NCBI RefSeq assembly: GCF_024223415.1
Contig: NZ_CP100503.1
DNA: 64,000 bases
Reading direction: 5' to 3' (one strand)
Source of the DNA: Escherichia coli
Lineage (GTDB): Bacteria > Pseudomonadota > Gammaproteobacteria > Enterobacterales > Enterobacteriaceae
In this document: in pieces, positions 1 to 64,000 of the stretch
Numbering within the stretch: the stretch's first letter is position 1
How the letters are laid out: the number at the start of each line of letters is the position of its first letter
The notes under the pieces: generated by a model
Databases searched by the model: none
What the model saw: only the letters and a program-made list of their open reading frames with translations
Told to the model about the DNA's origin: nothing
Made by a program: the position numbers and the translations under genes

Positions 1-15237: not shown

Positions 15238-16796
15238 TTCTGCACCTCGCAGCCTTCAATTTCAGCCACAATCGCATCAATATCTTTACGCAATTGGTCG
15301 ATTTTGCTGACCGTGGTTTTCAGCTCTGCATTCAACTCAGCGATATCGATAATTTCGCGAGTATCTTTCGCTTCCACATAGCTGCTCACCGACAGGTTAT
15401 AGTCATTAGCTACAACGGTCTCAAACGCGACAGATTTTGCCAGATGAGCAACATCTTCCTTGCTGGTGAATACCTGCATAATTTGTTCGATATGGGCATC
15501 GGTCAGGATATTGTTGTTGGTCTCTTTTTTGAACAGTTCGCTGGCATCAATAAACTGAACGTTGGTATCCGTTTTATGTTTGGACAGAACCAGAATGTTT
15601 ACGGCAATGGTGGTGCCAAAGAACAGGTTCGGTGCCAGTGAAATCACGGTTTCGACATAGTTATTGTCAACCAGATACTGACGGATTTTCTGCTCCGCGC
15701 CGCCACGGTAAAAAATGCCCGGGAAGCAGACAATCGCAGCACGACCTTTGGCAGAAAGATAGTTCAGCGCATGTAATACAAACGCAAAGTCAGCTTTGGA
15801 TTTGGGGGCCAGAACGCCAGCCGGGGCAAAACGCTCATCGTTAATCAGCGTCGGGTCATCGCTGCCAATCCATTTCACCGAATACGGCGGGTTAGAAACG
15901 ATGGCATCAAACGGTTTTTCATCTCTGAAGTGCGGTTCAGTCAGCGTATTGCCCAGCTTGATATCAAACTTGTCGTAGTTGATGTTGTGCAAAAACATGT
16001 TCATACGTGCCAGGTTATAGGTCGTATGGTTGATTTCCTGTCCGAAAAAGCCTTCTTCAATGATATGGTTATCAAACTGCTTTTTAGCCTGCAACAACAG
16101 CGAACCGGAACCTGCTGCCGGGTCGTAGATTTTGTTAACGTGGGTCTGCCCGTGCATAGCCAGTTGTGCAATCAGCTTAGAGACGTGCTGTGGTGTAAAG
16201 AACTCGCCGCCTGACTTACCGGCATTCGCGGCATAGTTAGAAATCAGAAACTCATAGGCATCGCCAAACAGGTCAATCTGATGTTCGTTAAAGTCGCCAA
16301 GCTTTAATCCTTCAACCCCTTTCAGAACCGCAGCCAGGCGGGCATTTTTATCCTTAACGGTGTTACCCAGGCGGTTACTGGTGGTATCGAAATCAGCAAA
16401 CAAACCTTTGATGTCTGCTTCTGAAGGATAACCGTAAGCAGAACTTTCGATAGCAACGAAGATGCTGTTTAAATCTGCATTCAGTCTGTCATTAGTATTT
16501 GCTTTCGCAGCTACGTTGCAGAAAAGCTGACTTGGGTAGATGAAGTAGCCTTTGGTTTTGATGGCATCGTCTTTAATGTCATCAGTAATTACGCTGTCAT
16601 CCAGTTTCGCATAACAGATACTGTCATCACCGGCTTCAATATAGCTGGAAAAATTTTCGCTGATAAAACGGTAGAAAAGTGCGCCCAGAACGTATTGCTT
16701 AAAATCCCATCCATCGACCGAACCCCTGACATCGTTAGCAATTTGCCAGATTTGACGATGAAGCTCTGCGCGTTGTTGAATACTTGTCATTTTCAT
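15234..16796 (-). CDS. hsdM: Type I R-M N6-adenine DNA methyltransferase M subunit (520 aa)
   Basis: SAM motif [10 protein letters not shown] and catalytic NPPY ([11 protein letters not shown]); N-terminus [25 protein letters not shown] resembles EcoR124-family HsdM as I recall. Confidence 0.85.
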
Positions 16797-16935
16797 CCAC
16801 TTATTTCAGGCTTATGTAATTGGCGGTGATTCTACAGCAACTTGGATGCTTTAGCAGTTCGGACATTAGGCTACGAATGATCTGCCTAGAGGTTTGTTAA
16901 GCCGCAAAGTGCTGGTGCTTTATGCCTGTGAAGTT

Positions 16936-16964
16936 TATAATTGTGTACACATAACGAGTACATG
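16936..16964 (+). promoter_or_regulatory. phd-doc promoter/operator region (TATAAT followed by palindrome TGTGTACACA)
   Basis: -10-like TATAAT directly followed by a 10-bp perfect palindrome and GAGTACAT, about 25 bp upstream of phd ATG; Phd/Doc autoregulate at palindromic operators in P1. Confidence 0.5.
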
Positions 16965-16972
16965 AGGTATTT

Positions 16973-17194
16973 ATGCAATCCATTAACTTCCGTACCGCGC
17001 GCGGCAACCTTTCTGAAGTGCTCAACAATGTTGAGGCCGGGGAAGAGGTTGAAATCACCCGCAGAGGCCGTGAGCCAGCAGTAATTGTCAGCAAGGCTAC
17101 TTTCGAAGCCTACAAAAAAGCGGCGCTGGATGCTGAATTTGCATCCCTGTTTGACACCCTGGACTCCACCAACAAGGAACTGGTTAACCGATAA
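16973..17194 (+). CDS. phd: Antitoxin Phd (73 aa)
   Basis: Sequence [73 protein letters not shown] matches P1 Phd as I recall; ATGA overlap with doc. Confidence 0.9.
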
Positions 17195-17574
17195 TGAGGC
17201 ATATATCACCGGAAGAACTTATTGCGCTTCATGATGCGAATATAAACCGCTACGGCGGCCTGCCGGGAATGTCAGATCCGGGTAGGGCAGAGGCCATTAT
17301 CGGGAGAGTTCAGGCCAGAGTTGCCTACGAAGAGATCACCGACCTTTTCGAAGTCTCCGCCACCTACCTGGTGGCTACAGCGAGAGGGCATATATTCAAT
17401 GATGCCAATAAGCGTACCGCGCTAAACAGCGCGCTGCTATTTCTACGCCGTAACGGGGTGCAGGTATTTGATTCACCTGAACTGGCAGACCTTACTGTAG
17501 GCGCTGCGACTGGCGAGATATCTGTATCTTCTGTCGCCGACACGTTACGTAGATTGTATGGTTCTGCGGAGTAG
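17194..17574 (+). CDS. doc: Toxin Doc (Fic-fold kinase, 126 aa)
   Basis: Matches P1 Doc ([25 protein letters not shown]...[19 protein letters not shown]...). Confidence 0.9.
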
Positions 17575-17758
17575 ATTAATGGCACGCAAATACAACAAAT
17601 TGTCCCGTGAAGCGTTAAAGATGCTTCTTGATGGCGTGAGTCGCCGCGAGGTAAAGCAATACCTGGCTGGTAAGCAAATTGGTGCCAGGACCGCTATTGC
17701 TGTGTTATGCCGTCAGGAAATGGTTGTGCTTAAACAGAGAATGCCGGGCAGCAGATAA
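17558..17758 (+). CDS. Small protein downstream of doc (pdcA-position); start probably at internal Met near 17579
   Basis: ORF in the post-doc position. Confidence 0.35.
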
Positions 17759-17785
17759 AGCCCAATCAGTGATGAAAGGTGTGAT

Positions 17786-18829
17786 GTGAAAGCCGTAATT
17801 ACTCCCTTTGTACAAAAAGAGCTTGGCGTCGCCACATTCAAAGTGGATCAGGAAGTCAGAAAGCTGGTGGAGGCTGGCCGTAAATTTATTATGGAGCCGG
17901 TGCCGCGTGAGTTAATCGAGCACATGGACGACGGCCTCGTTGTTTCCGAGCAAACTATGGCAACAAATGAGGCGTTGCAGCCGTTTTTTAACAGCGATGA
18001 ACTGTTTCGCCGTATTGGTGGAATTGACTCGCTGGTGGCGTGGTTGCGCAGGAAAGAGGGGCAATGCCAGGCCGCAGATCGTAGCTGGTGTGACAACCAT
18101 ATTGTCCACGCTGAACGAGACAATAGCGCGGTGTTGTTGTGCTGGCATCACGATAACCATTACCGGATGCGTGGTTTTAATGAGCTGAAAGAAACGCTGC
18201 ACAATAATCGCGTTAACTGGATACTGGATGTCGCCCGTCAGGAAATGGGGCTTTCAGATGGCCATGATTTAAGTATTCAGGAACTGTGCTGGTGGGCTTT
18301 CATGCGCAACATGATGCACCTGATGCCGGAAGAAGTTTGCCGTATATCAATAAATAAGATGAAAGCCGCAACGCAGGATAGCGGACCTCTGAAAGAGGCG
18401 GATATTCGCCCGTATGACGATCGCGCTACAGCATATGTTCAGATGATGGAAGAACGCGCCGCGCCGATGCGTGCAAAAGTATGCCCTGTGGATGTTGACT
18501 CCGACCCTGGCATGGCGCATTTCAAAATACCAAAACTTCAATCGCTAAAATTGCCCGAGTACATGGACTTTGTGGCTTCCCGTCCATGCTGTGGCTGTGG
18601 AGCTGCGGGAGCTGGCGCTCACATTACGCCTTATATCGTTCGTCATAGTCGATTATGCGCGCATGACATTTATGCTATTCCTCTGTGCCAGTCATGCCAG
18701 CGTGATATTGAGCGTGACCGCGATAATTGGGAGAAGACGCACGGTAGGCTGGCGATGCATCAACGATTGTTCTTTGATTACGCGCTTGGAGTCGGCGCTA
18801 TCACAAGTCATTCGTCGAGCGTTAGATAA
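17786..18829 (+). CDS. Hypothetical protein (347 aa, pdcB-position) with C-terminal Cys-rich segment
   Basis: ORF with GTG start; [12 protein letters not shown]...CQSCQRD cluster. Confidence 0.45.
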
Positions 18830-18830
18830 A

Positions 18831-18847
18831 ATTGCTCTAATGTATTG
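18831..18847 (+). promoter_or_regulatory. C1-operator-like motif ATTGCTCTAATGTATTG upstream of lpa-like gene
   Basis: Partial consensus match about 70 bp upstream of 18918; lpa is C1-controlled in P1. Confidence 0.4.
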
Positions 18848-18917
18848 CTATTTCTTTAATCGAGGGTATTATATCCCACGTTGATTAGTTGACATGGGCT
18901 AATCAGTAGGTGACAGG

Positions 18918-19370
18918 ATGTTACTTAACTGGCAGGGACGCCACTTCATGGAAATAAATCACTCACGAATAACATCGTATGAGATTGCGGATTACATGAT
19001 CCGCACTAAATCTCTTCTATCAGCGAAAGAACTCGCAGCAATCCTTGAAAAGGAATACCCGCATCTGGATGTCGATAAGCGCGATGTTTATCTGCGCTTA
19101 AAGGCTATCGCTGTGTCTAAGTATTCGTCTGTTTTGATTGATGACAGTACACGCCCACGTAGATTTCAGATCCACTCTCTGAATCCTGAATTCTTTCGCC
19201 GCAGCCGCGCGCCGCGCCGGTTTGATGAAAAACTCCAGAACGAACTCTATATGACGCAGGACGAAAAGGAACGCCGGGAGCACCAGCCTTGGGTAATGGC
19301 GCGTCAACTTTTCAATAAGGTGGCCCGTCAGCACCGTCATTACGGTAATGCCACATCCGCACGTATGTGA
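18918..19370 (+). CDS. lpa: Late promoter activator Lpa-like protein (150 aa)
   Basis: Size and position immediately upstream of pacA as in P1; sequence itself not recognised from memory. Confidence 0.45.
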   Translation: MLLNWQGRHFMEINHSRITSYEIADYMIRTKSLLSAKELAAILEKEYPHLDVDKRDVYLRLKAIAVSKYSSVLIDDSTRPRRFQIHSLNPEFFRRSRAPRRFDEKLQNELYMTQDEKERREHQPWVMARQLFNKVARQHRHYGNATSARM

Positions 19371-19455
19371 TTGATTGCTTGCCCGTTCCGGGCCTTTTGA
19401 CATGTGACTTTCGTTACCCTCGCGTCAAAAAGAGTTTTTACGAAAGGAAGCATAA

Positions 19456-20649
19456 GTGACCTGGGACGATCACAAGAAGAATTTTGCTCGCCTGGCGCGA
19501 GATGGTGGTTACACCATCGCACAGTATGCCGCCGAGTTTAATCTTAACCCTAATACTGCACGTCGTTATCTCCGTGCCTTCAAAGAAGACACCAGGACAG
19601 CGGACAGCCGCAAGCCAAATAAGCCAGTCAGGAAGCCACTAAAAAGCATGATCATTGATCACTCTAATGATCAACATGCAGGTGATCACATTGCGGCTGA
19701 AATAGCGGAAAAACAAAGGGTTAATGCCGTTGTCAGTGCCGCAGTCGAGAACGCGAAGCGCCAGAATAAGCGCATAAATGATCGTTCTGATGATCATGAC
19801 GTGATCACCCGCGCCCACCGGACCTTACGTGATCGCCTGGAACGCGACACCCTGGATGATGATGGTGAACGCTTTGAATTCGAAGCTGGCGATTACCTGA
19901 TAGATAACGTTGAAGCGCGGAAGGCCGCTCGCGCTATGTTGCGTCGGTCCGGGGCTGATGTTCTGGAAACCACTCTTCTGGAAAAGTCTCTCTCTCATCT
20001 CCTTATGCTGGAGAACGCCAGGGATACGTGTATTCGCCTGGTGCAGGAAATGCGCGATCAGCAAAAAGACGATGATGAAGGGACTCCGCCTGAATATCGT
20101 ATCGCGAGCATGCTAAACAGCTGTTCCGCGCAGATAAGCAGCCTGATCAACACCATTTACAGCATCCGGAATAACTATCGAAAAGAAAGCCGGGAGGCGG
20201 AAAAGCACGCTTTATCTATGGGGCAAGCTGGCATTGTTAAGCTGGCATACGAACGAAAGCGTGAAAATAACTGGTCAGTGCTGGAAGCAGCTGAATTCAT
20301 CGAGGCGCATGGCGGAAAAGTGCCGCCCCTGATGCTGGAGCAAATCAAAGCCGATCTGCGTGCTCCTAAGACCAATACCGATGATGAGGAAAACCAAACA
20401 GCATCTGGCGCTCCATCACTTGAAGATCTGGATAAAATCGCGCGAGAACGGGCCGCCAGCCGCCGCGCTGATGCCGCATTGTGGATTGAGCATCGTAGAG
20501 AAGAAATTGCCGATATCGTCGATACAGGTGGTTATGGTGATGTCGATGCGGAAGGCATATCAAACGAAGCATGGCTTGAACAGGATCTGGACGAAGACGA
20601 GGAGGAAGACGAAGAAGTTACCCGCAAACTGTACGGGGATGATGATTAA
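19456..20649 (+). CDS. pacA: Pacase (terminase) subunit PacA (397 aa)
   Basis: GTG start; length matches P1 PacA; contains the pac hexamer cluster; acidic C-terminus. Confidence 0.8.
19649..19835 (+). other. pac packaging site: TGATCA/G hexamer repeats (4 left, 3-4 right) with GATC Dam sites
   Basis: Hexamers at 19649, 19656, 19668, 19683 and 19779, 19791, 19802, 19830 (positions from codon arithmetic); P1 pac architecture. Confidence 0.8.
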
Positions 20650-22133
20650 TGGCCAGAAGTTGCGTAACGGACCCACGTTGGCGCGAGCTTGTGGCGCTAT
20701 ATCGTTATGACTGGATTGCGGCCGCTGATGTGTTGTTTGGGAAGACACCAACCTGGCAGCAGGATGAGATCATTGAGTCCACGCAGCAGGACGGCAGTTG
20801 GACAAGTGTGACCTCCGGCCATGGTACTGGTAAGTCGGATATGACGAGTATCATTGCAATACTCTTCATCATGTTTTTCCCCGGCGCTCGCGTTATTCTG
20901 GTCGCTAACAAAAGACAGCAAGTCCTTGATGGTATTTTCAAATACATAAAGAGCAATTGGGCTACTGCTGTTAGCAGATTCCCGTGGTTGTCGAAGTATT
21001 TCATTCTTACAGAAACGTCTTTTTTTGAGGTGACTGGCAAGGGTGTTTGGACAATATTGATAAAGTCCTGTCGCCCCGGGAATGAGGAGGCGTTGGCTGG
21101 TGAACACGCCGATCATCTCTTGTATATCATCGACGAAGCGTCGGGTGTGAGTGATAAAGCATTCAGTGTGATAACAGGTGCGCTGACCGGTAAGGATAAC
21201 CGTATTCTGCTTCTTTCCCAGCCTACGCGACCTTCAGGCTATTTCTACGATTCACACCACAGACTAGCTATTCGCCCGGGAAATCCTGATGGATTGTTTA
21301 CTGCGATAATACTGAATAGTGAAGAATCTCCGCTTGTAGATGCAAAATTTATACGAGCAAAACTTGCGGAGTATGGCGGTCGTGATAACCCCATGTACAT
21401 GATCAAAGTACGTGGTGAATTTCCCAAATCTCAAGATGGCTTTCTTCTTGGTCGTGATGAGGTTGAGCGGGCGACGCGGCGAAAGGTCAAGATTGCCAAA
21501 GGATGGGGCTGGGTTGCATGTGTTGACGTTGCTGGTGGCACAGGACGAGATAAGTCCGTTATTAATATCATGATGGTGTCCGGCCAGCGAAATAAACGCC
21601 GTGTAATCAACTATCGTATGCTGGAATACACAGACGTTACAGAAACGCAGTTAGCCGCCAAGATTTTCGCAGAATGTAACCCAGAACGGTTCCCGAACAT
21701 AACCATAGCTATTGATGGCGATGGCTTGGGGAAATCGACGGCTGATCTAATGTACGAACGCTATGGCATTACCGTCCAGCGTATCCGCTGGGGTAAAAAG
21801 ATGCACAGCCGTGAAGATAAGAGCCTGTACTTTGATAAGCGTGCTTATGCCAACGTTCAAGCCGCAGAGGCCGTAAAATCTGGTCGTATGAGACTGGATA
21901 AGGGTAATGAAACTATTGAGGAAGCGTCGAAAATCCCTGTAGGGATTAACTCCGCAGGTCAATGGAAGGTGATGAGTAAGGAGGATATGAAGAAAAAACT
22001 CAACCTGCACTCACCAGACCATTGGGATACATATTGTTTCGCTATGCTGGCTGATTATGTTCCCCAGGATGAAGTGCTTAGCGTCGAAGACGAAGCGCAG
22101 GTTGATGAAGCTCTTGCATGGCTTAACGAATAA
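20649..22133 (+). CDS. pacB: Pacase (terminase large) subunit PacB (494 aa)
   Basis: Start overlaps pacA stop; length matches P1 PacB; Walker-A-like GHGTGKS. Confidence 0.8.
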
Positions 22134-22136
22134 ATA

Positions 22137-22153
22137 TTTGCTCTAATAAATTG
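22137..22153 (+). promoter_or_regulatory. C1-operator-like motif TTTGCTCTAATAAATTG (operator of immunity module i)
   Basis: Consensus match just after pacB stop. Confidence 0.5.
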
Positions 22154-22284
22154 TGTTTTTTGACTGCCGATGTTACATTGAACCTGACCTCTTGCGCCTT
22201 GAGGCTTTTTCGGTTTATGCTTATCAGGCACCTCATTAAAACGGGTGCCGGGATTGGCCTCCCGCTTAAGTCTAAGGCGATACA

Positions 22285-22305
22285 GACGCCGCTCGCGTCT
22301 TTTTT
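22285..22305 (+). terminator. Hairpin GACGC-loop-GCGTC followed by T6
   Basis: Stem-loop plus T-run in the leader of immunity module i. Confidence 0.45.
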
Positions 22306-22334
22306 GTATCGGCGTACACGCACACCTCTACAAT

Positions 22335-22410
22335 GGTGGGCTGTATGGGGCTACCTTCGGGTAGGCTGGTTACCTTGGACGCCAGTAAGGCCAACTCCGT
22401 ACAGTCCACC
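22335..22410 (+). ncRNA. c4: c4-like antisense repressor RNA, module i (about 76 nt)
   Basis: Shares scaffold GGTGGG...ATGGGG...TTCGG...CTGGTT-[b']-GCCAGT-[a']-C.CCGT...CCACC with the other two modules; carries CCTTGGAC and GGCCAA complementary to GTCTAAGG (22270, 22452) and ATTGGCC/ATTGGTC (22253, 22420). Confidence 0.55.
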
Positions 22411-22470
22411 GCCAGCAAGATTGGTCTCTTCTGCGGTGGTTACATACCAACGTCTAAGGAGGCTGCCAAT

Positions 22471-22692
22471 ATGGCTACTATCCCTACCCCAACTCATCCT
22501 GAATTTATCTGGCGCTTTTACTCCTGCCAAAAACGTCACTATCACTTCGTTATTGCACCAACAGAAGATGAGGCCCGCTCTCAGCTTCCTGACGCCCCAT
22601 GTATTTTCTCTGCCCGTTTTTCCACTGATTCACGCAATTCTCTCAGTTACTGGTGCCTCCCTGTTAACGCTTCTGCTCAGGAGGGACTATGA
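22471..22692 (+). CDS. icd: Icd-like protein (73 aa), translationally coupled to ant
   Basis: 73-codon ORF (MATIPTPTHPEFIWRFYSCQKRHYHF...) with ATGA overlap to ant; AGGAGG SD. The 119-aa track ORF 22333..22692 is an upstream extension across the RNA gene. Confidence 0.6.
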   Translation: MATIPTPTHPEFIWRFYSCQKRHYHFVIAPTEDEARSQLPDAPCIFSARFSTDSRNSLSYWCLPVNASAQEGL

Positions 22693-23804
22693 GAACGTCA
22701 TTAGTCACCCGTGAAGAGATGATCGAGGCAATTGAACAGCACACTGCCTGTATCAGTACCAGGGATATACCGGGCGTTATTGCCAACTACTTCATGATCA
22801 CCAAACAACTTTACCGGAGAAAGGACAAGAACGCGGTTCACCGCATTCTGCTAACCGATATCCGCGAATACCTGCTCGAACAGGGTCATCTGAATTACGC
22901 AACCGTCGCAGCCGAAACACGCAAGGAGGCACACAGAATGAAAGCAACTAACGTTAAATCAGAAAAAATTCATGCAACTTCAGTTCAGGAATCAGAGCTG
23001 GTGGTTGTTCAGAATCAGTCTGATGAAATTCCCGTTCTGGAATGGCTGGGAGTGCGTGTAGTGACAACCAAGATCCTTGCTAAGGGGTATGGGACCGATG
23101 CGGATAACATCAAGAAGAACTTTTCCCGTAATGCTGAACGTTTTTGTGAAGGCAAGCATTTCTATAAAGTTATTGGAGATGATTTGAACAATTTGCGGGT
23201 GACTTTAAGTAACTCACAAAATCCCATCTCTCCTAAAGCCCGTTCACTCATCCTCTGGACAGAACGCGGCGCTGCCCGTCACGCTAAAATGCTCGAAACC
23301 GATCAGGCATGGGCATTCTTTGAAAAACTGGAAGACAGCTACTTCCGGCAAAAAGAACAGCAACCGGTTGCAATCCCCCAAACATTACCAGAAGCCCTAC
23401 GCCTGGCTGCCGAACTGGCTGAACAAAAGCAGCTTCTGGAACAGAAAGCCCACCAGCTAAATCAGCAGCTGGTGGCCGCCGCTCCTAAGGTCGATTTTGC
23501 CGACCGGGTATCAGTAGCTAAAGGGATCCTGATTGGGAATTTTGCAAAGGTTGTTGGACTTAAGCAAAACGCGCTGTTTGCCTGGTTACGGGAGAACGGC
23601 ATCCTGATAGCGTCCGGTGGACGTAAAAATGTGCCGTTCCAGCAGTACATCAACGCGGGGTATTTCACGGTGAAAGAAGTGGTGCTGGATGATGAAGATG
23701 GCTACCAGATACGGTTGACGCCTCAATTAACGGGTAAAGGCCAGCAGTGGTTGACGCGTAAACTGCTCGATGCTGGCTTGTTAAAACCGGTGGCGGCTGA
23801 ATAA
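22689..23804 (+). CDS. ant: Antirepressor Ant-like protein, paralog i (371 aa; AntA/Bro-N-like central domain, conserved Ant C-terminal domain)
   Basis: Conserved N-terminal 85 aa and C-terminal about 150 aa shared with four other genes in the window; immI-type context. Confidence 0.65.
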   Translation: MRTSLVTREEMIEAIEQHTACISTRDIPGVIANYFMITKQLYRRKDKNAVHRILLTDIREYLLEQGHLNYATVAAETRKEAHRMKATNVKSEKIHATSVQESELVVVQNQSDEIPVLEWLGVRVVTTKILAKGYGTDADNIKKNFSRNAERFCEGKHFYKVIGDDLNNLRVTLSNSQNPISPKARSLILWTERGAARHAKMLETDQAWAFFEKLEDSYFRQKEQQPVAIPQTLPEALRLAAELAEQKQLLEQKAHQLNQQLVAAAPKVDFADRVSVAKGILIGNFAKVVGLKQNALFAWLRENGILIASGGRKNVPFQQYINAGYFTVKEVVLDDEDGYQIRLTPQLTGKGQQWLTRKLLDAGLLKPVAAE

Positions 23805-23836
23805 TGGAAGAATGCCCGGTTGATGCCGGGCATAAT

Positions 23837-24688
23837 TTATTGCGCGCTTTCGGGGTTGTCGTTTACTGGCTGCCCCTTCTTGGTTTTACGGCTGCGCGTA
23901 ACTGATGCGGCTGACTTAACCTTTTTCTCTTCGCGAGTGATGGCAATTTGTTTTTTTACATTTTCAATATCTGCCAGGCGATATATTTTTGCTTGCGGCC
24001 AGCGGTCGCAGATGATCGGTTCTATGGAGTCATAAAGGCTAAATTTTGCTTTTTCGAATTCACCGTTGATGATAATTCCATCACGGAGAGTTTCATCGCA
24101 GATAAACACGCCACACAGTGGCACATGGTAACTCACTGATTTACCGTTATTGTAGTTAGGACTACTGGAGATGTAGTGAACGCGCAGCATTGTTTCGCTA
24201 AAGCCGTGTACGCGCATACGGAATTTTTCATCCTCCGGGTACTGCTTCATTAGCTCTTTTGTTGCTTCCAGGTTCTCTATGTATTTCGCACTGTGCTCAT
24301 TGAACCCCGCGCTTTTTTGGATGCGAATGTCCTTATCAATCAGATGAATAATGCGGCCAGCGGTCATGTTGACGCTGTTTACAGCTTCTGTCTGATAGGT
24401 CGTAACCTTACGCACACCGCGAAGGATGTTAGGCACAGGATATAAAATAGTCTTTGGGATATTGAGGTCTGGGTACTGTTCCAGTTCCCGCGCCATTAAA
24501 GTCCATTTATCAATTTCAGCCTGAATGCTGTCAGTTTCTTTGAACGGTAGAACGACAACCGGGCGTACAGGACGACCGTCGCTGGCTGTATCAACGTGTT
24601 GGGCGCGTGCAACAGCTTTTTTTAGAAAGAGATCCCTGAAGCTGACGAACTCCTGGTACAGTTGTTCGCCGTAGACATAATTTATCAT
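23837..24688 (-). CDS. c1: C1 repressor of lysogeny (283 aa)
   Basis: MINYVYGEQLYQEFVSFRDLFLKKAVARAQHVD... near-identical to P1 C1 as I recall; 283 aa. Confidence 0.92.
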   Translation of the reverse strand: MINYVYGEQLYQEFVSFRDLFLKKAVARAQHVDTASDGRPVRPVVVLPFKETDSIQAEIDKWTLMARELEQYPDLNIPKTILYPVPNILRGVRKVTTYQTEAVNSVNMTAGRIIHLIDKDIRIQKSAGFNEHSAKYIENLEATKELMKQYPEDEKFRMRVHGFSETMLRVHYISSSPNYNNGKSVSYHVPLCGVFICDETLRDGIIINGEFEKAKFSLYDSIEPIICDRWPQAKIYRLADIENVKKQIAITREEKKVKSAASVTRSRKTKKGQPVNDNPESAQ

Positions 24689-24798
24689 TGATCCTCCTCC
24701 AGAATTGACATGGTCAATAACGCCCGGCTGAGAAAACCGGTCATTACTGACCTATATTATAGAGGGATCAAACAAAAATAATAGATTTATTAGTGCAT

Positions 24799-25008
24799 TT
24801 ATTGTGAGTCTAACTGGTTAGTTGCCATGAGATATTCGATTGTGTCAGTGAGGTCATCCAGGTCGTCTTGGGTGATGCGGTACTCCTGATTGGATATCTT
24901 TGAGTAGTGTTCAGCAATGGCGCGGGCAGCGTCGGTTTCGGCAGGGTCTACAGATAAAGCGTTAGAGCAATATCTAACGTCGTCGATGGTTGGTTGAATG
25001 AAAGCCAT
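24799..25008 (-). CDS. coi: C1 inactivator Coi (69 aa)
   Basis: 69-aa ORF immediately upstream of c1 on the same strand, as in P1. Confidence 0.7.
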   Translation of the reverse strand: MAFIQPTIDDVRYCSNALSVDPAETDAARAIAEHYSKISNQEYRITQDDLDDLTDTIEYLMATNQLDSQ

Positions 25009-25247
25009 AATTATGCCTCACTGTATTGACAACACAGAGCCTGAAGCTCTGACCTACTGTTTCACCCATAATCCATGCTGGGGGTAATCTAACAACATTG
25101 CGCTGTGTGTAAGATGAGCAATGCATAGCTGTAATGCCGTTGTATAAGGTTTCCCTGTTTGCTCATTTCCTTCTGAGCCGCTCTACAACGCTGAAGACAC
25201 ATTAAATAGTGAATCCAAAGTCGTATTACGTAACGGCGGCAAAACTA

Positions 25248-25264
25248 TAATTTATTAGAGCAAT
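25248..25264 (-). promoter_or_regulatory. C1-operator-like motif (minus strand ATTGCTCTAATAAATTA) upstream of coi-c1
   Basis: Consensus match; a second site in plus orientation at about 25331-25347. Confidence 0.5.
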
Positions 25265-25390
25265 TGTCAAACAACTATGAAAAACAATCCAGTTTTTGGC
25301 TGGTGGAGTGGGATTTTTCTCTCAAAATTTATTGCTCTAATAGTTCTTGATCTTTATGCGCAGCTGGACGTAAACTGCTCTTCAGACCTA

Positions 25391-25424
25391 ATAACTTCGT
25401 ATAGCAAACATTATACGAAGTTAT
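25391..25424 (+). other. lox recombination site (loxP-like, 13-bp inverted arms, spacer GCAAACAT)
   Basis: ATAACTTCGTATA-GCAAACAT-TATACGAAGTTAT; arms identical to loxP, spacer differs at one position from GCATACAT as I recall it. Confidence 0.85.
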
Positions 25425-25661
25425 CTTAAGGGTTATTGAACATGATTAATTTACCTGTAAATCCATACAGTTCAATACCTTATCAGGTCAAATAGTGATC
25501 ACTTGATCATTTGATCAAGGTTGCGCTACGTAAAATCTGCGAAATGTTGGCAGTGTTTGTGCTCCAGATTTCGCGTAGCGCATATATCCCAAGATGGGAC
25601 TAAAAAGCTTTACCTAATCCCAGAATGGGACTAATATACTTGCCGGGATAAGGAATATGTA

Positions 25662-25964
25662 ATGAAGATTATTTCGGTAAAAACATTGAGGGATTTTTGG
25701 TCTGTGAATCCCGATGCAGAACAACCATTAAAGGCCTGGGTTGACGAAGTCTCCAAGGCCACCTGGAAAAGCCCGGCTGATATCAAAGCGCAGTACCGAT
25801 CTGCCAGCATTCTTAAAAACAGGCGGGTTGTCTTCAACATCAAAGGTAATGACTACAGATTAATTGTTGCAATTGCTTATCAGCGAGGATGGATGTTCGT
25901 TAAGTTTATTGGAACACATAAGGAATACGATGCCATCGACGCGGATACAATAGAGCTGGAGTAA
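25662..25964 (+). CDS. higB: HigB-like RelE/ParE-superfamily toxin (100 aa)
   Basis: Small basic protein (…KGNDYRLIVAIAYQRGWMFVKFIGTHKEYD) upstream of an HTH antitoxin; toxin-first order typical of HigBA. Confidence 0.6.
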   Translation: MKIISVKTLRDFWSVNPDAEQPLKAWVDEVSKATWKSPADIKAQYRSASILKNRRVVFNIKGNDYRLIVAIAYQRGWMFVKFIGTHKEYDAIDADTIELE

Positions 25965-25967
25965 ATC

Positions 25968-26327
25968 ATGAACATTAAACCTATCCGTACAGAACAAGAT
26001 TATCAGGCCGCACTACGCGCGGTCGAACCTATGTTCGATAACGAACCGGAAATGAACACCCCGGAAGGTGATTTCTTTGAGATAATGTGCCTGCTTATTG
26101 AAGAGTATGAAAAAAGACATTACCCAATTGAACCGCCTACACCCATTGAAGCGATTAAGTTCCGTATGGAACAGCAAGGGTTGACAGTGAAAGATCTGGA
26201 ACCGGCGATTGGTAAGTCGAACCGTGTTTACGAAGTTCTGAATGGAACGCGAAATTTAACGTTACCAATGATTAGGCGTTTGCACGTACAGTTTGGCATT
26301 CCTCTCGAAAGTCTGGTTGGTGTGTGA
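25968..26327 (+). CDS. higA: HigA-like HTH (XRE-family) antitoxin (119 aa)
   Basis: C-terminal helix-turn-helix (…LEPAIGKSNRVYEVLNGTRNLTLPMIRRL…); 3-bp gap after toxin gene. Confidence 0.6.
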   Translation: MNIKPIRTEQDYQAALRAVEPMFDNEPEMNTPEGDFFEIMCLLIEEYEKRHYPIEPPTPIEAIKFRMEQQGLTVKDLEPAIGKSNRVYEVLNGTRNLTLPMIRRLHVQFGIPLESLVGV

Positions 26328-26333
26328 CTTAAA

Positions 26334-27386
26334 ATGTCTAATGTCCTGACCGTACACCAAAATTTGCCTGCATTACCGGTCGATGCAACGAGTGATGAGG
26401 TTCGCAAGAACCTGATGGACATGTTCAGGGATCGCCAGGCGTTTTCTGAGCATACCTGGAAAATGCTTCTGTCCGTTTGCCGGTCGTGGGCGGCATGGTG
26501 CAAGTTGAATAACCGGAAATGGTTTCCCGCAGAACCTGAAGATGTTCGCGATTATCTTCTATATCTTCAGGCGCGCGGTCTGGCAGTAAAAACTATCCAG
26601 CAACATTTGGGCCAGCTAAACATGCTTCATCGTCGGTCCGGGCTGCCACGACCAAGTGACAGCAATGCTGTTTCACTGGTTATGCGGCGGATCCGAAAAG
26701 AAAACGTTGATGCCGGTGAACGTGCAAAACAGGCTCTAGCGTTCGAACGCACTGATTTCGACCAGGTTCGTTCACTCATGGAAAATAGCGATCGCTGCCA
26801 GGATATACGTAATCTGGCATTTCTGGGGATTGCTTATAACACCCTGTTACGTATAGCCGAAATTGCCAGGATCAGGGTTAAAGATATCTCACGTACTGAC
26901 GGTGGGAGAATGTTAATCCATATTGGCAGAACGAAAACGCTGGTTAGCACCGCAGGTGTAGAGAAGGCACTTAGCCTGGGGGTAACTAAACTGGTTGAGC
27001 GATGGATTTCTGTCTCTGGTGTAGCTGATGATCCGAATAACTACCTGTTTTGCCGCGTCAGAAAAAATGGTGTTGCCGCGCCATCACCCACCAGCCAGCT
27101 ATCAACTCGCGCCCTGGAAGGGATTTTTGAAGCAACTCACCGATTGATTTACGGGGCTAAGGATGACTCTGGCCAGAGGTACCTGGCCTGGTCTGGACAC
27201 AGTGCCCGTGTCGGAGCCGCGCGAGATATGGCCCGCGCCGGAGTTTCAATACCGGAGATCATGCAAGCTGGTGGCTGGACCAACGTAAATATTGTCATGA
27301 ACTATATCCGTAACCTGGATAGTGAAACAGGGGCAATGGTGCGCCTGCTGGAAGTTGACATCCTCCCCCACCTTCGCACTTCGTGA
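26334..27386 (+). CDS. cre: Cre tyrosine recombinase with IS-altered C-terminus (350 aa vs 343 in P1)
   Basis: MSNVLTVHQNLPALPVDATSDEVRKNLMDMFRDRQAFSEHTWK... matches P1 Cre through ...MVRLLE; last residues VDILPHLRTS are encoded by the inserted IS end. Confidence 0.9.
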   Translation: MSNVLTVHQNLPALPVDATSDEVRKNLMDMFRDRQAFSEHTWKMLLSVCRSWAAWCKLNNRKWFPAEPEDVRDYLLYLQARGLAVKTIQQHLGQLNMLHRRSGLPRPSDSNAVSLVMRRIRKENVDAGERAKQALAFERTDFDQVRSLMENSDRCQDIRNLAFLGIAYNTLLRIAEIARIRVKDISRTDGGRMLIHIGRTKTLVSTAGVEKALSLGVTKLVERWISVSGVADDPNNYLFCRVRKNGVAAPSPTSQLSTRALEGIFEATHRLIYGAKDDSGQRYLAWSGHSARVGAARDMARAGVSIPEIMQAGGWTNVNIVMNYIRNLDSETGAMVRLLEVDILPHLRTS

Positions 27387-27405
27387 CTCAGGAGGGGGAT
27401 TCCCA

Positions 27406-28638
27406 TTAGTGGGTGACGGCTGATTGCTCAGCGTCTGGTTCCTGCTTCAACGGGCGGTCTGACTGCACCGTCCCTCCACAGGCAAGTACGGCGTGCCCCG
27501 CCGCTAAAATGTTGCGAGCGCCGTTTACATCGGCGTTCGCTGTATATCCACAAGCCCGACACACGAATTTACTTTGTGTCAGGCGGTTTTCTTTCGCTGT
27601 ATGACCACAGCACGCGCAACGCTGGCTTGTGTACGCTGGCGGAACAGCAAGCACCTGACCACCACGCCAGAGCTGCTTGTACTCAAGCTGGCGGCGCATT
27701 TCATACCAGCCCTGATCCAGTATCGAACGGTTTAAACCTGATTTTGCCCGGACATTGCGCCCCGGCTGGCTGACCGTACCCGCTGCTGACTTTGACATGT
27801 TGCTGACCTTCAAATCCTCAATGACTATCATTGCGTGGTTTTTGCTGACGGTCGTTGTGACTTTGTGAAGGTAGTCCCTGCGGATATTTGCAATACGGGA
27901 ATGCAGTTGCTGTATTTTGCGTTTCTGCTTCTGCCAGTTGTTGCTGAATTTGACCCTGCGGCTTAACTGTCGCTGAAGTCTCGCCAGCTTCTTCTGGTTT
28001 TTCTGAAAACTGTTTACAGGTTCAAAGACTGTGCCATCTGACAGCGTGGCGAGTTTAGCCACGCCAGCATCCAGACCGACTATCGTTGTGCTTGTGTGAT
28101 TTGGTTCTGCCGTTTCAATTTCAACCTGAAACGAGATATACCACTGTCCCGCTAACTGACTGATTGTCGCATTTTTGATTTTACCGTTCACACGTTGAGA
28201 TTGCCGGAATTTTACCCACCCAAGACCTGACGGTAGCTTCACTCTGCGATTTTCAAGGCAGCAATATTTCTCAAAGTTCACAAAACGGATTGAGTCTCTG
28301 CCCTCATTTTTTCGTTTCCATACCGGAGCCTTAGCTGCGAGCTTTTTATCAAAACAACGTTTCCATGCGGTATGCAGGTCTTTCAGCTTTTGTTGCAGAT
28401 TGTCGGTATAAGCATCCTGTAAGAAGATATATTCCGGCATTTTTTTCCACACTGTAATCATCCGGTTCAACTCGAAAGCCGAAGGTAACTTTTCGCCTGA
28501 GCCAAGTACGCGCTTTGTCTCCGCAAGACCTAAATTCCAGACAAAACGGGCGCAACCACATAACTGCCGCAAACGCTGCGACTGTTCATGCGTTGGTTCC
28601 AGTCTGAATTTGTAGGCTTTCAGGATTAGCATCATCAT
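27406..28638 (-). CDS. tnpB: TnpB (RuvC-like, RNA-guided nuclease family) of IS-A (410 aa)
   Basis: RuvC motifs ([29 protein letters not shown]) and CxxC...CxxC zinc finger; C-terminal half near-identical to the IS-B TnpB. Confidence 0.85.
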
Positions 28639-28690
28639 TCAGTGTGTAGTAGATTTTCTTGCAATATTACTGTTTTTACGGCCAACCTCA

Positions 28691-29095
28691 ATGCAAAAAT
28701 ACAAAATCAATCGTTCAAGACATGCTGCCTTCCTTTTGCATGTTCATCTTGTCTTTGTAACAAAATACCGTCGAAAGATACTGGGAGAGTTACACTGTGC
28801 AGCATTCCATCAGTATGCAGCAGAAGTCTGCCGTGACTTTGGGGCAGAACTTAAAGAAAGTAACGGAGATGTCGATCATGTCCACATGCTGATCGAATAC
28901 CCACCAACAGTGCAGCTTTCGGTACTGGTTAACTCACTGAAAGCAGTGACATCCCGCCGTCTGCGAAACGAATTTCTTGATTTGCGGGGGGCATACGGAA
29001 AAGCCGTGCTCTGGTCGAGGTCATACTTTGCTGGCTCCTGCGGAGGTGCGCCGCTGGAAGTTGTGAAGCAATATATTCAACATCAGCGAGGCTGA
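28691..29095 (+). CDS. tnpA: TnpA Y1 (HUH) transposase of IS-A (134 aa)
   Basis: HVHLVF (HUH) motif and IS200-like size. Confidence 0.8.
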   Translation: MQKYKINRSRHAAFLLHVHLVFVTKYRRKILGELHCAAFHQYAAEVCRDFGAELKESNGDVDHVHMLIEYPPTVQLSVLVNSLKAVTSRRLRNEFLDLRGAYGKAVLWSRSYFAGSCGGAPLEVVKQYIQHQRG

Positions 29096-29200
29096 GCACC
29101 CTTCGGGCTTTTCAAGCCCGTCCAAATTCCCCTGCCGCCTTATGTCGGCGGGAGTACCCTTTGGAAGTTAAGATGGCGATTAGCCATTAACGCGTAAATG

Positions 29201-29217
29201 ATTGCTCTAATTCTTTG
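29201..29217 (+). promoter_or_regulatory. C1-operator-like motif ATTGCTCTAATTCTTTG
   Basis: Partial consensus match upstream of 29234 ORF; similar site at about 29677-29693. Confidence 0.4.
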
Positions 29218-29233
29218 ATATTTATGGTGACAT

Positions 29234-29545
29234 ATGAGAAAGGATTTCAACATCGACGGAAAATATGTAGTGCTGTCTGTAAGCACTAATATTCAGTCGC
29301 CAGCCGTCATTGTCACTGTAAAGCTGAGCGATAGAATACCTGATATTGACTCAATATCCGTTGCGTTCCCTGTCAAAAGTATTCGTAGTGCTGAACATTT
29401 CGTGATGAATGCCACCGAGGAAGAAGCACGGCGCGGTTTTGCTAAAGTGATGTCTGAGTTTGGCGAACTCTTGGGTAAGGTTAACAATGTCCTTTCAATC
29501 AGTTCAGCAAGGTCCAAAGCGTTAACAGCTTCCATGATGAAATAA
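29234..29545 (+). CDS. Hypothetical protein (103 aa)
   Basis: ORF with upstream operator-like motif; no motif recognised. Confidence 0.35.
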   Translation: MRKDFNIDGKYVVLSVSTNIQSPAVIVTVKLSDRIPDIDSISVAFPVKSIRSAEHFVMNATEEEARRGFAKVMSEFGELLGKVNNVLSISSARSKALTASMMK

Positions 29546-29569
29546 AAAAAGCCTGGCAAGGAGCCAGGC
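29544..29569 (-). terminator. Rho-independent terminator candidate for ant paralog ii (A-run, GCCTGGC-loop-GCCAGGC on plus)
   Basis: 7-bp stem; T-run follows on minus strand. Confidence 0.5.
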
Positions 29570-29759
29570 TGCACAAAAGAGCGGGTTTGTATTCCGCATC
29601 CAATCAATCAAGAAGGAGTATAGCACACAGGTACTGAAGTGAAAAAATGTGATTCGCGATTAACAAAATATCTACCATTGCTCTAATTGATTGATATAAT
29701 TAAGCCGCAGTTTTTGTCAACTACGAAGACATTGCCATTATAGACTCCGTGACATCATT

Positions 29760-29783
29760 GGCGGCCGAAAGGCCGCCTTTTTT
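29760..29783 (+). terminator. Rho-independent terminator candidate (GGCGGCC-GAAA-GGCCGCC-T6)
   Basis: GC-rich 7-bp stem, tetraloop, T6. Confidence 0.55.
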
Positions 29784-29785
29784 AA

Positions 29786-30850
29786 TCATTCAGCCGCCAC
29801 AGGTTTTAACAAGCCAGCATCGAGCAGTTTACGCGTCAACCACTGCTGGCCTTTCCCCGTTAATTGGGGCGTCAGCCGTATCTGGTAGCCCTCTTCATCA
29901 TCCAGCACCACTTCTTTCACTGTGAAATATCCGGCGTTTATGTACTGCTGGAACGGTACATTTTTACGTCCACCGGACGCTATCAGGATGCCGTTCTCCC
30001 GTAACCAGGCAAACAGCGCGTTTTGCTTAAGTCCAACAACCTTTGCAAAATTCCCAATCAGGATTCCATTAGCCACTGATACCCGGTCGGCAAAATCGAC
30101 TTTAGGAGCGGCGGCCACCAGCTGCTGATTTAGCTGGTGGGCTTTCTGTTCCAGAAGTTGCTTTTGTTCAGCCAACTCGGCAGCCAGGCGGAGGGCTTCG
30201 GGGAGTGTCTGGGGGATCGCTGGAGAAGCAGCGCTAACCTGCTGCAACTCCTCCAGCTTGTCGATCAACGAACGGCGGACCGCTTTTGACTCGCGCGCGG
30301 CAACTCGCAGGGCTTGTTTGTAGGTCATGGTTATGACCTCAAAAGAGCGCCCAGCCCTTGTGCCATGGGATTTTACGAAAGTTTCGTAAAATTCCCCATC
30401 AAGTTCATCCTTAATTCTATTGAGAAAATCGTTATTGCGGATCTCATTTTCCCCACATAGCTTGCGCGCCTCATTGACCATCTTTAACAGTGTCTGGCTG
30501 TCGATTGTGTCGCCCGTACTGGGGATAACATCCATGGCTGGTAGTGGTGTGGATTCTATCAAAGGCTTTGTAACGACAACATCTGGTTTGCTTGCTTTCA
30601 TTCTGTGTGCCTCCTTGCGTGCTTCGGCGGTTACGGTTGCATAATCAAGACGACCCTGTTCGAGCAGGTATTCACGGATATCAGTTAGCAGAATGCGGTG
30701 AACCGCGTTCTTGTCCTTTCTCCGGTAAAGTTGTTTGGTGATCATGAAGTAGTTGGCTATAACACCAGGAATGTCCCTGGCGCTGATACAGATTGTGTGC
30801 TGTTCAATAGCCTCGATCATTTCTTCACGGGTAACTAATGACGTTCTCAT
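29786..30850 (-). CDS. ant: Antirepressor Ant-like protein, paralog ii (354 aa; Rha-like central domain)
   Basis: Shares N- and C-terminal domains with paralogs i and iii; different central domain; coupled to icd. Confidence 0.65.
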   Translation of the reverse strand: MRTSLVTREEMIEAIEQHTICISARDIPGVIANYFMITKQLYRRKDKNAVHRILLTDIREYLLEQGRLDYATVTAEARKEAHRMKASKPDVVVTKPLIESTPLPAMDVIPSTGDTIDSQTLLKMVNEARKLCGENEIRNNDFLNRIKDELDGEFYETFVKSHGTRAGRSFEVITMTYKQALRVAARESKAVRRSLIDKLEELQQVSAASPAIPQTLPEALRLAAELAEQKQLLEQKAHQLNQQLVAAAPKVDFADRVSVANGILIGNFAKVVGLKQNALFAWLRENGILIASGGRKNVPFQQYINAGYFTVKEVVLDDEEGYQIRLTPQLTGKGQQWLTRKLLDAGLLKPVAAE

Positions 30851-31068
30851 AGCCCCTCCTGAGCAGAAGCGTTAACAGGGAGGCACCAGTAACTGAGAGA
30901 GTTGCGCGAGTCAGTAGAAAAGCGTGCAGAGAAAATGCAGGGAGCGTCAGGAAGCTGAGAACGGGCCTCATCTTCTGTTGGTGCAATGACGAAGTGATAG
31001 TGACGTTTTTGACAAGAATAGAAGCGCCAGATAAATTCCGGGCGTGCGCAAGGATTGGCATTAACCAT
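30847..31068 (-). CDS. icd: Icd-like protein (73 aa), module ii
   Basis: MVNANPCARPEFIWRFYSCQKRHYHF...; ATGA overlap with ant. Confidence 0.6.
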   Translation of the reverse strand: MVNANPCARPEFIWRFYSCQKRHYHFVIAPTEDEARSQLPDAPCIFSARFSTDSRNSLSYWCLPVNASAQEGL

Positions 31069-31118
31069 AGTTACGGCCTCACAAGTTGAATTAACAACCT
31101 GCTACCCGCTGTCAAACA

Positions 31119-31195
31119 GGTGGCAGGACGTGACAGGGTTGACAGACTGGCACTTGTGAAACCAGCAGGCCGAAGCCTCCCCATCACGCCCCACC
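31119..31195 (-). ncRNA. c4: c4-like antisense repressor RNA, module ii (about 77 nt)
   Basis: Same scaffold as module iii but a'/b' are CTGTCAA/CACAAGT, with matching targets TTGACAG/ACTTGTG. Confidence 0.6.
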
Positions 31196-31385
31196 ATAAT
31201 TCGGGCGTAACGCGGTTTTACGGACACAAAAATACCGCAATAACGGAGTGATGCGGTTGTCCGCACAAGTATTCAGGCTGTCAAACCCGGTCGCAGAATT
31301 TGCTACGACGCAGGAACTATAAGCCTGAACGACGGGAAGATCAATAGTCTGGCGTCCAATAGTAGTTTATTTGTTCCAATAAATC

Positions 31386-31402
31386 AAATTTATTAGAGCA
31401 AT
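31386..31402 (-). promoter_or_regulatory. C1 operator, exact consensus on minus strand (ATTGCTCTAATAAATTT)
   Basis: Exact 17-bp match; precedes c4/icd/ant module ii. Confidence 0.6.
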
Positions 31403-31633
31403 ACAATCTGGTTGAATGTTTCCTCTCCGAGGTTGCAATGTGCACACTTATTGTTTTATTTGTATGCACTAATAAATATATTATTTTTAATAATAAATAA
31501 TTGACAACTGACAAGTGACTTCAGTCAGAATCATCACACGCCCGGTACGGATGGATCCCTTTTCAAATATTCCATGGACGGCACAGTCTGAGTACCGGGC
31601 GCTACCTTCAGTTGTATTGCTAAGCCGCCGCTG

Positions 31634-32302
31634 GTGGCTTTTCTTTTTTGTAGGGGCGCTATGGATAAGAAAATATGCGTTGTTTCAATGTGCGTCGGCA
31701 AACCGGCGTCAATGACTGCTGCATGGATCAACAATGAGCTGATCATGGCTGAGCGGACCAGCTACCCTGAACGCCGCCGCGATATGGAACTCCAGCTGCT
31801 GCGCGAATTGCGAGAAAAAGAGGAAAAGGGTTTTATCGTGCTGGTGGAAGAGGAAAACAGCTTTATTACCGGTCGAGTTGGCCAGCGTGTAAGGTTGCGT
31901 GATCCCTTCATGAACGGCAGACCGGTACTGATTGAAGCAATGCAGATTTACAAGGAATTGGAACGCCAGAAAGCGATCAAGTTACCGCGCAAGGAATCCG
32001 GCAAATACATCCTTCACCAAAGCATCTTCGATTCCGAACACGATAAAAAAGGCGATGAATTTTTCAACATCAACTGGAGCGAAATAACGACAGAGCACGT
32101 TCTGACGTTGTTATGCTGCTTCGCAACGGAATATAACAACGTTGCAAGCGCCGACTACATCAGGGCAATGGCTGGAGAAGTTGAGGCACGCCAGGAACCA
32201 TCGTTACTAAGCCCTCTGATTAACATAATTCGCGGCACACAGAGACTTGCGGAAAAAAGCGTTCCACACGGAATCTTAACTGGGAAGGGAAACTATTTTT
32301 AA
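31634..32302 (+). CDS. Hypothetical protein (222 aa; likely start at internal Met MDKKIC...)
   Basis: ORF in an AT-rich island between two inverted immunity modules; no motif recognised. Confidence 0.4.
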   Translation: MAFLFCRGAMDKKICVVSMCVGKPASMTAAWINNELIMAERTSYPERRRDMELQLLRELREKEEKGFIVLVEEENSFITGRVGQRVRLRDPFMNGRPVLIEAMQIYKELERQKAIKLPRKESGKYILHQSIFDSEHDKKGDEFFNINWSEITTEHVLTLLCCFATEYNNVASADYIRAMAGEVEARQEPSLLSPLINIIRGTQRLAEKSVPHGILTGKGNYF

Positions 32303-32335
32303 CATCCCCAAATCCTTTTGGGGAACAACTCATTC

Positions 32336-32653
32336 TTACAATAGCTGCCCCATACATTGTCTCCAGGCACTCCCCTCATTACCGTTATCAAGAAACGTAG
32401 AGGTTGCATAAGGAATGCCTCTGATTTGTGTTGATGTGAATGGACCATCAGACGTCGAAGTTGTGCGCAGTTTTGATGTAAACTCGTAATTTCCACTGAT
32501 GCCTTTCTCTGCCAGAGCTTTTGATTTTGTGATAACTAAATCTGCACATTTCTCTGCGGCTACATATTGCGGGTCTTTTTCAGCTTTTCCGGCACATGCA
32601 GTTATCGTTAAAACGATAGCTGCGGCTAACAAATTACCTAGTTTCATCTGCAT
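32336..32653 (-). CDS. Putative lipoprotein (105 aa)
   Basis: Signal peptide with lipobox LTITAC; convergent with 31634..32302. Confidence 0.5.
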   Translation of the reverse strand: MQMKLGNLLAAAIVLTITACAGKAEKDPQYVAAEKCADLVITKSKALAEKGISGNYEFTSKLRTTSTSDGPFTSTQIRGIPYATSTFLDNGNEGSAWRQCMGQLL

Positions 32654-32752
32654 ACCTTATTAAGTGCATTAAAAACAGTAGGTTGCCAAGGTTTTAAACA
32701 AATTTCAATCCTCCATGACGCTCAATATGAGCAAAAATAACACACAAACATC

Positions 32753-32769
32753 ATTGCTCTAATAAATTT
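32753..32769 (+). promoter_or_regulatory. C1 operator, exact consensus ATTGCTCTAATAAATTT
   Basis: Exact 17-bp match upstream of c4/icd/ant module iii. Confidence 0.6.
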
Positions 32770-32959
32770 GATTTTTTAGGGCAAATAAACTACCATTGCG
32801 CACTGCCCTATTGATCTCCTTACCGTTCAGGCTTATATTCATGCCGTCGTAGCAAATTCTGCGACCGGGTTTAGCAGCCTGAATACTTACGCGGACAACC
32901 GCAGATATCCGATATTGCGGTATTTTCATGTCCGTATAACCGCGTTACGCCCGAATTAT

Positions 32960-33036
32960 GGTGGGGCGTGATGGGGAGGCTTCGGCCTGCTGGTTTCGTA
33001 AGTGCCAGTCTGCTAACCCCGTCACGTCCTGCCACC
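32960..33036 (+). ncRNA. c4: c4-like antisense repressor RNA, module iii (about 77 nt)
   Basis: Carries CGTAAGT (32997) and CTGCTAA (33010) complementary to ACTTACG (32885, 33069) and TTAGCAG (32871, 33039); the last overlaps the icd SD. Confidence 0.6.
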
Positions 33037-33086
33037 TGTTTAGCAGCGGGTCGCAGGTTGTTTTATCAACTTACGAGGCCGTAACT

Positions 33087-33308
33087 ATGGTTAATGCCAA
33101 TCCTTGCGCACGCCCTGAATTTATCTGGCGCTTTTACTCCTGCCAAAAACGTCACTATCACTTCGTTATTGCACCAACAGAAGATGAGGCCCGCTCTCAG
33201 CTTCCTGACGCCCCATGTATTTTCTCTGCCCGCTTTTCCACTGATTCGCGCAACTCTCTCAGTTACTGGTGCCTCCCTGTTAACGCTTCTGCTCAGGAGG
33301 GACTATGA
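33087..33308 (+). CDS. icd: Icd-like protein (73 aa), module iii
   Basis: 73 codons; stop overlaps ant start. Confidence 0.6.
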   Translation: MVNANPCARPEFIWRFYSCQKRHYHFVIAPTEDEARSQLPDAPCIFSARFSTDSRNSLSYWCLPVNASAQEGL

Positions 33309-34417
33309 GAACATCGTTAGTTACCCGTGAAGAGATGATCGAGGCAATTGAACAGCACACTGCCTGTATCAGTACCAGGGATATACCGGGCGTTATTGCC
33401 AACTACTTCATGATCACCAAACAACTTTACCGGAGAAAGGACAAAAACGCGGTTCACCGCATTCTGCTAACCGATATCCGTGAATACCTGCTCGAACAGG
33501 GTCATCTGAATTACGCAACCGTCGCAGCCGAAGCACGCAAGGAGGCACACAGAATGAAAGCAACTAACGTTAAATCAGAAAAAATTTATGCACCTTCAGT
33601 TCAGGAATCGGAACTGGTGGTTGTTCAGAATCAGCCGGATGAAATTCCCGTTCTGGAATGGCAGGGAGTACGTGTCGTGACAACCGAAACTCTTGCTAGA
33701 GGGTATGGGACCGAAACTAATAACATCAAAGTTAACTATACGCGTAATGCTGATCGCTTTGAGGAAGGTAAACATTACTTTCTACTAACTGGTTCAAAAT
33801 TAAAAGAATTGAAGGACAAGGTTACTCAAAGTAACTTAGTCGCACCGCGAGCAAAGCACCTCACTCTCTGGACGGAACGCGGCGCAGCCCGCCACGCTAA
33901 AATGCTCGAAACCGATCAGGCATGGGCATTCTTTGAAAAACTGGAAGACAGCTACTTCCGACAAAAAGAACAGCAACCGATCGCAATCCCCCAGACGCTT
34001 CCTGAAGCTCTGCGCCTGGCTGCCGAACTGGCTGAACAAAAGCAACTTCTGGAACAGAAAGCCCACCAGCTAAATCAGCAGCTGGTGGCCGCAGCCCCTA
34101 AAGTCGAGTTTGCCGACCGGGTATCAGTGGCCAAGGGGATCCTGATTGGGAATTTTGCAAAGGTTGTTGGACTTAAGCAAAACGCGCTGTTTGCCTGGTT
34201 ACGGGAGAACGGCATCCTGATAGCGTCCGGTGGACGTAAAAATGTGCCGTTCCAGCAATACATCAACGCCGGGTATTTCACGGTGAAAGAAGTGGTGCTG
34301 GATGATGAAGATGGCTACCAGATACGGTTGACGCCCCAGCTAACTGGGAAAGGCCAGCAGTGGTTGACGCGTAAACTGCTCGATGCTGGCTTGTTAAAAC
34401 CGGTGGCGGCTGAATAA
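33305..34417 (+). CDS. ant: Antirepressor Ant-like protein, paralog iii (370 aa; AntA/Bro-N-like central domain)
   Basis: Near-identical N/C-terminal domains to paralog i; central domain diverged. Confidence 0.65.
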   Translation: MRTSLVTREEMIEAIEQHTACISTRDIPGVIANYFMITKQLYRRKDKNAVHRILLTDIREYLLEQGHLNYATVAAEARKEAHRMKATNVKSEKIYAPSVQESELVVVQNQPDEIPVLEWQGVRVVTTETLARGYGTETNNIKVNYTRNADRFEEGKHYFLLTGSKLKELKDKVTQSNLVAPRAKHLTLWTERGAARHAKMLETDQAWAFFEKLEDSYFRQKEQQPIAIPQTLPEALRLAAELAEQKQLLEQKAHQLNQQLVAAAPKVEFADRVSVAKGILIGNFAKVVGLKQNALFAWLRENGILIASGGRKNVPFQQYINAGYFTVKEVVLDDEDGYQIRLTPQLTGKGQQWLTRKLLDAGLLKPVAAE

Positions 34418-34459
34418 TGGAAGAATGCCCGGTTGATGCCGGGCAAAAGGGCGGAAAGT

Positions 34460-34708
34460 TTAATCAGCATTCAGGAGCAATGCGTTATCTATGATGATCT
34501 GCTCCCATTCTTCGAATGCCCGGTCGCGGACGCCCTGGGGAACACTGTTAGTTTTGAAATCGACGACCATACGCCATTTCCCGTCCGGACGGTACATGCG
34601 CAGAGCTTTACTTCCCCCTTCCCTGCGCACCTCAACGTTATGCTTGTCAGCAAACTCTTGTAATGCTCGTAGCGTCCCATGCTTTACTGTGTAGTATCGC
34701 TTTTTCAA
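34460..34708 (-). CDS. Small protein (82 aa), Lxc/Bof-like by size and position
   Basis: 82-aa ORF downstream of the darB-like gene and a 146-aa ORF, matching the P1 darB-ulx-lxc order as I recall; sequence not verified. Confidence 0.4.
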   Translation of the reverse strand: MKKRYYTVKHGTLRALQEFADKHNVEVRREGGSKALRMYRPDGKWRMVVDFKTNSVPQGVRDRAFEEWEQIIIDNALLLNAD

Positions 34709-35145
34709 GTTTTCTCTCCAGCCTGTGCCAAGGCTTCAACTTCCAAATCGTAAGACTCAAACTCATAGTCCTGGTCGTCAACTTCTTCAGGCACTGGCAG
34801 TAAGTGCCAGGCTGAGTATATCTGACCATTATCAAAACGCTCCTGGCTGTAGAGCGTCGCGGCTATGAGTGTTAGCGCCGGGCGGTCATAACGGTAAATT
34901 TTGCGAACGTCACGGTCAACGAGACGACCGAAATTACCATAACCGCGCTCCAGTAATAATTTTTTAATTTCCGGCCAGTATGGACCATAGCTGCGGTACA
35001 GGCGGTGATTTTTCAGTAATCGCCCGCGTAGCCCTGACAGGAAGAAATCAACGTATTCGTCTTCTGTCTTTCCTAACAACGCTGTACGGAGTACCGCCTC
35101 AAGATATGTTTTATTCGGTTTTATTGTATCAGATAGTGTGGCCAT
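34705..35145 (-). CDS. Hypothetical protein (146 aa), ulx-position
   Basis: ORF between darB-like gene and 82-aa gene. Confidence 0.4.
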   Translation of the reverse strand: MATLSDTIKPNKTYLEAVLRTALLGKTEDEYVDFFLSGLRGRLLKNHRLYRSYGPYWPEIKKLLLERGYGNFGRLVDRDVRKIYRYDRPALTLIAATLYSQERFDNGQIYSAWHLLPVPEEVDDQDYEFESYDLEVEALAQAGEKT

Positions 35146-35178
35146 ATTATGCGACGCCCGGCGAACCGGGCGCTCCTG

Positions 35179-38100
35179 TTATGCGTATTGTTGGATGACG
35201 GCCAGAACGTCCGCCACGTTGTGTTTTGTCTCGATAATCCACCAGTTACCCGGGAAATCGCTGTTCTTCGCCTTCGCTGGCAGCCAGCGAGCGCCGAATT
35301 TCGCCTTGATTGCGTCTTTCGCACGGAAAAGAACCCCTTTCATGCCTGAGGCTTCCTGAAGCCCAAATACCTCGCCAGCGGCGAATTTTGGTGCGTACAT
35401 CATCTTCAGGTCGGCGGTGGATACGCGATAATTCAGGCCAAGAGACTGAGCTATGCTGGTGGCATCACCCTGTATTGATGATAACTCTTCTTGTTTCTCG
35501 TTTCTGGCGGCAATCTCTTCCTCCGTGATGTTGCCAAGGGCCAGGTTTATCCGATCAGCGTCGGCCTGTTTCTCTTCATCGGTGCGCCCGGCAAGAACCG
35601 TGTTAATTCTCTGCAATATCTCCACATGATTCTTGCGCATGCTGAGCAATTCCGGCGTAACCTCGTTAAGATCCACCAGCCCAAGGATGGCAAGGTCGGA
35701 AAACATTGATACCAGGTTGTAGGTCATGCGATAGCTGAGTTGACCATAGGCTGATGGCAACTTCACCGCATCCATTTGATAGGCATCCATAAATTTAGAG
35801 CCGTCGTTTACGACATCCGCTATTGCAGGTGTGATTTTCCCTGTGGTGGCGGCCTCCCTGATTGCTGTTACCCACGATTGAGTCAGCGCGGCGACTGCAT
35901 GATTCAGATTGGCTTTCCGTTCTGCTGCGATGCGCGCGCTTGCTGCGTCCATTGCCTGCTTGATCTCGGCTTTATTGCTGTAAATGCCAATGGTGCCAAA
36001 CTGTGCTGTGGTGATCTCATAATCTGACGCCCGGAACTCATTGGTACCGAAAATGGCATTGGTGACTTCAAGTTCAGAATCCCCGTTACGAGTAGCCCCC
36101 TGGCTTGTTTTTTCCGGCATTCTGGCGATCGCATCCGCTATTTTCTCCTGAATTGCTTCAGGGGATAGCGTATCTCCGTATGACGCGATTACATCGCCAT
36201 AATTGGAGCCAAACAATTCAACCAGGAATGTTTCTGCCGAACGGATCTGGCGGTTATTCCCTTCCGACATCATACCAAGCACCCATTTTGCAATTGACGA
36301 CTTCAGCGCGCCGTCACGGCGATCCGGGTAAACCGCATGCTTCAGTGGGTCCGTATAGGTACCAACAAAATCAATGCTATAGCCTGACTCTGTAGTCTGA
36401 ACGCCGTATGAGTCAGTGATTTTGATCATGCCGCGCTGCTGGAAACGGTAGAAATCGTCACAGGAAATGATGTCGTTAATCCCGGCGATGGAGACGCCAC
36501 CACTGATTTTCTGCATAACAGCATCTTCATCGGGAGTTACATCCACCTGTTTATCCAGCGTCTTCACATCCCAGTTACCCGATTTGGTGCCTTTGAAGGT
36601 AAAGATGATCTCCACGTCTGCGCGCTGGCTGTCGAAGTCCAGCGACTTAATGCGAACGATATCACCGGCACAATCGTAGTATTGGCCTACACGCCATGAG
36701 CGATCGCCGATAACAAGGAACTCACTCGCATGGTTAACCAGGTCAGGATCAACATCCAGAATGCCTTTATTTATTGCATCCTCCACCAGCGGGCGCAGGC
36801 GTTTGATATCCGTCGCGGCCTTCTGAGTACGGTTCAATAATTTCTCATAGCGGGAGATGGCTTGAGAGATATTAGCCTTGCGCTGAATGGCGTTTTTCAA
36901 CGACGCGCGATACTGTGCTAACAACATACGGTCTGTGTGATGGACGCTCCCCCAGCGGGCCTTCCAGTCTGCGTTATCAGCTGCTTTGGCCATTACCGCC
37001 TGTTTGAATTTAGCTACCTCGGCGGTGGTCTTTTCAAGTTCCGCTTTGCTTCGCTCTAATTCAGCGGTAAGTACCTCCACATCCTCGCCAGCTGCGTGCT
37101 GCGCCTTGATGTAGTTCTGAAGGTCGATAGTAGCCTGTTCTTTCTGGCGAGCGCGTTGCGCGGCTTTCGCCTTATCCATTTGAACCTGCATCATTGCCAG
37201 ACGTTCGCCATCATCCTTAGCGGTATACATCTGCATTTCGATCATATCGTTGGCGTCGGCGTTCTCCATTTCAGACTTATCTGAGCGGAGGATATCGGAG
37301 ATCCAGCCTGCTTTACGCTTCAGCGTCTTCAGTCGGTATTCATCGAAAGAACCCTTGCCGCAGTAGTAGTGAACGCGAACGCTTGCACGGTTGGAACCAA
37401 CTCGGGCACCGCGACCGTTACGCTGTGCGATACTGGCTGGTGTCCATGGCAACGTCAGATGATGGATGTCAGTCGTTCCTCGATGCAGGTTGATACCCAC
37501 CTCTGCCTTTTTGTTGCAGATGATGATCGGAGTCCGGCCCTCCTGGAAGTCGGCAGCAATCTTTTCCAGCCCACCCAGCGACATTTCATTTTGCTGCGCG
37601 ATATAGGCGTCATACAGAGCCATTTGCTCGTTGTATTTCGCTATCTGTGCATCTGTTGGTTCATCCGGTAGCTCTTTCGGCGGTTTAACCGCTTTCAGTT
37701 TCTTACCGGTTTTACCTGCCTCGGCAACCGTCTGAGCATTCAGGATCCCCACCTTTGAAGGTTCAAGGTTAAGAGCATTGCAGATAATGCGCTTGAGCTT
37801 CTGGTGTTGCGTTTTTTCATCGGTGAAGATGATTTGCTTACCTTCCGGGAAAAACTCCTTCAGCGTGGCGATCAGCTTCGCGTATTTCGGCGTAACGGGG
37901 TGAGTTACGGTCTGTTCGTCAATGCCAAACCTGGCCAGGCGCTTATTCACTTCCTGCTCGAACGCTTCCGGAACCTGCAACTGAATAAACTCGCCCTTAT
38001 CTATCAGGGAGTATTGCGATTGCTGCGTGATCGAATCATCACTGTCGTCGTCTTCGCTGGTGGCTTGTTTAGGCAAACTGTCCGCCAGCTGCTGCACCGC

Positions 38101-40068
38101 ATCGGCGTACTCCGGCAGGAAACGATAGGTGATCCTGCGATAGTACAGGTCCATGTCAGTACATACGCGGTCCATATCCCTGATTATTGAGAAGATCGGA
38201 CGGGCTTTCTCGTGCTCAATCACGCCGTCTTCATTGACCGAGGTCGTTACGCCATTGTTGGCTTTGGCTGCCGCTTCCGCCTGCTGACGCAATTCTTCAT
38301 ACGCCGCCAGTTGTTCTTCCGTAAGTGGTGCATCCTGCTGGTGTTCGTCCAGTTCCGGGATCTCCACGGTATCCTTAACGTCTTCCGCCGTTTTAAGCGT
38401 TGTCCAGCGATGGAATATGCCGCGCAGCGCATCAAGGTTTTCAAAGCCCACCAGCGCCATTTTTTCTTCAACTTCACCGCTAATTTTCTGTACCGTTTCC
38501 AGCCTGGTCTTGCCGAAGAATTTAACGAAGTCATCAGGACCGTAGATCCCCATCTTCTGCCAGTATTCCTTCGGCAGCACATGAGAAAGCATGTTGTATG
38601 CATCGATCGGGGTGTTAACGACTGGCGTTGCAGTCAGGAGAACCGGTCCGCGCCCACCATTCTTTTTCATCAGGTACGCGTTTTTAATTGCCATATCCCG
38701 CGCCGATTGCGCCACCGCGCTGGTGGGCAGATAGGCCAGTTGTGACGCTTCGCGACCATTTTTATAGCTATTGCGGTAGTTGTGACCTTCGTCAGCGATC
38801 ACACTATCGAAGCCCATATCCTCAAAGTACGGATACTTCTCTGCTTTTTCGGTGCCGGTATCTGAATACTCCGACAATACCCGGCGACGCGCGGCCTCTT
38901 TGCGGTGGGAGTCGGAGTCCATTGCGCTGGCTACGCGCCCGGCGGCAACGAAGTCATAAAGCATATCCTGTGCATGCTCATCTACGGTGTCATCACGTAG
39001 CGGAATGCGGGCGTATTGTTCTTTGGTAAACACGACTGCACGGTAATTTGAGTGCGGGATCGCGTTCATCCGCGCCGTGATAGTGGCTTCATCTGCCAGC
39101 TTAAGAGCATCGCGCATAACTGGAGTGCCATCAGTACCAAGAACAGGTTTACCGTTCTCATTGAGCACCGGCACCTGGCGAATCTGATCGCCATCCATCA
39201 GCACATCAAGACCGACGAACAGGTAGTTACTGAATGCCTCTTCACTCAGGAACTCTTTTGCTTCGTAATACCAGTTTTCCAGCACTGATTTAGGCACTAC
39301 ATACGCAGTACGGGTGGAACGACCGTTCTCATAGTTGAACGCCTCAAGCGCCAGCGCGGTCGTGGTTTTACCCAGCCCGGTACCGAAGCCCAGGATGCCG
39401 CGCCCATCTTCGGACAGTCGGCGCACCTCGCTATTCTGGTAATCAAATGGCTGTCGCTTACCGCTTAATCCCTTCAACCCAAGCGGATCGCCAGAGTGTT
39501 CATACGGGATATTGCTATTGAACACATCGTTGTATTTGGCAACCAGCTCATCGTAGCGATCGTGCGTCTTGATCCACTTATTGAACTGGTCCTCAAGCAG
39601 TGCCATCTGCTCGCGGTAGCCGTTCGCCGTCGCGCTATCTTTGCCACCGATACGCGCACCATTGAGATACTTTTCCAGCTGTGCCGGGAACCCGGTCGCG
39701 TTTTCACCTGATTTACGGTCCCACTCGTAGCGGATCTCGCCTGTTTCTTTATCCTTGCGCTGGACGACACCGTATCGGTGCCCGACGAACAGACCATCAC
39801 CACCGTGATAGGTGTCAGAAACCATTTCGTCGCCTTCCAGCTGCACTGACTGCACATAGCGAAGATCCGGATAGCCGTTTTCCTGCAAAAATTCCAGAAT
39901 GACGGAACGGTCGAACCAACGGCTATTGAGCTTAAAGCGGATATTCTCTGCTGGCGTCTTGATGCGCTTCTCTTCGATCGCTGCCAGCTGATTAAGGACG
40001 TTGTTCTTTACCCAGTGCGCCGTAAAGCCCCGTCCTTCAGGTCGGGGATATAAGGCGCGGTTTTCCAC
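35179..40068 (-). CDS. DarB-like SF2 helicase-domain protein, 5'-truncated by IS-B (1629 aa; first 19 codons IS-derived)
   Basis: Walker A GFGTGLGKTT and DExH VIADEGHNY; the ORF start lies inside the IS left end (40012-40068), and no methyltransferase-like N-terminal domain (expected from P1 DarB as I recall) is present. Confidence 0.55.
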   Translation of the reverse strand: MENRALYPRPEGRGFTAHWVKNNVLNQLAAIEEKRIKTPAENIRFKLNSRWFDRSVILEFLQENGYPDLRYVQSVQLEGDEMVSDTYHGGDGLFVGHRYGVVQRKDKETGEIRYEWDRKSGENATGFPAQLEKYLNGARIGGKDSATANGYREQMALLEDQFNKWIKTHDRYDELVAKYNDVFNSNIPYEHSGDPLGLKGLSGKRQPFDYQNSEVRRLSEDGRGILGFGTGLGKTTTALALEAFNYENGRSTRTAYVVPKSVLENWYYEAKEFLSEEAFSNYLFVGLDVLMDGDQIRQVPVLNENGKPVLGTDGTPVMRDALKLADEATITARMNAIPHSNYRAVVFTKEQYARIPLRDDTVDEHAQDMLYDFVAAGRVASAMDSDSHRKEAARRRVLSEYSDTGTEKAEKYPYFEDMGFDSVIADEGHNYRNSYKNGREASQLAYLPTSAVAQSARDMAIKNAYLMKKNGGRGPVLLTATPVVNTPIDAYNMLSHVLPKEYWQKMGIYGPDDFVKFFGKTRLETVQKISGEVEEKMALVGFENLDALRGIFHRWTTLKTAEDVKDTVEIPELDEHQQDAPLTEEQLAAYEELRQQAEAAAKANNGVTTSVNEDGVIEHEKARPIFSIIRDMDRVCTDMDLYYRRITYRFLPEYADAVQQLADSLPKQATSEDDDSDDSITQQSQYSLIDKGEFIQLQVPEAFEQEVNKRLARFGIDEQTVTHPVTPKYAKLIATLKEFFPEGKQIIFTDEKTQHQKLKRIICNALNLEPSKVGILNAQTVAEAGKTGKKLKAVKPPKELPDEPTDAQIAKYNEQMALYDAYIAQQNEMSLGGLEKIAADFQEGRTPIIICNKKAEVGINLHRGTTDIHHLTLPWTPASIAQRNGRGARVGSNRASVRVHYYCGKGSFDEYRLKTLKRKAGWISDILRSDKSEMENADANDMIEMQMYTAKDDGERLAMMQVQMDKAKAAQRARQKEQATIDLQNYIKAQHAAGEDVEVLTAELERSKAELEKTTAEVAKFKQAVMAKAADNADWKARWGSVHHTDRMLLAQYRASLKNAIQRKANISQAISRYEKLLNRTQKAATDIKRLRPLVEDAINKGILDVDPDLVNHASEFLVIGDRSWRVGQYYDCAGDIVRIKSLDFDSQRADVEIIFTFKGTKSGNWDVKTLDKQVDVTPDEDAVMQKISGGVSIAGINDIISCDDFYRFQQRGMIKITDSYGVQTTESGYSIDFVGTYTDPLKHAVYPDRRDGALKSSIAKWVLGMMSEGNNRQIRSAETFLVELFGSNYGDVIASYGDTLSPEAIQEKIADAIARMPEKTSQGATRNGDSELEVTNAIFGTNEFRASDYEITTAQFGTIGIYSNKAEIKQAMDAASARIAAERKANLNHAVAALTQSWVTAIREAATTGKITPAIADVVNDGSKFMDAYQMDAVKLPSAYGQLSYRMTYNLVSMFSDLAILGLVDLNEVTPELLSMRKNHVEILQRINTVLAGRTDEEKQADADRINLALGNITEEEIAARNEKQEELSSIQGDATSIAQSLGLNYRVSTADLKMMYAPKFAAGEVFGLQEASGMKGVLFRAKDAIKAKFGARWLPAKAKNSDFPGNWWIIETKHNVADVLAVIQQYA

Positions 40069-40605
40069 CTAACCAGGTGTTTGCTGTTGTTCAATGTATT
40101 GGCGGATGATGGATATTGGTGCGCCACCGCAGCTACTGGCAAAATAGCTGGGACTCCATAAAACGCCTTTGTAGTAATATCGGGCTGCAATATCTGGTCG
40201 ATCTCGTCGCAATAATCTACTCGATACGCCCTTGAGACTGTTCACCAGGCTGGATATCGCCAATTTGGGGGGATAGTTAATTAGCAGGTGAACGTGATCT
40301 CGTTCTCCATCCATTTCAACCAGTTCAGCTTCAAAATCAGCACATACACTTGAAAAGTAAGTGCGTAGTTTTTCTATTGCGTCATGGTCAAAAATCTGAC
40401 GTCGGTATTTTGCGACAAAGACCAGGTGAACGTGCATCAGGAAGACGCAGTGTCTTCCACGTCGGATATCAGTTTCTTTTTTTATGGACCAAAGTATAAT
40501 TTGGCTTATGAAACGACTACAAGCTTTCAAATTCCAGTTAAGACCAAATGGACAGCAGGAGCGTGAAATGAGGCGCTTCGCGGGCGCATGTCGTTTCGTT
40601 TTCAA
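40069..40605 (-). CDS. tnpA: TnpA Y1 (HUH) transposase of IS-B (N-terminus of track ORF probably over-extended)
   Basis: HVHLVF motif; homologous to IS-A TnpA. Confidence 0.75.
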   Translation of the reverse strand: MKTKRHAPAKRLISRSCCPFGLNWNLKACSRFISQIILWSIKKETDIRRGRHCVFLMHVHLVFVAKYRRQIFDHDAIEKLRTYFSSVCADFEAELVEMDGERDHVHLLINYPPKLAISSLVNSLKGVSSRLLRRDRPDIAARYYYKGVLWSPSYFASSCGGAPISIIRQYIEQQQTPG

Positions 40606-41716
40606 TCGTGCTCTGGCGCTTCAGAATGAGAATCATGAGGCCGGGAACAAATATATTTCTTATGCAAAGATGACTTCCTGGCTGGTTGAATGGAAAAATG
40701 CTACTGAAACGCAATGGCTTAAAGATTCTCCCTCACAGCCATTGCAGCAGTCACTGAAAGACCTTGAGCGAGCCTACAAAAATTTCTTTCAGAAGCGTGC
40801 CTCTTTTCCCCGCTTCAAAAAGCGGGGACAGAATGATGCATTCCGCTATCCGCAGGGCGTTAAGCTCGACCAAGGGAACGGTCGTATTTTTCTGCCAAAA
40901 CTTGGCTGGATGCACTACCGGAACAGCCGTCAGGTCTCGGGGATTGTGAAAAACGTCACTGTCAGCCAGTCCTGCGGTAAGTGGTACATCAGTATTCAGA
41001 CAGAAAGTGAAGTATCAACTCCGGTTCACCCTTCAGCATCAATAGTCGGTCTGGATGCAGGCGTGGCTAAACTCGCCACGCTGTCAGATGGCACAGTCTT
41101 TGAGCCTGTAAACAGTTTTCAGAAAAACCAGAAGACGCTGGCGAGACTTCAGCGACAGTTAAGCCGCAAGGTCAAATTCAGCAACAACTGGCAGAAGCAG
41201 AAATGCAAAATACAGCGACTGCATTCCCGTATCGCAAATATCCGCAGGGACTACCTTCACAAAGTCACAACGACCGTCAGCAAAAACCACGCCATGATAG
41301 TCATTGAGGATTTGAAGGTCAGTAACATGTCAAAGTCAGCAGCGGGTACGGTCAGCCAGCCGGGGCGCAATGTCCGGGCAAAATCAGGTTTAAACCGTTC
41401 GATACTGGATCAGGGCTGGTATGAAATGCGCCGTCAGCTTGAGTACAAGCAGCTCTGGCGAGGCGGTCAGGTGCTTGCGGTTCCGCCAGCGTACACAAGC
41501 CAGCGTTGCGCGTGCTGTGGTCATACAGCGAAAGAAAACCGCCTGTCACAAAGTCAATTCAGATGCCAGGTATGTGGATATACAGCGAACGCCGATGTAA
41601 ACGGCGCTCGTAACATTTTAGCGGCGGGGCACGCCGTTCTTGCCTGTGGAGGGATGGTGCAGTCAGGCCGCCCGTTGAAGCAGGAACCCACCGAAATGAT
41701 TCAGGCGACAGCCTGA
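40484..41716 (+). CDS. tnpB: TnpB of IS-B (410 aa)
   Basis: RuvC-like motifs and zinc finger. Confidence 0.85.
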
Positions 41717-41752
41717 ACGTAGCAGGAATCCACGTCCTTCAGGGCGTGGAGG

Positions 41753-42835
41753 ATGTCAATGGAGCCTCCCCTTCTCTGCCGACGTTCAGGGGGGTTTATG
41801 AAAACACCTCTCGTCACCCGTAATGACATAGCCGAAGCGATCGCCCTGCATACTGCCTGTATGCCGACACGGGAGATCCCCGGCGCAATTGCCAACTATT
41901 TCATGATAACCAGACGTTTTTATACCCGAACAGATAAGGCTGTGATCAACAAGCTACTGATAGCCGAGATCAGGGATTATTTGATTGAACAAGGACGTCT
42001 ACGTTACGCAACAGTGGCAGCAGAAATGAGAAAGGAGGCACATAGAATGACCGGTAATAATTTAAATGTTGAAAAACCAGCACCTGTTGCTTCAGCTACG
42101 CCAGCACCAGCCGTGAATATCATCCCCAACACCGGAGACACAATCGACAGCCTGACACTGTTAAAGATGGTCAATGAAGCGCGTAAGTTATGTGGGGAAC
42201 CAGAGGTTCGGAACAACAAATTCATCGAAAAAATACTCGATGAGCTTGATGGTGAGCACTACACAAAAAGTGTAGTGGAAAAAATGAACAAAACATCAAT
42301 GCTTGTCATAACCATGACTTTCAAACAAGCCCTGCGAGTCGCCGCGCGCGAGTCAAAAGCGGTCCGCCGTTCGCTGATCGACAAACTGGAAGAATTACAG
42401 CAGGCAAACTCACCTACCCCATCGATCCCCCAGACATTACCAGAAGCCCTACGCCTGGCTGCCGAGTTGGCAGAACAGAAAATGCAGCTGGAACAACAGC
42501 TGGTGGCCGCAGCCCCTAAAGTCGATTTTGCCGACCGGGTATCAGTGGCCAATGGAATCCTGATCGGGAACTTTGCAAAGGTCGTTGGACTTAAGCAAAA
42601 CGCCCTTTTCTCATGGTTGCGCCAGAACGGCATTCTCATGGCTTTTGGTGCGCGCAAAAACGTACCGCGCCAACAGTACATCAACGCCGGGTATTTCACG
42701 GTGAAAGAAGTGGTGCTGGATGATGAAAATGGCTACCAGATACGGCTGACGCCCCAATTAACGGGTAAAGGCCAGCAGTGGTTAACTCGCAAGCTACTTG
42801 ATGCTGGTTTGTTAAAACCAGTAGCAATAGGTTAA
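41753..42835 (+). CDS. ant: Antirepressor Ant-like protein, paralog iv (likely start MKTPLVTRN near 41798); upstream icd reduced to its last 14 codons by IS-B
   Basis: Rha-like central domain similar to paralog ii; the sequence right after the IS end is homologous to the icd 3' end. Confidence 0.6.
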   Translation: MSMEPPLLCRRSGGFMKTPLVTRNDIAEAIALHTACMPTREIPGAIANYFMITRRFYTRTDKAVINKLLIAEIRDYLIEQGRLRYATVAAEMRKEAHRMTGNNLNVEKPAPVASATPAPAVNIIPNTGDTIDSLTLLKMVNEARKLCGEPEVRNNKFIEKILDELDGEHYTKSVVEKMNKTSMLVITMTFKQALRVAARESKAVRRSLIDKLEELQQANSPTPSIPQTLPEALRLAAELAEQKMQLEQQLVAAAPKVDFADRVSVANGILIGNFAKVVGLKQNALFSWLRQNGILMAFGARKNVPRQQYINAGYFTVKEVVLDDENGYQIRLTPQLTGKGQQWLTRKLLDAGLLKPVAIG

Positions 42836-42841
42836 CAAAAG

Positions 42842-42873
42842 AAAAAAACCTGCCAGCAAACTGGCAGGTTTCT
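42842..42873 (+). terminator. Hairpin ACCTGCCAG-CAAA-CTGGCAGGT with flanking A/T runs
   Basis: 9-bp perfect stem after ant paralog iv. Confidence 0.5.
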
Positions 42874-42913
42874 GAGCAGATCGTCCAACCCGATCTGGAT
42901 CGAGCCAGAAAAA

Positions 42914-42930
42914 TTTGCTCTAATAAATTT
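42914..42930 (+). promoter_or_regulatory. C1-operator-like motif TTTGCTCTAATAAATTT upstream of kilA-repL
   Basis: 16/17 consensus match about 70 bp upstream of kilA. Confidence 0.55.
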
Positions 42931-42999
42931 CGTTTTCTAAGTGCAAAGAATCACCATTTCGAGCTGGTGATTGAAGGTTGATGCAAATTTGGAGAAAAA

Positions 43000-43800
43000 A
43001 TGCAACAAACATTCAATGCGGATATGAATATATCAAACCTTCATCAAAATGTCGATCCTTCAACCACTCTGCCTGTTATTTGTGGTGTTGAAATTACGAC
43101 CGACCGCGCTGGCCGTTACAACCTTAATGCTCTACACAGAGCGAGCGGACTCGGTGCCCATAAAGCGCCAGCTCAATGGCTAAGAACGCTGTCAGCCAAA
43201 CAGCTCATCGAAGAGCTGGAAAAAGAAACTATGCAGAATTGCATAGTTTCGTTCGAAGGCCGTGGCGGCGGCACTTTTGCCCATGAATTGCTCGCTGTGG
43301 AGTACGCAGGCTGGATTTCTCCCGCGTTTCGGCTGAAGGTAAACCAGACATTTATCGACTATCGAACCGGAAGATTACAACCTGCTATTCCGCAGAGTCT
43401 CCCTGAAGCTCTCCGTTTGGCTGCCGACCTGGCAGAGCAAAAGCAACGGCTGGAGCAAAAAATGCTTATGGATGCACCTAAAGTCGAATTCGCTGAACGC
43501 GTTGCTACCGCCAGCGGGGTTCTAATCGGCAACTATGCCAAAGTGCTCGGCCTGGGCCAAAACTATCTCTTCACCTGGTTGCGTGATAACGGAATTCTGA
43601 TCGCAACCGGTGAACGCAGGAACGTCCCCAAACAAGAATACATATCTCGTGGGTATTTCACCCTTAAAGAAACCGTGATCGATACAAGCAATGGAAGCAG
43701 GATTTCTTTCACGACTCGTATAACCGGCAAAGGTCAGCAGTGGCTGATGAAGCGATTGCTTGATGCTGGTGTGCTGGTACCTGTCGCGGCAACGCGCTAA
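43000..43800 (+). CDS. kilA: KilA (KilA-N domain plus Ant-type C-terminal domain, 266 aa)
   Basis: Length and position (upstream of repL) as in P1; C-terminal domain homologous to the ant paralogs. Confidence 0.75.
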   Translation: MQQTFNADMNISNLHQNVDPSTTLPVICGVEITTDRAGRYNLNALHRASGLGAHKAPAQWLRTLSAKQLIEELEKETMQNCIVSFEGRGGGTFAHELLAVEYAGWISPAFRLKVNQTFIDYRTGRLQPAIPQSLPEALRLAADLAEQKQRLEQKMLMDAPKVEFAERVATASGVLIGNYAKVLGLGQNYLFTWLRDNGILIATGERRNVPKQEYISRGYFTLKETVIDTSNGSRISFTTRITGKGQQWLMKRLLDAGVLVPVAATR

Positions 43801-43829
43801 CAGACGTAGTAAGAACCACCAGCATTGTA

Positions 43830-44675
43830 ATGCTGGCTAAAGTCACTTTCCTGAGCTGTATAACGATGAGCGATTTTACTTTTTCTGGCTATGAATTGGC
43901 CTGCTTTGTAACACACTCCGGTCTATCCCGTAGCGCCGGGCATATCCTGTCGCAATGTGCAAATCTCGCGGCAACAACCAGTGAATACTTCATTCACAAG
44001 CCTCACCGCCTGATCGCGGCAGAAACTGGTTATAGCCAATCAACCGTCGTTCGTGCATTCCGTGAAGCTGTAAACAAAGGAATTCTGTCTGTAGAGATTG
44101 TTATCGGCGATCACCGTGAACGTCGCGCTAACCTGTACCGGTTTACACCATCCTTTTTGGCCTTCGCACAACAAGCCAAAAATGCGCTGATTGAAAGCAA
44201 ATTAAAGATCTCTTCAGCGGCAACCAAGGTTAAAGCTGTTCTCGCTAAGACATTGGCTTTATTTAATTTTTTATCCACACCCCCATGTCAAAATGATACC
44301 CCCTCCCCCTGTCAGGATGACGTGGCAATAAAGAATAAGAAGTCAGAAATTAAAAAAACAAAAAGATCAGTTTCCGGCGGTGCCGGAACGACCAGCCTCA
44401 AAAAACTGACTTCATGGATCGCCGAGGCAAAAGCAAAGGCTGACAATCTGCGGTTATCCAAAAAACGCGCTCAAAAACATGAGTTCAAGCAGAAAGTAGA
44501 GGCGGCAGCGCGGAAATATGCTTACCTGAAGGACAAGCGTTCTCCTGATATTGGCGGGATATCAAACTTCGATAATCTGCCGCATTGCATGACAGTAAAC
44601 GAAGCTCTTAATGCGGTATTAGCCAAAAATAAAGATAACGAACAATGGGGTATACCGGCAGGATTCAGAGGGTGA
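43830..44675 (+). CDS. repL: Lytic replication initiator RepL (281 aa)
   Basis: Length and kilA-repL order as in P1. Confidence 0.7.
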   Translation: MLAKVTFLSCITMSDFTFSGYELACFVTHSGLSRSAGHILSQCANLAATTSEYFIHKPHRLIAAETGYSQSTVVRAFREAVNKGILSVEIVIGDHRERRANLYRFTPSFLAFAQQAKNALIESKLKISSAATKVKAVLAKTLALFNFLSTPPCQNDTPSPCQDDVAIKNKKSEIKKTKRSVSGGAGTTSLKKLTSWIAEAKAKADNLRLSKKRAQKHEFKQKVEAAARKYAYLKDKRSPDIGGISNFDNLPHCMTVNEALNAVLAKNKDNEQWGIPAGFRG

Positions 44676-44971
44676 TAGATTGCTCTAATCTGGAGTCACC
44701 TGGCGTTTTCAGTTTGAGGTCGGAGATGCAATCTGATTTTTTACAGTTAGCGATCGCTTTTGCAGGATATGTTTGTATTGGCTTCTGTGTATACATGATC
44801 AGCCGAAGAATGCTTGTCGATATCGACCGCAAAGAACGAACAGAGGAGATCTTAGTATGGATTTTCTTTGGCGCGGTCTGGCCATTAGGGATCATGTTTG
44901 CTGCAACATTTCTTCTGATGTGGATATTCACCCTTCCTGGTGATTTCTATAGAAAAAAAGCCAGACATTGA
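44645..44971 (+). CDS. Small membrane protein (108 aa, two predicted TM helices)
   Basis: Hydrophobic segments; follows repL; operator-like ATTGCTCTAATCTGGAG at about 44679. Confidence 0.4.
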   Translation: MGYTGRIQRVIDCSNLESPGVFSLRSEMQSDFLQLAIAFAGYVCIGFCVYMISRRMLVDIDRKERTEEILVWIFFGAVWPLGIMFAATFLLMWIFTLPGDFYRKKARH

Positions 44972-45153
44972 TACAATCGTTACGGGTGCTTGAGGCTATC
45001 TGCTTCAGGCATTACCCGAAAAGCAGATAGAAGAAAGCCCCAGATAACATTACGCGTCCTGCAAGACGCTTAACATTAATCTGAGGCCATCTCTATGCTT
45101 AGCATACGTAGATTAACCCTCTCCCCTTTTAAGGAGCAAGGAATTTTTTACTG

Positions 45154-45786
45154 CTATGCCGCATTTCCAATTATGGATTCAGCGACCAGAACAACCCCAT
45201 GCTTACTTCGATCTGGGTGTTCACTCCATATCTCGGATTCAGGAATACTTACCCCGTCATAGCAAACACGTTCGCCGTCAAACGGGTAATACTGAGCGGC
45301 ATCGGTGTCAAGGATAAACACTTTTAGCTCGGAAGAGCGACGGGCGATGTGTTGCCAAAGAGCTTTTCCACCTTCGTATTGCTCATTATCACTGAGCAAA
45401 ACAACACCAGCTTTTGAGGCTACGGTTTCGTAAACAAAAGTAGCTAAACCGACATCCCGGACGGTTCCATCAACCACGATACCTTCAATCTGGGCAACAT
45501 CGCTATCCTCCCAGAACTTCCTTACCAGTACGCCTTCAAGCTGCGGGCGACGTTGAAGTTCAAGAGTAGCGACAACCTTATGGCGCATATCACCATCGAT
45601 AATAGAAGGCGCAGCCTCTATTACAGCTGCAAATGGGGTTTTGGAATCCCATATAACCTGGTAAAGCACACCCTGGATGGTAACTCCGTCCAGGATCGAA
45701 AATCGACGAGCGACAGTACCCGGGGAGTACGACATTGGAATCACAGCCATTTTAGAGTCCCCCTTTAACAGTACAGGCACAAACAT
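45154..45786 (-). CDS. Hypothetical protein (210 aa; start probably internal Met)
   Basis: ORF; no motif recognised. Confidence 0.4.
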   Translation of the reverse strand: MFVPVLLKGDSKMAVIPMSYSPGTVARRFSILDGVTIQGVLYQVIWDSKTPFAAVIEAAPSIIDGDMRHKVVATLELQRRPQLEGVLVRKFWEDSDVAQIEGIVVDGTVRDVGLATFVYETVASKAGVVLLSDNEQYEGGKALWQHIARRSSELKVFILDTDAAQYYPFDGERVCYDGVSIPESEIWSEHPDRSKHGVVLVAESIIGNAA

Positions 45787-45884
45787 CTACCTCAATAATT
45801 GTAGTTTATTAGAACATTAATAATCTAACATAAAACTCCAGACAATGTTATCGATGCATGTTTATATAAAATAGTTATAAAAAA

Positions 45885-45900
45885 AGCTCCCGAAGGAGCT
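45885..45900 (-). terminator. Hairpin AGCTCC-CGAA-GGAGCT with A-run before (T-run on minus strand)
   Basis: Downstream of the minus-strand structural operon ending at 45922. Confidence 0.5.
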
Positions 45901-45921
45901 TTAAAATACAAGGGATGACTC

Positions 45922-46431
45922 TTAATCCCACTCAATCCAGTTGTAGACGATACGAAGTGACGGGCGCACAGCGGCAGTCACATCTTCGGTACTAAAGTCG
46001 ATTGCATCACTGTAGATTTTGCAGTCCAACATTTCAATTGTTGTAGCAGCTTTTGTCACAGCGTTAACCCCGGAAGATTTGGATTCAGGGGTCGCAGCCA
46101 TCGTGATATCAACATAGTCCTTCGCCGCAATGCGATCCTTGATGAACTGAAGAATATCGCCTTCGATAGTCTCCACGCACTGGACCTGGATTTCCCCAGA
46201 GTTTCGAATTGGTCCGTGCTGGTTGAACTTCACACCATTCGGACCATAGTCCTCCACATCCTCGCGGGTCATTTCAGGAATTTGCGACGTGCGAACCAGT
46301 ACGCTGATATCTTCATGGCCTGCAAAAGTGAGCTGGAATTCAGAAGATACCAGTCGTTCGCCTTTGGCCGCGTTGGCAGTATAGCGGCCCTTAATAAATT
46401 TACGGTTTCCCTTAGTGTTATTGTGCCCCAT
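45922..46431 (-). CDS. Putative tail-tube-like structural protein (169 aa)
   Basis: Size and position after the sheath-like gene; weak resemblance only. Confidence 0.35.
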   Translation of the reverse strand: MGHNNTKGNRKFIKGRYTANAAKGERLVSSEFQLTFAGHEDISVLVRTSQIPEMTREDVEDYGPNGVKFNQHGPIRNSGEIQVQCVETIEGDILQFIKDRIAAKDYVDITMAATPESKSSGVNAVTKAATTIEMLDCKIYSDAIDFSTEDVTAAVRPSLRIVYNWIEWD

Positions 46432-46442
46432 ATAAAATCCTT

Positions 46443-47024
46443 TTACTGGAACGCCCGAACAATATCGGAGCTGTTATATATCGAAGAACCGGTCAACTGG
46501 AGGTTGACGGTGTTTTTCAGGAAATGCCCATTGCTGTCCCTGGGCGCATCGAGATCGAAACTTATGTCCTGGATAGCGACATCAATGATGTTGATCCGGC
46601 GACCAATGTTTAGCGTCACACGCTCCGGGATTCGACCACCAATACTGGCATCTTTGAGTTCCGGGCTAATCATCGCTGACAATGCGGCGATAGCTCCTGA
46701 AACCTCCGTGAATGGGTCAAACAAAGCGATGAAAGTTACTGGCAGCGTGAAAGTCGGCGGTGTTCCCCCTTCCCAAACCATTAAGCTGTTCCAACGAGCA
46801 ACAGACGTTGTTTCAGTACCAACCTGCGCAAAACCACTGAAGGCACCAGCAACAGAACCCATGGACATACCAGTAAAAGGTGCTTCCCAATTCTGGGCCA
46901 TGTTCATTGCCGCCCCCTGGCTGATATATCCGGTAACCTGGTACTGAGAGTTCGTTAAAGTAACTTTCAGAAATGGCGATACACCGTCAGCCTGGCTGTA
47001 AACCCCATAAGGTATAGGTGCCAT
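46443..47024 (-). CDS. Hypothetical structural protein (193 aa)
   Basis: ORF in structural operon. Confidence 0.4.
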   Translation of the reverse strand: MAPIPYGVYSQADGVSPFLKVTLTNSQYQVTGYISQGAAMNMAQNWEAPFTGMSMGSVAGAFSGFAQVGTETTSVARWNSLMVWEGGTPPTFTLPVTFIALFDPFTEVSGAIAALSAMISPELKDASIGGRIPERVTLNIGRRINIIDVAIQDISFDLDAPRDSNGHFLKNTVNLQLTGSSIYNSSDIVRAFQ

Positions 47025-47059
47025 TCAAGTTAAAGGCCGGAGTTCTCCGGCCTCCTCCT

Positions 47060-47875
47060 TTAGCCGAGGCGCTTACGGCGCAGTTTCATTGACTTTTTGC
47101 GGGCCAGTTTTGCCGCGCCGGTCTGGGCTTTACGACGCGCTTTTTTCAGCGCCGATTTTTGAGCCGCAGTCAGACGTTTTTTACGCAGGCGTTTACGGAT
47201 GAGTTTGATCTCACCGTTACGAACAACCTTCTTAAATGCTTCAGTCAGCATTTCATCAGAAGTGCCAGCAACAACAAACGCCGCTTCCAGTTCGTCACGG
47301 TCGTCGCTATCTAAACCAGCGATAGAGGCACCAACATCAGCAGCTGCGTCGTCGTCTTCATCGTCAGCCAGTGCTTCGATCAGGTCATCATCTACACCGC
47401 ATGCTGCGAGGAAGTCAGCAACATTTGCCCATGCTTCGTTATAGGCATCGTCCTGTTCTTCTGTAACTTCGGAGTCGTCGTCATCAGAGATACCAGCGAT
47501 AGCCTGAACGAAACCATCAAGGGAGTCGAAAGTCAGATCACCGCTATCAGCCCAGGCGAAAACGGCGTCGGCCGCATCACTCAACGCATTCTGCATAGCA
47601 CTTCGATTTGCAGCTTCCAGAATCATCTGGTGCGCCTGTTCGACGGTCCATTCTTTACCGTCTTTCCCTTCCAGGATTTGCTCAGGAGCCGGGGCAGATG
47701 GAACGTTATCGTTAGTCTGTGCCGCCGGTTCCGGATTATTATTAATAACCGGATCTGTTGGCGGTTCGGCGCTTGCTCGGGCAGACTCCATCAGCTGCAC
47801 AGGATCAGAGTTCAAAGCGAAACGGGACAGTCCATTCCCCAAAAATGCCCCGGATTGAAAAAAGTTTTTGCTCAT
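47060..47875 (-). CDS. Acidic protein with strongly basic C-terminal tail (271 aa)
   Basis: Asp/Glu-rich body, C-terminal KRLRKKRL...RRKRLG. Confidence 0.4.
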   Translation of the reverse strand: MSKNFFQSGAFLGNGLSRFALNSDPVQLMESARASAEPPTDPVINNNPEPAAQTNDNVPSAPAPEQILEGKDGKEWTVEQAHQMILEAANRSAMQNALSDAADAVFAWADSGDLTFDSLDGFVQAIAGISDDDDSEVTEEQDDAYNEAWANVADFLAACGVDDDLIEALADDEDDDAAADVGASIAGLDSDDRDELEAAFVVAGTSDEMLTEAFKKVVRNGEIKLIRKRLRKKRLTAAQKSALKKARRKAQTGAAKLARKKSMKLRRKRLG

Positions 47876-47884
47876 TGTATTCCC

Positions 47885-49474
47885 TTACTTAATAAGCAGC
47901 GGTACGCCCTGGATACGACGGGCTACGCCAGTCGGGCAGCAGGCCCAGACTACTTCCCATTTATCGAATTCCGCCTGCGTAACTTTCAGCACATACGGTT
48001 CTGTACCGTCAGCATCGGGATCACGAGGAGCCACCAGAGCGCCGGAGGCGACAAAGCGATCTAAAAGTTTGGTCATCCCTTTAGTCAGGCCAGCCGCAGT
48101 AATACCGTCCGGGCTATGCTTCATCTGTCGGGCTAACTGGACAAAGAAACGGCTGATTGCATTCATCAGGGATGGGACGTGCTGGAAGTGCAGATAGTTA
48201 TCCTGCGTGCAGCAAGTTAAAGCATCGTCGATGATCATCTGGCCAGAGGTGCCAACAGATACTTTATTGAGACGGCCCTTGACCATTGCTTCTTCGTCCG
48301 GGGTATCTTCCGGATACAGCGGTTGAATTGACGCACGAGCAATGACGGCACGTTCTTCACCAGCCGGTGAGTAATGCCAACCGCCGACATCAGAGTTTTT
48401 CTTGACGCCATGAGCTTTCGCCGCATACGCCACGCCAGACAGACCAAAGACCACACGGGATTGGGTCCATTTGTCTTTGCAGGAGAACGGATAGTGATAG
48501 AAAGAACAGCTTACATAATCGGTACCAAGTAAACCGGTATCTTCAACAGCAGACAGCGCTTCCGTATACGTCAATGTCGGTTTGACATCAAAGAAGCCAT
48601 CAATCAGGCGATCAGAACAGATATTACCTAACGCGGTGATAGCCGCATTGTCATAGCAGCCCAGGCCAAGAACAGCGGTGTACATGTACGGCGCATTGTT
48701 CAGCACTTTCACCGCACGCAGGTACGCAGCGGTTGAGATTTTCGACTGATCACCGTTGGTACCACCAGTGAACGCCAACGATTTTTTGTTTGTTACTTTC
48801 GCTGTAGAAATCAGATCTTCATTAACAACCGCGCGCAGATATTTAGAACGGGCTTCCAGAGCCGTAGGCAGATAACACAAGCGGCCCATATCATCTTTCG
48901 CTTCTTCCGCCAAAGACACAGTGTGTGTCTCCAGGGTCGTTACCACGCCGAGCGAAGTCGTCTGGGTCAGTTTCAGGAGGAAGCGTTCATTACCTGCGCT
49001 GTCCGCTGTTGCCATTTCGATGGTTAACTCACGGGTAGGTGAAATACACGGATCACCATCATCAACGTAGATAGCAAAGGCTTCGCCGCTATCAAGTTCA
49101 ATTTCAGAACCGTATGGCAACGCACTGTAAGCCGGTTCGCCTGATTCATCGAACATAATAACCGGGAACTTCGCATCATCCGGAACAGCACGGACAACAT
49201 AACCAGACGTTTGCTGAATAGCTTCGTATACATGGCGAATTGGTTCGAACTGTGAGCCGGAAGACGGCTTCAGCGGTTCGCCGAGAACATCTTCGTAATT
49301 GGACTCAGTAACCGCAAGAACAGTAAACGGCTTGCCACGCGCAAATACGCCAATACCAGCCCACAAGCTGCTATTTAATGCAACACCGGTAGATAACATC
49401 GCATCGGTATTGATCGGGCTAACCGCGACGCCGGATGCATTACCTAATGACTGTTGAATTGAATATTGAGACAT
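47885..49474 (-). CDS. Putative contractile tail sheath protein (529 aa; P1 gene 22 position)
   Basis: Size (about 57 kDa) and position next to the head-protein-like gene. Confidence 0.4.
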   Translation of the reverse strand: MSQYSIQQSLGNASGVAVSPINTDAMLSTGVALNSSLWAGIGVFARGKPFTVLAVTESNYEDVLGEPLKPSSGSQFEPIRHVYEAIQQTSGYVVRAVPDDAKFPVIMFDESGEPAYSALPYGSEIELDSGEAFAIYVDDGDPCISPTRELTIEMATADSAGNERFLLKLTQTTSLGVVTTLETHTVSLAEEAKDDMGRLCYLPTALEARSKYLRAVVNEDLISTAKVTNKKSLAFTGGTNGDQSKISTAAYLRAVKVLNNAPYMYTAVLGLGCYDNAAITALGNICSDRLIDGFFDVKPTLTYTEALSAVEDTGLLGTDYVSCSFYHYPFSCKDKWTQSRVVFGLSGVAYAAKAHGVKKNSDVGGWHYSPAGEERAVIARASIQPLYPEDTPDEEAMVKGRLNKVSVGTSGQMIIDDALTCCTQDNYLHFQHVPSLMNAISRFFVQLARQMKHSPDGITAAGLTKGMTKLLDRFVASGALVAPRDPDADGTEPYVLKVTQAEFDKWEVVWACCPTGVARRIQGVPLLIK

Positions 49475-49534
49475 AACTTTCCCTGTTATGCGCCCCGCAC
49501 GGGGGCGCTATGTTAAACGGAGAACTTCCCCTGA

Positions 49535-51262
49535 TTACTCAGAGTCACCGGCATCAATCGTGTCGCCGCTTATGAAGTTAAGCCCGCCTTTTTTGGCCAT
49601 TGTCAGCGTTACACGAGTGAAGTAATCAGCGCCGTTGCGTGGGTGCATATCGTTGATAGCCGAACCCCACAGCGTGGTACGGTTGACCAGCGCCGGAGTG
49701 GTCGGATGCTGGAACGGGATGGCCGGGACAGCATCACCAGTCACGAAGCCTGCTTTACCCGGATTTTCATCACGGACGTAGCACAGCACATCCATCGAGC
49801 TGAACTGAATGTTCTCTGTCGTTAAGTTCTTACAAATACCAGCAGGTACTTCGTACACTTTCACGTTACCGAACAGGGTACCGATGTAGTGAACATACGG
49901 AGTCTGGATATAGTCTTCGGCTGGCTGGAAGAAATCCTTCGGCAACTGTTTGAAGAAAGATGCTGCATCAGCACCAGCAAACATCCCCATCGCACCAGAA
50001 GATTTAACGCGCTCAATAATGTCGCGATATACAGTCTGGAATTTGCCACGAATGATGGTTGCCCATACATCAAAGGACTGGTTAACCGGCAGAGCGATGT
50101 CAAAGGTGTCGTTCGCAAGAGTACGCCAGATCATGATGCGAAGACGCAGCATATCCTGTTCATGAGACAGGTATTCCTTCAGGGTGCGGAACTGTAGGGA
50201 ACCCAGGTCCAGACCAAATTCACGCTGTGCTTCATACGCCGCCTGTACCGTGTGCTCAGCCGCGATAACGAACTGGCTTGGGAACAGGGTGTATTTCTTC
50301 ATTTCGTGGTTGATCAGCGGGATCAGCTCAGGAGCGGCTTCAATATTGATTTCCGTCTCAATTGCGATCTCAGTGCCTTTATCCGGCGCTTTGGAGAACG
50401 ACAGGGCAATCTGACCAATGTTGTAGTTCAGAGAGCAGGTAACAGTGATTTGCTCACCAGCAGCATTAGTAAACGAGTGAAGTAGGCTGCCGGAACCGTT
50501 ATCAACAACAGACTTAATACGGTTAACGTAGATATTAGTGCGACCTTTTCGGATTGGTACATTCTGGCCTTCGAAGTCTTCCATCTTGAAGGTTGCGGTT
50601 TTGCTGGTGCCATCGGAGCTTGCCACCAGCACATAGCGGCGGCGTAACTGGCTGTACACACCGACGGATTGCATGTCCAGAACATCACCAGCAGCATAAG
50701 AACCAAAAGAGGAACCTGCCACGTTAAAGACTTCATAGATGTCGGACTGGTCACGCGTAACCGGAATGAAGGTACACGCATCAGCGGTAGCTGCCCCCAA
50801 CTGAACAGGCAGGATCATCGCGAGGAATAAAGGCAGACGCATAACACCGTCAGAAACGCTCATCATCTCTGCTGCGACGGATTCCAGCATCGCTTTATTA
50901 GTGGCATCCATGCTATTGCGGGTAGACTCAATCAGGCAGTTTTCCAGCGTCTGGTGGCAGGAGGCCAGAATTTCCGGACGCGGCATAGATTTATGTGCTG
51001 CGGCGTAGTCAGCCAGTGCACTTGCCCACGCTGTAGCGATTTGAGCGGTGGCATTATCAGAGATACCCGCAAAAACCGGGTCTTTACGTGCAGCTTCAAG
51101 GATAGATGCGGCACGCGCGGCATCATCTTTAATGAATTGGTTATCAGTACCGAACTGCGCAGTGCTTGCCCAGCCAAGCACAGCTTTAGAGCGTTTTGCG
51201 ATATCTGCAATACGATTCTGGTATTCGCGTAAGTTACTCAATTTACTCTTCCTTAAACACAA
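49535..51262 (-). CDS. Putative major head protein (575 aa; P1 gene 23 position next to parS)
   Basis: Size and position adjacent to parS as in P1. Confidence 0.4.
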   Translation of the reverse strand: MCLRKSKLSNLREYQNRIADIAKRSKAVLGWASTAQFGTDNQFIKDDAARAASILEAARKDPVFAGISDNATAQIATAWASALADYAAAHKSMPRPEILASCHQTLENCLIESTRNSMDATNKAMLESVAAEMMSVSDGVMRLPLFLAMILPVQLGAATADACTFIPVTRDQSDIYEVFNVAGSSFGSYAAGDVLDMQSVGVYSQLRRRYVLVASSDGTSKTATFKMEDFEGQNVPIRKGRTNIYVNRIKSVVDNGSGSLLHSFTNAAGEQITVTCSLNYNIGQIALSFSKAPDKGTEIAIETEINIEAAPELIPLINHEMKKYTLFPSQFVIAAEHTVQAAYEAQREFGLDLGSLQFRTLKEYLSHEQDMLRLRIMIWRTLANDTFDIALPVNQSFDVWATIIRGKFQTVYRDIIERVKSSGAMGMFAGADAASFFKQLPKDFFQPAEDYIQTPYVHYIGTLFGNVKVYEVPAGICKNLTTENIQFSSMDVLCYVRDENPGKAGFVTGDAVPAIPFQHPTTPALVNRTTLWGSAINDMHPRNGADYFTRVTLTMAKKGGLNFISGDTIDAGDSE

Positions 51263-51379
51263 GGCACTTGTGTGAATCCCTTTTCGGAAGAGATTTTATT
51301 GAAAGTCACTTGTTGACTTTCTCGTGACAAGCAATTTTTTTATTTTTTTCGGGAGTAGGGGAGGAAGGTAAAATCCAAG

Positions 51380-51465
51380 GTGAAATCGTGGCGATTTCAC
51401 CTTGAAATTTTAGATGGATTTACTTTAAAAACAGTAGGTTAATAGTGAAATTTGAATGGCGAAAG
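51380..51465. other. parS centromere (ParB box A heptamers ATTTCAC/ATTTCAA and box B hexamers TCGCCA)
   Basis: GTGAAATCGTGGCGATTTCACCTTGAAATTT and TAGTGAAATTTGAATGGCGAAAG, with an AT-rich IHF-like region between; directly downstream of parB. Confidence 0.75.
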
Positions 51466-51466
51466 T

Positions 51467-52468
51467 TTAAGGCTTCGGCTTTTTATCGAGGCTCTTTCTA
51501 AGGATATGCCCAATCATCCTGTCGAGTTCTTCCTGTAGCTCTTTTGAAAGTCGATTAAACTCATAAGAAAATGCACGGCCTTTCACGCGCTTCCTTGCAA
51601 AGCGATCCTTGTCCTCAAATTTCCATAATTCAGTAACTACGGACTTATCTTTAGAACCTTTATCCGTGAGTAGTGAGGCTTCCTTTGTTATCAAGCGCAG
51701 GATTTTATTTTTAACTTCATCTTCGGCCATTTCTTCAATGGATAAGATGTCGTTTATTTCCGGGGATATGTTTTGAATAAGCTGATCAAACTCTAAATTC
51801 TTGTTCCCCATTTCGTCGCCAACAGCACAAAGCGTTTTGTAGTCCGAAAAGGTTAATTCCGACTGCACAGGGAAAAGGGCGACTAATTCTTCCGGAGCAC
51901 TCGCTGCCTGGAGAGCACGCGTGACCTTCGCCTGAGACAGCCCTTCTTTGGCTGCAATATCCTTCTGACTCATCCCATCATTTTTCATTCGCATCAAACG
52001 CAGACCTATTTCTCGAATGCTGTGCTGCAATGCTGTCTGAACGTCTTTCGCTAAATTTTGCGCTTCCTGAACGCTGATCTCCTGGTCCGTGACTAAAACC
52101 CGCAACCCTACGTTCTCTAAGATGGCAGAAGCTCGACGCCGGGAACCATCCAAAATTTCAATTTTCCCTGTAGCCTGTCTAACACCTATTGCAGGGTAAA
52201 ATTGCTGATGCTTAATAGTGCTTCGGATACTTTTTAATGATTTTGGCGTAAGAGATGCCTGGTCACGCCCGTTGTTATGCTGATCAACAAAGGTATCGCT
52301 TTCTACCTGGTTCGGAGGTATTACCTCTTCAATAAATGTGGCCTGGCGACCAGTTGATAACTTGAATACCTGCTCGACTCGATCGCCAGAGGCTGAAGAA
52401 CTATCAAATCCGCTTAATATTGAAGGATTAAGGGTTCGCCCAATTGTTGGTCTGTTTTTCTTTGACAT
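51467..52468 (-). CDS. parB: Partition protein ParB (333 aa)
   Basis: Length and parA-parB-parS order as in P1; HTH region. Confidence 0.85.
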   Translation of the reverse strand: MSKKNRPTIGRTLNPSILSGFDSSSASGDRVEQVFKLSTGRQATFIEEVIPPNQVESDTFVDQHNNGRDQASLTPKSLKSIRSTIKHQQFYPAIGVRQATGKIEILDGSRRRASAILENVGLRVLVTDQEISVQEAQNLAKDVQTALQHSIREIGLRLMRMKNDGMSQKDIAAKEGLSQAKVTRALQAASAPEELVALFPVQSELTFSDYKTLCAVGDEMGNKNLEFDQLIQNISPEINDILSIEEMAEDEVKNKILRLITKEASLLTDKGSKDKSVVTELWKFEDKDRFARKRVKGRAFSYEFNRLSKELQEELDRMIGHILRKSLDKKPKP

Positions 52469-52484
52469 GGGGGTTTCTTACTCC

Positions 52485-53681
52485 TCAGTTAGATCTGATA
52501 AATTCAATACGGTCAAAAACTGCTTTAGCAAAATCTTCCGCAGCAATTCGCGCGTTCTTCAATGCATCAGCACTACCAACATACGTTGCCGGGTTAGCTG
52601 AAATAACAGTGTCAAAAGACTCGCCGCAGCGTTCAAAACCGTCAAGGCGAGGGAGGACGACATCAAGCATATCCCCACCGAACACTTCTTTAGCCAGGCT
52701 ATGGCAATACTTATGGTCTGCCTTGTTACTCAACTTGGACATAAAACCAATGTTAGTCGCAAGCTGGCACTCGCAGCCTTCATCCGAAATGAGTTTCACC
52801 AACTCAGGAAGGCGAGCAACATATTTAAGCGATGAGTGGAAATCAACCGTTGCAGGCGGCAGAGGTGTAAACAGTATATTGGCCGAGGCCAAAGCATTTT
52901 TCAGGAAGGCGTCAAGGTGAGGACCACTATCAACGAGGATAAAGTCATAATCGCTCTTCAGCTTATCAATCACATTTTCTTTCAGGACTGCATGGATGTT
53001 CTGACCCGGTAGATGCTCATTGCACAGCTCTCTCCAATCGGATGCAATAAAGGCATCGTCAATCGACGCAGGCATAACGTCAACCCCAGGTACAACAGAA
53101 GGAACAATAAACTCCTCTAACAGCTCTTCACGGCTTACATTCTGCAACATAGCCTGTGCAGATGTTGCGTTTACGATACCAATAGAGTGTTTATGGCTTA
53201 AAAACATCGTTGCTGAAGATTGCGGATCAAGGTCAATAACCAGAATCCTTAAATCTTCCATCAGAAGATGAGGGTGAGCACGCATTGCATGCGCCAGAGA
53301 AACCGTCGATACAGTTTTTGACACACCGCCTTTAAGATTGGAGATGAAAATCACATACGCTTCGCTGTAGCGATCCCGGTATTTTGGCACTCCGCGATGT
53401 TCATATATGTCAATGATGTTCTGAATTGACATCGCATATTTCATTGAAGAGCCAGCAGGGCGTTTATCGAAAACATAACCCTTTTCTTCCATTTCACTTA
53501 CGGCATAGTCAACGTTCGCTCGAGTCAGTAGAGGCAATTTTGCCAGTGCCGCTTTCGCATAGACTTGGTAAAACTCGTTCGCGTGTAGCTCATCCTTTTG
53601 CAACTGTACTTGTTCAGTCAGAACATTGAGCATTCTGTTTGCTCTTTGAGCAACCTTGTGAAGCTGGCTGGAATCACTCAT
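52485..53681 (-). CDS. parA: Partition ATPase ParA (398 aa, type Ia with N-terminal DNA-binding extension)
   Basis: Deviant Walker A KGGVSKT; length matches P1 ParA. Confidence 0.85.
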   Translation of the reverse strand: MSDSSQLHKVAQRANRMLNVLTEQVQLQKDELHANEFYQVYAKAALAKLPLLTRANVDYAVSEMEEKGYVFDKRPAGSSMKYAMSIQNIIDIYEHRGVPKYRDRYSEAYVIFISNLKGGVSKTVSTVSLAHAMRAHPHLLMEDLRILVIDLDPQSSATMFLSHKHSIGIVNATSAQAMLQNVSREELLEEFIVPSVVPGVDVMPASIDDAFIASDWRELCNEHLPGQNIHAVLKENVIDKLKSDYDFILVDSGPHLDAFLKNALASANILFTPLPPATVDFHSSLKYVARLPELVKLISDEGCECQLATNIGFMSKLSNKADHKYCHSLAKEVFGGDMLDVVLPRLDGFERCGESFDTVISANPATYVGSADALKNARIAAEDFAKAVFDRIEFIRSN

Positions 53682-53727
53682 CGAAAGTCATCCTTTATGC
53701 TGTATTTTTGAATTTACTTAAAAATGC

Positions 53728-53750
53728 TGCATAAAATAATAATGTATGCA
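53728..53750. promoter_or_regulatory. par operon operator palindrome TGCATAAAATAATAATGTATGCA
   Basis: Inverted repeat about 45 bp upstream of parA start. Confidence 0.5.
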
Positions 53751-53821
53751 CAGATGCTTGTACATAGCATTCTCTGCATGTTTGGTTCATTTTGCACGAT
53801 TGAGAGTTACAAGGAGGACAC

Positions 53822-53842
53822 AAAAAAGCCCCGTTCAGGGGC
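53822..53842 (-). terminator. Rho-independent terminator candidate (GCCCC-loop-GGGGC, T-run on minus strand)
   Basis: Directly downstream of 53850..54659 gene. Confidence 0.55.
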
Positions 53843-53849
53843 ATCAGTG

Positions 53850-54659
53850 TTATTTGCTAAGAGCAGCGAATAATCGTTCGAAATCGATAGTATCTATAGC
53901 ACGCGTAAGCGCCGGAAGTTCAGTCTCAAAGTACCCGTGTCGATCGTAAAAGAAGGGACCGAAGAGCGAGGCATGTTGGATTCTACTTCGCCCCAGCCCG
54001 GACACACAGTTAAGCCCATTACCGGCTAAAAGGCTAAAAAACTTCTCTGGATTATCGTGGTAAAGCTGGGAATCAATGGTGGCGGTTAACTCTTCCATAG
54101 GGAAGCACACCCGCCCTGTCTCCCAGGGATATTTAGTCCGAAGCATAAACACTGCTTTCAGCAATTCACATTGAGCGCGGATCGCGTCCGGTTCATAGCC
54201 AGATATGGAGACATAAGCCACGTCCCTCATTCCTGCGTCATCTTTGAAAGTCACGATAGAAGTAACATCCAACTCTTTTTCGAAAGAGCGAGCAGCATCT
54301 ACTGGACGCTGAAGTAAATCATTCGACTTAATGCGCTCGAGAATCCCTCCCCACATATCATTTAGATATTCGATATGAGCCAAAACCTTATCAAGACACT
54401 CTCGTGTAAACCATTCAGTATGCCCGCCACCGGCGCTTTTCTCCCACGGCGCATTCCAGGGGAAAAAGGTTGCGTGTAAAGCCCGCTCAAGATTAACTAT
54501 TGCCAAACGCGTACCACGATAGACCCGTGAAAGCGCAAAATCGGGACTCACTTGTAGCCCTTTAAACCGTGCCAATGGACCACATGAAATGCCGATTTTA
54601 AAAGTATCTCCATTCTCCGGCACCAGAACGTAGAGGTAGTGTTGTTTCTCTTCTTGCAT
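53850..54659 (-). CDS. Hypothetical protein (269 aa) with GIY-YIG-like N-terminal motif
   Basis: N-terminus HYLYVLVPENGDTFKIGIS...R resembles GIY-(10 aa)-YIG; own terminator; sits between parA promoter and repA iterons. Confidence 0.4.
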   Translation of the reverse strand: MQEEKQHYLYVLVPENGDTFKIGISCGPLARFKGLQVSPDFALSRVYRGTRLAIVNLERALHATFFPWNAPWEKSAGGGHTEWFTRECLDKVLAHIEYLNDMWGGILERIKSNDLLQRPVDAARSFEKELDVTSIVTFKDDAGMRDVAYVSISGYEPDAIRAQCELLKAVFMLRTKYPWETGRVCFPMEELTATIDSQLYHDNPEKFFSLLAGNGLNCVSGLGRSRIQHASLFGPFFYDRHGYFETELPALTRAIDTIDFERLFAALSK

Positions 54660-54693
54660 ATCAATACCACTGCTTGATGAGAACCGCGCAAAT

Positions 54694-54950
54694 GTTGACT
54701 ATGCGCGAAAGTTAATGTGAATAGTTGACTATGCGCGATGTGACTACAGTAAAAAGTTGACTGTAGTCGATTTAACTCCACCAAAGATCGACTATGTAAG
54801 ATATTGTCGGGAGAAACGTTGACTATACGCGATGAAATGACCCTAAAAGCCATCTCAATAGCGACTTGCAGAATATTGACGCCAGCAAAAATCCACCAGC
54901 GTCAACGAATGTCGCCTATAGTCAACTTCTCGCTATCGCATATAGTCAAT
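54694..54950. repeat. Iteron cluster downstream of repA (incA-like): GTTGACTATGCGCGA-type repeats in both orientations
   Basis: At least 5 direct copies (54694, 54724, 54756, 54787, 54818) and 2 inverted (54912, 54936). Confidence 0.7.
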
Positions 54951-54951
54951 A

Positions 54952-55893
54952 TTATGGATTACGCTTATGGATCTGGAAGCCGATTTTCCTGCCGTTTTTT
55001 ATCTCTGAAAATTTAAGATATTCAATAGCTTCCAAATCTTTCATGGCTTTTCTGATAACGCTATTTTGCACGCTAACGGATGATTTGAGATTAAGCCTTG
55101 CTCTAAGGCGCTCAATGCTGACAGGTGCCGGGTTGGCGGGTAGAGCCTCAAAGAATGTATACAGTACCTTGGCCGTCTCTTTGCGCCCGAGCTTATCCAG
55201 CATCTTCAGCTTCAGGATTCGCTTATAGTCAACATAGTAAAGTTCAGATAGCTGTTTCTGCGGCTGGATCTCGATAACATCAAGCTCGGTATTCAGGCTG
55301 CTATATGCCAACAAGTTGACGTTAATGTTATTGAGATGACCTTTTGCCGCCGGGAAGCGGAATTTGACAACTGTCTGCTGAATGCGTGTCAGAGAGTCAT
55401 CAATACTTTTACGGAACGCCTTTGAAAGGCGCTTACGTGGATAGCCGCATCGATCGGCAAACTCGGAGAATGGCAGGGTGATTATGCCGTCATCATCAGG
55501 TGCGTAGTCAAACAACGCGGAGGTTATGCCCACCCACACCTTAAAATCAGTATCCATATCCAGGCGTGGACCATGAATTTCAATTCCCTCATAGCCTTCC
55601 TGCTCAACAATTTTGAGGCTTGATAGTTCTTCGGTTGCGTTCGTTGTGTTTGTAGTAACTGACGATCCGCGACGTAGTGCCACATTGGTAGATTTTAAGG
55701 TTGGCACAAACACACCTAAGCGCAACAAAGCGATGGGTTGTATAGTGCTATTGTTATTGGGTTTCAGGCTGTGGATTTCTCCTGTATTTCCTGCAACTTC
55801 TTCAACGCTAAGGAAGCCTTTATTTTCTTCCGGCATCGTGGTTTCTCCATATGTGGCGCGGCCTGGCGTCATCTGGATTGCAGTTATCAACAA
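54952..55893 (-). CDS. repA: Iteron-binding plasmid replication initiator RepA (313 aa; likely shorter true start)
   Basis: Flanked by iteron arrays on both sides; motifs QPIALLRLGVFVP and GPRLDMDTDFKVW resemble P1 RepA as I recall. Confidence 0.75.
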   Translation of the reverse strand: MLITAIQMTPGRATYGETTMPEENKGFLSVEEVAGNTGEIHSLKPNNNSTIQPIALLRLGVFVPTLKSTNVALRRGSSVTTNTTNATEELSSLKIVEQEGYEGIEIHGPRLDMDTDFKVWVGITSALFDYAPDDDGIITLPFSEFADRCGYPRKRLSKAFRKSIDDSLTRIQQTVVKFRFPAAKGHLNNINVNLLAYSSLNTELDVIEIQPQKQLSELYYVDYKRILKLKMLDKLGRKETAKVLYTFFEALPANPAPVSIERLRARLNLKSSVSVQNSVIRKAMKDLEAIEYLKFSEIKNGRKIGFQIHKRNP

Positions 55894-55916
55894 CTGTGAA
55901 TAGTCAGGCTCTAAAA

Positions 55917-56127
55917 TCGCGTACAGTCAATGTTTCTGTCGCGTATAGTCAACAATAAATCGCGTGCAGTCAACAATAAATCGTGCACAGTCAACATAAA
56001 ATCGCGTATAGTCAATGTTAATCCCATTTCAGGCCAGAAATGGCGCGGCTTACAGCGATCCGGGATCTTCTTTGGATCTTCCTGGGTTCTCTTTAGGATC
56101 TGTTTATTGGATCTATGCTGTGGATAA
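55917..56127. other. Plasmid origin (oriR-like): five 14-bp iterons at 21-22 bp spacing, five GATC sites and a consensus DnaA box
   Basis: Iterons TCGCGTAYAGTCAA at 55917, 55939, 55960, 55981, 56002; GATC at 56057, 56064, 56075, 56097, 56110; TGTGGATAA at 56119. Confidence 0.75.

Positions 56128-64000: not shown

Follow-up and report, generated by a model that had tools for sequence, protein, structure and literature searches.

The window analysed here is a stretch of 64,000 nucleotides from a P1-like phage-plasmid of Escherichia coli (NZ_CP100503.1) that carries three C4 copies, in modules i, ii and iii. Module i (22137-23804) is a 1.7-kb insertion that fills the interval between pacB and c1; in P1 (reference annotation NC_005856) the pacB-c1 gap is only 24 nt and contains no operator. 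The features of module i are as follows:

22138-22152, plus strand: C1 repressor operator core TTGCTCTAATAAATT, an exact match; the full 17-mer spans about 22137-22153.
22151-22179, plus strand: putative C1-controlled promoter, -35 TTGTGT (22151-22156), 17-nt spacer, -10 TACATT (22174-22179).
22192-22221, plus strand: candidate PisrK-like promoter, -35 TTGCGC (22192-22197), 18-nt spacer, -10 TATGCT (22216-22221).
22228-22305, plus strand: IsrK-type leader RNA (Rfam RF01394, 60.8 bits against a gathering threshold of 50).
22254-22260, plus strand: element a1, TTGGCCT, at position -76, a perfect 7-nt complement of a' with no wobble.
22270-22277, plus strand: element b1, GTCTAAGG, at position -60, with 8-nt pairing to b' that includes one G-U.
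22284-22305, plus strand: intrinsic terminator of the leader, AGACGC-CGCTC-GCGTCT followed by T6, also present in the Rfam isrK alignment.
22335-22414, plus strand: C4-i antisense RNA, with a closing stem of 16-17 bp, two hairpins and the 3' tail GCCA.
22373-22381, plus strand: element b', CCTTGGACG, in the loop of hairpin 2.
22388-22394, plus strand: element a', AGGCCAA, single-stranded between hairpin 2 and the closing stem.
22421-22427, plus strand: element a2, TTGGTCT, with 7-nt pairing to a' that includes one G-U.
22451-22459, plus strand: element b2, CGTCTAAGG, with 9-nt pairing to b' that includes one G-U, overlapping the icd Shine-Dalgarno AGGAGG (22457-22462).
22471-22692, plus strand: icd-i, 73 aa (NCBIfam NF033153 phage_ICD_like, 49.8 bits against a cutoff of 25).
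22689-23804, plus strand: ant-i antirepressor, 371 aa, with ORF6N and KilAC domains.

Both RNAs of module i are already recognised by Rfam. The C4 model RF01695 matches 22329-22416 over its full length (model positions 1-87) with 75.9 bits against a gathering threshold of 45 (E 4.7e-13), which is the highest C4 bit score among the three copies in the window. The minimum free energy fold of C4-i (-41.8 kcal/mol) has the family architecture, with hairpin 1 formed by CUACC-UUCG-GGUAG, b' exposed in the loop of hairpin 2, and a' unpaired. A consensus structure of 34 sequences obtained with RNAalifold contains 27 pairs, 18 of them with compensatory double changes. The original prediction of a C4-like scaffold (GGTGGG..ATGGGG..TTCGG..CTGGTT..GCCAGT..CCGT..CCACC) was borne out at 22335-22410, and its proposed variable positions are homologous to those of modules ii and iii: they occupy the same columns in the Rfam and 34-sequence alignments and correspond to the b' loop and the a' single strand of P1.

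The individual recognition elements named in that prediction are present: CCTTGGAC starting at 22373, GGCCAA at 22389-22394, the same-sense copies of GTCTAAGG at 22270 and 22452 (the latter overlapping AGGAGG), ATTGGCC at 22253 and ATTGGTC at 22420. Their extents required some revision. The location of the a element was right, but its best register is 7 nt long and shifted by one base, and b', although it starts where proposed, extends to 9 nt against b2. One G-U wobble had been thought necessary for pairing, which applies to a2, b2 and b1 but not to a1:a'. Each of b1, b2 and a2 includes a G-U, which could make binding less strong than in P1; throughout the C4 family, b1 commonly contains such wobbles. 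The AGGAGG at b2 lies 9 nt ahead of the icd ATG, and the geometry of a1, b1, a2 and b2 is that of the annotated P1 sites.

The 3' end of C4-i had been likened to a tRNA acceptor stem followed by GCCA. The acceptor-like stem is real and GCCA is found at 22411-22414; of 34 diverse C4 RNAs, 33 carry an RCC motif after the closing stem, which in module i takes the form of the complete GCCA. Features compatible with RNase P are the sequence AU/GGUGGG, the first pair G22335-C22410 and the succeeding G-CCA, and the conserved AU/GG coincides with the RNase P site of P1. The cut is predicted to fall between U22334 and G22335. For the C4 RNAs of P1 and P7, RNase P cleavage at the GGW start is reported in a passage of PMC5320573 that cites Hartmann 1995.

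The Rfam isrK model begins at 22228. The leader consists of a 5' hairpin, a second hairpin (CGGGA-UUGGCC-UCCCG) with a1 in its loop, a single-stranded b1, and the intrinsic terminator, and its minimum free energy fold yields the same three hairpins. In the predicted minimum free energy structure of the module i precursor, a1 is paired with a' and b1 with b', both in cis. The terminator precedes C4, so C4 synthesis requires read-through of a good terminator. The c4-a1b1 leader model (Rfam RF03163) gave no match for module i, and it matched modules ii and iii with 56.8 and 54.6 bits, respectively. The order of isrK then C4 is also found in Gifsy-1, in TL-2011c, in RCS47 and in an E. coli chromosomal element.

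Residues 10-73 of icd-i are identical to those of the icd proteins of modules ii and iii, and the icd-i stop codon overlaps the ant-i start in the sequence ATGA (22689-22692). The ant-i protein matches Pfam ANT (PF03374, E 8.6e-31) and ORF6N (PF10543, E 1.1e-17), and shares 89% identity with the module iii Ant and 55% with P1 Ant1. At the other end of the cassette lies one of 13 C1 operator sites detected in the window with at most two mismatches, versus 0.14 expected. It has the same orientation as the operators before modules ii and iii, at a distance to C4 of -193 compared with about -200, and the operator core is present at -193 in 61 of 61 loci with the C4-i allele. The Oc4/Op51 operator of P1 is annotated at the equivalent place with the same geometry. 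By analogy with the P1 annotation, 22151-22179 would be a C1-controlled promoter, its -35 overlapping the operator like that of P1 P2c4/P51a. The PisrK-like promoter, a poor match to the consensus with a predicted start near G22228, aligns with TTGACA-18-TATATT of Gifsy-1 and TTGACT/TATATT of TL-2011c. A consensus promoter scan flagged neither of the two, and their proposal derives solely from the Gifsy-1 alignment and the P1 annotation. A candidate promoter between the terminator and C4 (TTGTAT ... TACAAT) was rejected; its spacer is 21 nt and its start would fall within C4.

Sequence similarity places the RNA front end of module i in the lambdoid IsrK-C4 type of Gifsy-1 and the Stx phages, a lineage different from that of modules ii and iii. 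This front end gives way at icd codon 10 to an icd-ant body almost identical to that of module iii. Identity with the paralogous modules jumps at approximately 22498: it is only about 65% with modules ii and iii in the RNA part, but 96-100% with module iii in the icd-ant body. An origin by duplication of module ii or iii was rejected, because lambdoid cassettes are closer (79-88%) to the RNA part than module iii is. The C4-i allele was found in 95 PLSDB plasmids, whose 253-nt front ends share at least 99% identity, as do those in 127 records of complete E. coli genomes.

A loose scaffold pattern gave at least 120 matches on viral contigs, and only part of the fetched loci had nhmmer C4 matches. 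The nhmmer screen of all fetched loci kept 189 C4 loci, comprising 39 natural a'/b' alleles that are related by descent and recombination and do not represent 39 independent events. A perfect 7-nt complement of the cognate a' is present on both sides of C4 in 37 of the 39 alleles (189 loci), whereas only 0.44% of 1378 cross-allele pairs give a non-cognate a' 7-nt matches on both sides. The cognate b' behaves like the cognate a', and a non-cognate b' reaches a score of at least 7 in 1.7% of 1466 cross-allele pairs. In each of the alleles, a1 and b1 change together with a' and b'. Given these low cross-allele rates and the Rfam C4 score, the pairings of module i are beyond chance. RNAduplex energies separated cognate from non-cognate combinations poorly, because the palindromic GGCC of a' gives about -8.8 kcal/mol with any GGCC, and contiguous-pairing counts were used instead. 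In the resulting cross table, C4-i matched none of the targets in modules ii and iii or in P1 and P7, and the module i recognition sequences match no other C4 copy of the plasmid. Because its a' and b' have no partner outside their own module, whether in the plasmid or in P1 and P7, the cassette would provide an immunity specificity of its own.

All sequence-level tests agree with the original prediction of a third module of the C4 type whose a'/b' specificity is distinct; its anatomy, fold, covariation and orthogonality are direct observations. The analysis confirms a third complete copy, in a P1-like phage-plasmid, of the known C4 antisense RNA switch, predicted to silence an antirepressor gene, and module i is very probably a complete, self-contained C4-type immunity cassette between pacB and c1.

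The ImmI system of P1 and P7, in which the C4 antisense RNA precedes icd and ant1/2, was reportedly described by Citron and Schuster in 1990. Module i shares with it the RNA fold, in which the hairpin-2 loop holds b' and a' is unpaired; the order a1-b1-C4-a2-b2-SD-icd-ant, with b2 over the Shine-Dalgarno; the translational coupling of icd and ant; a C1 operator about 195-200 nt upstream of C4; and the AU/GG start and RCC tail, which fit RNase P. It differs in its location between pacB and c1 rather than at the sim to kilA-repL position of P1 ImmI, where the P1 operon lies next to sim/kilA, and in its leader, which is of the IsrK type with a strong terminator and not of the c4-a1b1 (RF03163) type. 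The b' loop of module i is one nucleotide longer, the central domain of its Ant is ORF6N, and its a'/b' elements differ from both CTGTCAA/CACTAAC of P1 and CTGCTAA/CACAATC of P7. In phage P4, the CI RNA is also a small RNA that is processed by RNase P from a leader transcript and pairs with repeated complementary sites in its own operon, but it causes transcription termination, unlike the translation block of C4.

The isrK-orf45-anrP locus of Gifsy-1 and those of Stx phages such as TL-2011c have the Rfam isrK element directly followed by C4, a second leader hairpin whose loop holds a1, a terminator ahead of C4, and an aligned promoter, all as in module i. Gifsy-1 differs in having no icd, so that a2 and b2 lie directly on the anrP Shine-Dalgarno, in its a'/b' alleles, and in having no C1 operator. 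In Gifsy-1, experiments have proved that a1 pairs with a' and that the short leader RNA activates in trans (PMC4825925, Hershko-Shalev et al. 2016), and only there have Hfq binding and trans-activation of the downstream antirepressor by isrK been demonstrated (PMC4825925). Over-expression of IsrK increased anrP translation 139-fold, the compensatory mutant pairs were G28/C162 and G31/C159, and basal translation went up, not down, when a1 was mutated in cis (PMC4825925). We note that these two mutant pairs map exactly onto a1:a' base pairs. The published model names neither C4, a'/b' nor RNase P (PMC4825925). The RCS47-type module (FO818745), noted as an 'ant' insertion (PMC6906374), occupies the same pacB-c1 slot and shares the operator, the upstream promoter region, the isrK leader followed by C4, and an ant with 93% identity. 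It differs in b' (CCCTTTGACG or CCCTTTTGCG), in a' (AGTCTCAA or AGTTCCAA), in the C4 closing stem, and by a 21-nt insertion ahead of C4.

By analogy with P1 and Gifsy-1, module i would be expressed, processed by RNase P, repress its own antirepressor, and be countered by its leader as a competitor. Transcription would begin at the weak constitutive PisrK-like promoter, with a start near 22228, and without C1 probably also at the upstream promoter overlapped by the operator. The leader terminator would halt most transcripts, producing an IsrK-type RNA of approximately 78 nt that displays a1 and b1. Read-through transcripts would carry C4, and an RNase P cut at U22334/G22335 followed by 3' trimming near the GCCA tail would release free C4-i of about 77-80 nt. 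C4-i would then act in trans on the icd-ant mRNA from its own module, with the single-stranded a' binding a2 and the hairpin-loop b' binding b2, and the b':b2 pairing would mask the icd Shine-Dalgarno. Because ant is translationally coupled to icd, antirepressor synthesis would be blocked and C1 repression kept. The same a' and b' would also be bound by the a1/b1 leader, both in cis, as part of the precursor, and in trans, in the form of the short RNA; the leader would therefore compete for C4, control how much of it stays free, and be able to derepress ant. The leader may additionally be needed for C4 folding or maturation, as the Gifsy-1 cis mutations in a1 had an effect that a simple sponge model does not predict.

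We also considered that the IsrK-type leader might act chiefly in trans, as an Hfq-dependent sRNA targeting host mRNAs or other phage mRNAs, with C4-i alone as the immunity determinant. Rfam describes isrK as Hfq-binding, and IsrK expression in Salmonella has broad physiological effects through AntQ (PMC4825925). The Gifsy-1 effects, however, were traced to activation of anrP at the same locus through pairing at the a1:a' positions (PMC4825925). The covariation of a1 and b1 with a' and b' extends to every allele, and the data are explained without any other target; we regard this possibility as unlikely.

That module i is an inactive relic, with C4 unexpressed or not controlling icd-ant and the ant copy either silent or controlled only by C1 at the operator, is quite improbable. 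The C4-i scaffold is intact, with the top score in the window, all four target sites are retained, the icd and ant ORFs are intact, and the front end is conserved across the 95 plasmids. Variants of the slot with other a'/b' elements, such as RCS47, show matching changes in all four targets, which argues for continuing selection on pairing. A relic would fit the weakness of both promoters, the terminator between promoter and C4, the two further modules already on the plasmid, and the G-U wobbles at three of four target sites, although such wobbles in b1 are common in the family.

Finally, the stretch could encode an 'Ash family' protein instead of RNAs, starting from the C4 AUG (22333) or farther upstream, with the complementarities incidental. 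The ORF at 22333-22692 is open and in frame with icd, but no Shine-Dalgarno precedes 22333 and the ash frame crosses an intrinsic terminator. The ORF matches Pfam Phage_ASH (PF10554, E 2.8e-8) at model positions 49-107 only. In many genomes PGAP places an 'ash family protein' on isrK-C4, one of them a 342-aa CDS in L283, but in the closest plasmid it labels the ash feature an incomplete pseudogene. Of the 39 alleles, 22 keep the frame open beyond 70 codons, whereas 16, P1 included, run into a stop within 46 codons. An SPA-tagged 'orf45' of Gifsy-1 with the same AUG start was detected by western blot, but the IsrK authors found its nucleotide sequence conserved and its amino-acid sequence variable (PMC4825925). 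Protein coding does not explain the compensatory changes in 18 of 27 stem pairs, nor the covariation of the hypervariable a' and b' with sites 60-120 nt upstream and 5-40 nt downstream. This RNA-level covariation disfavours the Ash protein, which we consider highly improbable; 'ash family protein' in RefSeq and Pfam is likely a mis-annotation, and some coding role for the ORF from 22333 is conceivable.

For the C4 switch with its IsrK-type leader, we tentatively propose a wider reading, plausible but leaning slightly towards doubt. Every IsrK-type C4 module would be a three-part RNA switch, in which the terminated leader is an anti-antisense sponge for the C4 of its own read-through transcript, and terminator read-through sets the ratio of activator to repressor. 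P1-like plasmids would gather mutually orthogonal modules from a combinatorial pool of at least 39 a'/b' alleles to silence the antirepressors of more superinfecting relatives, Gifsy-1 IsrK/orf45 would be a C4 system, and the Pfam Ash family would represent translated RNA genes.

C4 specificity determines which related phages a P1-type prophage resists and which can induce it. The 39 a'/b' combinations with matching targets are a ready set of orthogonal RNA repressor-target pairs, and the IsrK link joins the C4 and IsrK literatures, which have been studied apart. The presence of a third orthogonal module, in a new slot and on about 100 sequenced plasmids that include resistance carriers, implies that the P1-like immunity repertoire is wider and more modular than P1 and P7 suggest.

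An Rfam search of the window at gathering thresholds identified three C4 antisense RNAs (RF01695). Those of modules ii and iii are each preceded by a c4-a1b1 motif (RF03163), whereas C4-i, the antisense RNA of the C4-icd-ant cassette designated module i, has an isrK RNA instead. The features are listed below; a' and b' are the variable recognition elements of C4, a1 and b1 their targets in the leader, and a2 and b2 their targets downstream.

Features of module i and the other C4 RNAs of the window
22138-22152, C1 operator core TTGCTCTAATAAATT, exact match directly after the pacB stop
22151-22179, second candidate promoter TTGTGT-17-TACATT, overlapping the C1 operator like P1 P2c4
22192-22221, putative leader promoter TTGCGC-18-TATGCT, from alignment with Gifsy-1 and TL-2011c, start near G22228
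22228-22305, isrK RNA (RF01394) upstream of C4-i, 60.8 bits
22254-22260, a1 TTGGCCT, complement of a'
22270-22277, b1 GTCTAAGG, pairs with b' with one G-U
22329-22416, plus strand, C4 antisense RNA of module i, 75.9 bits
22373-22381, b' CCTTGGACG
22388-22394, a' AGGCCAA, best a register 7 nt
22421-22427, a2 TTGGTCT, pairs with a' with one G-U
22451-22459, b2 CGTCTAAGG, pairs with b' with one G-U
22457-22462, Shine-Dalgarno AGGAGG of module i icd, overlapped by b2
22471, icd ATG
31116-31201, minus strand, C4 antisense RNA, 68.6 bits
32954-33039, plus strand, C4 antisense RNA, 70.8 bits

Every string quoted in the original prediction was found at its position in the window, and the single G-U wobble that it proposed occurs in a2, b1, and b2 alike, but the a register shifts to the 7-nt AGGCCAA and b' is the element tabulated here. 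The order a1, b1, C4, a2, b2, icd and its spacing are the same as for the annotated P1 sites. The ant-i product has ORF6N and KilAC domains. The window belongs to a P1-like E. coli phage-plasmid, and around module i a 1.8-kb stretch shares 99.9% identity with plasmids including NZ_CP122494.1 and 93% with phage RCS47.

The predicted minimum free energy (MFE) fold of C4-i (22335-22414, -41.8 kcal/mol) has the C4 family architecture, with a 16-bp closing stem, a hairpin 1 capped by UUCG, a hairpin 2 whose 10-nt loop contains b', an 8-nt single strand containing a', and an unpaired GCCA tail. We aligned 34 distinct C4 RNAs from P1, P7-like elements, Gifsy-1, Stx phages, RCS47-type plasmids, and IMG/VR contigs. 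Compensatory double changes occur in 18 of the 27 pairs of the consensus structure, and the hypervariable columns coincide exactly with the b' loop and the a' stretch. There, the a' and b' of module i share their columns with the elements of P1 and modules ii and iii, so that these positions are homologous, in keeping with the shared scaffold proposed from the sequence.

To gather C4 loci, viral contigs were scanned twice by DNA pattern and once with icd, and annotated records were added. An nhmmer profile on these loci gave at least 189 full-length C4 with flanks, at least 52 distinct cores, and at least 39 a'/b' alleles, which are not independent events because they are related by descent and recombination. 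For each allele, the longest contiguous antisense match was sought in 100 nt upstream and 60 nt downstream of C4. Among the matches listed, 37 of 39 alleles have a perfect 7-nt complement of the cognate a' on both sides of C4 at conserved distances, and the cognate b' complement spans 8-12 nt on both sides, its downstream copy extending into the Shine-Dalgarno. When C4 was compared with flanks of a different allele, 7-nt a matches on both sides were found in 0.44% of 1378 pairs, and b scores of at least 7 in 1.7% of 1466 pairs. This strong comparative evidence argues that the four-way a'/b' complementarity is under selection. An isrK-C4 cassette in the E. coli AR_0085 chromosome (locus L283, 2501-2689) lies inside an element encoding a TOPRIM/DUF927 primase and combines the module i a' (AAGGCCAAC) with a TL-2011c-type b', all four targets being changed to match. 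The two recognition elements thus reassort among phage-plasmids and elements of the chromosome.

Recognition elements of C4 RNAs
P1: b' CACTAAC, a' CTGTCAA
P7: b' CACAATC, a' CTGCTAA
Module ii: b' CACAAGT, a' CTGTCAA
Module iii: b' CGTAAGT, a' CTGCTAA
Module i: b' CCTTGGACG, a' AGGCCAA

In a cross table, the matches of C4-i to its own sites span 7-9 nt and include at most one G-U pair. With the leaders and targets of modules ii and iii, P1, and P7, its a' reaches at most 4-6 nt, and its b' at most a 7-nt stretch that includes two (module ii b1) or four (b2 sites) G-U pairs. These matches are consistent with the predicted third immunity specificity. Modules ii and iii (31116-31322, minus strand, and 32833-33039, plus strand) are arranged divergently; their b' elements are absent from P1 and P7, and their a' is P1-type or P7-type. 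Between C4-iii b' and module ii b2 a 10-nt pairing with four G-U is possible. Different alleles are combined in eight of ten fetched loci with two or three modules, and the other two, on one contig, are a tandem duplicate of allele i. On that IMG/VR contig (L177, 1020-2602, and L219) the two module i C4 copies are 1566 nt apart, a whole-cassette tandem duplication.

The pacB-c1 gap is 24 nt in P1, where it contains no C1 operator, and 1.7 kb in the window, where it is occupied by the module i cassette. The module i operator has the orientation of those of modules ii, iii, and P1 Op51, at a nearly equal distance to C4. The window contains 13 sites resembling TTGCTCTAATAAATT with at most two mismatches, against 0.14 expected, and five are exact; scattered examples lie at 10509, 25249, 42915, and 58365. 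Among the matches listed, all 61 loci with the module i allele have the operator at -193, and none of the 61 has a lambdoid context. In RCS47-type plasmids the same slot holds four further allele combinations. Homology of module i to lambdoid isrK-C4 cassettes starts at the isrK start (22228/22229), with 79% identity to Stx phages and 88.5% to a chromosomal element. At a sharp junction near 22498 (icd codon 10), DNA identity to module iii rises from ~65% upstream to 96-100% downstream, and residues 10-73 of Icd-i are identical to Icd-ii and Icd-iii. The operator, the lambdoid homology, and this identity jump indicate that, in sequence, module i is a three-part mosaic, in which the operator and promoter are P1-type, the IsrK-C4 front end is lambdoid-type, and the icd-ant body is again P1-type. 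The central part of ant-i (~23050-23250) diverges again from module iii. Venturini et al. described the pacB-c1 region as holding "two short hypothetical orfs and ... an antirepressor", as in RCS47, with the RNA unmentioned (PMC6906374). Of 72,556 PLSDB plasmids, 95 carry the front end at ≥99% identity, as do 127 records of complete E. coli genomes.

Both candidate promoters of module i are weak, and a consensus promoter scan flagged neither. The leader is predicted to form a 5' hairpin, a second hairpin whose loop displays a1, an unpaired stretch with b1, and a terminator, so C4-i would have to derive from read-through transcripts. C4 of P1 and P7 is reported to be processed by RNase P (PMC5320573, citing Hartmann 1995). 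The tRNA-acceptor-like end with GCCA noted in the original prediction is real, and three features are compatible with such processing: a conserved AU|GG at the 5' end, a first pair G22335-C22410 followed by G-CCA, and an RCC motif 3' of the stem, found in 33 of 34 C4 homologs. Pairing of C4-i with a2 and b2 would block the icd ribosome-binding site, and ant synthesis would be blocked too, because the icd stop and ant start overlap (ATGA).

Experimental data exist for the Gifsy-1 isrK locus (PMC4825925). If positions in its transcript are counted from the A of ACGCCAGC, the identity of every base mutated in that study is right. G28 and G31 lie within a1 (UUGGCGU, 26-32) and C159 and C162 within a' (ACGCCAA, 158-164), and the compensatory pairs tested, G28/C162 and G31/C159, are exact a1:a' base pairs. 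Rfam places C4 directly after isrK (minus strand, 1632-1830 of L125, which is NC_010392.1 32500-36000); 'orf45' begins at the AUGG conserved at the 5' end of C4, and a2 and b2 are located on the anrP Shine-Dalgarno. STnc1160, a processed RNA of ~80 nt from orf45 (PMC4825925), is taken as C4 because it comes from the region where Rfam calls C4. The IsrK-orf45-anrP locus of that study is a C4-type module. Our literature search found no paper giving a functional IsrK-C4 link, and C4 is unmentioned in the IsrK paper (PMC4825925) and in a 2025 review. Over-expression of short IsrK raised anrP translation 139-fold (PMC4825925), as expected of a leader that titrates C4. In the predicted MFE structure of the module i precursor, a1:a' and b1:b' are paired in cis, resembling 'structure A' of that study. 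Cis mutations in Gifsy-1 a1 raised basal translation (PMC4825925), a misfit with a pure sponge model, and we therefore put the chances that the module i leader acts as a C4 competitor at about even.

Module i is unlikely to be an inactive relic, since its scaffold, icd, and ant are intact, its four target sites match, and allele turnover in the same slot is fully compensated. That the isrK-C4 stretch instead encodes a protein is highly improbable: the ORF from the C4 AUG matches Pfam Phage_ASH (PF10554) and PGAP annotates an 'ash family protein', but early stops close the frame in 16 of the 39 alleles listed, the C4 AUG has no Shine-Dalgarno before it, the feature is flagged as a pseudogene in the closest plasmid, and covariation in C4 is of the RNA type. 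It may be that Phage_ASH represents conserved RNA genes that were translated conceptually. These RefSeq/PGAP annotations cover isrK-C4 at 22217-22447 of the window, at 1490-1720 of fetched locus L281, and at 2120-3148 of L283, where the chromosomal element has a 342-aa CDS. In module i, the ATG at the C4-i 5' end opens a 119-codon frame (22333-22692), continuous in frame into icd; the equivalent frame stays open beyond 70 codons in 22 of the 39 alleles listed.

Two other RNA matches were recorded. A sok antitoxin RNA (RF01794, 91.4 bits) on the plus strand at 44984-45158 of the window makes a hok/sok-type addiction module there likely. In phage TL-2011c (L124, 2523-2606), an sRNA-Xcc1 match (RF02221, 79.6 bits) is located immediately downstream of a Rha-family gene that isrK-C4 precedes; the sRNA-Xcc1 consensus, with a closing stem, two hairpins, and an ACCC tail, has a C4-like look.

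The finding is real, and its original interpretation holds for module i at the sequence level. The RNA family is known and already modelled, and the kind of system is not new; what is new in module i is its specificity and its genomic slot.

Follow-up and report, generated by a model that had tools for sequence, protein, structure and literature searches.

Probable paralogous immI-type antirepressor operons with distinct predicted C4 antisense RNAs in a P1-like phage-plasmid

Why should one replicon carry four ant-like genes, together with kilA, that resemble one another at their ends and differ in their centres? The window, the whole 64,000-nt stretch of DNA analyzed here, is a P1-like phage-plasmid, collinear with its closest relative pMTY1886, and the same four cassettes are present in both. 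A first-pass annotation had listed genes only, whole immI operon units being absent from it; the open reading frames of its five ant/kilA genes are all present where it had placed them and are mutually related. The region probably consists of four paralogous immI-type (immunity-I) antirepressor operons with kilA after them, and the whole is a mosaic, recombining version of the known P1 antirepressor switch, not a new kind of system. From the first-pass annotation we retain the paralogous family, the shared ends, the swapped centres and the shuffling, but not the central-domain labels, the N-terminal identity of paralog iv or the segment inversion.

Organization of the cassettes

The intact cassettes i, ii and iii are self-contained units of ~1.7 kb each, with the same order of parts: a C1 operator and promoter, a leader with two target boxes, and a C4 antisense RNA, 3′ of which both boxes are repeated at the ribosome site of a 73-codon icd-like ORF (Table 1). 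The ant start overlaps the icd stop (ATGA), and a second in-frame start lies inside ant. A search for C1 operators returned 8 sites in the window versus 0.03 expected; one begins each cassette, with an exact match in ii and iii, and that of cassette i forms the 5′ edge of a 1.7-kb insert between pacB and c1, as seen by comparison of filled and empty sites. The Rfam C4 matches 5′ of i, ii and iii score 68.6–75.9 bits (gathering score 45), the C4 RNA of cassette i being of a diverged lineage, and the leaders match c4-a1b1 or isrK. Each icd-like ORF is a match to NF033153 and runs into the start of ant. As judged from these sequence features, none of the three lacks any part of a P1 immI-type operon, and each has its own putative C4 antisense RNA. 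The c1 product is the presumed target of the Ant proteins and the presumed regulator of the cassette operators. The gene names given by PGAP are ‘Icd-like’ and ‘KilAC domain-containing antirepressor’.

Table 1 Coordinates of the cassette features and neighboring genes in the window.
Feature	Position	Strand	Remarks
Cassette i C1-operator-like site	22137..22153	+	TTTGCTCTAATAAATTG, 2 mismatches to ATTGCTCTAATAAATTT
Cassette i leader	22228..22305	+	Rfam isrK match, 60.8 bits (gathering score 50)
Cassette i upstream target boxes	22254-22259; 22270-22277	+	TTGGCC; GTCTAAGG
Cassette i leader end	22284-22300	+	Terminator-like hairpin
Cassette i C4 antisense RNA	22329..22416	+	RF01695, 75.9 bits (gathering score 45)
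Cassette i C4 recognition loops	22373-22380; 22389-22394	+	CCTTGGAC; GGCCAA
Cassette i downstream target boxes	22421..22459	+	TTGGTC 22421-22426; GTCTAAGG 22452-22459, overlapping icd Shine-Dalgarno sequence
Cassette i icd-like upstream ORF, 73 aa	22471..22692	+	NF033153, 49.8 bits (cut-off 25); stop overlaps ant start (ATGA)
Ant paralog i, 371 aa	22689..23804	+	Ant1-specific N-domain, ORF6N centre, KilAC C-domain
Paralog i internal Ant2-like start	22938	+	AAGGAGG just 5′
c1 repressor gene, 283 aa	23837..24688	-	PGAP name in collinear plasmid
Ant paralog ii, 354 aa	29786..30850	-	N-domain, P1-Ant-type centre (no Pfam family), KilAC
Paralog ii internal start codon	30599-30601	-	
Cassette ii icd-like upstream ORF, 73 aa	30847..31068	-	NF033153
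Cassette ii downstream boxes	31080..31115	-	TTGACAG 31109-31115; ACTTGTG 31080-31086; icd ribosome site
Cassette ii C4 antisense RNA	31116..31201	-	Rfam C4, 68.6 bits
Cassette ii C4 loops	31152-31158; 31139-31145	-	CACAAGT; CTGTCAA
Cassette ii 5′ control region	31264..31402	-	Exact C1 operator 31386-31402
Cassette ii promoter-like site	31316-31344	-	TTGATC-17-TATAGT
Cassette ii Rfam c4-a1b1 match	31270-31322	-	
Cassette ii upstream boxes	31278-31284; 31264-31270	-	TTGACAG; ACTTGTG
Cassette iii 5′ control region	32753..32891	+	Exact C1 operator 32753-32769
Cassette iii promoter-like site	32811-32839	+	TTGATC-17-TATATT
Cassette iii Rfam c4-a1b1 match	32833-32885	+	
Cassette iii upstream boxes	32871-32877; 32885-32891	+	TTAGCAG; ACTTACG
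Cassette iii C4 antisense RNA	32954..33039	+	Rfam C4, 70.8 bits
Cassette iii C4 loops	32997-33003; 33010-33016	+	CGTAAGT; CTGCTAA
Cassette iii downstream boxes	33040..33075	+	TTAGCAG 33040-33046; ACTTACG 33069-33075; icd ribosome site
Cassette iii icd-like upstream ORF, 73 aa	33087..33308	+	NF033153
Ant paralog iii, 370 aa	33305..34417	+	N-domain, ORF6N centre, KilAC
Paralog iii internal start	33554	+	
IS200/IS605-family element	40007..41759	+	tnpA minus strand; tnpB 40484-41716 plus strand
Ant paralog iv, 345 aa	41798..42835	+	Canonical P1 Ant1/Ant2
Paralog iv Ant2 start	42047	+	
C1 operator 5′ of kilA-repL	42914..42930	+	Op(rep) in P7 annotation
kilA, 266 aa	43000..43800	+	KilA-N domain and KilAC domain

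Comparison with P1, P7 and Gifsy-1

The part order of the cassettes is that of immI in P1 and P7 (Op51/P51 – c4 – icd – ant1/ant2, then kilA-repL), and the P7 record annotates the same layout as Op(c4), c4, icd, ant1 and ant2. Paralog iv and kilA are the P1 locus itself, with 91–98% nucleotide identity to P1 records, and except in the recognition boxes the leaders of ii and iii align with P1 position by position. Unlike P1, the window has three extra copies elsewhere, in the pacB-c1 gap and in the slots occupied in P1 by ref and res-mod. The codes of the extra copies (ii ACAAGT/TC, iii GTAAGT/CT) are neither that of P1 (ACTAAC/TC) nor that of P7 (ACAATC/CT), their Ant N-domain is only ~62% identical to that of P1, and two of them have ORF6N in place of the P1 central domain.

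Cassette i also resembles the isrK-orf45-anrP region of Gifsy-1 from Salmonella: the isrK leader matches that of cassette i, and in both a short ORF and the antirepressor-like gene after it overlap by stop and start codon (AUGA) and are translationally coupled (PMC4825925). The Gifsy-1 small RNA reportedly acts in trans as an activator of translation, and that paper describes no C4 role (PMC4825925), whereas in cassette i a genuine C4 match separates the isrK-like leader from icd, and the gene body is of the P1-plasmid type from mid-icd onward, with a sharp identity jump at 22498. Among P1-like plasmids, Venturini et al. (2019) noted ‘homologs of P1 icd-ant1/2’ in pSvP1, within its res-mod region, and pTZ20_1P and RCS47 have an ant gene and two short ORFs between pacB and c1 (PMC6906374). 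The literature searched contained no analysis of the C4 RNAs, codes, nested starts, central-domain classes or mosaic structure of these P1-like-plasmid cassettes.

Shared ends and central domains of the Ant proteins

The N-terminal 84 residues, described in the first-pass annotation as almost identical in four genes, are so in three of them (protein alignment: i/iii 99%, i/ii 93%, ii/iii 94%), whereas paralog iv is only 61–63% identical to these. The common C terminus of ~146 residues holds at 97–99% among i, ii and iii, is lower in iv (88–91%) and, as had been proposed, is found in KilA, whose KilAC domain is 65–67% identical to the Ant C termini. The central regions fall into the two expected classes, i/iii (74% identity) and ii/iv (63%), with 8–20% in every cross-class pair. 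Their labels had to be changed. Pfam searches placed ANT/KilAC (PF03374) in all five proteins, KilA-N (PF04383) in KilA and ORF6N (PF10543) in the centre of i and iii, which had been called AntA/Bro-N-like; no Pfam family matched the centre of ii and iv, and AntA, Bro-N and Phage_pRha gave no match to the five proteins at E ≤ 0.1. The likeness of ii and iv to Rha comes from the fold search only, in which Foldseek matched them at 34–36% identity to proteins annotated as Rha family.

The AlphaFold2 model comprises three separate domains. The common N-terminal 83 residues are an Ant1-only extension, which reaches as far as the conserved internal start of Ant2. In P1, Ant2 begins with the Met of ‘EAHRM’, and this Met and its AAGGAGG are kept in all four paralogs. 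The variable centre, of ORF6N or P1-Ant type, is likely the target-recognition module, and a hypervariable patch is found inside it in both domain classes. Iyer, Koonin and Aravind reportedly described, in 2002, domain shuffling among phage KilA-N, Bro-N, ORF6N, Rha and KilAC (ANT) proteins. The present family differs in that shuffling is seen at the level of near-identical DNA within one replicon and one plasmid family, with visible recombination tracts, and in that an extra Ant1-specific N-domain and an RNA control module are involved.

Paralog iv

The ORF of paralog iv reaches 41753 in frame upstream, across an icd remnant; its real start is probably 41798, as in P1 Ant1 (MK.PLVTR). The IS200/IS605 element joins a truncated darB to the last 13 icd codons, so that the operator, the promoter, C4 and most of icd are absent 5′ of iv. 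Unlike P1, the canonical copy in the window has thus lost its operator, C4 and icd through an IS-mediated rearrangement. Paralog iv has no visible control in the window, which is difficult to square with stable lysogeny unless the gene is silent or the element defective.

Recognition codes of the C4 RNAs

The recognition code differs between the C4 RNAs of i, ii and iii, and each is matched exactly by the targets of its own cassette. The cognate loop–target pairs of ii, iii and P1 are Watson–Crick at 7/7 positions in both elements, and the noncognate pairs among them contain mismatches; pairing in cassette i is full, with one G-U per element. In 122 related cassettes (117 IMG/VR stretches, the window and pMTY1886) there are 12 loop codes, all co-varying with their targets, and in practically all complete loci the two target pairs are exact matches to the loops; the i-type lineage has the same co-variation in its one variant. 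All codes differ within each of 15 multi-cassette genomes, and also in the complete plasmid NZ_CP013030.1; for the 15 genomes, which are partly related, random draws from the pool gave the same result in 1.6% of trials under a naive null (9% for contigs alone). The sole same-code exception is a contig with two tandem cassettes of the separate i-type lineage (L150). The codes are not linked to the insertion slot. Since each code is matched only by the boxes of its own cassette, the cassettes would be regulated independently. The orthogonality may be partial, as two G-U pairs would allow C4 of iii to bind the first box of cassette ii, and cassettes ii and iii of pMTY1886 have that first-box hexamer in common.

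The C4/icd/ant mechanism and the antirepression of C1 by Ant1/Ant2 have been summarized (PMC8546580, PMC12197685). By homology with P1 and P7, the two loops of the processed C4 RNA would pair with the boxes at the icd ribosome site and block icd translation, and ant would be neither transcribed nor translated; with C4 mismatched or titrated, Ant1 and Ant2 would be made and a repressor inactivated. The function of the Ant proteins of the extra cassettes i–iii we can only infer. Stacked orthogonal cassettes may serve superinfection conflicts between related phage-plasmids, in which more resident C4 types would silence more incoming ant operons and more ant operons would allow escape from more resident C4 types.

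Recombination between cassettes and alternative explanations

The near-identical ends are indeed long DNA repeats in both orientations. Cassettes i and iii form a direct repeat (22498–23835 and 33114–34448, 91% overall), and inverted repeats pair 30592–31402 with 32753–33563 (811 nt, 90%), 23370–23815 with 29775–30220 (446 nt, 94%), 29775–30220 with 33983–34428 (446 nt, 93%) and 22498–22947 with 30592–31041 (450 nt, 91%). The longest perfect runs are 122 nt (i/iii), 107 nt (i/ii and ii/iii) and only 35–51 nt with iv; none of at least 30 nt is shared with kilA. Domain shuffling by recombination, suggested earlier, is backed by population mosaics: in ~70 full-length Ant genes 3′ of C4-icd in IMG/VR loci, N-type, central type, C-type and C4 code are combined in many ways, for instance as an i-like N terminus with a P1-like C terminus, and two loci encode a 469-aa protein with both central domains in tandem. 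Mosaic identity profiles are seen across the cassettes, and cassette ii of the window is identical to that of pMTY1886 save for a ~210-nt patch, in which all three RNA recognition boxes are changed together. These sequence patterns make it probable that the family owes both its build-up and its reshuffling to exchange between cassettes, through homologous recombination and through short conversion tracts.

The ends could instead be substrates for regular inversion of the segments c1-cre (i to ii) and mat (ii to iii), a switch by which promoters and C4 modules would change their Ant partners within a single plasmid population. Both segments are flanked by inverted repeats of 446–811 nt (90–94%, with at most 107 nt of unbroken identity), a crossover in the N-terminal arms would move central domains from one control region to another, and combinations of C4 code and central type vary in nature. 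Yet the order and orientation of pacB, c1, cre, cra, mat, orf105, ulx and darB are constant, with inversion in 0/24 informative loci of different sources and none in pMTY1886, a comparison of consensus assemblies that is blind to low-frequency inversion, and the repeats come with neither a dedicated recombinase nor a dedicated site. Moreover, between the two closest plasmids orthologous cassettes are ~100% identical, against 91–98% for paralogs, which indicates that the paralogs are not being homogenised. Segment inversion, held plausible in the first-pass annotation, is therefore very unlikely as a regular switch.

It is possible, if rather doubtful, that regulation is the same but that the extra Ants target the repressors of other elements, lambdoid prophages or heteroimmune P1 relatives, resident or incoming, and not their own C1, so that plasmid derepression would trigger or sense other phages. 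The ORF6N centre of i and iii is 70–80% identical to widespread stand-alone ORF6N proteins (~185 aa) of prophages on E. coli and Salmonella chromosomes, some of them fused to the P22 antirepressor C-domain, and i and iii may thus act on repressors other than C1; the hypervariable patches and the leader type of cassette i, that of the Gifsy-1 isrK-orf45-anrP locus with its antirepressor-like product (PMC4825925), point the same way. Against this, every cassette begins with a C1 operator, and its Ant retains the Ant1 N-domain and the KilAC found in P1 Ant, which binds C1. This alternative overlaps with the immI-operon explanation rather than excluding it. That the extra cassettes are redundant or decaying immI duplicates without separate function, and their mosaicism neutral recombination noise, appears improbable, even though they occupy known variable regions (res-mod, ref slots and the pacB-c1 gap; PMC6906374), their occupancy differs between plasmids and paralog iv is plainly damaged in the window. 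Cassettes i–iii are intact in operator, promoter-like site, C4 above the Rfam threshold, boxes and icd, and keep the ATGA overlap, the internal Shine-Dalgarno sequence with its ATG and full-length ORFs; the exact three-way co-variation over 12 codes requires selection on pairing, and ~348 PLSDB plasmids carry such cassettes at ≥90% identity.

Cassettes i, ii and iii have the layout of P1 immI operons

Phage P1, phage P7 and many P1-like plasmids match the region 22000-44000 of the window at 95-98% identity (megablast). The closest complete record is the E. coli plasmid pMTY1886_untypable_1 (NZ_CP128972.1, hereafter pMTY1886), which is collinear with the window except for insertions and one large discontinuity. 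The left part of the region carries, in order, pacA, pacB, cassette i, c1, coi, higBA-like genes, cre, an insertion sequence (IS) and cra; the right part carries cassette ii on the minus strand, mat, a 105-aa ORF, cassette iii, ulx, a truncated darB, an IS, the canonical P1 ant gene (paralog iv), kilA and repL.

Judging by their sequence, the units around the antirepressor paralogs i, ii and iii are whole P1 immI-type operons, which the first-pass annotation had overlooked. The layout was read by aligning the region upstream of each of the three to P1 and to the canonical locus, which is intact in pMTY1886. Its observed parts include a C1 operator or operator-like site and a promoter-like TTGATC-17-TATAGT or TATATT, together with a leader consisting of two boxes and a hairpin with a U-run, followed by C4. 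The C4 antisense RNA is recognized by Rfam (RF01695) upstream of i, ii and iii with 75.9, 68.6 and 70.8 bits, respectively, all above the gathering score; it is preceded by the a1b1 target motif in ii and iii and by an isrK-type leader in i (Rfam). The two boxes are repeated after C4, where the second one overlaps the Shine-Dalgarno sequence of icd, a 73-codon Icd-like ORF matching NF033153. In all three cassettes, the icd stop overlaps the ant start, from which translational coupling of the two genes is predicted. The same series, Op(c4), c4, icd, ant1 and ant2, is annotated in the P7 GenBank record.

Positions of the features discussed in the text, in nucleotides of the window
Feature	Position	Strand	Remark
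C1-operator-like site, cassette i	22137-22153		2 mismatches
icd stop/ant start overlap, cassette i	22689-22692		ATGA
Paralog i	22689-23804	+	
Hairpin CCACCAGCTGCTGATTTAGCTGGTGG in i	23450-23475		10-bp stem
Paralog ii	29786-30850	-	
Hairpin CCACCAGCTGCTGATTTAGCTGGTGG in ii	30115-30140		10-bp stem
icd stop/ant start overlap, cassette ii	30847-30850		ATGA
C1 operator ATTGCTCTAATAAATTT, cassette ii	31386-31402	-	exact
C1 operator ATTGCTCTAATAAATTT, cassette iii	32753-32769	+	exact
icd stop/ant start overlap, cassette iii	33305-33308		ATGA
Paralog iii	33305-34417	+	
Hairpin CCACCAGCTGCTGATTTAGCTGGTGG in iii	34063-34088		10-bp stem
Paralog iv	41798-42835	+	canonical P1 Ant1/2
kilA	43000-43800	+	
Insertion with restriction-modification genes	10685-16897		~6.2 kb
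hsdR, hsdS-like, hsdM	10761-16796	-	type I system
HigB-toxin and regulator pair	25662-26327	+	
IS200/IS605-family element, left	27358-29169		tnpA, tnpB
IS200/IS605-family element, middle	40007-41759		tnpA, tnpB
IS200/IS605-family element, right	62287-64000		tnpA, tnpB
sok antitoxin RNA	44984-45158	+	91.4 bits

The P1 Ant2 start is an internal in-frame ATG (X15639 annotation), the Met of 'EAHRM'. All four paralogs and P1 have kept this ATG as codon 84, together with the AAGGAGG that precedes it by 8 nt, and the N-terminal 85 aa described as shared in the first-pass annotation therefore correspond to the Ant1-specific extension. Each paralog probably gives a long and a short product, as in P1, where Ant1 and Ant2 act jointly against C1 (PMC8546580).

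In P1 and P7, C4 pairs at the icd ribosome site and blocks icd translation and hence ant expression (PMC8546580, PMC12197685). For C4 processing, repression and the protein targets, we infer a similar course by homology: each operon would be transcribed from a C1-controlled promoter, C4 would be cut from the transcript and pair with the boxes at the icd ribosome site, and the resulting block of icd translation would also block ant expression. When C4 does not match or is titrated, Ant1 and Ant2 would accumulate and inactivate a repressor; binding and inactivation of C1 itself are predicted by homology to P1 Ant.

The C4 recognition codes differ between cassettes and co-vary with their targets

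Between ii, iii and P1, the C4 genes differ only in two short loop segments. The first and second loops read CACTAAC and CTGTCAA in P1, CACAAGT and CTGTCAA in cassette ii, and CGTAAGT and CTGCTAA in cassette iii. In each of these three, the two boxes are, in both of their copies, exactly reverse-complementary to the cassette's own loops, with 7/7 Watson-Crick pairs. Cassette i belongs to a diverged C4 lineage with the loops CCTTGGAC and GGCCAA, and its own boxes pair fully with them, with one G-U per element. When the loops are written as a hexamer/dinucleotide code, that of P7 is ACAATC/CT, so neither of the extra codes, in ii and iii, is the P1 or the P7 code. With a code of its own, each cassette should be regulated independently of the others.

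An IMG/VR scan by the conserved C4 core, with the loops left free, returned 117 stretches. Together with the cassettes of the window and of pMTY1886, these make up 122 cassettes with 12 loop combinations (7 hexamers by 2 dinucleotides). Almost without exception, a complete locus has upstream as well as downstream boxes that agree exactly with its loops. In the i-type lineage there is hardly any variation, and its single variant co-varies likewise. The codes do not go with particular genome positions, six of them being found in the canonical slot alone. Within each of the multi-cassette contigs (10) and genomes (15), all codes are different, as in NZ_CP013030.1, which has four cassettes, some of them in other slots. 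Under a null that ignores relatedness, 'all different' arose by random draws from the pool in 1.6% (genomes) and 9% (contigs) of trials, and code exclusion within genomes is suggestive only. One IMG/VR contig (2698536372_000019) has a pair of i-type cassettes in tandem, ~1.57 kb apart and with one and the same C4 code, the Ant C-terminus being altered in the first; this sole contig seen carrying one code twice looks like the result of unequal crossover.

Cassettes of this kind are present in ~348 PLSDB plasmids at >=90% identity; complete P1-like plasmids in PLSDB number ~570. Two icd-ant cassettes of NZ_CP013030.1 lie between lyz and pro (29374-30704) and upstream of ban/dnaB (72380-73632), and with the four slots used elsewhere, operator-to-terminator cassettes occupy at least six insertion positions in P1-like plasmids. 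At 16 IMG/VR loci (L008, L011, L026 and L028 among them), an unrelated ~235-aa protein stands behind the same C4-icd module, with several of the same codes. A 313-aa relative with the same N-terminal sequence, at locus L012, matches Phage_pRha (PF09669). As the module precedes unrelated proteins, the RNA switch is reused with other effector genes.

The Ant paralogs share their ends and fall into two central classes

The five ORFs reported in the first-pass annotation are present and align as it described. All of them are assigned to antirepressor families (PHROGs) and carry a KilAC/ANT domain (PF03374, 5/5 proteins, best E 4.9e-32). The shared C-terminus of ~146 aa is 97-99% identical within i-iii, 88-91% between iv and i-iii, and 65-67% between KilA and Ant. 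The near-identical N-terminus attributed to four paralogs is a property of i, ii and iii (93-99% over the N-terminal 84 aa) but not of iv (61-63%), and the region is absent from KilA, which alone matches KilA-N (PF04383, E 5.1e-21). Relative to P1 Ant, the paralogs show 63-91% identity over the N and C domains; a search for homologues of the N-domain returned mainly fragments. The centres do form two classes, with no detectable relation in sequence; the identities are 74% for i-iii, 63% for ii-iv and 8-20% for cross-class pairs. Profile-profile comparison of the classes found no relation, with an hhalign probability of 0.1% from shallow alignments (Neff ~1.9).

The centre of i and iii had been taken for AntA- or Bro-N-like. 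Neither AntA (PF08346) nor Bro-N (PF02498) is found at E<=0.1 in any member; the domain is instead ORF6N (PF10543, E 1.1e-17 to 5.1e-20, residues 117-201 of i), for which Pfam gives no match in ii and iv. Stand-alone ORF6N proteins of ~185 aa, which are very common in enterobacterial genomes, share 70-80% identity with it, and some ORF6N-type Ant paralogs may be aimed at the repressors of unrelated prophages.

For the centre of ii and iv, the label Rha-like may be a fair description of the fold but fails at the level of the family HMM: these centres match no Pfam family, with no hit to Phage_pRha (PF09669) at E<=0.1, and a stand-alone homologue matches none, Rha included, up to E<=10. The true Rha protein that follows C4-icd in other loci matches PF09669, and its hhalign match to the ii/iv profile is weak and off-domain. 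The AlphaFold2 model of paralog ii is composed of three separate folded parts (pTM 0.28), namely a four-helix N-domain (residues 8-86), a centre with the order beta-alpha-alpha-beta-beta-alpha-alpha (residues 115-206) and KilAC (residues 276-344). Modelled alone, the centre reaches a pLDDT of 78.7 and resembles, with a TM of ~0.8, the N-terminal domains found in many KilAC antirepressors of ~230-260 aa (Foldseek, AFDB50). Two of its Foldseek matches are annotated as Rha family regulators, an annotation-level label (34-36% identity, E ~1e-7). Against the PDB, Foldseek found nothing significant for the full-length, multi-domain model, and sequence searches found no solved relative for paralog ii, nor for the ORF6N or full-length Ant/KilA family profiles.

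The cassettes recombine as modules

The DNA repeats noted in both orientations are indeed present, direct between i and iii and inverted between ii and either of them, with arms of 446-811 nt at 90-94% identity and perfect runs of up to 122 nt. Their length and identity set them apart from chance repeats. The outer ends of the 811-nt inverted repeat are exactly the two operators, so the repeat is the operon head and not the gene alone. An artefact or chance origin was rejected, given that the paralogs differ in sequence and recur in complete plasmids, and that eight operators are found against 0.03 expected. Paralogs i, ii and iii each contain the same hairpin, CCACCAGCTGCTGATTTAGCTGGTGG, in the part of the gene that encodes the KilAC linker. 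A terminator scan flagged it on the antisense strand in each case, and it may be no more than a consequence of the coding sequence being repeated.

Domain shuffling and segment inversion between these repeats had both been considered plausible, and the data bear out module recombination but not inversion. The identity profiles between cassettes are sharply mosaic: i and iii are unrelated upstream of mid-icd and 95-100% identical from there on, apart from a stretch within ORF6N in which they diverge. Between ii and iii, similarity extends through the leader, icd and N-domain, stops at the unrelated centres and resumes in KilAC. In IMG/VR, N-type, centre, C-type and code are combined in many different ways, forms with mixed N-type and C-type included. 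Cassette ii of the window (30850-31402) differs from its pMTY1886 counterpart (19840-20460) only in a ~210-nt tract, the flanks being 100% identical. It is a conversion tract by which the switch receives another code: the C4 loop and both target boxes change together, with ACAAGT in the window and GTAAGT in pMTY1886. Cassettes ii and iii of pMTY1886 have one hexamer in common. In the pacB-c1 slot, a 1.7-kb cassette replaces ~25 nt of the empty site with no target duplication. In none of the 24 informative loci do the marker genes that lie between or beside the cassettes depart from a single relative order and orientation (0/24 inverted). A site-specific invertible segment of the Cin or shufflon type is not supported by these orientations, nor by the repeats, which are gene-length homologies and not short sites. 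Inversion between cassettes may still occur at low frequency within a population, below what assemblies show.

Module recombination is also seen in its products: two IMG/VR loci (L057 and L078) encode a 469-aa Ant with both centres in tandem, the P1-Ant type followed by ORF6N, between the shared N and C domains, which is a direct product of recombination between the two central classes. With regard to concerted evolution, orthologues are ~100% and paralogs 91-98% identical between the window and pMTY1886, a pair too close to inform. Across IMG/VR, slots 2 and 3 form one pool (~94-96% identity) and the canonical slot 4 is distinct (~65% in the N-domain); the C-terminal comparison across slots was ungapped and rough.

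The canonical ant1/2 gene is cut off from its switch

The middle IS200/IS605-family element joins the truncated darB to the last 13 codons of icd, so that the canonical ant1/2 is here without operator, promoter, C4 and icd. Indeed, the region upstream of iv is IS and holds no C1 operator, and no C4 RNA (RF01695) was found upstream of iv in the window. The tnpB gene of the element reads towards the uncontrolled ant1/2. Compared with pMTY1886, ~32 kb of backbone are absent at the junction (40007-41801 against L003/L004, the pMTY1886 loci), comprising tail fibre, baseplate and lysis genes and the 5' part of immI (Op-c4-icd), and the source element may therefore be a defective phage-plasmid. The darB-IS-ant junction is spanned by no PLSDB record.

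A possible combinatorial immunity

The textbook example of phage immunity whose specificity is set by an antisense RNA is P1/P7 heteroimmunity, and to our knowledge only two specificities have been studied so far. The window and its relatives amount to a natural collection of no fewer than 12 RNA-target codes in exact co-variation, and a single replicon can carry several of them next to one another. This makes a ready test set for asking how small a number of base pairs settles antisense specificity and cross-talk. The window and its relatives also illustrate modular evolution cleanly, with RNA code, N-domain, recognition domain and C-domain each recombining independently of the others. The cassettes would serve in conflicts between related phage-plasmids or, for the ORF6N paralogs, with other prophages.

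We tentatively consider, as a reading somewhat short of even odds, that P1-like phage-plasmids run a combinatorial RNA 'lock-and-key' immunity, with diversified codes, mobile cassettes, an arms race and some Ant proteins possibly directed at the repressors of unrelated prophages. If so, at least 12 codes and a second C4 lineage would have diversified, whole cassettes would move between at least six slots, and genomes would gather up to four cassettes while avoiding a shared code. Residents stacking C4 types would silence the antirepressors of invaders, and invaders stacking ant operons with swapped target-recognition domains would escape. Such an arrangement provides a concrete hypothesis for mutual exclusion or induction among phage-plasmids, elements that are frequent carriers of resistance genes.

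The immI-type system is not new in kind: the immI operon of P1, the KilAC domain and the shuffling of modules between phage regulators were known before, and extra icd-ant genes are annotated by PGAP. Extra icd-ant copies in P1-like plasmids have also been noted in print (PMC6906374). In the searchable literature, we found no description of co-varying C4 code diversity, of the stacking of different codes in one replicon, of the shared N-terminus as the Ant1 extension or of cassette-level mosaicism.

Neighbouring elements

The three IS200/IS605-family elements jointly bracket large rearrangements of the P1 backbone. The middle and right elements are 99.5% identical and in direct orientation; the left one has only 647 nt, at 96% identity, in common with them. 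A type I restriction-modification system, composed of hsdR (1038 aa), an hsdS-like gene (412 aa) and hsdM (520 aa), is carried by an insertion that pMTY1886 does not have. Between the c1/coi region and cre lies a pair encoding a HigB toxin and a transcriptional regulator, named after the PGAP annotation of the collinear plasmid and giving no NCBIfam match in the window. Just downstream of repL, the Rfam match to the sok antitoxin RNA indicates a hok/sok-type module.

Follow-up and report, generated by a model that had tools for sequence, protein, structure and literature searches.

A single-base spacer variant in the native lox site of a P1-family phage-plasmid of Escherichia coli

Cre recombinase recognises a lox site by its two arms and cuts each strand one base into the spacer; strand exchange then takes place over the 6-bp overlap (PMC4777119). 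The identity of the partner spacers is the main determinant of recombination (PMC2018622). A 34-bp stretch of Escherichia coli DNA with the arms of loxP and another spacer raises three questions: is it a genuine lox site of a P1-like element, is the spacer change a real mutation, and what could such a change mean for the element that carries it? The site lies on contig NZ_CP100503.1 (assembly GCF_024223415.1), and we call "the window" the whole stretch of 64,000 nucleotides of this contig that was analysed.

The site itself is the 34-mer ATAACTTCGTATAGCAAACATTATACGAAGTTAT, at 25391-25424 of the window, and can be parsed as ATAACTTCGTATA-GCAAACAT-TATACGAAGTTAT:

25391-25403, plus strand: left 13-bp Cre-binding arm ATAACTTCGTATA, with no difference from the loxP inverted repeat annotated in X03453
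25404-25411, plus strand: 8-bp spacer GCAAACAT, with the variant base A at 25407 where the canonical base is T
25412-25424, plus strand: right 13-bp Cre-binding arm TATACGAAGTTAT, likewise with no difference from the annotated inverted repeat

The reference for this comparison is GenBank X03453, in which positions 35-68 carry the annotation "loxP recombination site" and read ATAACTTCGTATA GCATACAT TATACGAAGTTAT. All 26 arm bases of the window site are identical to it, and the sole difference from P1 loxP is the T->A substitution at 25407. A sequence-only reading of this DNA had proposed that both arms are those of loxP and that the spacer is not canonical; both proposals hold, and the loxP spacer that it quoted is the annotated one. 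The substituted base is position 4 of the spacer on the plus strand, or position 5 in the numbering of Lee and Saito, in which the change reads A->T (ATGTATGC to ATGTTTGC). It lies within the 6 bp that separate the two points of Cre cleavage, and it breaks the central TA of the spacer. At 8 bp, GCAAACAT is asymmetric and is not its own reverse complement, so that the site keeps its direction. No second match to the loxP arms was found in the 64-kb window with up to 3 mismatches allowed, nor in 100 shuffles of the sequence, and among weaker lox-like candidates no other 34-mer of the window reaches 18 of the 26 arm matches.

The surroundings of the site are P1-like. The window belongs to a P1-family (Punavirus-like) phage-plasmid, with the gene order pacB, icd/ant, c1, coi, lox, a higB/higA-like pair and cre, and lox stands between the c1/coi immunity region and cre, which is its usual place in P1-like elements. 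The features on either side are as follows:

23837-25008, minus strand: immunity region with c1 and the coi-like frame, on the opposite side of lox from cre
23837-24688, minus strand: c1 repressor gene, from the annotation of the identical stretch in NZ_CP128972.1 and from P1/P7 records
24799-25008, minus strand: coi-like open reading frame, from the same sources
25503-25536, plus strand: counterpart of the P1 cre promoter pR1, placed purely by homology, at a constant offset of 25356 from the features of X03453
25662-26327, plus strand: higB-like toxin gene and its partner, in the slot where P1 has cra
26334-27386, plus strand: cre, 350 aa, P1 Cre with L4V and A252P and with the terminal DGD replaced by VDILPHLRTS
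27355 to about 29167, minus strand: IS200/IS605-family element inserted in the last three codons of cre, its junctions taken from the comparison with NZ_CP128972.1
27406-28638, minus strand: TnpB (NF040570, E=8e-108)
28691-29095, plus strand: Y1 TnpA (PF01797 Y1_Tnp on the same gene in relatives)

The pR1 counterpart is GATC-rich, with a -35 element TTGATC at 25503-25508 or 25511-25516 and a -10 element TAAAAT at 25531-25536. P1 has two further promoters, pR2 and pR3, which lie inside cra and are absent from the window; since cra is replaced here by the higB-like pair, pR1 would read through a toxin-antitoxin pair into cre. The toxin gene (25662-25964) and its partner (25968-26327) are placed according to the RefSeq annotation of the identical stretch of NZ_CP128972.1; the toxin gene carries Pfam PF09907 (HigB_toxin) in relatives, and the pair gave no match in NCBIfam. 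The same arrangement, with the pair between lox and cre, is seen in NZ_CP128972.1 and in many draft assemblies, and phage D6 contains a relative with 86.7% DNA identity.

As for the recombinase, over residues 1-340 it shares about 99% identity with P1 Cre and matches solved (PDB) Cre structures with E=3e-227, and the catalytic residues R173, E176, K201, H289, R292, W315 and Y324 are all present. Apart from its tail of ten IS-derived residues, it is the same protein as the Cre of NZ_CP128972.1, a plasmid with the canonical spacer. By every feature that could be tested, 25391-25424 belongs to the P1 lox family, and we take it to be the phage-plasmid's own lox site.

The insertion at the end of cre invites the idea that the altered Cre was crippled, and that lox, relieved of constraint, is starting to decay. 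The replacement of the C-terminal DGD is indeed what one would point to in favour of such a scenario. Against it, the catalytic residues and the whole of residues 1-340 are intact, Cre proteins with C-terminal fusions are known to be active, and decay would strike the arms, with their 26 bases, more often than the spacer, with its 8. In addition, the lox site is perfect and canonical in all 15 other loci with the IS-tailed Cre that were read (some of them from the same assemblies). We find this scenario scarcely credible. The exact 350-aa IS-tailed protein is indexed in 227 blocks of a public assembly collection, from which it follows that the lineage combining higBA with the interrupted cre is a common one.

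Some other observations on this element deserve to be recorded. Two further copies of a related TnpB element, at 40007-41720 and 62287-64000, form 1.7-kb direct repeats (99.5% identical) with a spacing of 22.3 kb; lying on either side of the par/rep region, they could give rise to a deletion or a duplication. The stretch of 41.7-62.3 kb is not cargo; it is ordinary P1 maintenance DNA. The icd/antirepressor (KilAC) module exists in three diverged copies, about 90-95% identical (22333-23804, 29786-31100 and 33100-34450), and three copies in one element are also found in NZ_CP128972.1. Finally, an open reading frame of 900 aa for a Dmt-like DNA methyltransferase (59631-62333) has its C5-methylase domain split at position 71 of the Pfam model by an intein-like insert (Hint at 77-126, LAGLIDADG at 201-361, intein splicing domain ending at 418), and its downstream D12 (Dam-type) domain is truncated at 62287, where the TnpB-element repeat starts.

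How rare is this spacer? The variant was sought among PLSDB plasmids, phages, complete E. coli genomes, IMG/VR, metagenomes and 25 draft contigs that carry exact copies of neighbouring proteins. The variant 34-mer matched 735 PLSDB records, none of them at 100%, and it had no exact occurrence in the phage collection (14 records), in the complete E. coli genomes (696 records) or in an exact scan of the metagenome collection. Spacer GCAAACAT is likewise absent from 85 P1-type sites of IMG/VR, where a scan with the arms alone returned 93 canonical sites and four other spacers. The ten draft contigs retrieved through the IS-tailed Cre protein all carry GCATACAT; among the 15 retrieved through exact PacB or Ant proteins, 14 are canonical and one has GTATACAT. 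These relatives, sharing an exact PacB, Ant or IS-tailed Cre, are 95-98% identical to the window over the aligned stretch. A 7-kb query from the window reached at best 74% coverage among plasmids and E. coli genomes, the 36-mer spanning the cre-IS junction had no match in IMG/VR or the metagenomes, and the exact TnpB protein with the private SNPs is found in no record. Base 25407 is the sole difference between the window and its nearest complete record (NZ_CP128972.1 / AP026456.1) over some 5 kb, between about 22300 and 27354. A full-text search of the literature for the spacer string in a lox context, or for a name of the "lox52" type, returned nothing usable. In the collections searched, the spacer allele GCAAACAT is private to the window sequence.

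Such isolation is also what an error of base calling or assembly would look like, in which case the true sequence would be canonical loxP and there would be nothing unusual about this site. This is the main rival to a real mutation. Neither a total of roughly 1,500 natural P1-type lox sites nor the metagenome scan contains a second occurrence of the allele, its base is the only one to separate the window from its nearest plasmid over about 5 kb, the substitution itself creates an AAA run, and the window has at 29543 a private difference in homopolymer length (A8->A7) which is a typical kind of error. On the other hand, substitution errors are rare in finished consensus sequence. When it is compared with ten members of its lineage over 13 kb, 41 positions differ from all ten; most of these are grouped into two recombination-like patches, while about nine stand alone, among which are three in the IS, the spacer base 25407 and the homopolymer difference at 29543. 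The other isolated private substitutions resemble ordinary divergence, and the window is a genuine, distinct natural isolate. Furthermore, alleles found elsewhere in nature affect the same spacer positions, one of them (GCGAACAT) by the very same T->A. We think that an error is the less likely of the two, though far from negligible, and that the spacer change is probably a real mutation.

This brings us to the natural variation of lox spacers. In PLSDB the canonical 34-mer is exact in 668 records and not in 37, so that about 5% of P1-like plasmids are non-canonical; of these 37, 17 differ from the canonical sequence by one step, 12 by two or three and 8 by more. Between perfect arms and P1-type flanks, we found the natural spacers GCGAACAT, GCGTACAT, GCGTTCAT, GCATGCAT, GCATATAT, GTATACAT and ACACACAT, the flanks of the last being more diverged, though still recognisably P1-type. 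The change lies in the spacer in all six variant loci that were read, which represent four distinct alleles. In a set of 47 distinct IMG/VR haplotypes, the spacer is polymorphic at positions 3-5 and nowhere else; the position changed in the window is one of these. The density of polymorphic columns in these haplotypes is similar in the spacer (3/8) and in the flanks (19/60 and 15/60), and the minor-allele fraction is lower in the spacer (0.013) than in the flanks (0.024-0.048).

The allele GCGAACAT is of particular relevance. It has the T->A of the window at the same position, and GCAAACAT and GCGTACAT are the two one-step intermediates between it and the canonical spacer. A GCGAACAT site adjoins a Cre identical to that of P1, which argues that variant spacers need no altered Cre. 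Co-variation between Cre and spacer was looked for in the GCGAACAT element and between the window and the canonical-spacer plasmid, and none was found. The existence of natural spacer variants at positions 3-5, with Cre unchanged, makes a real point mutation in the window plausible. We also considered whether GCAAACAT could be a hybrid, produced by Cre recombination between a canonical and a GCGAACAT site. This is rejected on flank identity. A crossover at lox would join different flanks, whereas the window agrees with the canonical-spacer plasmid on both sides of the site, over 3 kb on the left and 2 kb on the right; the GCGAACAT elements already differ in the bases next to lox on either side.

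Three more observations concern the variation of lox at large. Natural P1-like plasmids of E. coli can carry the spacer of the laboratory site lox511 (GTATACAT, that is ATGTATAC), at 2501-2534 of NZ_CP019262.1 and at 8702-8735 of GCA_020416815.1. The viral contig IMGVR_UViG_2684622670_000009 carries at 1524-1557 a P1-type lox with the palindromic spacer GCATGCAT; this spacer being fully symmetric, the site should lack direction and could support inversion as well as excision. Lastly, the arms-only scan of the collection of genome contigs is dominated by probable loxP linker remnants in draft assemblies and is uninformative on natural diversity. Among the matches listed, canonical loxP is present many times per genome, and often at contig ends, in drafts of unrelated bacteria such as Candidatus Paracaedibacter symbiosus, Legionella tunisiensis, Sediminibacterium salmoneum and Litoribacter populi; such repetition fits left-over linkers of Cre-lox mate-pair libraries, not biology. 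In the searchable literature we found no description of a natural, low-frequency polymorphism of the lox spacer with invariant arms.

What would the variant do? Published work on engineered spacers allows a prediction. As summarised in PMC1479339, the 1998 study of Lee and Saito, which covered 24 single and 30 double substitutions of the loxP spacer, found that strand exchange and resolution require homology at positions 2-5 and 6-7. According to another summary of it, changes at position 7 impaired compatibility with the wild type most, those at positions 3-6 less, and those at positions 1 and 8 scarcely at all (PMC4777119). The single-base variant lox511 is leaky with the wild type (PMC1479339). 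The central TA was held to be important for strand exchange in older work, as cited in PMC1479339, and earlier libraries kept it fixed in the belief that it was essential; with a fully random spacer library, the central TA turned out not to be required, and every matched pair went to completion in Cre-expressing E. coli (PMC2018622).

On this literature, we predict that the window spacer would recombine normally with an identical copy of itself, although self-recombination could be slower than that of the wild type if the older work on the central TA is given weight. Recombination between the window site and wild-type loxP is expected to be reduced and leaky, not abolished. The suggestion made from the letters alone, namely that the site may still be a substrate of Cre while being partly incompatible with loxP, agrees with the published work and may be regarded as partly supported. 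Given the leakiness that the literature predicts, the site should not be filed as a clean heterospecific lox of the lox511/lox2272 class.

The P1 plasmid uses lox for two purposes, the cyclisation of terminally redundant DNA and the resolution of dimers. Both pair identical copies of the site, so the expected effect of the variant on the plasmid is small. The explanation that we favour, with somewhat better than even confidence, is that of a native P1-family lox site which has undergone a recent, lineage-private T->A, centrally placed in the 6-bp strand-swap region. The adjacent Cre would bind the intact arms and would use the site for circularising phage DNA on entry and for resolving plasmid dimers; the variant should still serve the plasmid, whose own reactions would in every case bring together two copies of the same site. 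The rate may be somewhat altered, because a flexible TpA step becomes an ApA step. A canonical loxP partner would give a mismatch in the swapped strands, and recombination with it would for this reason be reduced without being abolished. The biological consequence of the variant for the plasmid itself is probably nil.

One can of course imagine a more ambitious role for such alleles. Natural spacers could define partly isolated "recombination compatibility groups" among P1-like phage-plasmids, limiting Cre-mediated cointegration and hybrid formation between relatives that share a cell or infect it together, with positions 3-5 as a mutational network that would comprise the canonical spacer, GCGTACAT, GCAAACAT, GCGAACAT, GCGTTCAT and GCATGCAT. 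We consider this very unlikely. The corresponding selective hypothesis for the window, namely that its allele is an adaptive heterospecific one, selected for less cointegration or hybrid formation with co-resident or co-infecting P1-like elements that have canonical loxP, seems to us highly improbable. Several natural spacer alleles do exist with the arms untouched, the spacer being the part that changed at each of the six variant loci (four alleles), and partner choice is governed by spacer identity (PMC2018622), as this hypothesis would have it. But all these alleles are rare, as the low minor-allele fraction of the spacer relative to the flanks indicates, and none has spread; the changes are mostly central, where incompatibility is weakest, and not at positions 2 and 7 (PMC4777119); and GCAAACAT is a singleton. 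A recent mutation in a native lox site, with little or no effect on its bearer, remains our preferred explanation.

If the base is real, it adds one more allele to a natural lox spacer polymorphism of P1-like phage-plasmids, one that is small and has apparently not been described. This polymorphism shows that Cre tolerates drift of the spacer while the arms stay fixed, and that nature has produced counterparts of laboratory sites, the lox511 spacer for instance. In practical terms, a P1-like plasmid with GCAAACAT would be expected to recombine less well with loxP constructs or with wild-type P1.

Compared with P1 loxP (X03453), the window site has identical arms, an 8-bp asymmetric spacer, the same location between immC (c1/coi) and cre, and a Cre about 99% identical; it differs in having GCAAACAT where P1 has GCATACAT, and its surroundings differ by the higBA-like pair in place of cra and by the IS-derived C-terminal tail of Cre. 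Like the engineered loxP mutants (the Lee and Saito series, lox511), it has a single substitution inside the 6-bp overlap; unlike them, it sits in a natural phage-plasmid and not in a construct. Since 24 single substitutions are all the 8 x 3 possibilities, GCAAACAT should be among those of Lee and Saito, to judge from the count given in PMC1479339, whereas it is absent from the named tool sites lox511, lox5171, lox2272, m2, m3, m7 and m11 (PMC1479339). With the natural alleles GCGAACAT to GTATACAT it shares the arms, the flanks and the kind of change, GCAAACAT itself having been seen in no collection searched. As an engineered sequence it should already be contained in the single substitutions of 1998; as a natural allele it is new, a one-base variant of a well-known site.

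Follow-up and report, generated by a model that had tools for sequence, protein, structure and literature searches.

The window, that is, the whole 64-kb stretch of DNA analysed here, carries two ORFs between the lox site and the cre gene of a P1-like plasmid prophage. An initial annotation of this DNA had proposed a toxin-first two-gene module at this place, and both ORFs are present on the plus strand exactly as described (Table 1). The first ORF, higB, begins with an ATG, 7 nt upstream of which lies an AGGA Shine-Dalgarno motif, and ends with a stop codon at 25962–25964. The higA ATG, at 25968, follows 3 nt past this stop, so that the two genes form a toxin-first bicistron. The pair is additional to phd-doc, as had been supposed, since both phd and doc are present in the same window. 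No second copy of higBA was found elsewhere in the 64 kb. The window also encodes a type I restriction-modification system, and an IS200/IS605 element lies near the cassette, at 27355–29169. The final three codons of the window cre are replaced through read-through into the IS. The spacer of the lox site reads GCAAACAT in the window and GCATACAT in P1, P7 and all sister loci. The position of P3cre was obtained by mapping its P1 annotation via lox, with P1 coordinate 1 corresponding to window position 25408.

Table 1. Coordinates of features at and around the lox–cre interval of the window.
Feature	Position	Strand	Description
phd	16973-17194	+	Canonical P1 addiction pair
doc	17194-17574	+	Canonical P1 addiction pair
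c1	23837-24688	-	Upstream of higBA, together with coi and lox
lox site	25391-25424		13-bp inverted arms, 8-bp spacer GCAAACAT
P3cre/pR1	25511-25536	+	Retained distal cre promoter of P1; TTGATC-N14-TAAAAT, Dam GATC sites
Left junction	25584-25586		P1/P7 homology stops and D6-like cassette homology starts
Operator-like palindrome 1	25587-25601	+	TCCCAAGATGGGACT; part of direct repeat D1
Putative higBA promoter	25609-25637	+	-35 TTTACC (25609-25614), 17-nt spacer, -10 TAATAT (25632-25637)
Operator-like palindrome 2	25618-25632	+	TCCCAGAATGGGACT; between -35 and -10, overlaps first -10 base
higB	25662-25964	+	100-aa HigB-family toxin (PF09907), RelE-fold
higA	25968-26327	+	119-aa antitoxin; N-terminal toxin-binding region, C-terminal Xre-type HTH (residues 63-115)
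Right junction	26328-26333		Immediately 3′ of the higA stop; 6 nt to the cre ATG, terminator absent
cre	26334-27386	+	350 aa in the window

The product of higB matches the Pfam family HigB_toxin (PF09907) over the entire model (E = 1.1e-34, model positions 1–74 of 74) and the PHROGs family phrog_5734 with E = 1e-46. Among proteins of known structure, its residues 1–93 match HigB of E. coli K-12 and of Shigella (PDB: 5ifg, 5ycl, 6kml) with E values of about 1e-8 (8e-9 for 5ifg and 5ycl). An NCBIfam scan with HigB and HigA returned no family at E ≤ 0.01, whereas Pfam, PHROGs and PADLOC did give matches. We scanned 1.84 billion cluster representatives, which yielded 4506 matches at E ≤ 1e-3, and aligned the window protein and K-12 HigB with 52 diverse family representatives taken from these. 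In this alignment, the columns of F58 and Y89 are invariant and a further twelve show conservation of 90% or more (L9, L23, W26, W35, G62, N63, R66, L67, G84, T85, H86 and D90); the window HigB keeps the conserved residue at all 14. By analogy with other RelE-fold toxins, these residues, R66, H86, Y89 and D90 among them, are putative catalytic or RNA-binding positions.

Structural modelling led to the same family. The AlphaFold2 model of HigB, built on the family alignment, has a mean pLDDT of 96, and its top Foldseek match is E. coli HigB (5ifg_A; TM-score 0.84, rmsd 1.3 Å). All the HigB structures (5ifg_A, 6kml and 5ycl) fall within TM-scores of 0.79–0.84 and rmsd values of 1.3–1.5 Å, and are followed by RelE (4fxh) and YoeB. 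The first protein had been described as RelE/ParE-like. The RelE fold stands, but ParE identity was rejected, as HigB_toxin is the sole Pfam match and the top structural matches do not include any ParE.

In HigA, an HTH_3 domain at residues 63–115 (E = 2e-4) is the only Pfam domain, and residues 6–112 match K-12 HigA (5ifg_B) and its Shigella counterpart (5ycl_A) with E = 3e-8. These matches make HigA homologous to its K-12 namesake, with the HTH in the C-terminal part, and the two genes can be assigned to the YgjN/YgjM-type (PF09907) HigBA systems, a type II toxin–antitoxin (TA) family. The HMM searches of both proteins, with PF09907 for one and HTH_3 for the other, have thus borne out the original HigB/HigA designation. 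The module shares with E. coli K-12 HigBA (YgjN/YgjM; 5IFG, 6KML; Shigella 5YCL) the PF09907 family, the toxin-first order, a RelE-fold toxin of about 100 residues, an antitoxin with the toxin-binding part at the N-terminus and the HTH at the C-terminus, and a promoter with inverted repeats. However, the window proteins are only about 29% identical to the characterised K-12 HigB and HigA, and HigA has 138 residues in K-12 compared to 119 in the window. Moreover, the K-12 module is chromosomal, whereas the window pair resides on a phage-plasmid and is followed, without a terminator, by the unrelated gene cre. The same combination of a 100-aa and a 119–121-aa protein is encoded in plasmid leading regions, in par/H-NS plasmids, in the ybaB-recR gap, on a Klebsiella chromosome and in tail-gene gaps of D6-like elements. 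The short form of HigA is therefore stable across the sampled genomic contexts.

Directly upstream of higB lies a 25-nt direct repeat (D1), the two copies of which are 31 bp apart and each hold a palindrome of the form TCCCA-N3-TGGGACT. This motif occurs at two sites in the 64-kb window, both of them upstream of higB, compared to 0.27 sites expected by chance. The putative higBA promoter, whose -35 and -10 boxes enclose the second palindrome, agrees with the sigma-70 consensus at 8 of 12 positions. In our promoter scan the homologous D6-like site was called, but the window version was slightly under the threshold and remained uncalled. We then compared the 130 nt upstream of higB homologues (79–90% protein identity) from five unrelated contexts: a D6-like phage-plasmid, par/H-NS plasmids, plasmid leading regions beside psiA, the chromosomal ybaB-recR gap and a Klebsiella chromosome. 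In all five, two (A)GTCCC-N5-GGGA(CT) palindromes, most commonly in the form GTCCCA-N3-TGGGACT, are located 28–31 bp apart upstream of higB. In every context the second palindrome abuts a TAnnAT -10 box, despite the unrelated flanking sequence. Since the palindromes recur in such different surroundings, the cassette appears to bring along its own autoregulated promoter with putative operators. The geometry of the palindrome, 15 bp with the half-sites spaced by roughly one turn of the helix, would also suit binding by an HTH dimer.

The initial annotation had assumed that cre follows loxP directly in P1. This is not the case: in both P1 and P7 the interval between lox and cre contains cra (73 aa; P1 coordinates 207–428) and three cre promoters, P3cre (104–129), P2cre (283–312) and P1cre (400–424). 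In a three-way alignment, the window is collinear with P1/P7 from lox to about 25583 (P1 coordinate ~177) and then with the D6-like higBA cassette from 25584 to 26330, and the P1/P7 match resumes at about 26330, at the TTAAA(A)ATG of cre. As a result, cra, P2cre and P1cre have been lost from the window, while P3cre and the Dam sites have been kept. A tblastn search with P7 Cra produced no match anywhere in the window. The alignment thus describes the event as the exchange of about 260 bp (cra, P2cre and P1cre) for a 747-bp cassette, not a plain insertion. The earlier suggestion that the upstream region of cre is altered was correct in itself, but cre was not merely separated from this region, part of which was deleted and replaced. 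The surroundings are otherwise those of P1/P7: c1, coi, lox, the LexA/P2coi region and P3cre on one side, cre and c8 on the other, and an upstream ORF that stops 6–7 nt before the cre ATG. The comparison of lox–cre spacing, which had been put forward as a check, gave a clear difference, as the span that starts 41 nt ahead of lox and includes the first 117 nt of cre measures 1101 bp in the window and about 598–611 bp in other P1-like plasmids. We also considered whether Cra might be the equivalent module of P1, but it is a single 73-aa ORF without similarity to HigB or HigA, and P1 has no equivalent genes at this position. Searches with Cra against Pfam, NCBIfam and PADLOC gave no match.

Both ends of the exchanged segment are precise. 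The left junction falls between an 18-nt inverted repeat derived from P1 (25522–25539 / 25565–25582), which ends 2 nt upstream of it, and operator 1, which follows 3 nt downstream. The right junction falls exactly behind the higA stop codon, which leaves 6 nt to the ATG of cre. Neither direct nor inverted repeats were found on the two sides of the cassette (25584/26330), and on this ground arrival by a transposon or IS was rejected; no mobility gene travels with the cassette either. The nearby IS200/IS605 element was discounted as the carrier because it is missing from TUM1886 and from most of the cassette-bearing sister loci. Judging by these junctions, the arrival of the cassette looks like the outcome of illegitimate or microhomology-mediated recombination.

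How common is this arrangement? Among 72,556 plasmids searched, 806 records matched, but the full lox-higBA-cre arrangement was present in only two, which turned out to be versions of one plasmid, pMTY1886_untypable_1 of E. coli TUM1886 (99.9% identity). The same plasmid accounts for the only full arrangement in 5,426 complete E. coli genomes (789 matching records), and no full arrangement was detected in 50,697 phage records, 23 of which matched. About 700 of the matching records represent P1-like plasmids that match in the flanks only and have the ~598–611 bp span, i.e., they possess cra. The frequency is therefore 1 in about 700 P1-like plasmids in complete genomes. Look-ups of the exact proteins revealed at least eight further draft assemblies or sequencing runs with the order c1-coi-lox-higB-higA-cre. 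Altogether, the higB-higA-cre order is found in all nine sister loci, eight of which come from independent assemblies or runs, and the higBA–cre junction is identical in each of the five sister loci inspected. Both ORFs are intact in all ten members of the lineage, in which the cassette differs at no more than 5 of 747 nt. The adjacent cre, on the other hand, varies up to dS 0.10. A near-uniform cassette next to such a variable cre suggests a single acquisition, after which the cassette was shuffled among diverged P1-like backbones. Our literature search for lox-higBA-cre in P1-like elements found nothing relevant, and the single occurrence of 'HigA' in the SJ46 paper is an author surname. The higBA genes themselves are already named by PGAP in the nearly identical pMTY1886_untypable_1. 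What is new is the location of a known kind of module, the lox–cre interval of a P1-like plasmid prophage.

The closest relatives outside the lineage reside in about 100 D6-like phage-plasmids, with 87% nucleotide identity over exactly 25584–26330 and with HigB and HigA proteins that are 90% and 96% identical, respectively, to those of the window. D6-like higBA (e.g., in pTB423 and pYU39_89) shares with the window the whole 747-bp cassette, including the promoter, the operators and the long 5′ leader. In D6-like elements, however, homologues of tail genes 7 and 25 flank the cassette, which has its own terminator, whereas the window copy is located between lox and cre, has no terminator and has displaced cra. 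The corresponding gap between genes 7 and 25 of the window is devoid of a higBA cassette. For D6-like prophages, published work (PMC6799933) already counts higBA as a second system of post-segregational killing. The cassette exemplifies how little this TA family needs to move between phage-plasmid families: the operators, the promoter and the two ORFs, without any recognisable mobility gene. D6 itself was rejected as the donor, as it has only a homologue of the antitoxin (D6_72, 94% identical), adjoining an unrelated RelE/HigA pair. The sampled D6-like alleles differ from those of the window by a dS of 0.6–0.7, which makes them cousins and not the direct donor.

The same comparison gives dN/dS values of 0.071 for higB and 0.042 for higA, a sign of strong purifying selection on both. 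Alternatively, the cassette might be no more than a passenger, neutral or in decay, that illegitimate recombination left behind, with an inactive toxin and without any present function. In favor of this, the arrangement is rare (one complete plasmid among ~700 P1-like plasmids), and TA modules do turn over and decay at the D6-like site, as seen from the orphan HigA of D6 and from higA fragments in several plasmids. However, the uninterrupted ORFs throughout the lineage (10 of 10 members, at most 5 differences in 747 nt), dN/dS values of 0.04–0.07 relative to the D6-like allele, and the retention of the family-conserved residues and of both putative operators make such a passenger highly improbable.

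Instead, we favor a functional type II TA cassette of the K-12 HigBA kind, which took the place of cra and of both cre-proximal promoters in one recombination event and in one P1-like lineage; we estimate the probability of this explanation at about 80%. Published work on K-12 HigBA (PMC2814082) reports that mRNA is cleaved in a translation-dependent manner, that HigA autoregulates the module and that induction depends on Lon. If the window pair works in the same way, HigB would cleave translated mRNA on the ribosome, and HigA dimers would both neutralise HigB and repress the promoter via the palindromes. HigA would be labile in a Lon-dependent manner, and cells that lost the plasmid would consequently be arrested.

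The window pair and P1 phd-doc have in common that they are two-gene type II TA modules, autoregulated in the case of phd-doc and putatively so in that of higBA, with a presumed role in plasmid maintenance, encoded on the same replicon. They differ in that phd-doc is antitoxin-first and has no sequence relationship to higBA. Doc, a kinase with a Fic fold, acts on EF-Tu and is not a RelE-fold ribosome-dependent RNase. In the reading that we favor, the cassette would add a second module for stabilisation and competition that does not depend on phd-doc. In particular, displacement by an incompatible P1-like plasmid that supplies Phd but not HigA would lead to cell arrest, and a TA system unlike phd-doc would help one P1-like plasmid to resist displacement by a rival that shares phd-doc. 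By analogy with known systems, extra stabilisation and competition, useful against displacement by other P1-like plasmids, is most likely the role of the cassette. The gain in stability itself may be small, as P1-like plasmids already possess phd-doc, partition and Cre/lox, and the rarity of the arrangement (1 in ~700) speaks against a large advantage.

A role in defence against phages had to be weighed as well, because the nearest matches in the PADLOC database are components of PD-lambda-2. HigB matches PD-Lambda-2_A (PDLC03979) with E = 1.1e-41 over practically its full length (positions 1–96 of 97), and HigA matches PD-Lambda-2_B with E = 1e-42, but only at profile positions 1–119 of 402, the HigA-like N-terminus. 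Vassallo et al. (2022; PMC9519451) described PD-lambda-2 of ECOR42 as a system that confers protection from lambda-vir through abortive infection. Its B protein, of about 400 residues, is a fusion of a HigA-like domain with an M78 peptidase (ImmA/IrrE, PF06114); B is toxic and is rescued by A, a polarity reversed relative to HigBA, and a third component, C (PF14350), is necessary for defence (PMC9519451). The likeness therefore consists of a PF09907 HigB-like component A and a HigA-like N-terminus of component B. Membership of the window pair in PD-lambda-2 was rejected, since the window lacks both the M78 peptidase domain and gene C, and the next gene is cre. The pair looks like a plain two-gene relative from which PD-lambda-2-like systems were elaborated. 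Nevertheless, the reversed polarity of the nearest defence-database match means that the toxin and antitoxin roles within the clade are not beyond question.

On these grounds, one might propose that the cassette acts mainly as an anti-phage abortive infection system that protects the lysogen or prophage, with addiction being secondary. Besides the PADLOC matches and the activity of PD-lambda-2 against lambda-vir, this would agree with the type I restriction-modification system of the window, which indicates that the element gathers defence cargo, and with the moron-like gap between tail genes that the cassette occupies in D6-like elements. Yet PD-lambda-2 requires three components, two parts of which, the peptidase domain and the PF14350 gene, are missing here, and none of the papers we consulted described a canonical two-gene HigBA of the PF09907 kind as acting in defence. 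With nothing specific in its favor, we regard a mainly anti-phage function as unlikely, although it is compatible with the cassette being a functional TA module as favored above.

Next, we turned to the consequences of the exchange for cre. The D6-like cassette has a terminator 3′ of higA (GGCGGTC-TGTAT-GACCGCC followed by a T-run; -14.8 kcal/mol, z = -2.55), but it was not carried over, and the higA–cre gap of the window has no terminator-like fold. In the scanned region 25300–27500, which covers higB, higA and cre, we found no terminator on the plus strand and, at the scan threshold, no plus-strand promoter, including a cre-proximal one inside higA. With P2cre and P1cre gone, cre could be transcribed only from P3cre and/or the higBA promoter. 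Given its position, the retained P3cre now transcribes into higBA, and cre is probably the third gene of the higBA operon. In the TA reading that we favor, cre would be expressed as a third cistron from both the retained P3cre and the HigA-repressed higBA promoter. The distance between the upstream stop codon and the cre ATG is 6 nt for higA and 7 nt for cra in P1, and this similarity suggests that cre is still coupled in translation to the ORF in front of it. Seven of nine sister loci have an intact cre (343 aa), and its omega values are 0.03–0.07 in five of six comparisons; in the sixth, with TUM1886, there are no differences at all. Such purifying selection argues that cre is still functional in the lineage.

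These observations could also be read in another way, namely, that the cassette was co-opted chiefly as a regulatory front end of cre, providing a tightly autoregulated promoter and a coupling ORF instead of cra, P2cre and P1cre, with any toxin activity being incidental. The swap is indeed precise, starting 3 nt ahead of operator 1 and ending at the higA stop, and the donor terminator was dropped. The 6-nt spacing before the cre ATG nearly reproduces the 7 nt of cra-cre, and cre is intact and constrained with no proximal promoter of its own detected in the scan. However, higB is under constraint just like higA (omega 0.071) and has lost none of its conserved residues, which would be surprising if nothing but the promoter and higA counted. 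The retained P3cre may suffice for cre, and the precise junction could be a matter of chance if only viable products survived. Taken together, a chiefly regulatory role seems improbable to us.

A more tentative idea, which we consider possible but not probable, goes along with the favored TA function: having been captured in an antitoxin-repressed operon, cre could be expressed at a level set by the HigA:HigB ratio, rising when HigA is degraded or diluted. If so, stress, activation of Lon or a drop in plasmid copy number would raise Cre, and recombination at lox (dimer resolution or cyclisation) would be coupled to TA activation. The lineage would further demonstrate that a P1-type plasmid prophage can be maintained in the long term without cra and without the two proximal promoters of cre. 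In any event, the lineage represents a natural cra knock-out without two of the three mapped cre promoters, which has persisted in at least nine independent isolates. It bears on the role of cra and on how little regulation of cre P1 needs. As for other contents of the lox–cre interval, pO26_EH2252_2 carries cra plus an additional 131-aa ORF there.

Judged from sequence comparison, the backbones of the plasmids that carry the higBA cassette (the HigB/HigA toxin–antitoxin pair between lox and cre) are mosaic. Window positions 19352–27354 share 96.1% overall identity with the TUM1886 plasmid, a near-identical complete relative at lox-higBA-cre, across pacA-c1-cre, and the cassette and cre are identical between the two. 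Among the sister loci, which have the same higB-higA-cre order, the cassettes differ at no more than 5 of 747 positions, while cre dS reaches 0.10.

Over the 1101 bp from 41 nt before lox to 117 nt into cre, the TUM1886 plasmid matches the window at 99.9% identity, and the sole mismatch falls in the lox spacer. The window spacer (25404–25411) reads GCAAACAT; each of the nine sister loci, TUM1886 included, has GCATACAT, as do P1 and P7. This difference may be either a real mutation or a sequencing error. If it is real, identical sites would still recombine, and recombination with wild-type loxP would be expected to be impaired.

The left junction of the cassette lies 2 nt beyond the end of an 18-nt inverted repeat, which comes from P1/P7 and overlaps the -10 element of P3cre. 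The repeat may be a former recombination hot spot. In the P1-like plasmid pO26_EH2252_2 (L025, NZ_AP027178.1), cra and cre are separated by an additional 131-aa ORF (1103–1498) that shares 4 nt with the start of cre, so that the lox–cre interval is variable in at least two lineages. The product matches phrog_20152, of unknown function; a Pfam search with it gave no match. A second PF09907 HigB-family gene (103 aa, incomplete at the locus end) was observed in sister plasmid L010 (GCA_043764335.1) at 8142–8303, about 3.5 kb downstream of cre.

In phage D6, the gap between genes 7 and 25 (locus L001, 3240–4367) is occupied by D6_70, which is an unrelated toxin of the RelE type, and by D6_71, the HigA that goes with it. 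Next comes D6_72, an orphan antitoxin sharing 94% identity with HigA of the window. Several D6-like plasmids (hits H154–H163) retain higA alone or higA fragments. This pattern looks like toxin–antitoxin turnover that leaves behind a possible anti-addiction antitoxin. Such a leftover D6-type antitoxin might neutralise HigB of the window lineage.

At its other end, cre is interrupted within its last three codons by an IS200/IS605-family element. As a result of the insertion, the window Cre has 350 aa and ends in ...LLEVDILPHLRTS in place of ...LLEDGD; c8 is moved 1.8 kb away. TUM1886 lacks this insertion, but the sister loci L011 (GCA_043592765.1) and L013 (SRR30325319) both have it. Two further 410-aa ORFs (40484–41716 and 62764–63996) have a 647-nt stretch in common with the cre-located tnpB at 96% identity, giving three related TnpB genes in the window.

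Directly upstream of phd-doc, three neighbouring minus-strand ORFs (10761–16796) were observed that together resemble a full type I restriction-modification system. Besides hsdM, the 1038-aa and 412-aa ORFs are taken to be hsdR and hsdS, respectively, by size and position only.

Coordinates and supporting matches of features in the window
Feature	Position	Strand	Details
hsdM	within 10761–16796	-	520-aa ORF; TIGR00497, E=4e-195
18-nt inverted repeat	25522–25539 / 25565–25582		89% complementary; 25-nt loop
IS200/IS605-family element	27355–29169		TnpB NF040570 and TnpA NF033573 matches
tnpB	27406–28638	-	NF040570, E=8e-108
tnpA	28691–29095	+	NF033573, E=8e-41

Follow-up and report, generated by a model that had tools for sequence, protein, structure and literature searches.

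The window analysed here is a stretch of 64,000 nucleotides of an Escherichia coli contig (NZ_CP100503.1), and it carries a P1-like cre gene interrupted in its last codons by an insertion sequence (IS). The cre open reading frame (26334-27386, plus strand) encodes 350 amino acids. Compared with P1 Cre, residues 1-340 are the same except for L4V and A252P (338/340 identical), and behind E340 the protein continues with VDILPHLRTS and a stop, a tail encoded by the right end of the IS. The features of the locus are as follows:

25391-25424, plus strand: lox site, the Cre substrate, with one mismatch to loxP (0 such sites expected by chance)
26334-27354, plus strand: native part of cre, codons 1-340 and the first base of codon 341, defined by comparison with P1 and its annotation; it holds Y324 and helix N as far as E340
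27292-27323, plus strand: predicted sigma-70 promoter of c8 (-35 TTGTCA, -10 GATAGT), identical to positions 1394-1425 of the P1 annotation
27355-27386, plus strand: IS right end read in the cre frame; G27354 and the IS together give V341, followed by DILPHLRTS and a TGA stop (frame 2 of the right end reads DILPHLRTS and stop)
27355-29172, minus strand: complete IS200/IS605-family element of 1,818 bp, in the order left end (LE), tnpA (reverse), tnpB (forward), right end (RE)
29173-29176, minus strand: target and putative transposon-adjacent motif (TAM) CCAT (ATGG on the plus strand), found at 14/14 insertions with a variable fifth base, overlapping codons 341-342
29173-29183, plus strand: orphaned end of cre (AT GGC GAT TAG); excision would make (D)GD and the stop coding again
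29234-29545, plus strand: c8 homologue of 103 amino acids (P1 c8, 1518-1829, "establishment of lysogeny, putative")

A sequence-only reading of this DNA had described a match to P1 through MVRLLE, followed by VDILPHLRTS from the IS, and an intact catalytic tyrosine region. Translation against P1 Cre confirms both points: the protein is native as far as E340, with helix N up to that residue, the Y324 region is unaltered and PF00589 is matched. The lox site lies 910 bp upstream of cre and has a single change in its spacer (GCAAACAT vs GCATACAT); the spacer is canonical at nine other cre::IS loci, and lox is kept in all cre::IS loci. There are 11 CCAT/ATGG sites in cre, and a single one of them, the site used by the IS, spares residues 1-340.

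At the cre insertion itself AAG is present at both junctions (27352-27354 and 29170-29172), which leaves a 3-nt ambiguity in the boundaries. This is resolved by 13 other independent copies of the element, all of which start with TTGACATCC after a variable flank and end in GGAAGTTAAG followed by ATGG (13/13). The ends at 27355 and 29172, as placed in the sequence-only reading, are therefore exact to the base, on the evidence of 14 independent insertions and the empty site of P1. The P1 site carries ATGG once; the element has thus been inserted 3' of CCAT on the tnpB-sense strand without target-site duplication, and it has no terminal inverted repeats. Deletion of 27355-29172 in silico joins CTGGAAG to ATGGCGATTAG and gives an open reading frame ending in ETGAMVRLLEDGD and a stop (...LLEDGD). 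Restoration of the P1-type Cre end by precise excision, proposed from the sequence, was thereby borne out in silico, as the 64-nt joint is a natural allele, present with 100% identity in P1-like plasmids and matched by 647 PLSDB records, 295 of them at 99% or more. Scarless excision is an experimentally established behaviour of the IS200/IS605 family (Meers 2023, PMC10055086).

The inserted element and its relatives

Four parts make up the element:

27406-28638, minus strand: tnpB, RNA-guided endonuclease of 410 amino acids (NF040570, 361 bits, cut-off 100)
28691-29095, plus strand: tnpA, Y1 (HUH) single-strand transposase of 134 amino acids (NF033573, 139 bits, cut-off 55; PF01797)
29096-29172, minus strand: LE, starting with CTTAACTTCC and followed about 20 nt further on by a predicted imperfect hairpin (CCCGCCG...CGGCAGGG); the start is conserved in all copies
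27355-27405, minus strand: RE, a predicted imperfect hairpin (CCCCCTCC...GGTGGGGG) and then a 10-nt tail, AGGATGTCAA; the terminus is conserved

The element belongs to the IS200/IS605 family because it has a transposase, an accessory nuclease, conserved ends and a specific target that insertion does not duplicate, in agreement with the initial assignment of 27355-29172 to this family. TnpB contains the domains PF12323, PF01385 and PF07282, the RuvC motifs GLDAG, IEDL and ADVNGARNI, and a CxxC...CxxC zinc finger (CACCGH...CRACGY). It aligns end to end with the TnpB of ISDra2 (residues 3-385; 8h1j/8exa, E 4e-43). In TnpA, aligned with IS608 TnpA (2a6m/2vhg), the HUH motif lies in DHVHML and the catalytic tyrosine in VVKQYIQHQ. 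The RE cleavage position follows TCAA (27355-27358). Folding predicts one sub-terminal hairpin per end, at a distance of about 20 nt from the terminus in LE and 10 nt in RE; the two stems show no obvious likeness, and their folds surpass those of shuffled sequences only modestly (z = -2.6 for LE and -1.4 for RE). Full-length matches (1-1818) were found in 94 E. coli records and the exact TnpA protein on at least 1000 contigs. The element is complete and apparently active.

Regarding its identity, IS609 of the E. coli K-12 insQ/yncK locus belongs to the same family and has the same layout (LE, tnpA reversed, tnpB forward, RE); over 647 bp the two tnpB genes are 95.7% identical, and the last 12 nt of RE are the same (GGAGGATGTCAA, with cleavage after TCAA). 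In contrast, megablast/blastn shows no relationship in the LE, in tnpA, in the 5' portion of tnpB or in the predicted RE hairpin, whose stem differs ahead of the identical 10-nt tail; the target is CCAT and not TTAT/TTAC, and the length is 1,818 bp compared with 1,748 bp. Identity with IS609 was therefore rejected on the different left end, tnpA and target. Of 5,426 E. coli genomes, just 113 have the tnpA/LE half of the cre element, in most cases on a plasmid, and about 4,900 have the IS609-like tnpB half. The IS609 insertions reported in P1-like plasmids lie outside cre, in the interval that separates the head-processing operon from the lysis operon (Venturini et al. 2019, PMC6906374). Judged by these alignments, the cre element is a previously uncharacterised relative of IS609, distinct from it, with a GC-containing CCAT target and putative TAM, and as such may interest the mining of TnpB nucleases.

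IS608 of Helicobacter pylori is similar in several respects. Its TnpA is alignable with that of the cre element over the whole length, HUH motif and catalytic tyrosine included (E 1e-18), and both elements insert 3' of a tetranucleotide without duplication and have an RE that ends in TCAA. The hairpins predicted for the cre element are spaced as in IS608, with about 10 nt between the RE hairpin and TCAA and about 20 nt between the LE hairpin and the point of cleavage. However, IS608 targets TTAC instead of CCAT, and its tnpA and tnpB are co-oriented, whereas those of the cre element are divergent, as in IS605.

Distribution of the cre::IS allele

The exact 350-aa Cre was found on 153 public contigs (228 blocks of the exact-protein index), so the junction is not an assembly artefact. 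The sequence-only reading had named, as evidence against its interpretation, an occurrence of the 350-aa end in genomes without the IS; this was searched for, and the end was found only together with the IS. A block of about 3.7 kb (25834-29550) is shared unchanged by backbones that have diverged to either side of it, one breakpoint lying only some 200 bp from the IS, and cre does not differ by a single nucleotide among the cre::IS copies. Because this identical block lies on diverged backbones, always with the IS, the sequence comparison indicates that cre::IS is one insertion event that spread. The allele is rare, since no record spanning the cre-IS junction was present among 5,426 complete E. 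coli genomes, 72,556 plasmids (PLSDB) and 50,697 phage records. Its persistence may reflect recency instead of selection for function. Overall, cre::IS is a real, circulating and otherwise ordinary insertion allele.

Proposed maintenance of the insertion and of Cre function

Taken together, the data make it likely that the IS605-type element in cre of the P1-like phage-plasmid forms a reversible allele, in which Cre function is kept and TnpB holds the IS in place. The element would have entered the bottom strand of cre by transposition in single-stranded form, directly 3' of the CCAT that overlaps codons 341-342. Only the dispensable DGD tail has been exchanged, for ten RE-encoded residues, and Cre 1-340, Y324 and E340 included, is preserved. 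As members of the family insert with no duplication and leave no scar on excision, the interrupted gene would be reversible, excision being presumably carried out by TnpA. Two further features are predicted for the retention of the element:

27339-27354, minus strand: predicted 16-nt TnpB guide, CUUCCAGCAGGCGCAC, the flank directly 3' of RE and antisense to the last cre codons, positioned from knowledge of the family
27355-27540, minus strand: predicted guide-RNA (omega/reRNA) scaffold, of putative extent, spanning the 3' end of tnpB and RE

TnpB would load an RNA composed of this scaffold and of the adjacent cre sequence as guide. The 3' end of tnpB contains a sub-threshold match to RAGATH-18, a known motif of TnpB guide-RNA scaffolds, at 27439-27482 on the minus strand (RF03064, E 0.026, 28.1 bits where the gathering score is 44.9), and Rfam returned no match at gathering level; the predicted RNA (27339-27540) has a stable computed fold (z = -4.0). 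P1 carries CCAT and the predicted 16-nt protospacer, and the RE flank varies between IS copies. TnpB cuts scarless donor joints using the same TAM as TnpA (Meers 2023, PMC10055086; Karvelis 2021, PMC8612924). Activity is not to be assumed for every TnpB, since Meers et al. saw none for H. pylori IS608 TnpB in their assay (PMC10055086). By analogy, TnpB with its guide RNA would cut the excised wild-type joint (CCAT followed by CTTCCAGCAGGCGCAC), which would be repaired from a sister copy, and the IS would be held in place; IS-free P1 relatives would be cut likewise. With TnpB guided against the restored site, revertants should therefore be selected against.

The logic expected for the cre element is that of ISDra2 and of ISGst of Geobacillus, the TAM being the LE-flanking target, the guide the RE-flanking sequence, and cleavage of the scarless donor joint leading to retention. 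The cre element differs from them in its predicted GC-containing CCAT TAM, compared with the AT-rich TTGAT/TTTAT types, and in a predicted guide aimed at a phage-plasmid gene that is found in hundreds of related replicons. A TnpB element with a predicted native guide against a well-known and widely shared gene would be a natural test system, in which transposon retention, homing and exclusion between competing phage-plasmids could be addressed.

A more far-reaching interpretation, that cre::IS serves P1-like phage-plasmids as an RNA-guided "drive" or weapon of natural origin against one another, with the wild-type 3' end of cre beside CCAT as its guide, is possible but rather unlikely. If it were true, incoming or co-resident IS-free relatives would be cut at cre and either eliminated (exclusion) or converted to cre::IS by recombinational repair (homing), and the identical block of about 3.7 kb on diverged backbones would be the footprint of conversion. 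The protospacer concerned is present in P1, and the 64-nt joint matched in 647 PLSDB plasmids contains it.

The retention of Cre function in the preferred reading of a reversible allele is based on published mutagenesis. Cre without its last two or three residues has full activity and Cre without four or more has none; E340 is critical, D341 is non-essential, and Cre fused at its C-terminus, as Cre-GGSG-VVD, was still an active recombinase (Duplus-Bottin 2021, PMC7997657). These results were obtained with a reporter in yeast, where Cre was over-expressed, and concern deletions rather than a replaced tail (PMC7997657). In the crystal structure 2HOI, G342 and D343 are absent from the model. Because delta-3 Cre is fully active, delta-4 Cre is dead and E340 is kept in the window, the 350-aa protein very probably works, and dimer resolution and cyclization via lox would be retained with it; the truncations, the fusion and the structure thus lend support to the earlier suggestion that the recombinase may still work. 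The closest known counterparts are the engineered C-terminal variants (delta-2/delta-3, E340A D341A and Cre-GGSG-VVD). The window allele is Cre(1-340) with an unrelated extension; it keeps E340 and alters the dispensable positions D341, G342 and D343. Unlike them, its tail is natural, ten residues long, encoded by a transposon end and placed in a native bacterial plasmid context. The insertion would be tolerated only because it lies at the exact boundary, after E340, that mutagenesis set as the limit of Cre function. This natural Cre(1-340)+10 variant is of relevance for users of Cre, and the current understanding of Cre and of TnpB systems is unchanged by it.

With E340 still present, the delta-3 protein fully active and the C-terminal fusion functional, it is improbable that the insertion inactivates or cripples Cre and that the IS is a mildly deleterious passenger on the allele. 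The 153 contigs and several diverged backbones that carry the allele, the lox sites kept everywhere and the position of the IS at the sole one of 11 targets sparing residues 1-340 also argue against such damage. Nevertheless, residues 330-343 form helix N, on which docking in trans and autoinhibition in cis depend, and the D341-R139 salt bridge reinforces docking, the E340A D341A mutant losing about 10% of activity (Duplus-Bottin 2021, PMC7997657). The replacement tail is longer and partly hydrophobic (V341, I343, L344), and might interfere with the docking of helix N or with the cis-autoinhibited state. Moreover, the allele is rare, and the nucleotide identity of cre across the cre::IS loci leaves no evolutionary time in which selection could be read. 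A crippled Cre would then have persisted through recency, through small RecA/Xer-independent losses or by hitch-hiking on successful plasmids.

The insertion also affects the neighbourhood of c8. The promoter hexamers are intact and identical to those of P1, but the IS now separates them from c8, which starts at 29234, downstream of tnpA/LE and no longer directly downstream of cre. In the annotation of P1, Pc8 (1394-1425) lies within cre and the c8 CDS starts at 1518; in the window, c8 and tnpA are co-oriented. It could be argued that the IS is maintained or selected for an effect outside Cre, with 1.8 kb between c8 and its promoter and c8 under tnpA read-through, and that the establishment of lysogeny or the regulation of neighbouring genes would change. 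This we regard as quite doubtful. The GenBank P1 annotation, sole basis for c8 and Pc8, gives the promoter as predicted and the function as putative, and a consensus scan for promoters and terminators around the IS and c8 performed no better than on shuffled sequences. In NCBIfam, neither c8 nor the downstream ORF of 354 aa nor the two ORFs that precede cre matched a family. Rfam matches to SorX/MicX at 29543-29792 are a mere reflection of a terminator-like hairpin.

Finally, an error of 1-3 nt in the IS ends through the AAG microhomology, or a copy of IS609 as suggested by the many BLAST matches to the tnpB half annotated as InsQ/IS609-like, would make the target and guide assignments wrong, but is next to impossible: a shift is ruled out by the 13 other insertions, in which unrelated left flanks abut TTGACATCC and ATGG is invariant on the right, and K-12 IS609, which adjoins TTAT/TTAC, has just the 647 bp of tnpB and the terminal 12 nt in common. 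Two true IS609-type copies are present in the same window, at 40012-41759 and from 62292 to its end. A 9-SNP patch in the tnpB of the cre element agrees with these resident copies only in part and is present in full in another allele of the same IS (L012/L013), so that the copies are no more than possible donors.

Boundaries and target of the insertion in cre

The insertion is precisely delimited: an element of a familiar type lies in the well-known gene cre, and what is new is the specific cre allele (cre::IS) and an uncharacterised relative of IS609 with a CCAT target. The features of the locus are the following:

25391-25424, lox site, spacer GCAAACAT
26334-27386 (+), cre ORF, 350 aa, by ORF translation
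27406-28638 (-), tnpB, 410 aa (NCBIfam RNA-guided TnpB model, 361 bits, cut-off 100)
28691-29095 (+), tnpA, 134 aa (IS200/IS605 transposase model, 139 bits, cut-off 55)
29234-29545, c8, co-oriented with tnpA

Through residue 340, the 350-aa product (Cre350) differs from P1 Cre (NC_005856, 436-1467) only by L4V and A252P, and the Y324 region (NIVMNYIRNLD) is unbroken; it then reads V-D-I-L-P-H-L-R-T-S-stop, where P1 Cre has D-G-D-stop. TnpB has Pfam domains PF12323, PF01385 and PF07282 and aligns over residues 3-385 with ISDra2 TnpB (E 4e-43), while TnpA aligns with IS608 TnpA across the HUH motif and catalytic tyrosine. Deleting 27355-29172 in silico gives an ORF ending ...MVRLLEDGD*, and the resulting 64-nt joint has a 100% identity match in natural P1-like plasmids (647 PLSDB records match, 295 of them with at least 99% identity). 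These results support the sequence-only reading, which had placed an IS200/IS605 element inside the last cre codons and proposed that its precise excision would restore the P1-type end.

As AAG occurs at both cre-IS junctions, this insertion alone leaves a 3-nt boundary ambiguity. The ends were fixed, at exactly the coordinates first proposed, by 13 further full-length copies from unrelated contexts (pemK, hok, traC, pilV shufflon, dadA/dadX, a DUF2057 gene, tail-fibre assembly genes and phage If1). All 13 begin TTGACATCC, abutting a different flank each time, and finish ...GGAAGTTAAG followed by ATGG and a variable base. The empty P1 site has a single ATGG, which is therefore the target and lies outside the element; comparison of the window with this site revealed no target duplication. 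On the tnpB-sense (-) strand the order is 5'-CCAT / left end, LE (CTTAACTTCC...) - tnpA (reverse) - tnpB (forward) - right end, RE (...GGAGGATGTCAA) / variable flank. This gene layout is that of IS605. The terminal TCAA is shared with IS608. Putative hairpins, with modest fold statistics, are predicted about 20 nt inside LE and 10 nt inside RE, which would be the IS608 spacing.

Relation to IS609

Annotations name the element's tnpB 'InsQ', the IS609 gene name in K-12. In an alignment of the cre element with the K-12 copy (1503161-1504908), similarity is confined to a 647-bp stretch of tnpB (95.7%) and the terminal 12 nt of RE; LE, tnpA, the tnpB 5' region and the hairpin of RE are different. 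IS609 adjoins TTAT in K-12, as also in Venturini 2019 (PMC6906374), and TTAC at two window copies, whereas the cre element adjoins CCAT. Identity with IS609 is ruled out by the different LE, tnpA, RE hairpin and target. Among 5,426 complete E. coli genomes, about 4,900 have a match to the tnpB half and only 113 to the tnpA/LE half, which lies on plasmids at 121 of its 128 places. Given the restricted tnpB and RE similarity, the other target and this rare, plasmid-biased half, the element is, on sequence comparison, a distinct, mostly plasmid-borne, mosaic relative of IS609.

The window also has two true IS609-type elements of the IS605 family, 92.8% identical to K-12 IS609:

40012-41759 (+), complete copy, LE beside TTAC, end GGAGGATGTCAA
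62292-64000 (+), copy cut by the window end, LE beside TTAC, end GGAGGATGTCAA

They share one orientation at a distance of about 22 kb, with 8 differences in 1,709 nt. The complete copy has an apparently intact tnpA and a 410-aa tnpB, and may be the IS609 insertion reported between the head-processing and lysis operons (Venturini 2019, PMC6906374). In total, the window has three TnpB genes, each with its own predicted native guide. The 8.45-kb reference genome of the filamentous single-stranded phage If1 (L014, NC_001954 / U02303) has a 97.3% copy of the cre element beside ATGG (record 5306-7137). About 1.8 kb of this genome is the element, for which the annotation gives nothing but 'ORF348, homologous to eryA' and intergenic region. 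Phages with ssDNA genomes are natural targets for a transposon that moves as single-stranded DNA.

Cre activity and the fate of excised copies

Helix N of Cre (residues 330-343) docks in cis when the protein is free and in trans within the synaptic tetramer; G342 and D343 are absent from the model in crystal structure 2HOI. Stepwise erosion of the C-terminus showed that Cre lacking 2 or 3 residues is fully active and Cre lacking at least 4 is inactive; E340 is critical and contacts R192 of the adjacent protomer, D341 is dispensable, E340A D341A loses about 10% of activity, and a C-terminal Cre-GGSG-VVD fusion retains recombinase activity (Duplus-Bottin 2021, PMC7997657). The IS lies directly after the E340 codon and replaces exactly the dispensable residues, so that the insertion fits an experimentally defined functional boundary, which is part of its appeal. 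Among 11 CCAT/ATGG sites in cre, only the one used spares residues 1-340, as expected if only Cre-proficient insertions spread, 1 in 11 being weak statistics. Since, in addition, the lox site is kept in all cre::IS loci, Cre350 is very probably functional, as the sequence-only reading had thought possible; the partly hydrophobic 10-residue tail is the part outside published variants. The canonical lox spacer GCATACAT is found in all nine other cre::IS loci from public contigs (L015-L023, positions 3058-3091). The changed spacer of the window would recombine poorly with wild-type loxP and still pair with itself; alternatively, it could be a sequencing error.

From family knowledge (Karvelis 2021, PMC8612924; Meers 2023, PMC10055086, for the TnpA and TnpB steps), TnpA would release the top strand in circular form, leaving a scarlessly resealed donor. 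TnpB, with a guide RNA made from the tnpB 3' end and RE and directed by the adjoining flank, would cut this joint beside the same motif that TnpA uses, and recombination with a sister copy would put the element back. The flank at cre, CTTCCAGCAGGCGCAC(CATT), is antisense to the final codons of the gene, and the restored joint on the tnpB-sense strand, CCAT/CTTCCAGCAGGCGCAC, is present in P1 itself. Such a putative guide RNA is supported by the fold of 27339-27540 (z = -4.0) and by a RAGATH-18-like match below the Rfam threshold at 27439-27482 (-) (E 0.026), RAGATH-18 being a TnpB guide-RNA scaffold (Ren 2024). Precise excision should therefore occur, with revertants actively destroyed or re-converted and thus rarer than TnpA activity alone would give. 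A further appeal is that the predicted native guide would target a phage-plasmid gene that many replicons share.

Spread of the allele and neighbouring genes

Searches of phage records, PLSDB plasmids and complete E. coli genomes returned none that spans the cre-IS junction. The exact 350-aa protein is present on 153 contigs (228 index blocks) of a public protein collection; apart from one metagenome, these come from draft assemblies of E. coli. At every locus read the IS directly follows the ORF; a 350-aa end lacking the IS, which would have marked it as the native C-terminus, was not seen. In an alignment of eight cre::IS loci with the window, about 25834-29550 is identical except for a short mosaic patch in tnpB, and the backbones diverge on both sides (upstream, 4-95 differences per 500 nt). 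L016 has an additional DDE-type IS (DDE_Tnp_1) upstream of lox (1664-2644). From about 7040, some 200 bp past the IS, L020 has another c8 allele (3' half) and then a Ref-like (RecA_dep_nuc) gene, at whose position the window has a 354-aa ANT-domain gene. The identical block on differing backbones indicates, at sequence level, a single insertion event whose product is now on recombining P1-like backbones. Because the predicted guide would match wild-type cre in hundreds of P1-like replicons, cre::IS might act against relatives that lack the IS, as a natural drive or a means of exclusion, which we consider unlikely; the shared block is compatible with drive and equally with ordinary recombination.

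A 9-SNP patch in tnpB (27778-27909) sets the window copy apart from the other cre::IS loci; it equals the allele in L012 and L013, which carry the same IS, and agrees in part with the two IS609 copies of the window. L017 has a different tnpB patch. These patches suggest short gene-conversion tracts between IS copies.

The P1 annotation predicts a c8 promoter within the cre 3' end (P1 1394-1425; window 27292-27323, with the same hexamers), so that 1.8 kb of IS now separates it from c8, which is downstream of tnpA and the LE hairpins. Promoter and terminator consensus scans near c8 gave nothing informative. tnpB and cre are convergent, and the tnpB transcript or guide would be antisense to the cre 3' end. 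Between lox and cre (25662-26327), where P1 has cra, all cre::IS loci have a 100-aa higB-like toxin ORF (PF09907) and a partner ORF of 119 aa, both without a match in the NCBIfam search. Just past c8, on the opposite strand, a strong GC hairpin followed by a run of T (AGCCTGGCTCCTTGCCAGGCT TTTTTTT, 29544-29618 (-)) gave sub-threshold Rfam matches to SorX and MicX, and is most likely the intrinsic terminator of the convergent 354-aa ANT gene.

Follow-up and report, generated by a model that had tools for sequence, protein, structure and literature searches.

Mosaic IS200/IS605-type elements with tnpB and predicted omega-RNA scaffolds in a P1-like phage-plasmid of Escherichia coli

The window, by which we mean the whole 64,000-nt stretch of DNA that was analysed, is a P1-like phage-plasmid, and it holds three copies of two kinds of insertion sequence: IS-A and two IS609-like copies of IS-B (Table 1). 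Each has an apparently intact tnpB (IS-B copy 2 is cut at the window end). Both kinds are already catalogued as IS200/IS605 (IS605-group) elements. The best overall explanation, in which we have considerable confidence, is that these are two catalogued mosaic IS kinds, each with tnpA, tnpB, and an omega-RNA-type scaffold. The biology of these mosaic TnpB elements is instructive, yet ordinary.

Table 1. Coordinates of the elements and related features in the window.
Feature	Position	Strand	Description
IS-A	27355..29172	-	complete, 1818 bp, IS200/IS605 (IS605-group), within last cre codons
Predicted 16-nt guide of IS-A	27339..27354	-	CTTCCAGCAGGCGCAC, within cre 3' end
Predicted omega-RNA scaffold/right end of IS-A	27355..27486	-	includes RE hairpin and terminal AGGATGTCAA
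tnpB of IS-A	27406..28638	-	410 aa; NF040570 E=8e-108
Inverted repeat arm 1	27437..28088	-	probable IS609-type gene-conversion tract in IS-A
tnpA of IS-A	28691..29095	+	134 aa Y1 HUH transposase; NCBIfam NF033573 E=7.7e-41
CCAT	29173..29176	-	IS-A left-flank target tetranucleotide, predicted TnpB-A TAM
darB remnant	35179..40011	-	3' 4.8 kb only
TTAC	40008..40011	+	IS-B copy 1 left-flank target in darB, predicted TnpB-B TAM
IS-B copy 1	40012..41759	+	complete, 1748 bp, IS609-like; hybrid flanks: darB left, icd right
tnpA of IS-B copy 1	40069..40485	-	NF033573 E=4.6e-43
tnpB of IS-B copy 1	40484..41716	+	410 aa; NF040570 E=7.7e-117
Inverted repeat arm 2	41037..41688	+	block shared with IS-A, in IS-B copy 1
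Predicted omega-RNA scaffold/right end of IS-B copy 1	41639..41759	+
Predicted 16-nt guide of IS-B copy 1	41760..41775	+	TGGAGCCTCCCCTTCT, icd remnant
IS-B copy 2	62292..64000	+	inserted after TTAC in dmt; window end ~39 nt before RE
tnpA of IS-B copy 2	62349..62765	-
tnpB of IS-B copy 2	62764..63996	+	410 aa
Predicted scaffold of IS-B copy 2	63919..64000	+	incomplete at window end

The top strand of IS-A reads LE, tnpA (antisense), tnpB, RE, and the translated TnpA has visible HVH motifs and a C-terminal YIQHQ. The empty site in cre of P1 and of pMTY1886 reads ATCGCCAT followed directly by CTTCCAGC, with the insertion point between them. The ends of IS-A are identical in seven copies from differing contexts, and LE is preceded by CCAT in all seven. 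IS-A is an ISEc44/ISSen6-type element with target CCAT, an assignment made by listed features: a supplementary table of PMC9956272 gives CCAT as the left site and TCAA as the right site for ISEc44, ISSen6, and ISEc89 (IS605c), which are in the size class of IS-A (1813-1883 bp, with a Y1 transposase of 134-146 aa and a TnpB of 402-410 aa). A locus covering at least 80% of a 2,001-nt IS-A query is present in 87 E. coli genomes.

IS-B is an IS609 isoform with target TTAC. It has 93.7% DNA identity to chromosomal copies whose tnpA is labelled IS609 family by PGAP, and it resembles IS609 of E. coli (insQ/tnpB) in TnpB (~95-96%), in length (1748 bp), in organisation, and in its right end. Of 5426 complete genomes, 4307 match at least 80% of a 2,001-nt IS-B query. 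However, the two chromosomal copies that we examined are flanked by TTAT, with AAAA before the LE hairpin (TTAT is also the IS609 target given in PMC9956272), whereas the variant in the window has a TTAC flank at three sites together with AAAG, a matched change of guide and target. (The P1 darB site reads TTCTTTAC followed by TGGACC, the P1 dmt site reads ACTTTTAC followed by AAGACT, and the icd site has GTTAC before it.) The two IS-B copies differ at 8 positions in 1709 nt, and the predicted tnpA start codon is ATA in copy 1 and ATG in copy 2. In its target TTAC and in the left guide AAAG 5' of the LE hairpin, IS-B is like IS608 of Helicobacter pylori, the paradigm for peel-and-paste by TnpA (PMC3201880). 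Both window elements also share with IS608 a GAAT 5' of the RE hairpin and a TCAA that ends 10 nt from the foot of that hairpin. In contrast, tnpA and tnpB are co-directional in IS608 but divergent here, and IS-A targets CCAT, with a left guide that is ambiguous.

It had been claimed that the TnpB proteins keep the RuvC acidic residues and the zinc finger, and all three do: TnpB-A (410 aa) has D190/E274/D370 with Cys341/344/360/363, and both TnpB-B copies (410 aa each) have D191/E275/D371 with Cys342/345/361/364. These triads align with D191/E278/D361 of ISDra2 TnpB from Deinococcus radiodurans (PMC10097598, from which we also took the domain limits; PDB 8H1J, 8EXA, 8BF8), which likewise has a zinc-finger TNB domain. 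All three proteins align with ISDra2 TnpB from end to end (against 8H1J, E=3.4e-43 over the full length for TnpB-A and E=4.4e-57 for TnpB-B copy 1). Unlike ISDra2, whose TAM is TTGAT, the window elements have CCAT and TTAC as predicted TAMs, a tnpA that is divergent from tnpB, and a TnpB with a 15-aa insertion ahead of the third RuvC segment.

The preliminary description also reported that both IS types share an end sequence after tnpB. They do share the terminal 12-mer GGAGGATGTCAA, which ends at 27355 (- strand) and at 41759 (+ strand), 51 nt after the tnpB stop codon in IS-A and 43 nt after it in IS-B copy 1. But the common sequence amounts to only these 12 nt and a GGAATCC block, and it is family-wide. 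The 12-mer recurs in most of the sampled relatives across the Proteobacteria (within 3 mismatches in 73 of 80 related loci, and exact in most of those listed), so it indicates no special link between IS-A and IS-B. As it also includes the TnpA cleavage site TCAA, it is uninformative about these two elements in particular.

The 120-130 nt that precede the 12-mer are predicted to form a structure of the omega-RNA type, and covariation supports this. The pairing rate over the 37 proposed pairs is 94.2%, compared with 41-48% in slid controls; compensatory changes occur at 29 of them, and none of 500 shuffles attained the observed values. CM R1, which was built from non-enterobacterial relatives only, leaving out the window sequences, matched the right ends of IS-A (69.4 bits, E=2e-20, full length), IS-B copy 1 (120 bits, E=1.1e-36, positions 1-125 of 125), and IS-B copy 2 (63.8 bits, with the match cut at its 3' end). 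Its other matches in the window were weak ones to LE hairpins. Three Rfam families that are associated with the 3' part of tnpB (HgcC, sot0042, and RAGATH-18; PMC4615843) matched at the expected place and strand, all below the gathering thresholds: RAGATH-18 at 27439-27482 in IS-A, and all three at the right end of IS-B copy 1. In IS-B copy 1, the RE hairpin is CCACGUCC-UUCA-GGGCGUGG, followed by AGGAUGUCAA. TnpA acting on DNA likewise requires covariation in the RE hairpin and a conserved GAAT and TCAA, so only the upstream helices are specific evidence for an RNA. The 3' tail of the scaffold hardly varies among relatives. The earlier proposal that the guide scaffold ends at the right end of the IS agrees with these results, as the conserved and covarying predicted scaffold has its 3' boundary exactly there. 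In ISDra2, too, the scaffold overlaps the 3' end of tnpB and stops at the RE boundary. The tetraloop hairpin of the window elements (~-30 to -11) is at the place of ISDra2 stem 4, and the conserved part starts at ~-117, near the processed end of the ISDra2 RNA at -116.

By homology with ISDra2 and the Geobacillus elements, we propose that TnpA excises the top strand and inserts it 3' of the tetranucleotide. Transcription of tnpB would yield an omega-RNA whose scaffold is the last ~120 nt and whose extension into the 3' flank is a guide of ~16 nt. The flanks named beforehand as the suppliers of guides (the cre 3' end for IS-A and the icd remnant for IS-B copy 1) are the ones that we mapped. TnpB would then cut an IS-free allele that carries the TAM and the flank, and the element would be restored by recombination. 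We infer RNA production, nuclease activity, and TAM use by TnpB from this homology. On this view, IS-A would target the 3' end of intact cre, and IS-B the intact icd and dmt sites. The only perfect matches to the IS-A guide are in the intact cre of P1 and pMTY1886, with CCAT directly before each; in the window, the same sequence is preceded by GTCAA. The predicted IS-B copy 1 guide, which sits 38 nt ahead of the ant1 start of P1, has one mismatch, at position 5, to the intact icd of P1 and pMTY1886 (TTAC followed by TGGAACCTCCCCTTCT). This is a seed mismatch and counts against our explanation. In the retention (homing) described for Geobacillus ISGst TnpB/IscB (Meers et al.), the donor joint of TAM and RE flank is the target of the element's own guide; the logic would be the same here, where IS-free cre matches TAM plus predicted guide exactly and icd matches with one mismatch. 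The difference is that the carrier here is a phage-plasmid and that the predicted targets are in the phage genes cre, icd, and dmt.

It is also conceivable that tnpB and the right end are carried as inert passengers, with no working omega-RNA or nuclease in this host, with reading frames that are intact only because insertion was recent, and with elements that persist by TnpA alone. In keeping with this, a search for a sigma-70-like promoter on the sense strand within tnpB found none, and IS-B copy 1 may lack TnpA translation because of its ATA start. Also, none of the insertion junctions of the window elements turned up again among the complete E. coli genomes, the PLSDB plasmids, and the phage records that we searched, so spread by homing is not visible there. 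Nevertheless, we think that inert passengers are unlikely. The catalytic residues and the covarying scaffold are kept across Proteobacteria at 60-85% protein identity, which implies selection on both; sense transcripts of the 3' part of tnpB are reported in E. coli K-12 (PMC4615843); and related TnpBs are active (PMC10097598; bioRxiv 10.1101/2023.03.14.532601).

The two kinds of element are mosaic with respect to each other. As the preliminary description had it, the 3' halves of their tnpB genes are near-identical while the 5' halves and tnpA have diverged, and a nucleotide alignment bears this out. Identity is 28-59% across LE, tnpA, and the 5' half of tnpB, 96-99% at IS-B positions ~1031-1677, and ~49% over the last ~70 nt (the terminal 12-mer excepted). 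From the WED/RuvC domain boundary, the block runs to ~72 nt before the right end. The inverted repeat, described as about 600 bp with a spacing of about 13 kb, has arms of 652 nt that are 96% complementary and 12,948 nt apart. Arm 1 covers the part of tnpB that encodes RuvC, TNB, and CTD plus the 5' part of the predicted scaffold, and it pairs with IS-B copy 2 as well (63317-63968). One could instead attribute the near-identity to strong purifying selection on an overlapping protein-plus-RNA code, with no recombination between IS-A and IS-B, since a region that encodes both the RuvC and TNB domains and part of the scaffold is doubly constrained. This reading is already largely refuted, and we regard it as hardly credible. 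Third codon positions in the tract are 93.5% identical (with 12 synonymous and 11 non-synonymous codon differences), and a Salmonella variant that shares the IS-A backbone reaches no more than 76-77% identity to either element in the tract core (alignment columns 1200-1500); these two observations argue for recombination rather than selection. Also, the boundaries are sharp, patchy sub-tracts differ among IS-A copies (e.g., 41546-41572), and relatives at 60-67% protein identity diverge ordinarily in this block. Thus, the 652-bp near-identity probably arose by gene conversion, with IS609 as donor and the IS-A lineage as recipient; the tract runs from the WED/RuvC boundary of TnpB to ~-72 inside the scaffold. 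Given these limits, the parts that would read the TAM or bind TnpA (LE, tnpA, the WED/REC part of TnpB, and the RE hairpin) stay specific to each lineage, while the RuvC/zinc-finger core and the 5' scaffold are shared by both. A term search of the main text of PMC9956272 found no mention of a mosaic relation between the ISEc44/ISSen6/ISEc89 type and IS609.

On this reading, the inverted repeat is a side effect of the conversion and offers RecA no more than a possible substrate for inversion. Alternatively, the 652-bp repeats might drive a reversible inversion of 12.9 kb, giving two isomers with regulatory consequences. Repeats this long and this similar (652 bp, 96% identity) are quite sufficient for RecA to recombine, and the lineage has at least one past IS-associated rearrangement. 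This seems improbable all the same. Between the repeats, the window is collinear with P1 and with pMTY1886, a 99%-identical relative that is free of the IS, and hence has no fixed inversion. Where IS-B copies 1 and 2 differ, the substitutions are private and are not IS-A alleles, which leaves no trace of exchange between A and B in the replicon. Furthermore, inversion would join each LE to the RE of the other kind (LE-A/RE-B and LE-B/RE-A), so that the TnpA hairpins no longer match; no such hybrid was among the element copies that we retrieved and aligned. The segment carries c8, the immI modules, mat, lxc, ulx, and darB.

IS-B copy 1 marks the place where 32 kb of morphogenetic genes are deleted. 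It connects darB to icd, so its flanks come from two different P1 loci (15301 and 48650; in pMTY1886, 86121 and 20752 in reverse-complement coordinates). These hybrid flanks, and the deletion, had been missed in the preliminary description. An assembly artefact, in which 1.75-kb IS-B repeats were collapsed and the morphogenetic genes really lie between separate copies in darB and icd, would produce the same junction. At least three near-identical repeats of 1.7 kb are a classic source of mis-joins, no other record among those searched has the darB-IS-B-icd junction, and it is known here from the assembled sequence of the window, not from reads. Still, we give an artefact little credence, as the two visible IS-B copies can be told apart by their differences, everything else in the window follows the order of pMTY1886, as after a simple circular deletion, and both junctions fall exactly at TTAC sites, which real insertions require. 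For the route of the deletion, we suggest that IS-B recombination or aberrant transposition removed the 32 kb between the TTAC sites in darB and icd. At the junction, darB has lost its 5' third (the N-terminal ~645 aa): window positions 34453-40011 align with P1 9743-15301, and darB in P1 extends over 10469-17236.

The two insertion-element types in the window, IS-A (an IS605-group element in cre) and IS-B (an IS609-like element with one copy between darB and icd and another in dmt), both terminate in GGAGGATGTCAA, which ends 51 and 43 nt past the tnpB stops, respectively. The preliminary description noted this shared right end. That both types end alike after tnpB stands, but the sequence is not specific to IS-A and IS-B: among 80 loci that encode TnpB relatives (60-85% identical; nearly all from Proteobacteria), the terminal 12-mer, with at most 3 mismatches, is present in 73, at a constant spacing from the zinc finger; most of the copies listed match it exactly. 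(The relatives were drawn from 50%-identity representatives and a contig scan, as a homologue search gave only E. coli proteins that are about 95% identical and of no use for covariation.)

The right ends were also proposed to be where a guide-RNA scaffold stops, and this is supported by a covarying structure and by matches of a covariance model. In an alignment of 67 sequences, a 37-pair structure is 94.2% paired, as compared to 41-48% with slid partners. Compensatory changes occur in 29 of the 37 pairs, the covariation score is 0.39 (0.06-0.09 in controls), and none of 500 shuffles reached these values. (RNAalifold alone gave the structure without two 5' helices, which were added by hand and then tested.) The covariance model, which was built from 38 loci, none of them enterobacterial, and without the window sequences, matches the window only at the three right ends (see table), apart from weak matches of its right-end hairpin part to both left-end hairpins of IS-B. 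As TnpA needs the right-end hairpin, GAAT, and TCAA on the DNA, specific evidence for an RNA comes from the upstream helices alone. The 5' edge of the scaffold, at about -117 (counted in nt from the right end), and its tetraloop hairpin, at about -30 to -11, have counterparts in ISDra2 (the processed end at -116 and stem 4). The 3' tail is nearly invariant in the relatives, and in ISDra2 it pairs with an upstream segment to form a pseudoknot.

At Rfam gathering thresholds, no omega-RNA family was found in the window. A relaxed search gave three hits at the 3' end of tnpB on the sense strand: HgcC (RF00062; 24.1 bits vs. a threshold of 50, E = 0.0015), sot0042 (RF02656; 18.7 vs. 88 bits, E = 0.011), and RAGATH-18 (RF03064; 28.1 vs. 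44.9 bits, E = 0.003). These fall short of family membership, and the likeness is in motif and position only. HgcC and sot0042 have been tied to the 3' ends of tnpB genes, and such transcripts are reported for E. coli K-12 (PMC4615843), which lends indirect support to a predicted omega-RNA with a guide from the flank. A promoter scan within tnpB found none on the sense strand.

Coordinates of the elements and other features in the window
Feature	Position	Strand	Remarks
IS-A	27355-29172	minus	1818 bp; ends set from P1 and pMTY1886 empty sites and six further copies
IS-B copy 1	40012-41759		1748 bp; TTAC upstream, in darB
IS-B copy 2	from 62292		cut by window end; TTAC upstream, in dmt; right flank beyond window
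tnpB, IS-A	27406-28638	minus	410 aa
tnpB, IS-B copy 1	40484-41716	plus	410 aa
tnpB, IS-B copy 2	62764-63996	plus	410 aa
Scaffold model match, IS-A	27355-27486	minus	69 bits
Scaffold model match, IS-B copy 1	41639-41759		120 bits
Scaffold model match, IS-B copy 2	63919-64000		64 bits; cut by window end
Inverted arms	27437-28088 / 41037-41688		652 nt, 96% complementary, 12,948 nt apart
Third arm	63317-63968		also pairs with 27437-28088
C4/ant-like region	22228-23815		
C4/ant-like region	29786-31322	minus	
C4/ant-like region	32833-34417		
C4/ant-like region	41753-42835		
C4 antisense RNA gene	22329	plus	
C4 antisense RNA gene	31116	minus	
C4 antisense RNA gene	32954	plus	
immI inverted repeat	30592-31402 / 32753-33563		811 nt, 90%; around mat
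HigB/HigA-type pair	25662-26327		cra position, upstream of cre
sok antitoxin RNA	44984-45158		Rfam, 91 bits
No P1 homology	10685-16897		
No P1 homology	53783-56033		repA/incA position of P1
dmt ORF	59631-62333		
In-frame insertion in dmt	59865-60884		1,020 bp

Both types of TnpB protein match the family of RNA-guided TnpB endonucleases (NF040570 of NCBIfam, E = 8e-108 for IS-A and 8e-117 for IS-B), and their alignments to ISDra2 TnpB structures run over the full length (E = 3e-43 and 4e-57). As first described, all three keep the RuvC residues and the zinc finger: TnpB-A, the protein of IS-A, has D190/E274/D370 with C341/344/360/363, and TnpB-B, from both copies of IS-B, has D191/E275/D371 with C342/345/361/364. 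The triads align to D191/E278/D361 of ISDra2, whose domain roles are known (PMC10097598), and the four cysteines of the zinc finger (TNB, CxxC...CxxC) do not vary across an alignment of 25 family members. A 2,057-bp contig assigned to Streptomyces mutabilis (NZ_BMTT01000064.1) encodes a TnpB that is 81% identical to the enterobacterial IS-B protein, and it is probably a contamination of that assembly.

Both elements lie 3' of a specific tetranucleotide, in keeping with the IS605 group. CCAT is found upstream of IS-A in all seven copies compared, including six from unrelated contexts, and none has a target duplication. Similarly, TTAC is found at three IS-B sites (copy 1, copy 2, and icd), and the empty sites in phage P1 (NC_005856) and the related plasmid pMTY1886 indicate no duplication. 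IS-A lies in the last codons of cre and changes the C-terminus of Cre from DGD to VDILPHLRTS. The TnpA proteins score above the cut-off of the IS200 transposase equivalog NF033573 (E = 7.7e-41 for IS-A and 4.6e-43 for IS-B), contain the HUH and C-terminal Tyr motifs of Y1 transposases, and are 53% identical to each other. The element ends carry subterminal imperfect palindromes (single-stranded DNA folds) and not terminal inverted repeats. In both types, GAAT precedes the right-end hairpin, and TCAA ends exactly 10 nt past the hairpin foot, so the DNA geometry is that of the IS608 paradigm (PMC3201880). Given its fold, the candidates for the left guide tetranucleotide of IS-A are GGTA, GTAC, and TACT. 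In IS-B copy 1 the predicted start of tnpA is ATA (40483-40485, minus strand), while copy 2 has ATG (62763-62765); copy 1 may depend on TnpA in trans.

IS-B is 93.7% identical at the DNA level to chromosomal copies whose tnpA is labelled as IS609 family by PGAP, and TnpB-B shares 95-96% identity with InsQ/TnpB clusters of E. coli. ISfinder isoforms share at least about 90% DNA identity and about 95% protein identity; by this measure IS-B is an isoform of IS609, as judged on a PGAP-labelled copy rather than the ISfinder reference. However, its target is not that of IS609. In the two chromosomal IS609 copies that we examined, the flank is TTAT and the tetranucleotide 5' of the left-end hairpin is AAAA; TTAT is also the target listed for IS609 (PMC9956272). 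In contrast, IS-B has TTAC at the window copies and the icd site, and AAAG 5' of the hairpin. Thus, IS-B is an IS609 isoform with altered target choice, in which the left guide and the target have changed together. IS608 shares this AAAG guide and TTAC target, and a natural one-base retargeting of IS609 from TTAT to TTAC, via the matching one-base change in the left-end guide, is consistent with the IS608 guide rule.

Of 5426 complete E. coli genomes, 4307 contain a match to at least 80% of a 2,001-nt IS-B query. IS-A is rarer (87 genomes at 80% or more query coverage), and among the best-scoring copies listed, most are on plasmids. IS-A fits within the ISEc44/ISSen6/ISEc89 class, which has CCAT/TCAA sites (supplement of PMC9956272). 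Both elements belong to catalogued families, and homology suggests that they would work in the manner of ISDra2-, IS608-, and ISGst-type systems. The record of the filamentous single-stranded DNA phage If1 (U02303.1, 5306-7137; GenBank and RefSeq) also contains a complete IS-A copy (97.3% identity), which spans parts of the annotated major and minor intergenic regions and ORF348; ORF348 is therefore tnpB.

IS-A and IS-B are mosaic. The inverted repeat between them is present where the preliminary description placed it (see table), and the C-terminal halves of tnpB are indeed near-identical while the N-terminal halves and tnpA differ: identity is 28-59% over the left end, tnpA, and the 5' half of tnpB (the N-terminal 184 amino acids of TnpB are about 37% identical, by a hand count from the alignment), and it rises to 96-99% over about 1031-1677 of IS-B (41042-41688 in the window). 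The proposed nucleotide alignment of the tnpB genes gave a long shared block, but near-identity stops 72 nt before the right end. Over the final 70 nt, identity is about 49%, except for GGAATCC and the terminal 12-mer. Apart from these two corrections (a family-wide 12-mer and a block that ends 72 nt short), the original observation and its interpretation hold.

To explain the shared block, selection can be weighed against gene conversion. Third codon positions in the block are 93.5% identical, a Salmonella variant with the same IS-A backbone has only 76-77% identity to either element type over the core of the tract, and small sub-tracts vary between IS-A copies. These features favour repeated gene conversion over selection. 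We also considered conversion from IS-A to IS-B copy 1 inside this replicon and rejected it, as copies 1 and 2 differ at 8 positions by private substitutions and not by IS-A alleles.

The boundaries of the block are at TnpB residue 185-187 or so and at about -72 in the scaffold. In ISDra2, RuvC starts at residue 185, WED (1-12, 117-176) and REC (13-116) read the target tetranucleotide (TAM), and RuvC binds the 5' scaffold while WED binds stem 4 (PMC10097598). The exchanged part is thus RuvC, TNB, the C-terminal domain, and the 5' scaffold, and the lineage-specific parts are the WED/REC domains, the right-end hairpin (stem 4), the left end, and tnpA. By analogy with the ISDra2 structure, we infer that parts that contact each other in protein, RNA, and DNA co-segregate, so that recombination in the IS605 group would respect the contact map, with each of these two sets moving as a unit. 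The TAMs, CCAT for TnpB-A and TTAC for TnpB-B, are predicted from the left-end flanks. At REC positions homologous to the TAM contacts of ISDra2, TnpB-A and TnpB-B differ at 4 of 5 in a by-hand reading of the alignment, which fits the different targets. The pattern offers a natural template for TAM-swapped TnpB chimeras.

The predicted guides come from the flanks that had been named for them, cre for IS-A and icd for IS-B copy 1, as comparison with P1 and pMTY1886 confirms. The 16 nt past the right end of IS-A (CTTCCAGCAGGCGCAC) are preceded by CCAT only in the intact cre of P1 and pMTY1886; the copy in the window has GTCAA directly upstream, so the occupied site would be protected. The predicted guide of IS-B copy 1 (TGGAGCCTCCCCTTCT) corresponds to TTAC followed by TGGAACC... 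in intact icd, from which it differs at a single base (guide position 5). We infer that these guides would follow donor-joint logic, with the TAM and flank of the IS-free allele as the target, as was shown experimentally for Geobacillus elements (bioRxiv 10.1101/2023.03.14.532601). A bolder proposal is that the mosaic is a natural domain swap, in which a common RuvC/zinc-finger core and 5' scaffold would serve two WED/REC modules and two stem-4 hairpins (one set for CCAT and the other for TTAC), and that the TnpBs are homing or exclusion weapons between P1-like elements that compete in one cell. The second part is suggested by the P1-type carriers and by guide matches in the cre, icd, and dmt genes of IS-free relatives. 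A literature search for TnpB homing or exclusion in phages gave nothing specific. We consider the joint proposal rather unlikely. If the domain swap is real, TAM specificity would be modularly exchangeable at residue 185 or so. Two E. coli TnpB elements now have exact ends, target motifs, and predicted guides assigned to them; the practical value is modest. As details, the modular mosaic, the IS609 variant with its changed target, and the deletion described below are useful, but they are not new biology and leave current understanding as it is.

IS-B copy 1 is flanked on the left by darB (P1 15301) and on the right by icd (P1 48650, with GTTAC upstream there), and relative to the circular pMTY1886 map the junction amounts to a simple deletion of 32,039 bp. 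In the P1 annotation, the corresponding interval holds the 5' third of darB, prt, pro, lyz, ssb, ddrAB, darA, the lyd genes, cin, the tail-fibre and baseplate genes, sit, tub, sim, c4, and most of icd; this IS609-associated deletion would have made a defective plasmid of a P1-like phage. It could have arisen from two insertions followed by homologous recombination, from an exchange by TnpA that joined an IS end to a second TTAC, or from repair after a break. Alternatively, though this is unlikely, the junction may be an assembly mis-join across the IS-B repeat. Neither the window's junctions nor an inverted isomer was found in phages, PLSDB, or complete E. coli genomes. Inversion between the 652-nt arms may occur but is unsupported, and none has been fixed, because the segment between them (29170-40011) follows both P1 (1454-15301) and pMTY1886 in the same order.

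The window is a P1-like phage-plasmid. Long stretches are 96-99% identical to P1, including cre, c8, mat, lxc, ulx, darB, ant, kilA, repL, the par region, dmt, and pacAB. The closest complete relative that we found is pMTY1886_untypable_1 (NZ_CP128972.1), an E. coli plasmid of 97.4 kb. Collinear with the window (96-99% identity), it has none of the insertions in cre, darB, icd, and dmt. Either IS-A adjoining darA or a tnpB-only match to the IS-B query adjoining ddrA is present in other P1-like phage-plasmids (pVTB432v-3, RCS47, SJ46, vB_EcoM-813R1, and pMTY1886 at 96830-629). P1-type elements are thus recurrent targets, but at different sites.

Two stretches of the window have no P1 homology, and the pMTY1886 counterpart of the second is annotated with genes for a RepB-family initiator and for a GIY-YIG nuclease. 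The HigB/HigA-type toxin-antitoxin pair is also in pMTY1886. The sok RNA, downstream of repL in a stretch without a P1 match, implies a hok/sok module. There are four ant-like genes and three C4 antisense RNA genes, and the annotation of pMTY1886 has three more icd-ant gene pairs at matching positions besides the canonical pair. Two immI modules form the inverted repeat around mat, where P1 has res/mod. Finally, the insertion in dmt is absent from the dmt of P1 and pMTY1886, and it interrupts the C5-methyltransferase motif (GGTP|CQAFS), with Cys as its first residue and VVHN|C at its end. It matches intein_Cterm of NCBIfam, has LAGLIDADG-type motifs (by eye only), and appears to be an intein at the catalytic cysteine.

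Follow-up and report, generated by a model that had tools for sequence, protein, structure and literature searches.

At the immI locus of phage P22, ant is controlled by sar, an antisense RNA that is cis-encoded on the opposite strand and fully complementary. Like the c4 RNA of phage P1, sar prevents expression of an antirepressor in the lysogen and aids superinfection immunity, but c4 is encoded on the strand and the transcript that also carry its target, where it recognises two short, separated sites, and neither a sequence nor a structural relationship connects the two. The Salmonella Gifsy-1 isrK-orf45-anrP locus with its IsrK RNA (Rfam RF01394), reportedly described by Hershko-Shalev et al. 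in 2016, has an isrK-type leader that immediately precedes a C4-family RNA and the operon of an antirepressor.

The closest described system is immI of phage P1, which consists of a C1 operator, two promoters, the leader sites a1 and b1, a 77-nt c4 RNA with the segments a' and b', the sites a2 and b2, and icd overlapping ant. The c4 mechanism and the heteroimmunity of P1 and P7 through c4 are established (Citron and Schuster 1990, cited by PMC8198154 and PMC6906374), and extra icd-ant copies in P1-like plasmids are mentioned briefly in PMC6906374 and PMC6799933. In the literature searched, we came across no account of the repertoire of codes, nor of distinct specificities being stacked; the D6 paper may treat multiple immI-like regions or c4 types.

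Here we analyzed a 64,000-nucleotide stretch of Escherichia coli contig NZ_CP100503.1 (the window). Judged from its sequence, the replicon is a P1-like phage-plasmid that carries several complete c4 RNA-icd-antirepressor immunity switches, each with its own RNA recognition code. A known mechanism thus appears to be used as a stack of regulatory channels that are probably independent. We consider it likely that the modules are P1 immI-type cassettes, each complete in itself and with a two-part recognition code.

Anatomy of the c4-icd-ant cassettes

Modules ii and iii, on the minus and plus strands, are genuine P1 immI-type c4-icd-ant cassettes (Table 1). The c4 coordinates proposed for both in the original prediction coincide exactly with the 77-nt c4 of P1, and a covariance-model search with Rfam called both regions C4 and both upstream regions c4-a1b1. 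The proposed P1 architecture was likewise borne out, in that every site lies in register with the annotated a1, b1, c4, a2 and b2 of P1 and P7 immI. Homologs of the Oc4 operator (16/17 positions) and of the P1c4 promoter are predicted from sequence in register in both modules, and the annotated -35 (TTGACC) and -10 (TATAGT) of P1c4 (P51b) align with the promoter-like site of module iii. The targets are exact complements of 7-8 nt, and the downstream ones lie just before icd as anticipated, both b2 sites entering the Shine-Dalgarno sequence GAGG 11-12 nt before the icd ATG.

The minimum free energy folds of the c4 RNAs range from -43 to -46 kcal/mol. In these folds and in the covariance-model alignment, the closing stem is long and encloses two hairpins, b' lies in the loop of the second and a' in the unpaired stretch after it; the closing stem and the 3' GCCACC occupy invariant alignment columns. 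In the predicted fold of c4-iii (-46 kcal/mol), which aligns in register with the annotated P1 c4, both b' and a' are unpaired. Outside a' and b', the scaffold is that of P1 except for one stem base, and module iii shares its variant of the adjacent stem base with P7.

The cargo of both modules is icd followed by an overlapping ant, the ant start of module iii overlapping the icd stop as ATGA; Icd scores above the NF033153 cut-off and Ant matches phrog_63 over its full length. Icd of module iii is 82% identical to P1 Icd. Ant of module ii is 76% identical to P1 Ant1 and 67% to Ant of module iii; the latter has 56% identity with P1 Ant1 and 89% with its counterpart in module i. Unlike P1 immI, which lies between sim and kilA-repL, the modules occupy non-canonical positions flanking mat and near c8/cre, and there are several of them in the replicon.

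Module i is a third, more divergent cassette within the window, at 22.1-23.8 kb. Like the Gifsy-1 locus, it has an isrK-type leader immediately before its C4-family RNA and antirepressor operon, whereas modules ii and iii have the c4-a1b1 type instead. In the leader of module i, a1 lies in the loop of the second hairpin and is followed by b1 and a clear terminator. The b' segment of this module's c4 is predicted to pair with each b site through seven Watson-Crick pairs and one G-U pair.

Table 1. Features of the three modules in the window (positions in nucleotides of the window)
Module	Feature	Position	Strand	Evidence or remark
ii	C1 operator-like site ATTGCTCTAATAAATTT	31386-31402	-	sequence homology
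ii	sigma-70 promoter-like site TTGATC-17 nt-TATAGT	31316-31344	-	promoter scan and alignment; homologous to P1c4 (P51b)
ii	c4-a1b1 leader element	31264-31322	-	Rfam match 31270-31322, 56.8 bits, gathering score 46.7
ii	a1 TTGACAG	31278-31284	-	motif position
ii	b1 ACTTGTG	31264-31270	-	motif position
ii	c4 antisense RNA, 77 nt	31119-31195	-	Rfam C4, 68.6 bits; fold
ii	b' CACAAGT	31152-31158	-	motif position
ii	a' CTGTCAA	31139-31145	-	motif position
ii	downstream target region a2/b2	31077-31115	-	overlaps Shine-Dalgarno GAGG
ii	a2 TTGACAG	31109-31115	-	motif position
ii	b2 ACTTGTG(A)	31079-31086	-	overlaps Shine-Dalgarno GAGG
ii	icd, 73 aa	30847-31068	-	100% identical to Icd of module iii
ii	ant, 354 aa	29786-30850	-	phrog_63, E = 4e-114; ATGA overlap with icd
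iii	C1 operator-like site ATTGCTCTAATAAATTT	32753-32769	+	16/17 identical to aligned P1 operator Oc4 (Op51) AATGCTCTAATAAATTT
iii	sigma-70 promoter-like site TTGATC-17 nt-TATATT	32811-32839	+	promoter scan; homologous to P1c4 (P51b)
iii	c4-a1b1 leader element	32833-32885	+	Rfam RF03163, 54.6 bits, gathering score 46.7
iii	a1 TTAGCAG	32871-32877	+	within c4-a1b1 element; co-varies with a' in 86 leaders
iii	b1 ACTTACG	32885-32891	+	after c4-a1b1 element; co-varies with b' in 86 leaders
iii	c4 antisense RNA, 77 nt	32960-33036	+	Rfam C4 RF01695, 70.8 bits, gathering score 45
iii	b' CGTAAGT	32997-33003	+	in hairpin loop (predicted fold)
iii	a' CTGCTAA	33010-33016	+	single-stranded stretch (predicted fold)
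iii	a2 TTAGCAG	33040-33046	+	co-variation with a'
iii	b2 ACTTACG(A)	33069-33076	+	overlaps Shine-Dalgarno GAGG 33075-33078; co-variation with b'
iii	icd, 73 aa, Icd-like cell-division inhibitor	33087-33308	+	NCBIfam NF033153, 49.8 bits, cut-off 25
iii	ant, 370 aa antirepressor	33305-34417	+	phrog_63 anti-repressor Ant, E = 9e-135, full length
i	whole module	22137-23804	+	Rfam matches, site pairing, ORFs
i	C1 operator-like site	22137-22153	+	
i	isrK-like leader	22228-22305	+	Rfam isrK, 60.8 bits
i	a1 TTGGCCT	22254-22260	+	inside isrK-like leader
i	b1 GTCTAAGG	22270-22277	+	inside isrK-like leader
i	c4	22329-22416	+	Rfam C4, 75.9 bits
i	b' CCTTGGAC	22373-22380	+	
i	a' AGGCCAA	22388-22394	+	
i	a2 TTGGTCT	22421-22427	+	
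i	b2 GTCTAAGG	22452-22459	+	
i	icd	22471-22692	+	ORF
i	ant	22689-23804	+	ORF

Recognition codes and their co-variation

Modules ii and iii had been described as near-identical over about 250 bp of leader. With 31 differences in 256 aligned positions (87.9% identity), the two leaders are less similar than that. The coordinated differences claimed at six short sites hold in full: all twelve motif occurrences lie at their proposed positions, each of the six sites carries a two-base change, and within either module a' is perfectly complementary to both a1 and a2, as b' is to both b sites. These changes make up 12 of the 31 leader differences (hypergeometric P = 0.001), and four of the five positions at which the two 77-nt c4 RNAs differ fall in a' or b'. 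The same principle of compensatory two-base differences distinguishes P1 from P7, where two changes in a' and two in b' are matched by changes in the targets, as the prediction had stated. The a codes of modules ii and iii are exactly those of P1 and P7 (TTAGCAG / CTGCTAA in the latter), and only the b codes, ACTTGTG and ACTTACG, are new; the b code of P7 is GATTGTG.

We then compared related leaders. A pattern scan allowing seven or eight nucleotides for the b' loop (N{7,8}) recovered at least 120 viral loci and three species-representative genomes. P1-type b' loops have 7 nt, and the scan with 8-nt spacing gave ten viral loci with 8-nt loop variants; a single soil metagenome match to the latter pattern (L015) was judged spurious. 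Among the matches listed were 134 modules from other replicons, and in 133 of them the targets, at constant offsets, were exactly complementary to the a' and b' of the module itself. Across 86 distinct leaders, 99.0% of inter-site cells were paired, compared with 79% in shuffles and 27-51% in slid register, and none of 500 shuffles reached the observed pair count. Double-sided changes occurred in eight of the 14 pairs, with approximately 286 cells compensated and one-sided changes essentially absent. Site-by-site complementarity is thus maintained in evolution. Because 133 of 134 modules are self-complementary and pair counts exceed those of all 500 shuffles, chance can be excluded; together with the fixed offsets and the slid-register controls, these population data also rule out an alignment artefact as the source of the motif pattern.

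At the a site, the alleles of P1 and P7 account for essentially all of the variation; the b site has at least 12 alleles, and the codes occur in at least 18 combinations (among the matches listed). As read from these alignments, specificity is a two-part code with two variable bases in a and up to six in b. The heteroimmunity of P1 and P7 is the classic two-phage case, and our data suggest that it represents a small part of a code space that is far larger in nature.

Stacked modules in related plasmids

The presence of two specificities in one replicon was part of the original prediction. Distinct codes do coexist here, whereas those of P1 and P7 reside in two different phages. However, the window contains three modules, and coexistence in itself is less surprising than had been assumed, because P1-like plasmids commonly carry more than one module, as has already been mentioned in passing (PMC6906374 and PMC6799933). 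About half of the sampled P1-like plasmids among the matches listed carry two or more modules. Among the plasmid records and complete E. coli genomes searched, the nearest plasmids were pMTY1886 (99.3-99.5% identity) and p88_0502-1 (98.5%, with the same ii and iii codes). Close complete relatives have four or five modules whose codes are all different, and p88_0502-1 has five modules with five codes. Among 14 multi-module isolates in the matches listed, no full-code duplicates were found among co-resident modules against 3.2 expected, with a naive P = 0.025 from a permutation test that ignores relatedness and site-specific history. These data suggest that single replicons routinely stack several codes.

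In pMTY1886, the b code is common to modules ii and iii, and the a code alone sets them apart. Between pMTY1886 and the replicon analyzed here, which are 99.5% identical, a patch of 19 differences replaces the module ii leader. The patch alters b1, b' and b2 and spares a', which lies 6 nt from b'; a simple single-tract gene conversion from module iii is therefore inadequate, and we rejected conversion between the two modules as the origin of the pMTY1886 difference. Import of a different cassette or a mosaic tract appears more likely from the pattern of differences.

An alternative is that recombination between P1-like plasmids left the extra cassettes behind as inert remnants. The mosaic structure of Ant in modules ii and iii, the leader patch, and the internal stop in ant of the module i homolog in p88_0502-1, which indicates that modules can decay, all fit this explanation. 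In the window, however, icd and ant are intact ORFs in all three modules, with the predicted operators and promoters and all six pairing sites preserved, and without selection the three scattered copies of each site would not have stayed perfectly complementary. We therefore regard inert leftovers as extremely improbable.

The closest record also carries the addiction systems phd-doc and higBA, and sok is present in the window.

Proposed regulation and channel independence

By analogy with P1, we infer that a C1-controlled and a constitutive promoter transcribe, in order, the a1/b1 leader, the c4 RNA, a2/b2, icd and ant, and that the transcript is processed to the 77-nt c4 RNA. The exposed segments of c4, b' in its hairpin loop and a' in its single-stranded stretch, would pair with b2 and a2 of a transcript of the same kind. 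Pairing at b2 would mask the icd ribosome-binding site, so that icd would not be translated, ant, whose start overlaps the icd stop, would stay off, and lysogeny would be maintained.

The same arrangement could be read as an addiction system. Icd prevents FtsZ ring formation and inhibits growth (PMC11897509) and would be kept off by an antisense RNA, and the replicon already gathers systems of this type; the extra cassettes might then serve mainly as type I toxin-antitoxin-like modules, with Icd as toxin and c4 as antitoxin, that stabilize a low-copy plasmid rather than confer phage immunity. We consider this very unlikely. Because c4 and its target share one transcript, nothing points to the differential RNA stability needed for post-segregational killing, and the full-length ant and C1 operator in every cassette tie it to the lysis-lysogeny circuit.

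Since specificity appears to be a two-part code that differs between them, modules ii (a code of P1, b code ACTTGTG) and iii (a code of P7, b code ACTTACG) most likely form separate regulatory channels, and the same most likely applies to module i and to the canonical immI module in close relatives. Pairing predictions gave approximately -7.3 kcal/mol for cognate a duplexes and -8.4 to -8.9 kcal/mol for cognate b duplexes. Every non-cognate pairing loses at least two Watson-Crick pairs in a, b or both, a difference of the same order as that between P1 and P7. One non-cognate combination, b' of c4-iii with the b sites of leader ii, is predicted to form a continuous helix of six Watson-Crick and two G-U pairs (-3.6 kcal/mol). 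Cross-talk of c4-iii onto leader ii is thus possible in these models; orthogonality is plausible, and it may be asymmetric.

This wobble pairing is one reason to ask whether the modules are redundant, cross-repressing copies whose site differences arose by neutral drift that was kept compatible within each copy, with no separate channels. The a code shared by module ii and the canonical module, the common b code of modules ii and iii in pMTY1886 and the identical Icd proteins of ii and iii point in the same direction. Nevertheless, at the a site ii and iii differ by exactly the change that separates P1 from P7 and contributes to experimentally known heteroimmunity, and co-resident modules lack full-code duplicates in the multi-module isolates and in p88_0502-1. 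Moreover, the number of b alleles and combinations, together with the virtual lack of one-sided changes, looks more like diversifying code turnover than drift. Redundancy is unlikely on balance, and we favor separate channels.

If the channels are separate, a prophage with several codes would silence the antirepressors of incoming relatives that use any of those codes, which would broaden its immunity. Conversely, in an infected lysogen that lacks one code, the corresponding antirepressor would escape and inactivate the resident C1, so that immunity would be broken. The prospects of this two-sided consequence holding seem evenly balanced. More tentatively, and with rather less confidence, P1-like phage-plasmids may use a combinatorial two-site RNA barcode of two a codes and at least 12 b codes. 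Recombination would reshuffle the cassettes, and a genome could gather as many as five that are mutually orthogonal and serve both immunity and anti-immunity in an RNA-based arms race. If so, selection would favor both the codes that competitors use and those that they lack, and the arms race would shape which phage-plasmids, including carriers of resistance genes, coexist or displace each other.

Independent channels would explain the mutual exclusion and invasion of related phage-plasmids, which in E. coli and Salmonella often carry genes for resistance and virulence. Under the same assumption, the clean co-variation would provide evolutionary evidence that a1 and b1, only "putative" in the P1 annotation, also pair with c4, and the modules would offer synthetic biology a ready natural set of short RNA regulators paired with their targets, which are probably orthogonal and share one constant scaffold.

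With regard to the cargo, the Ant variants of the modules have 55-76% identity with P1 Ant1, and modules ii and iii carry swapped central Ant domains.

Codes and anatomy of modules ii and iii

Among the ~97-kb P1-like phage-plasmids of E. coli that the region matches, pMTY1886_untypable_1 (NZ_CP128972.1, 97,409 bp; 99.5% identity over 29700-34500) was the best hit, and its annotated local order is pacA-pacB, an icd-ant pair, c1, higBA, cre, c8, an icd-ant pair (-), mat, a small ORF and an icd-ant pair (+). Classical P1 and P7 match the region only via their single immI region. Modules ii and iii form an imperfect inverted repeat of ~1.6 kb with two blocks of 90-94% identity, and recombination between its arms could invert the mat segment.

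All twelve antisense recognition heptamers of the original prediction were located at their predicted positions, and Rfam calls C4 antisense RNA (RF01695; gathering score 45) in both modules. Alignment to the P1 and P7 immI regions placed every site in register with the annotated a1, b1, c4, a2 and b2. Written as targets (5'-3'), the codes are a TTGACAG and b ACTTGTG in module ii, a TTAGCAG and b ACTTACG in module iii, a TTGACAG and b GTTAGTG in P1, and a TTAGCAG and b GATTGTG in P7. Modules ii and iii thus carry the a codes of P1 and P7, respectively, whereas the b codes of both phages are unlike either module. The coordinated changes at six sites held up, but the leaders, described as near-identical, share only 87.9% identity (31 of 256 positions differ). 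Paired changes of two bases at each of the six sites account for twelve of these 31 differences (P = 0.001), and four of the five positions that differ between the c4 RNAs lie inside a'/b'. The codes of the two modules do differ as predicted, but the count of two specificities omitted a third module in the window.

Features of the c4-icd-ant modules and their surroundings
Feature	Module	Coordinates	Strand	Assignment
Repeat arm	ii	29786-31402	-	
Repeat arm	iii	32753-34417	+	
C4 antisense RNA	ii	31116-31201	-	RF01695, 68.6 bits
C4 antisense RNA	iii	32954-33039	+	RF01695, 70.8 bits
a1/b1 target element	ii	31270-31322	-	RF03163, Rfam, above threshold
a1/b1 target element	iii	32833-32885	+	RF03163, Rfam, above threshold
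Hairpin and U-rich run	ii	31228-31256	-	
Hairpin and U-rich run	iii	32899-32927	+	
mat		31661-32302		between repeat arms
105-aa ORF, unknown function		32336-32653	-	phrog_16031, between repeat arms
C4	i	22329-22416		Rfam, 75.9 bits
Leader, isrK-type RNA	i	22228-22305		RF01394, in place of c4-a1b1
sok antitoxin RNA		44984-45158	+	91.4 bits

Both modules contain a 17-mer resembling the C1 operator (it agrees with the annotated P1 Oc4 at 16 of 17 positions), a promoter-like site with homology to P1c4/P51b, a structured leader holding a1 and b1, and a 77-nt c4 predicted to fold with b' in a hairpin loop and a' unpaired. The a2 site lies immediately 3' of c4, and b2 extends into the GAGG Shine-Dalgarno of icd. 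The 73-aa Icd-like proteins (NF033153) of the two modules are identical, and in each module the icd stop overlaps the start ATG of a full-length antirepressor (phrog_63). Ant ii shares 67% identity with Ant iii and 76% with P1 Ant1, compared with 56% between Ant iii and P1 Ant1; the ant genes are mosaic, with the central part swapped.

The RNA family is known, and its mechanism is textbook knowledge in the field. In the established P1 model (Citron and Schuster 1990; Riedel et al. 1993; reviewed in PMC8198154), c4 RNA blocks translation of icd and with it expression of ant, Ant inactivates the C1 repressor, and a phage with a different c4 code escapes a resident c4. Inspection of the sequence shows that the cassettes have all the parts this model needs. 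Each c4 probably controls its own cassette. Addiction cassettes resembling type I toxin-antitoxin systems are a less likely reading of the same parts.

Between b1 and c4, a hairpin (CCGCA...TGCGG) with a U-rich run is kept across 86 leaders. Possibly it acts as an attenuator or terminator, and contact of c4 with a1/b1 could decide whether it is used; a simple terminator scan left it unflagged because its loop exceeds 8 nt.

Pairing across relatives

Viral contigs and species-representative genomes were scanned with the constant c4 core, leaving a' and b' free, which gave at least 120 loci. Among the matches listed, 140 modules (one spurious soil hit left out) carried two main a' alleles, those of P1 and P7, a rare third, at least 12 b' alleles and at least 18 a'/b' combinations. 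Of the 134 listed modules with sufficient flanking sequence, 133 have a1 and a2 exactly complementary to their own a', and b1/b2 matching their own b' across 7 nt or more, at fixed offsets.

In an alignment of 86 distinct leaders, 99.0% of the a1-a'/b1-b' and a'-a2/b'-b2 cells were paired, against 79% in shuffled leaders (0 of 500 shuffles reached 99.0%) and 27-51% in a slid register. Both-sided changes occurred in 8 of 14 pairs, with ~286 compensated cells, and one-sided changes were essentially absent. The few unpaired cells are 8-nt-loop variants, which an alignment gap offsets and which pair correctly when read directly. This covariation is strong evolutionary evidence that c4 contacts both target sets, including a1/b1, which the P1 record labels only putative. 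That the modules are inert remnants is less likely.

Divergent IMG/VR contigs (L005-L014, L034 and L049) have 8-nt b' loops such as CCCAATTT and CCTAGAAC; their leader hairpins differ, and their Icd is shorter at the N-terminus. Their a/b complementarity is still exact, and therefore the code system reaches beyond the P1/P7 clade. Another core match (L137, NZ_JANXMI010000105.1), labelled a Rugamonas sp. MAG and assigned as betaproteobacterial, combines CTTCCAA, the third a' allele, with b' CTTTGGGT and could reflect either real spread outside Enterobacterales or a binning contaminant.

Separateness, stacking and exchange of codes

Predicted cognate duplexes reach about -7.3 kcal/mol for a and -8.4 to -8.9 kcal/mol for b, and a non-cognate pairing costs two or more Watson-Crick pairs in a, b or both. 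When c4-ii is set against leader iii, a contains one mismatch plus one G-U, and b contains two mismatches. For c4-iii against leader ii the a defects are the same, but two G-U wobbles still allow its b' an uninterrupted helix, so the predicted independence of the modules may be asymmetric. The a difference between ii and iii is exactly that between P1 and P7. Whether one site suffices matters because module ii shares its a code with the canonical P1-type module, and ii and iii of pMTY1886 have the same b and differ in a only. Redundant copies that cross-repress are a less likely explanation of these modules.

A c4+icd query matched 1,140 places in 685 plasmid records, with at least two places in 28 of 60 evenly sampled records. 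Of 5,426 complete E. coli genomes, 852 contained P1-type module DNA, but only 4 had the divergent ii-mat-iii arrangement. Among 14 isolates with 2-4 P1-type modules, co-resident modules sometimes shared a alone or b alone, and no full-code duplicates were observed against 3.2 expected (naive P = 0.025); because this test ignores relatedness and insertion-site history, its result is only suggestive. We consider it an evenly balanced possibility that stacking both lets an element silence a broader range of incoming relatives and supplies antirepressors that a resident prophage lacking the code could not silence.

Over 4.8 kb, 26 positions separate the window from pMTY1886, and 19 of them cluster in 31081-31288, the module ii leader. 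This patch alters the b code at all three sites, b1, b' and b2 (CACAAGT to CGTAAGT), but not the a code, a pattern that points to recent exchange of a specificity cassette. An identical code also occurs in different flanking contexts (loci L102 and L132); code cassettes therefore move by recombination.

The Rfam families RF01695 and RF03163 have been described (PMC2864571). Previous reports mention in passing additional icd-ant homologs close to mat, an ant located between pacB and c1 (PMC6906374) and, in a D6-like plasmid, a second region with c4/icd (PMC6799933). The literature searched, which did not extend to Gilcrease and Casjens (2018) and other subscription papers, contained no study comparing c4 codes between modules and none on the stacking of distinct codes. 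The population-level picture of these codes appears undescribed, and it is directly testable.

Module i and further cassettes

Module i has an icd and an ant of its own downstream of c4. With a TTGGCCT/TTGGTCT and b GTCTAAGG, its code is unrelated, and its targets pair with the module's c4, each b site including one G-U. In its leader, a1 occupies the loop of the second hairpin, followed by b1 and a clear intrinsic terminator ahead of c4. With its isrK-type leader, module i suggests a single system that exists in two leader variants, the Salmonella IsrK locus and P1 immI.

Outside the window, pMTY1886 also has a canonical immI with the exact P1 code, adjoining kilA-repL. The bovine O111:H11 plasmid p88_0502-1 (NZ_CP077568.1, 99 kb) carries five c4 cassettes with five different codes (record positions 2504, 30199, 59164, 65658 and 67484), one at an additional insertion site after dnaB. 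Its ii and iii codes are those of the window, its module ii leader is 99.7% identical, its canonical immI has a hybrid code (P1 a, P7 b), and its module i homolog has an internal stop in ant.

The C1 operator core TGCTCTAATAAAT has further exact matches in the window at 10510, 25250 (-), 42916 and 58366, presumably other C1-controlled operators of the P1-like backbone. The window also contains a sok antitoxin RNA of the hok/sok type I toxin-antitoxin system, and the closest complete plasmid (L004) has a second sok copy at 31655-31828 (-), along with phd-doc and higBA.
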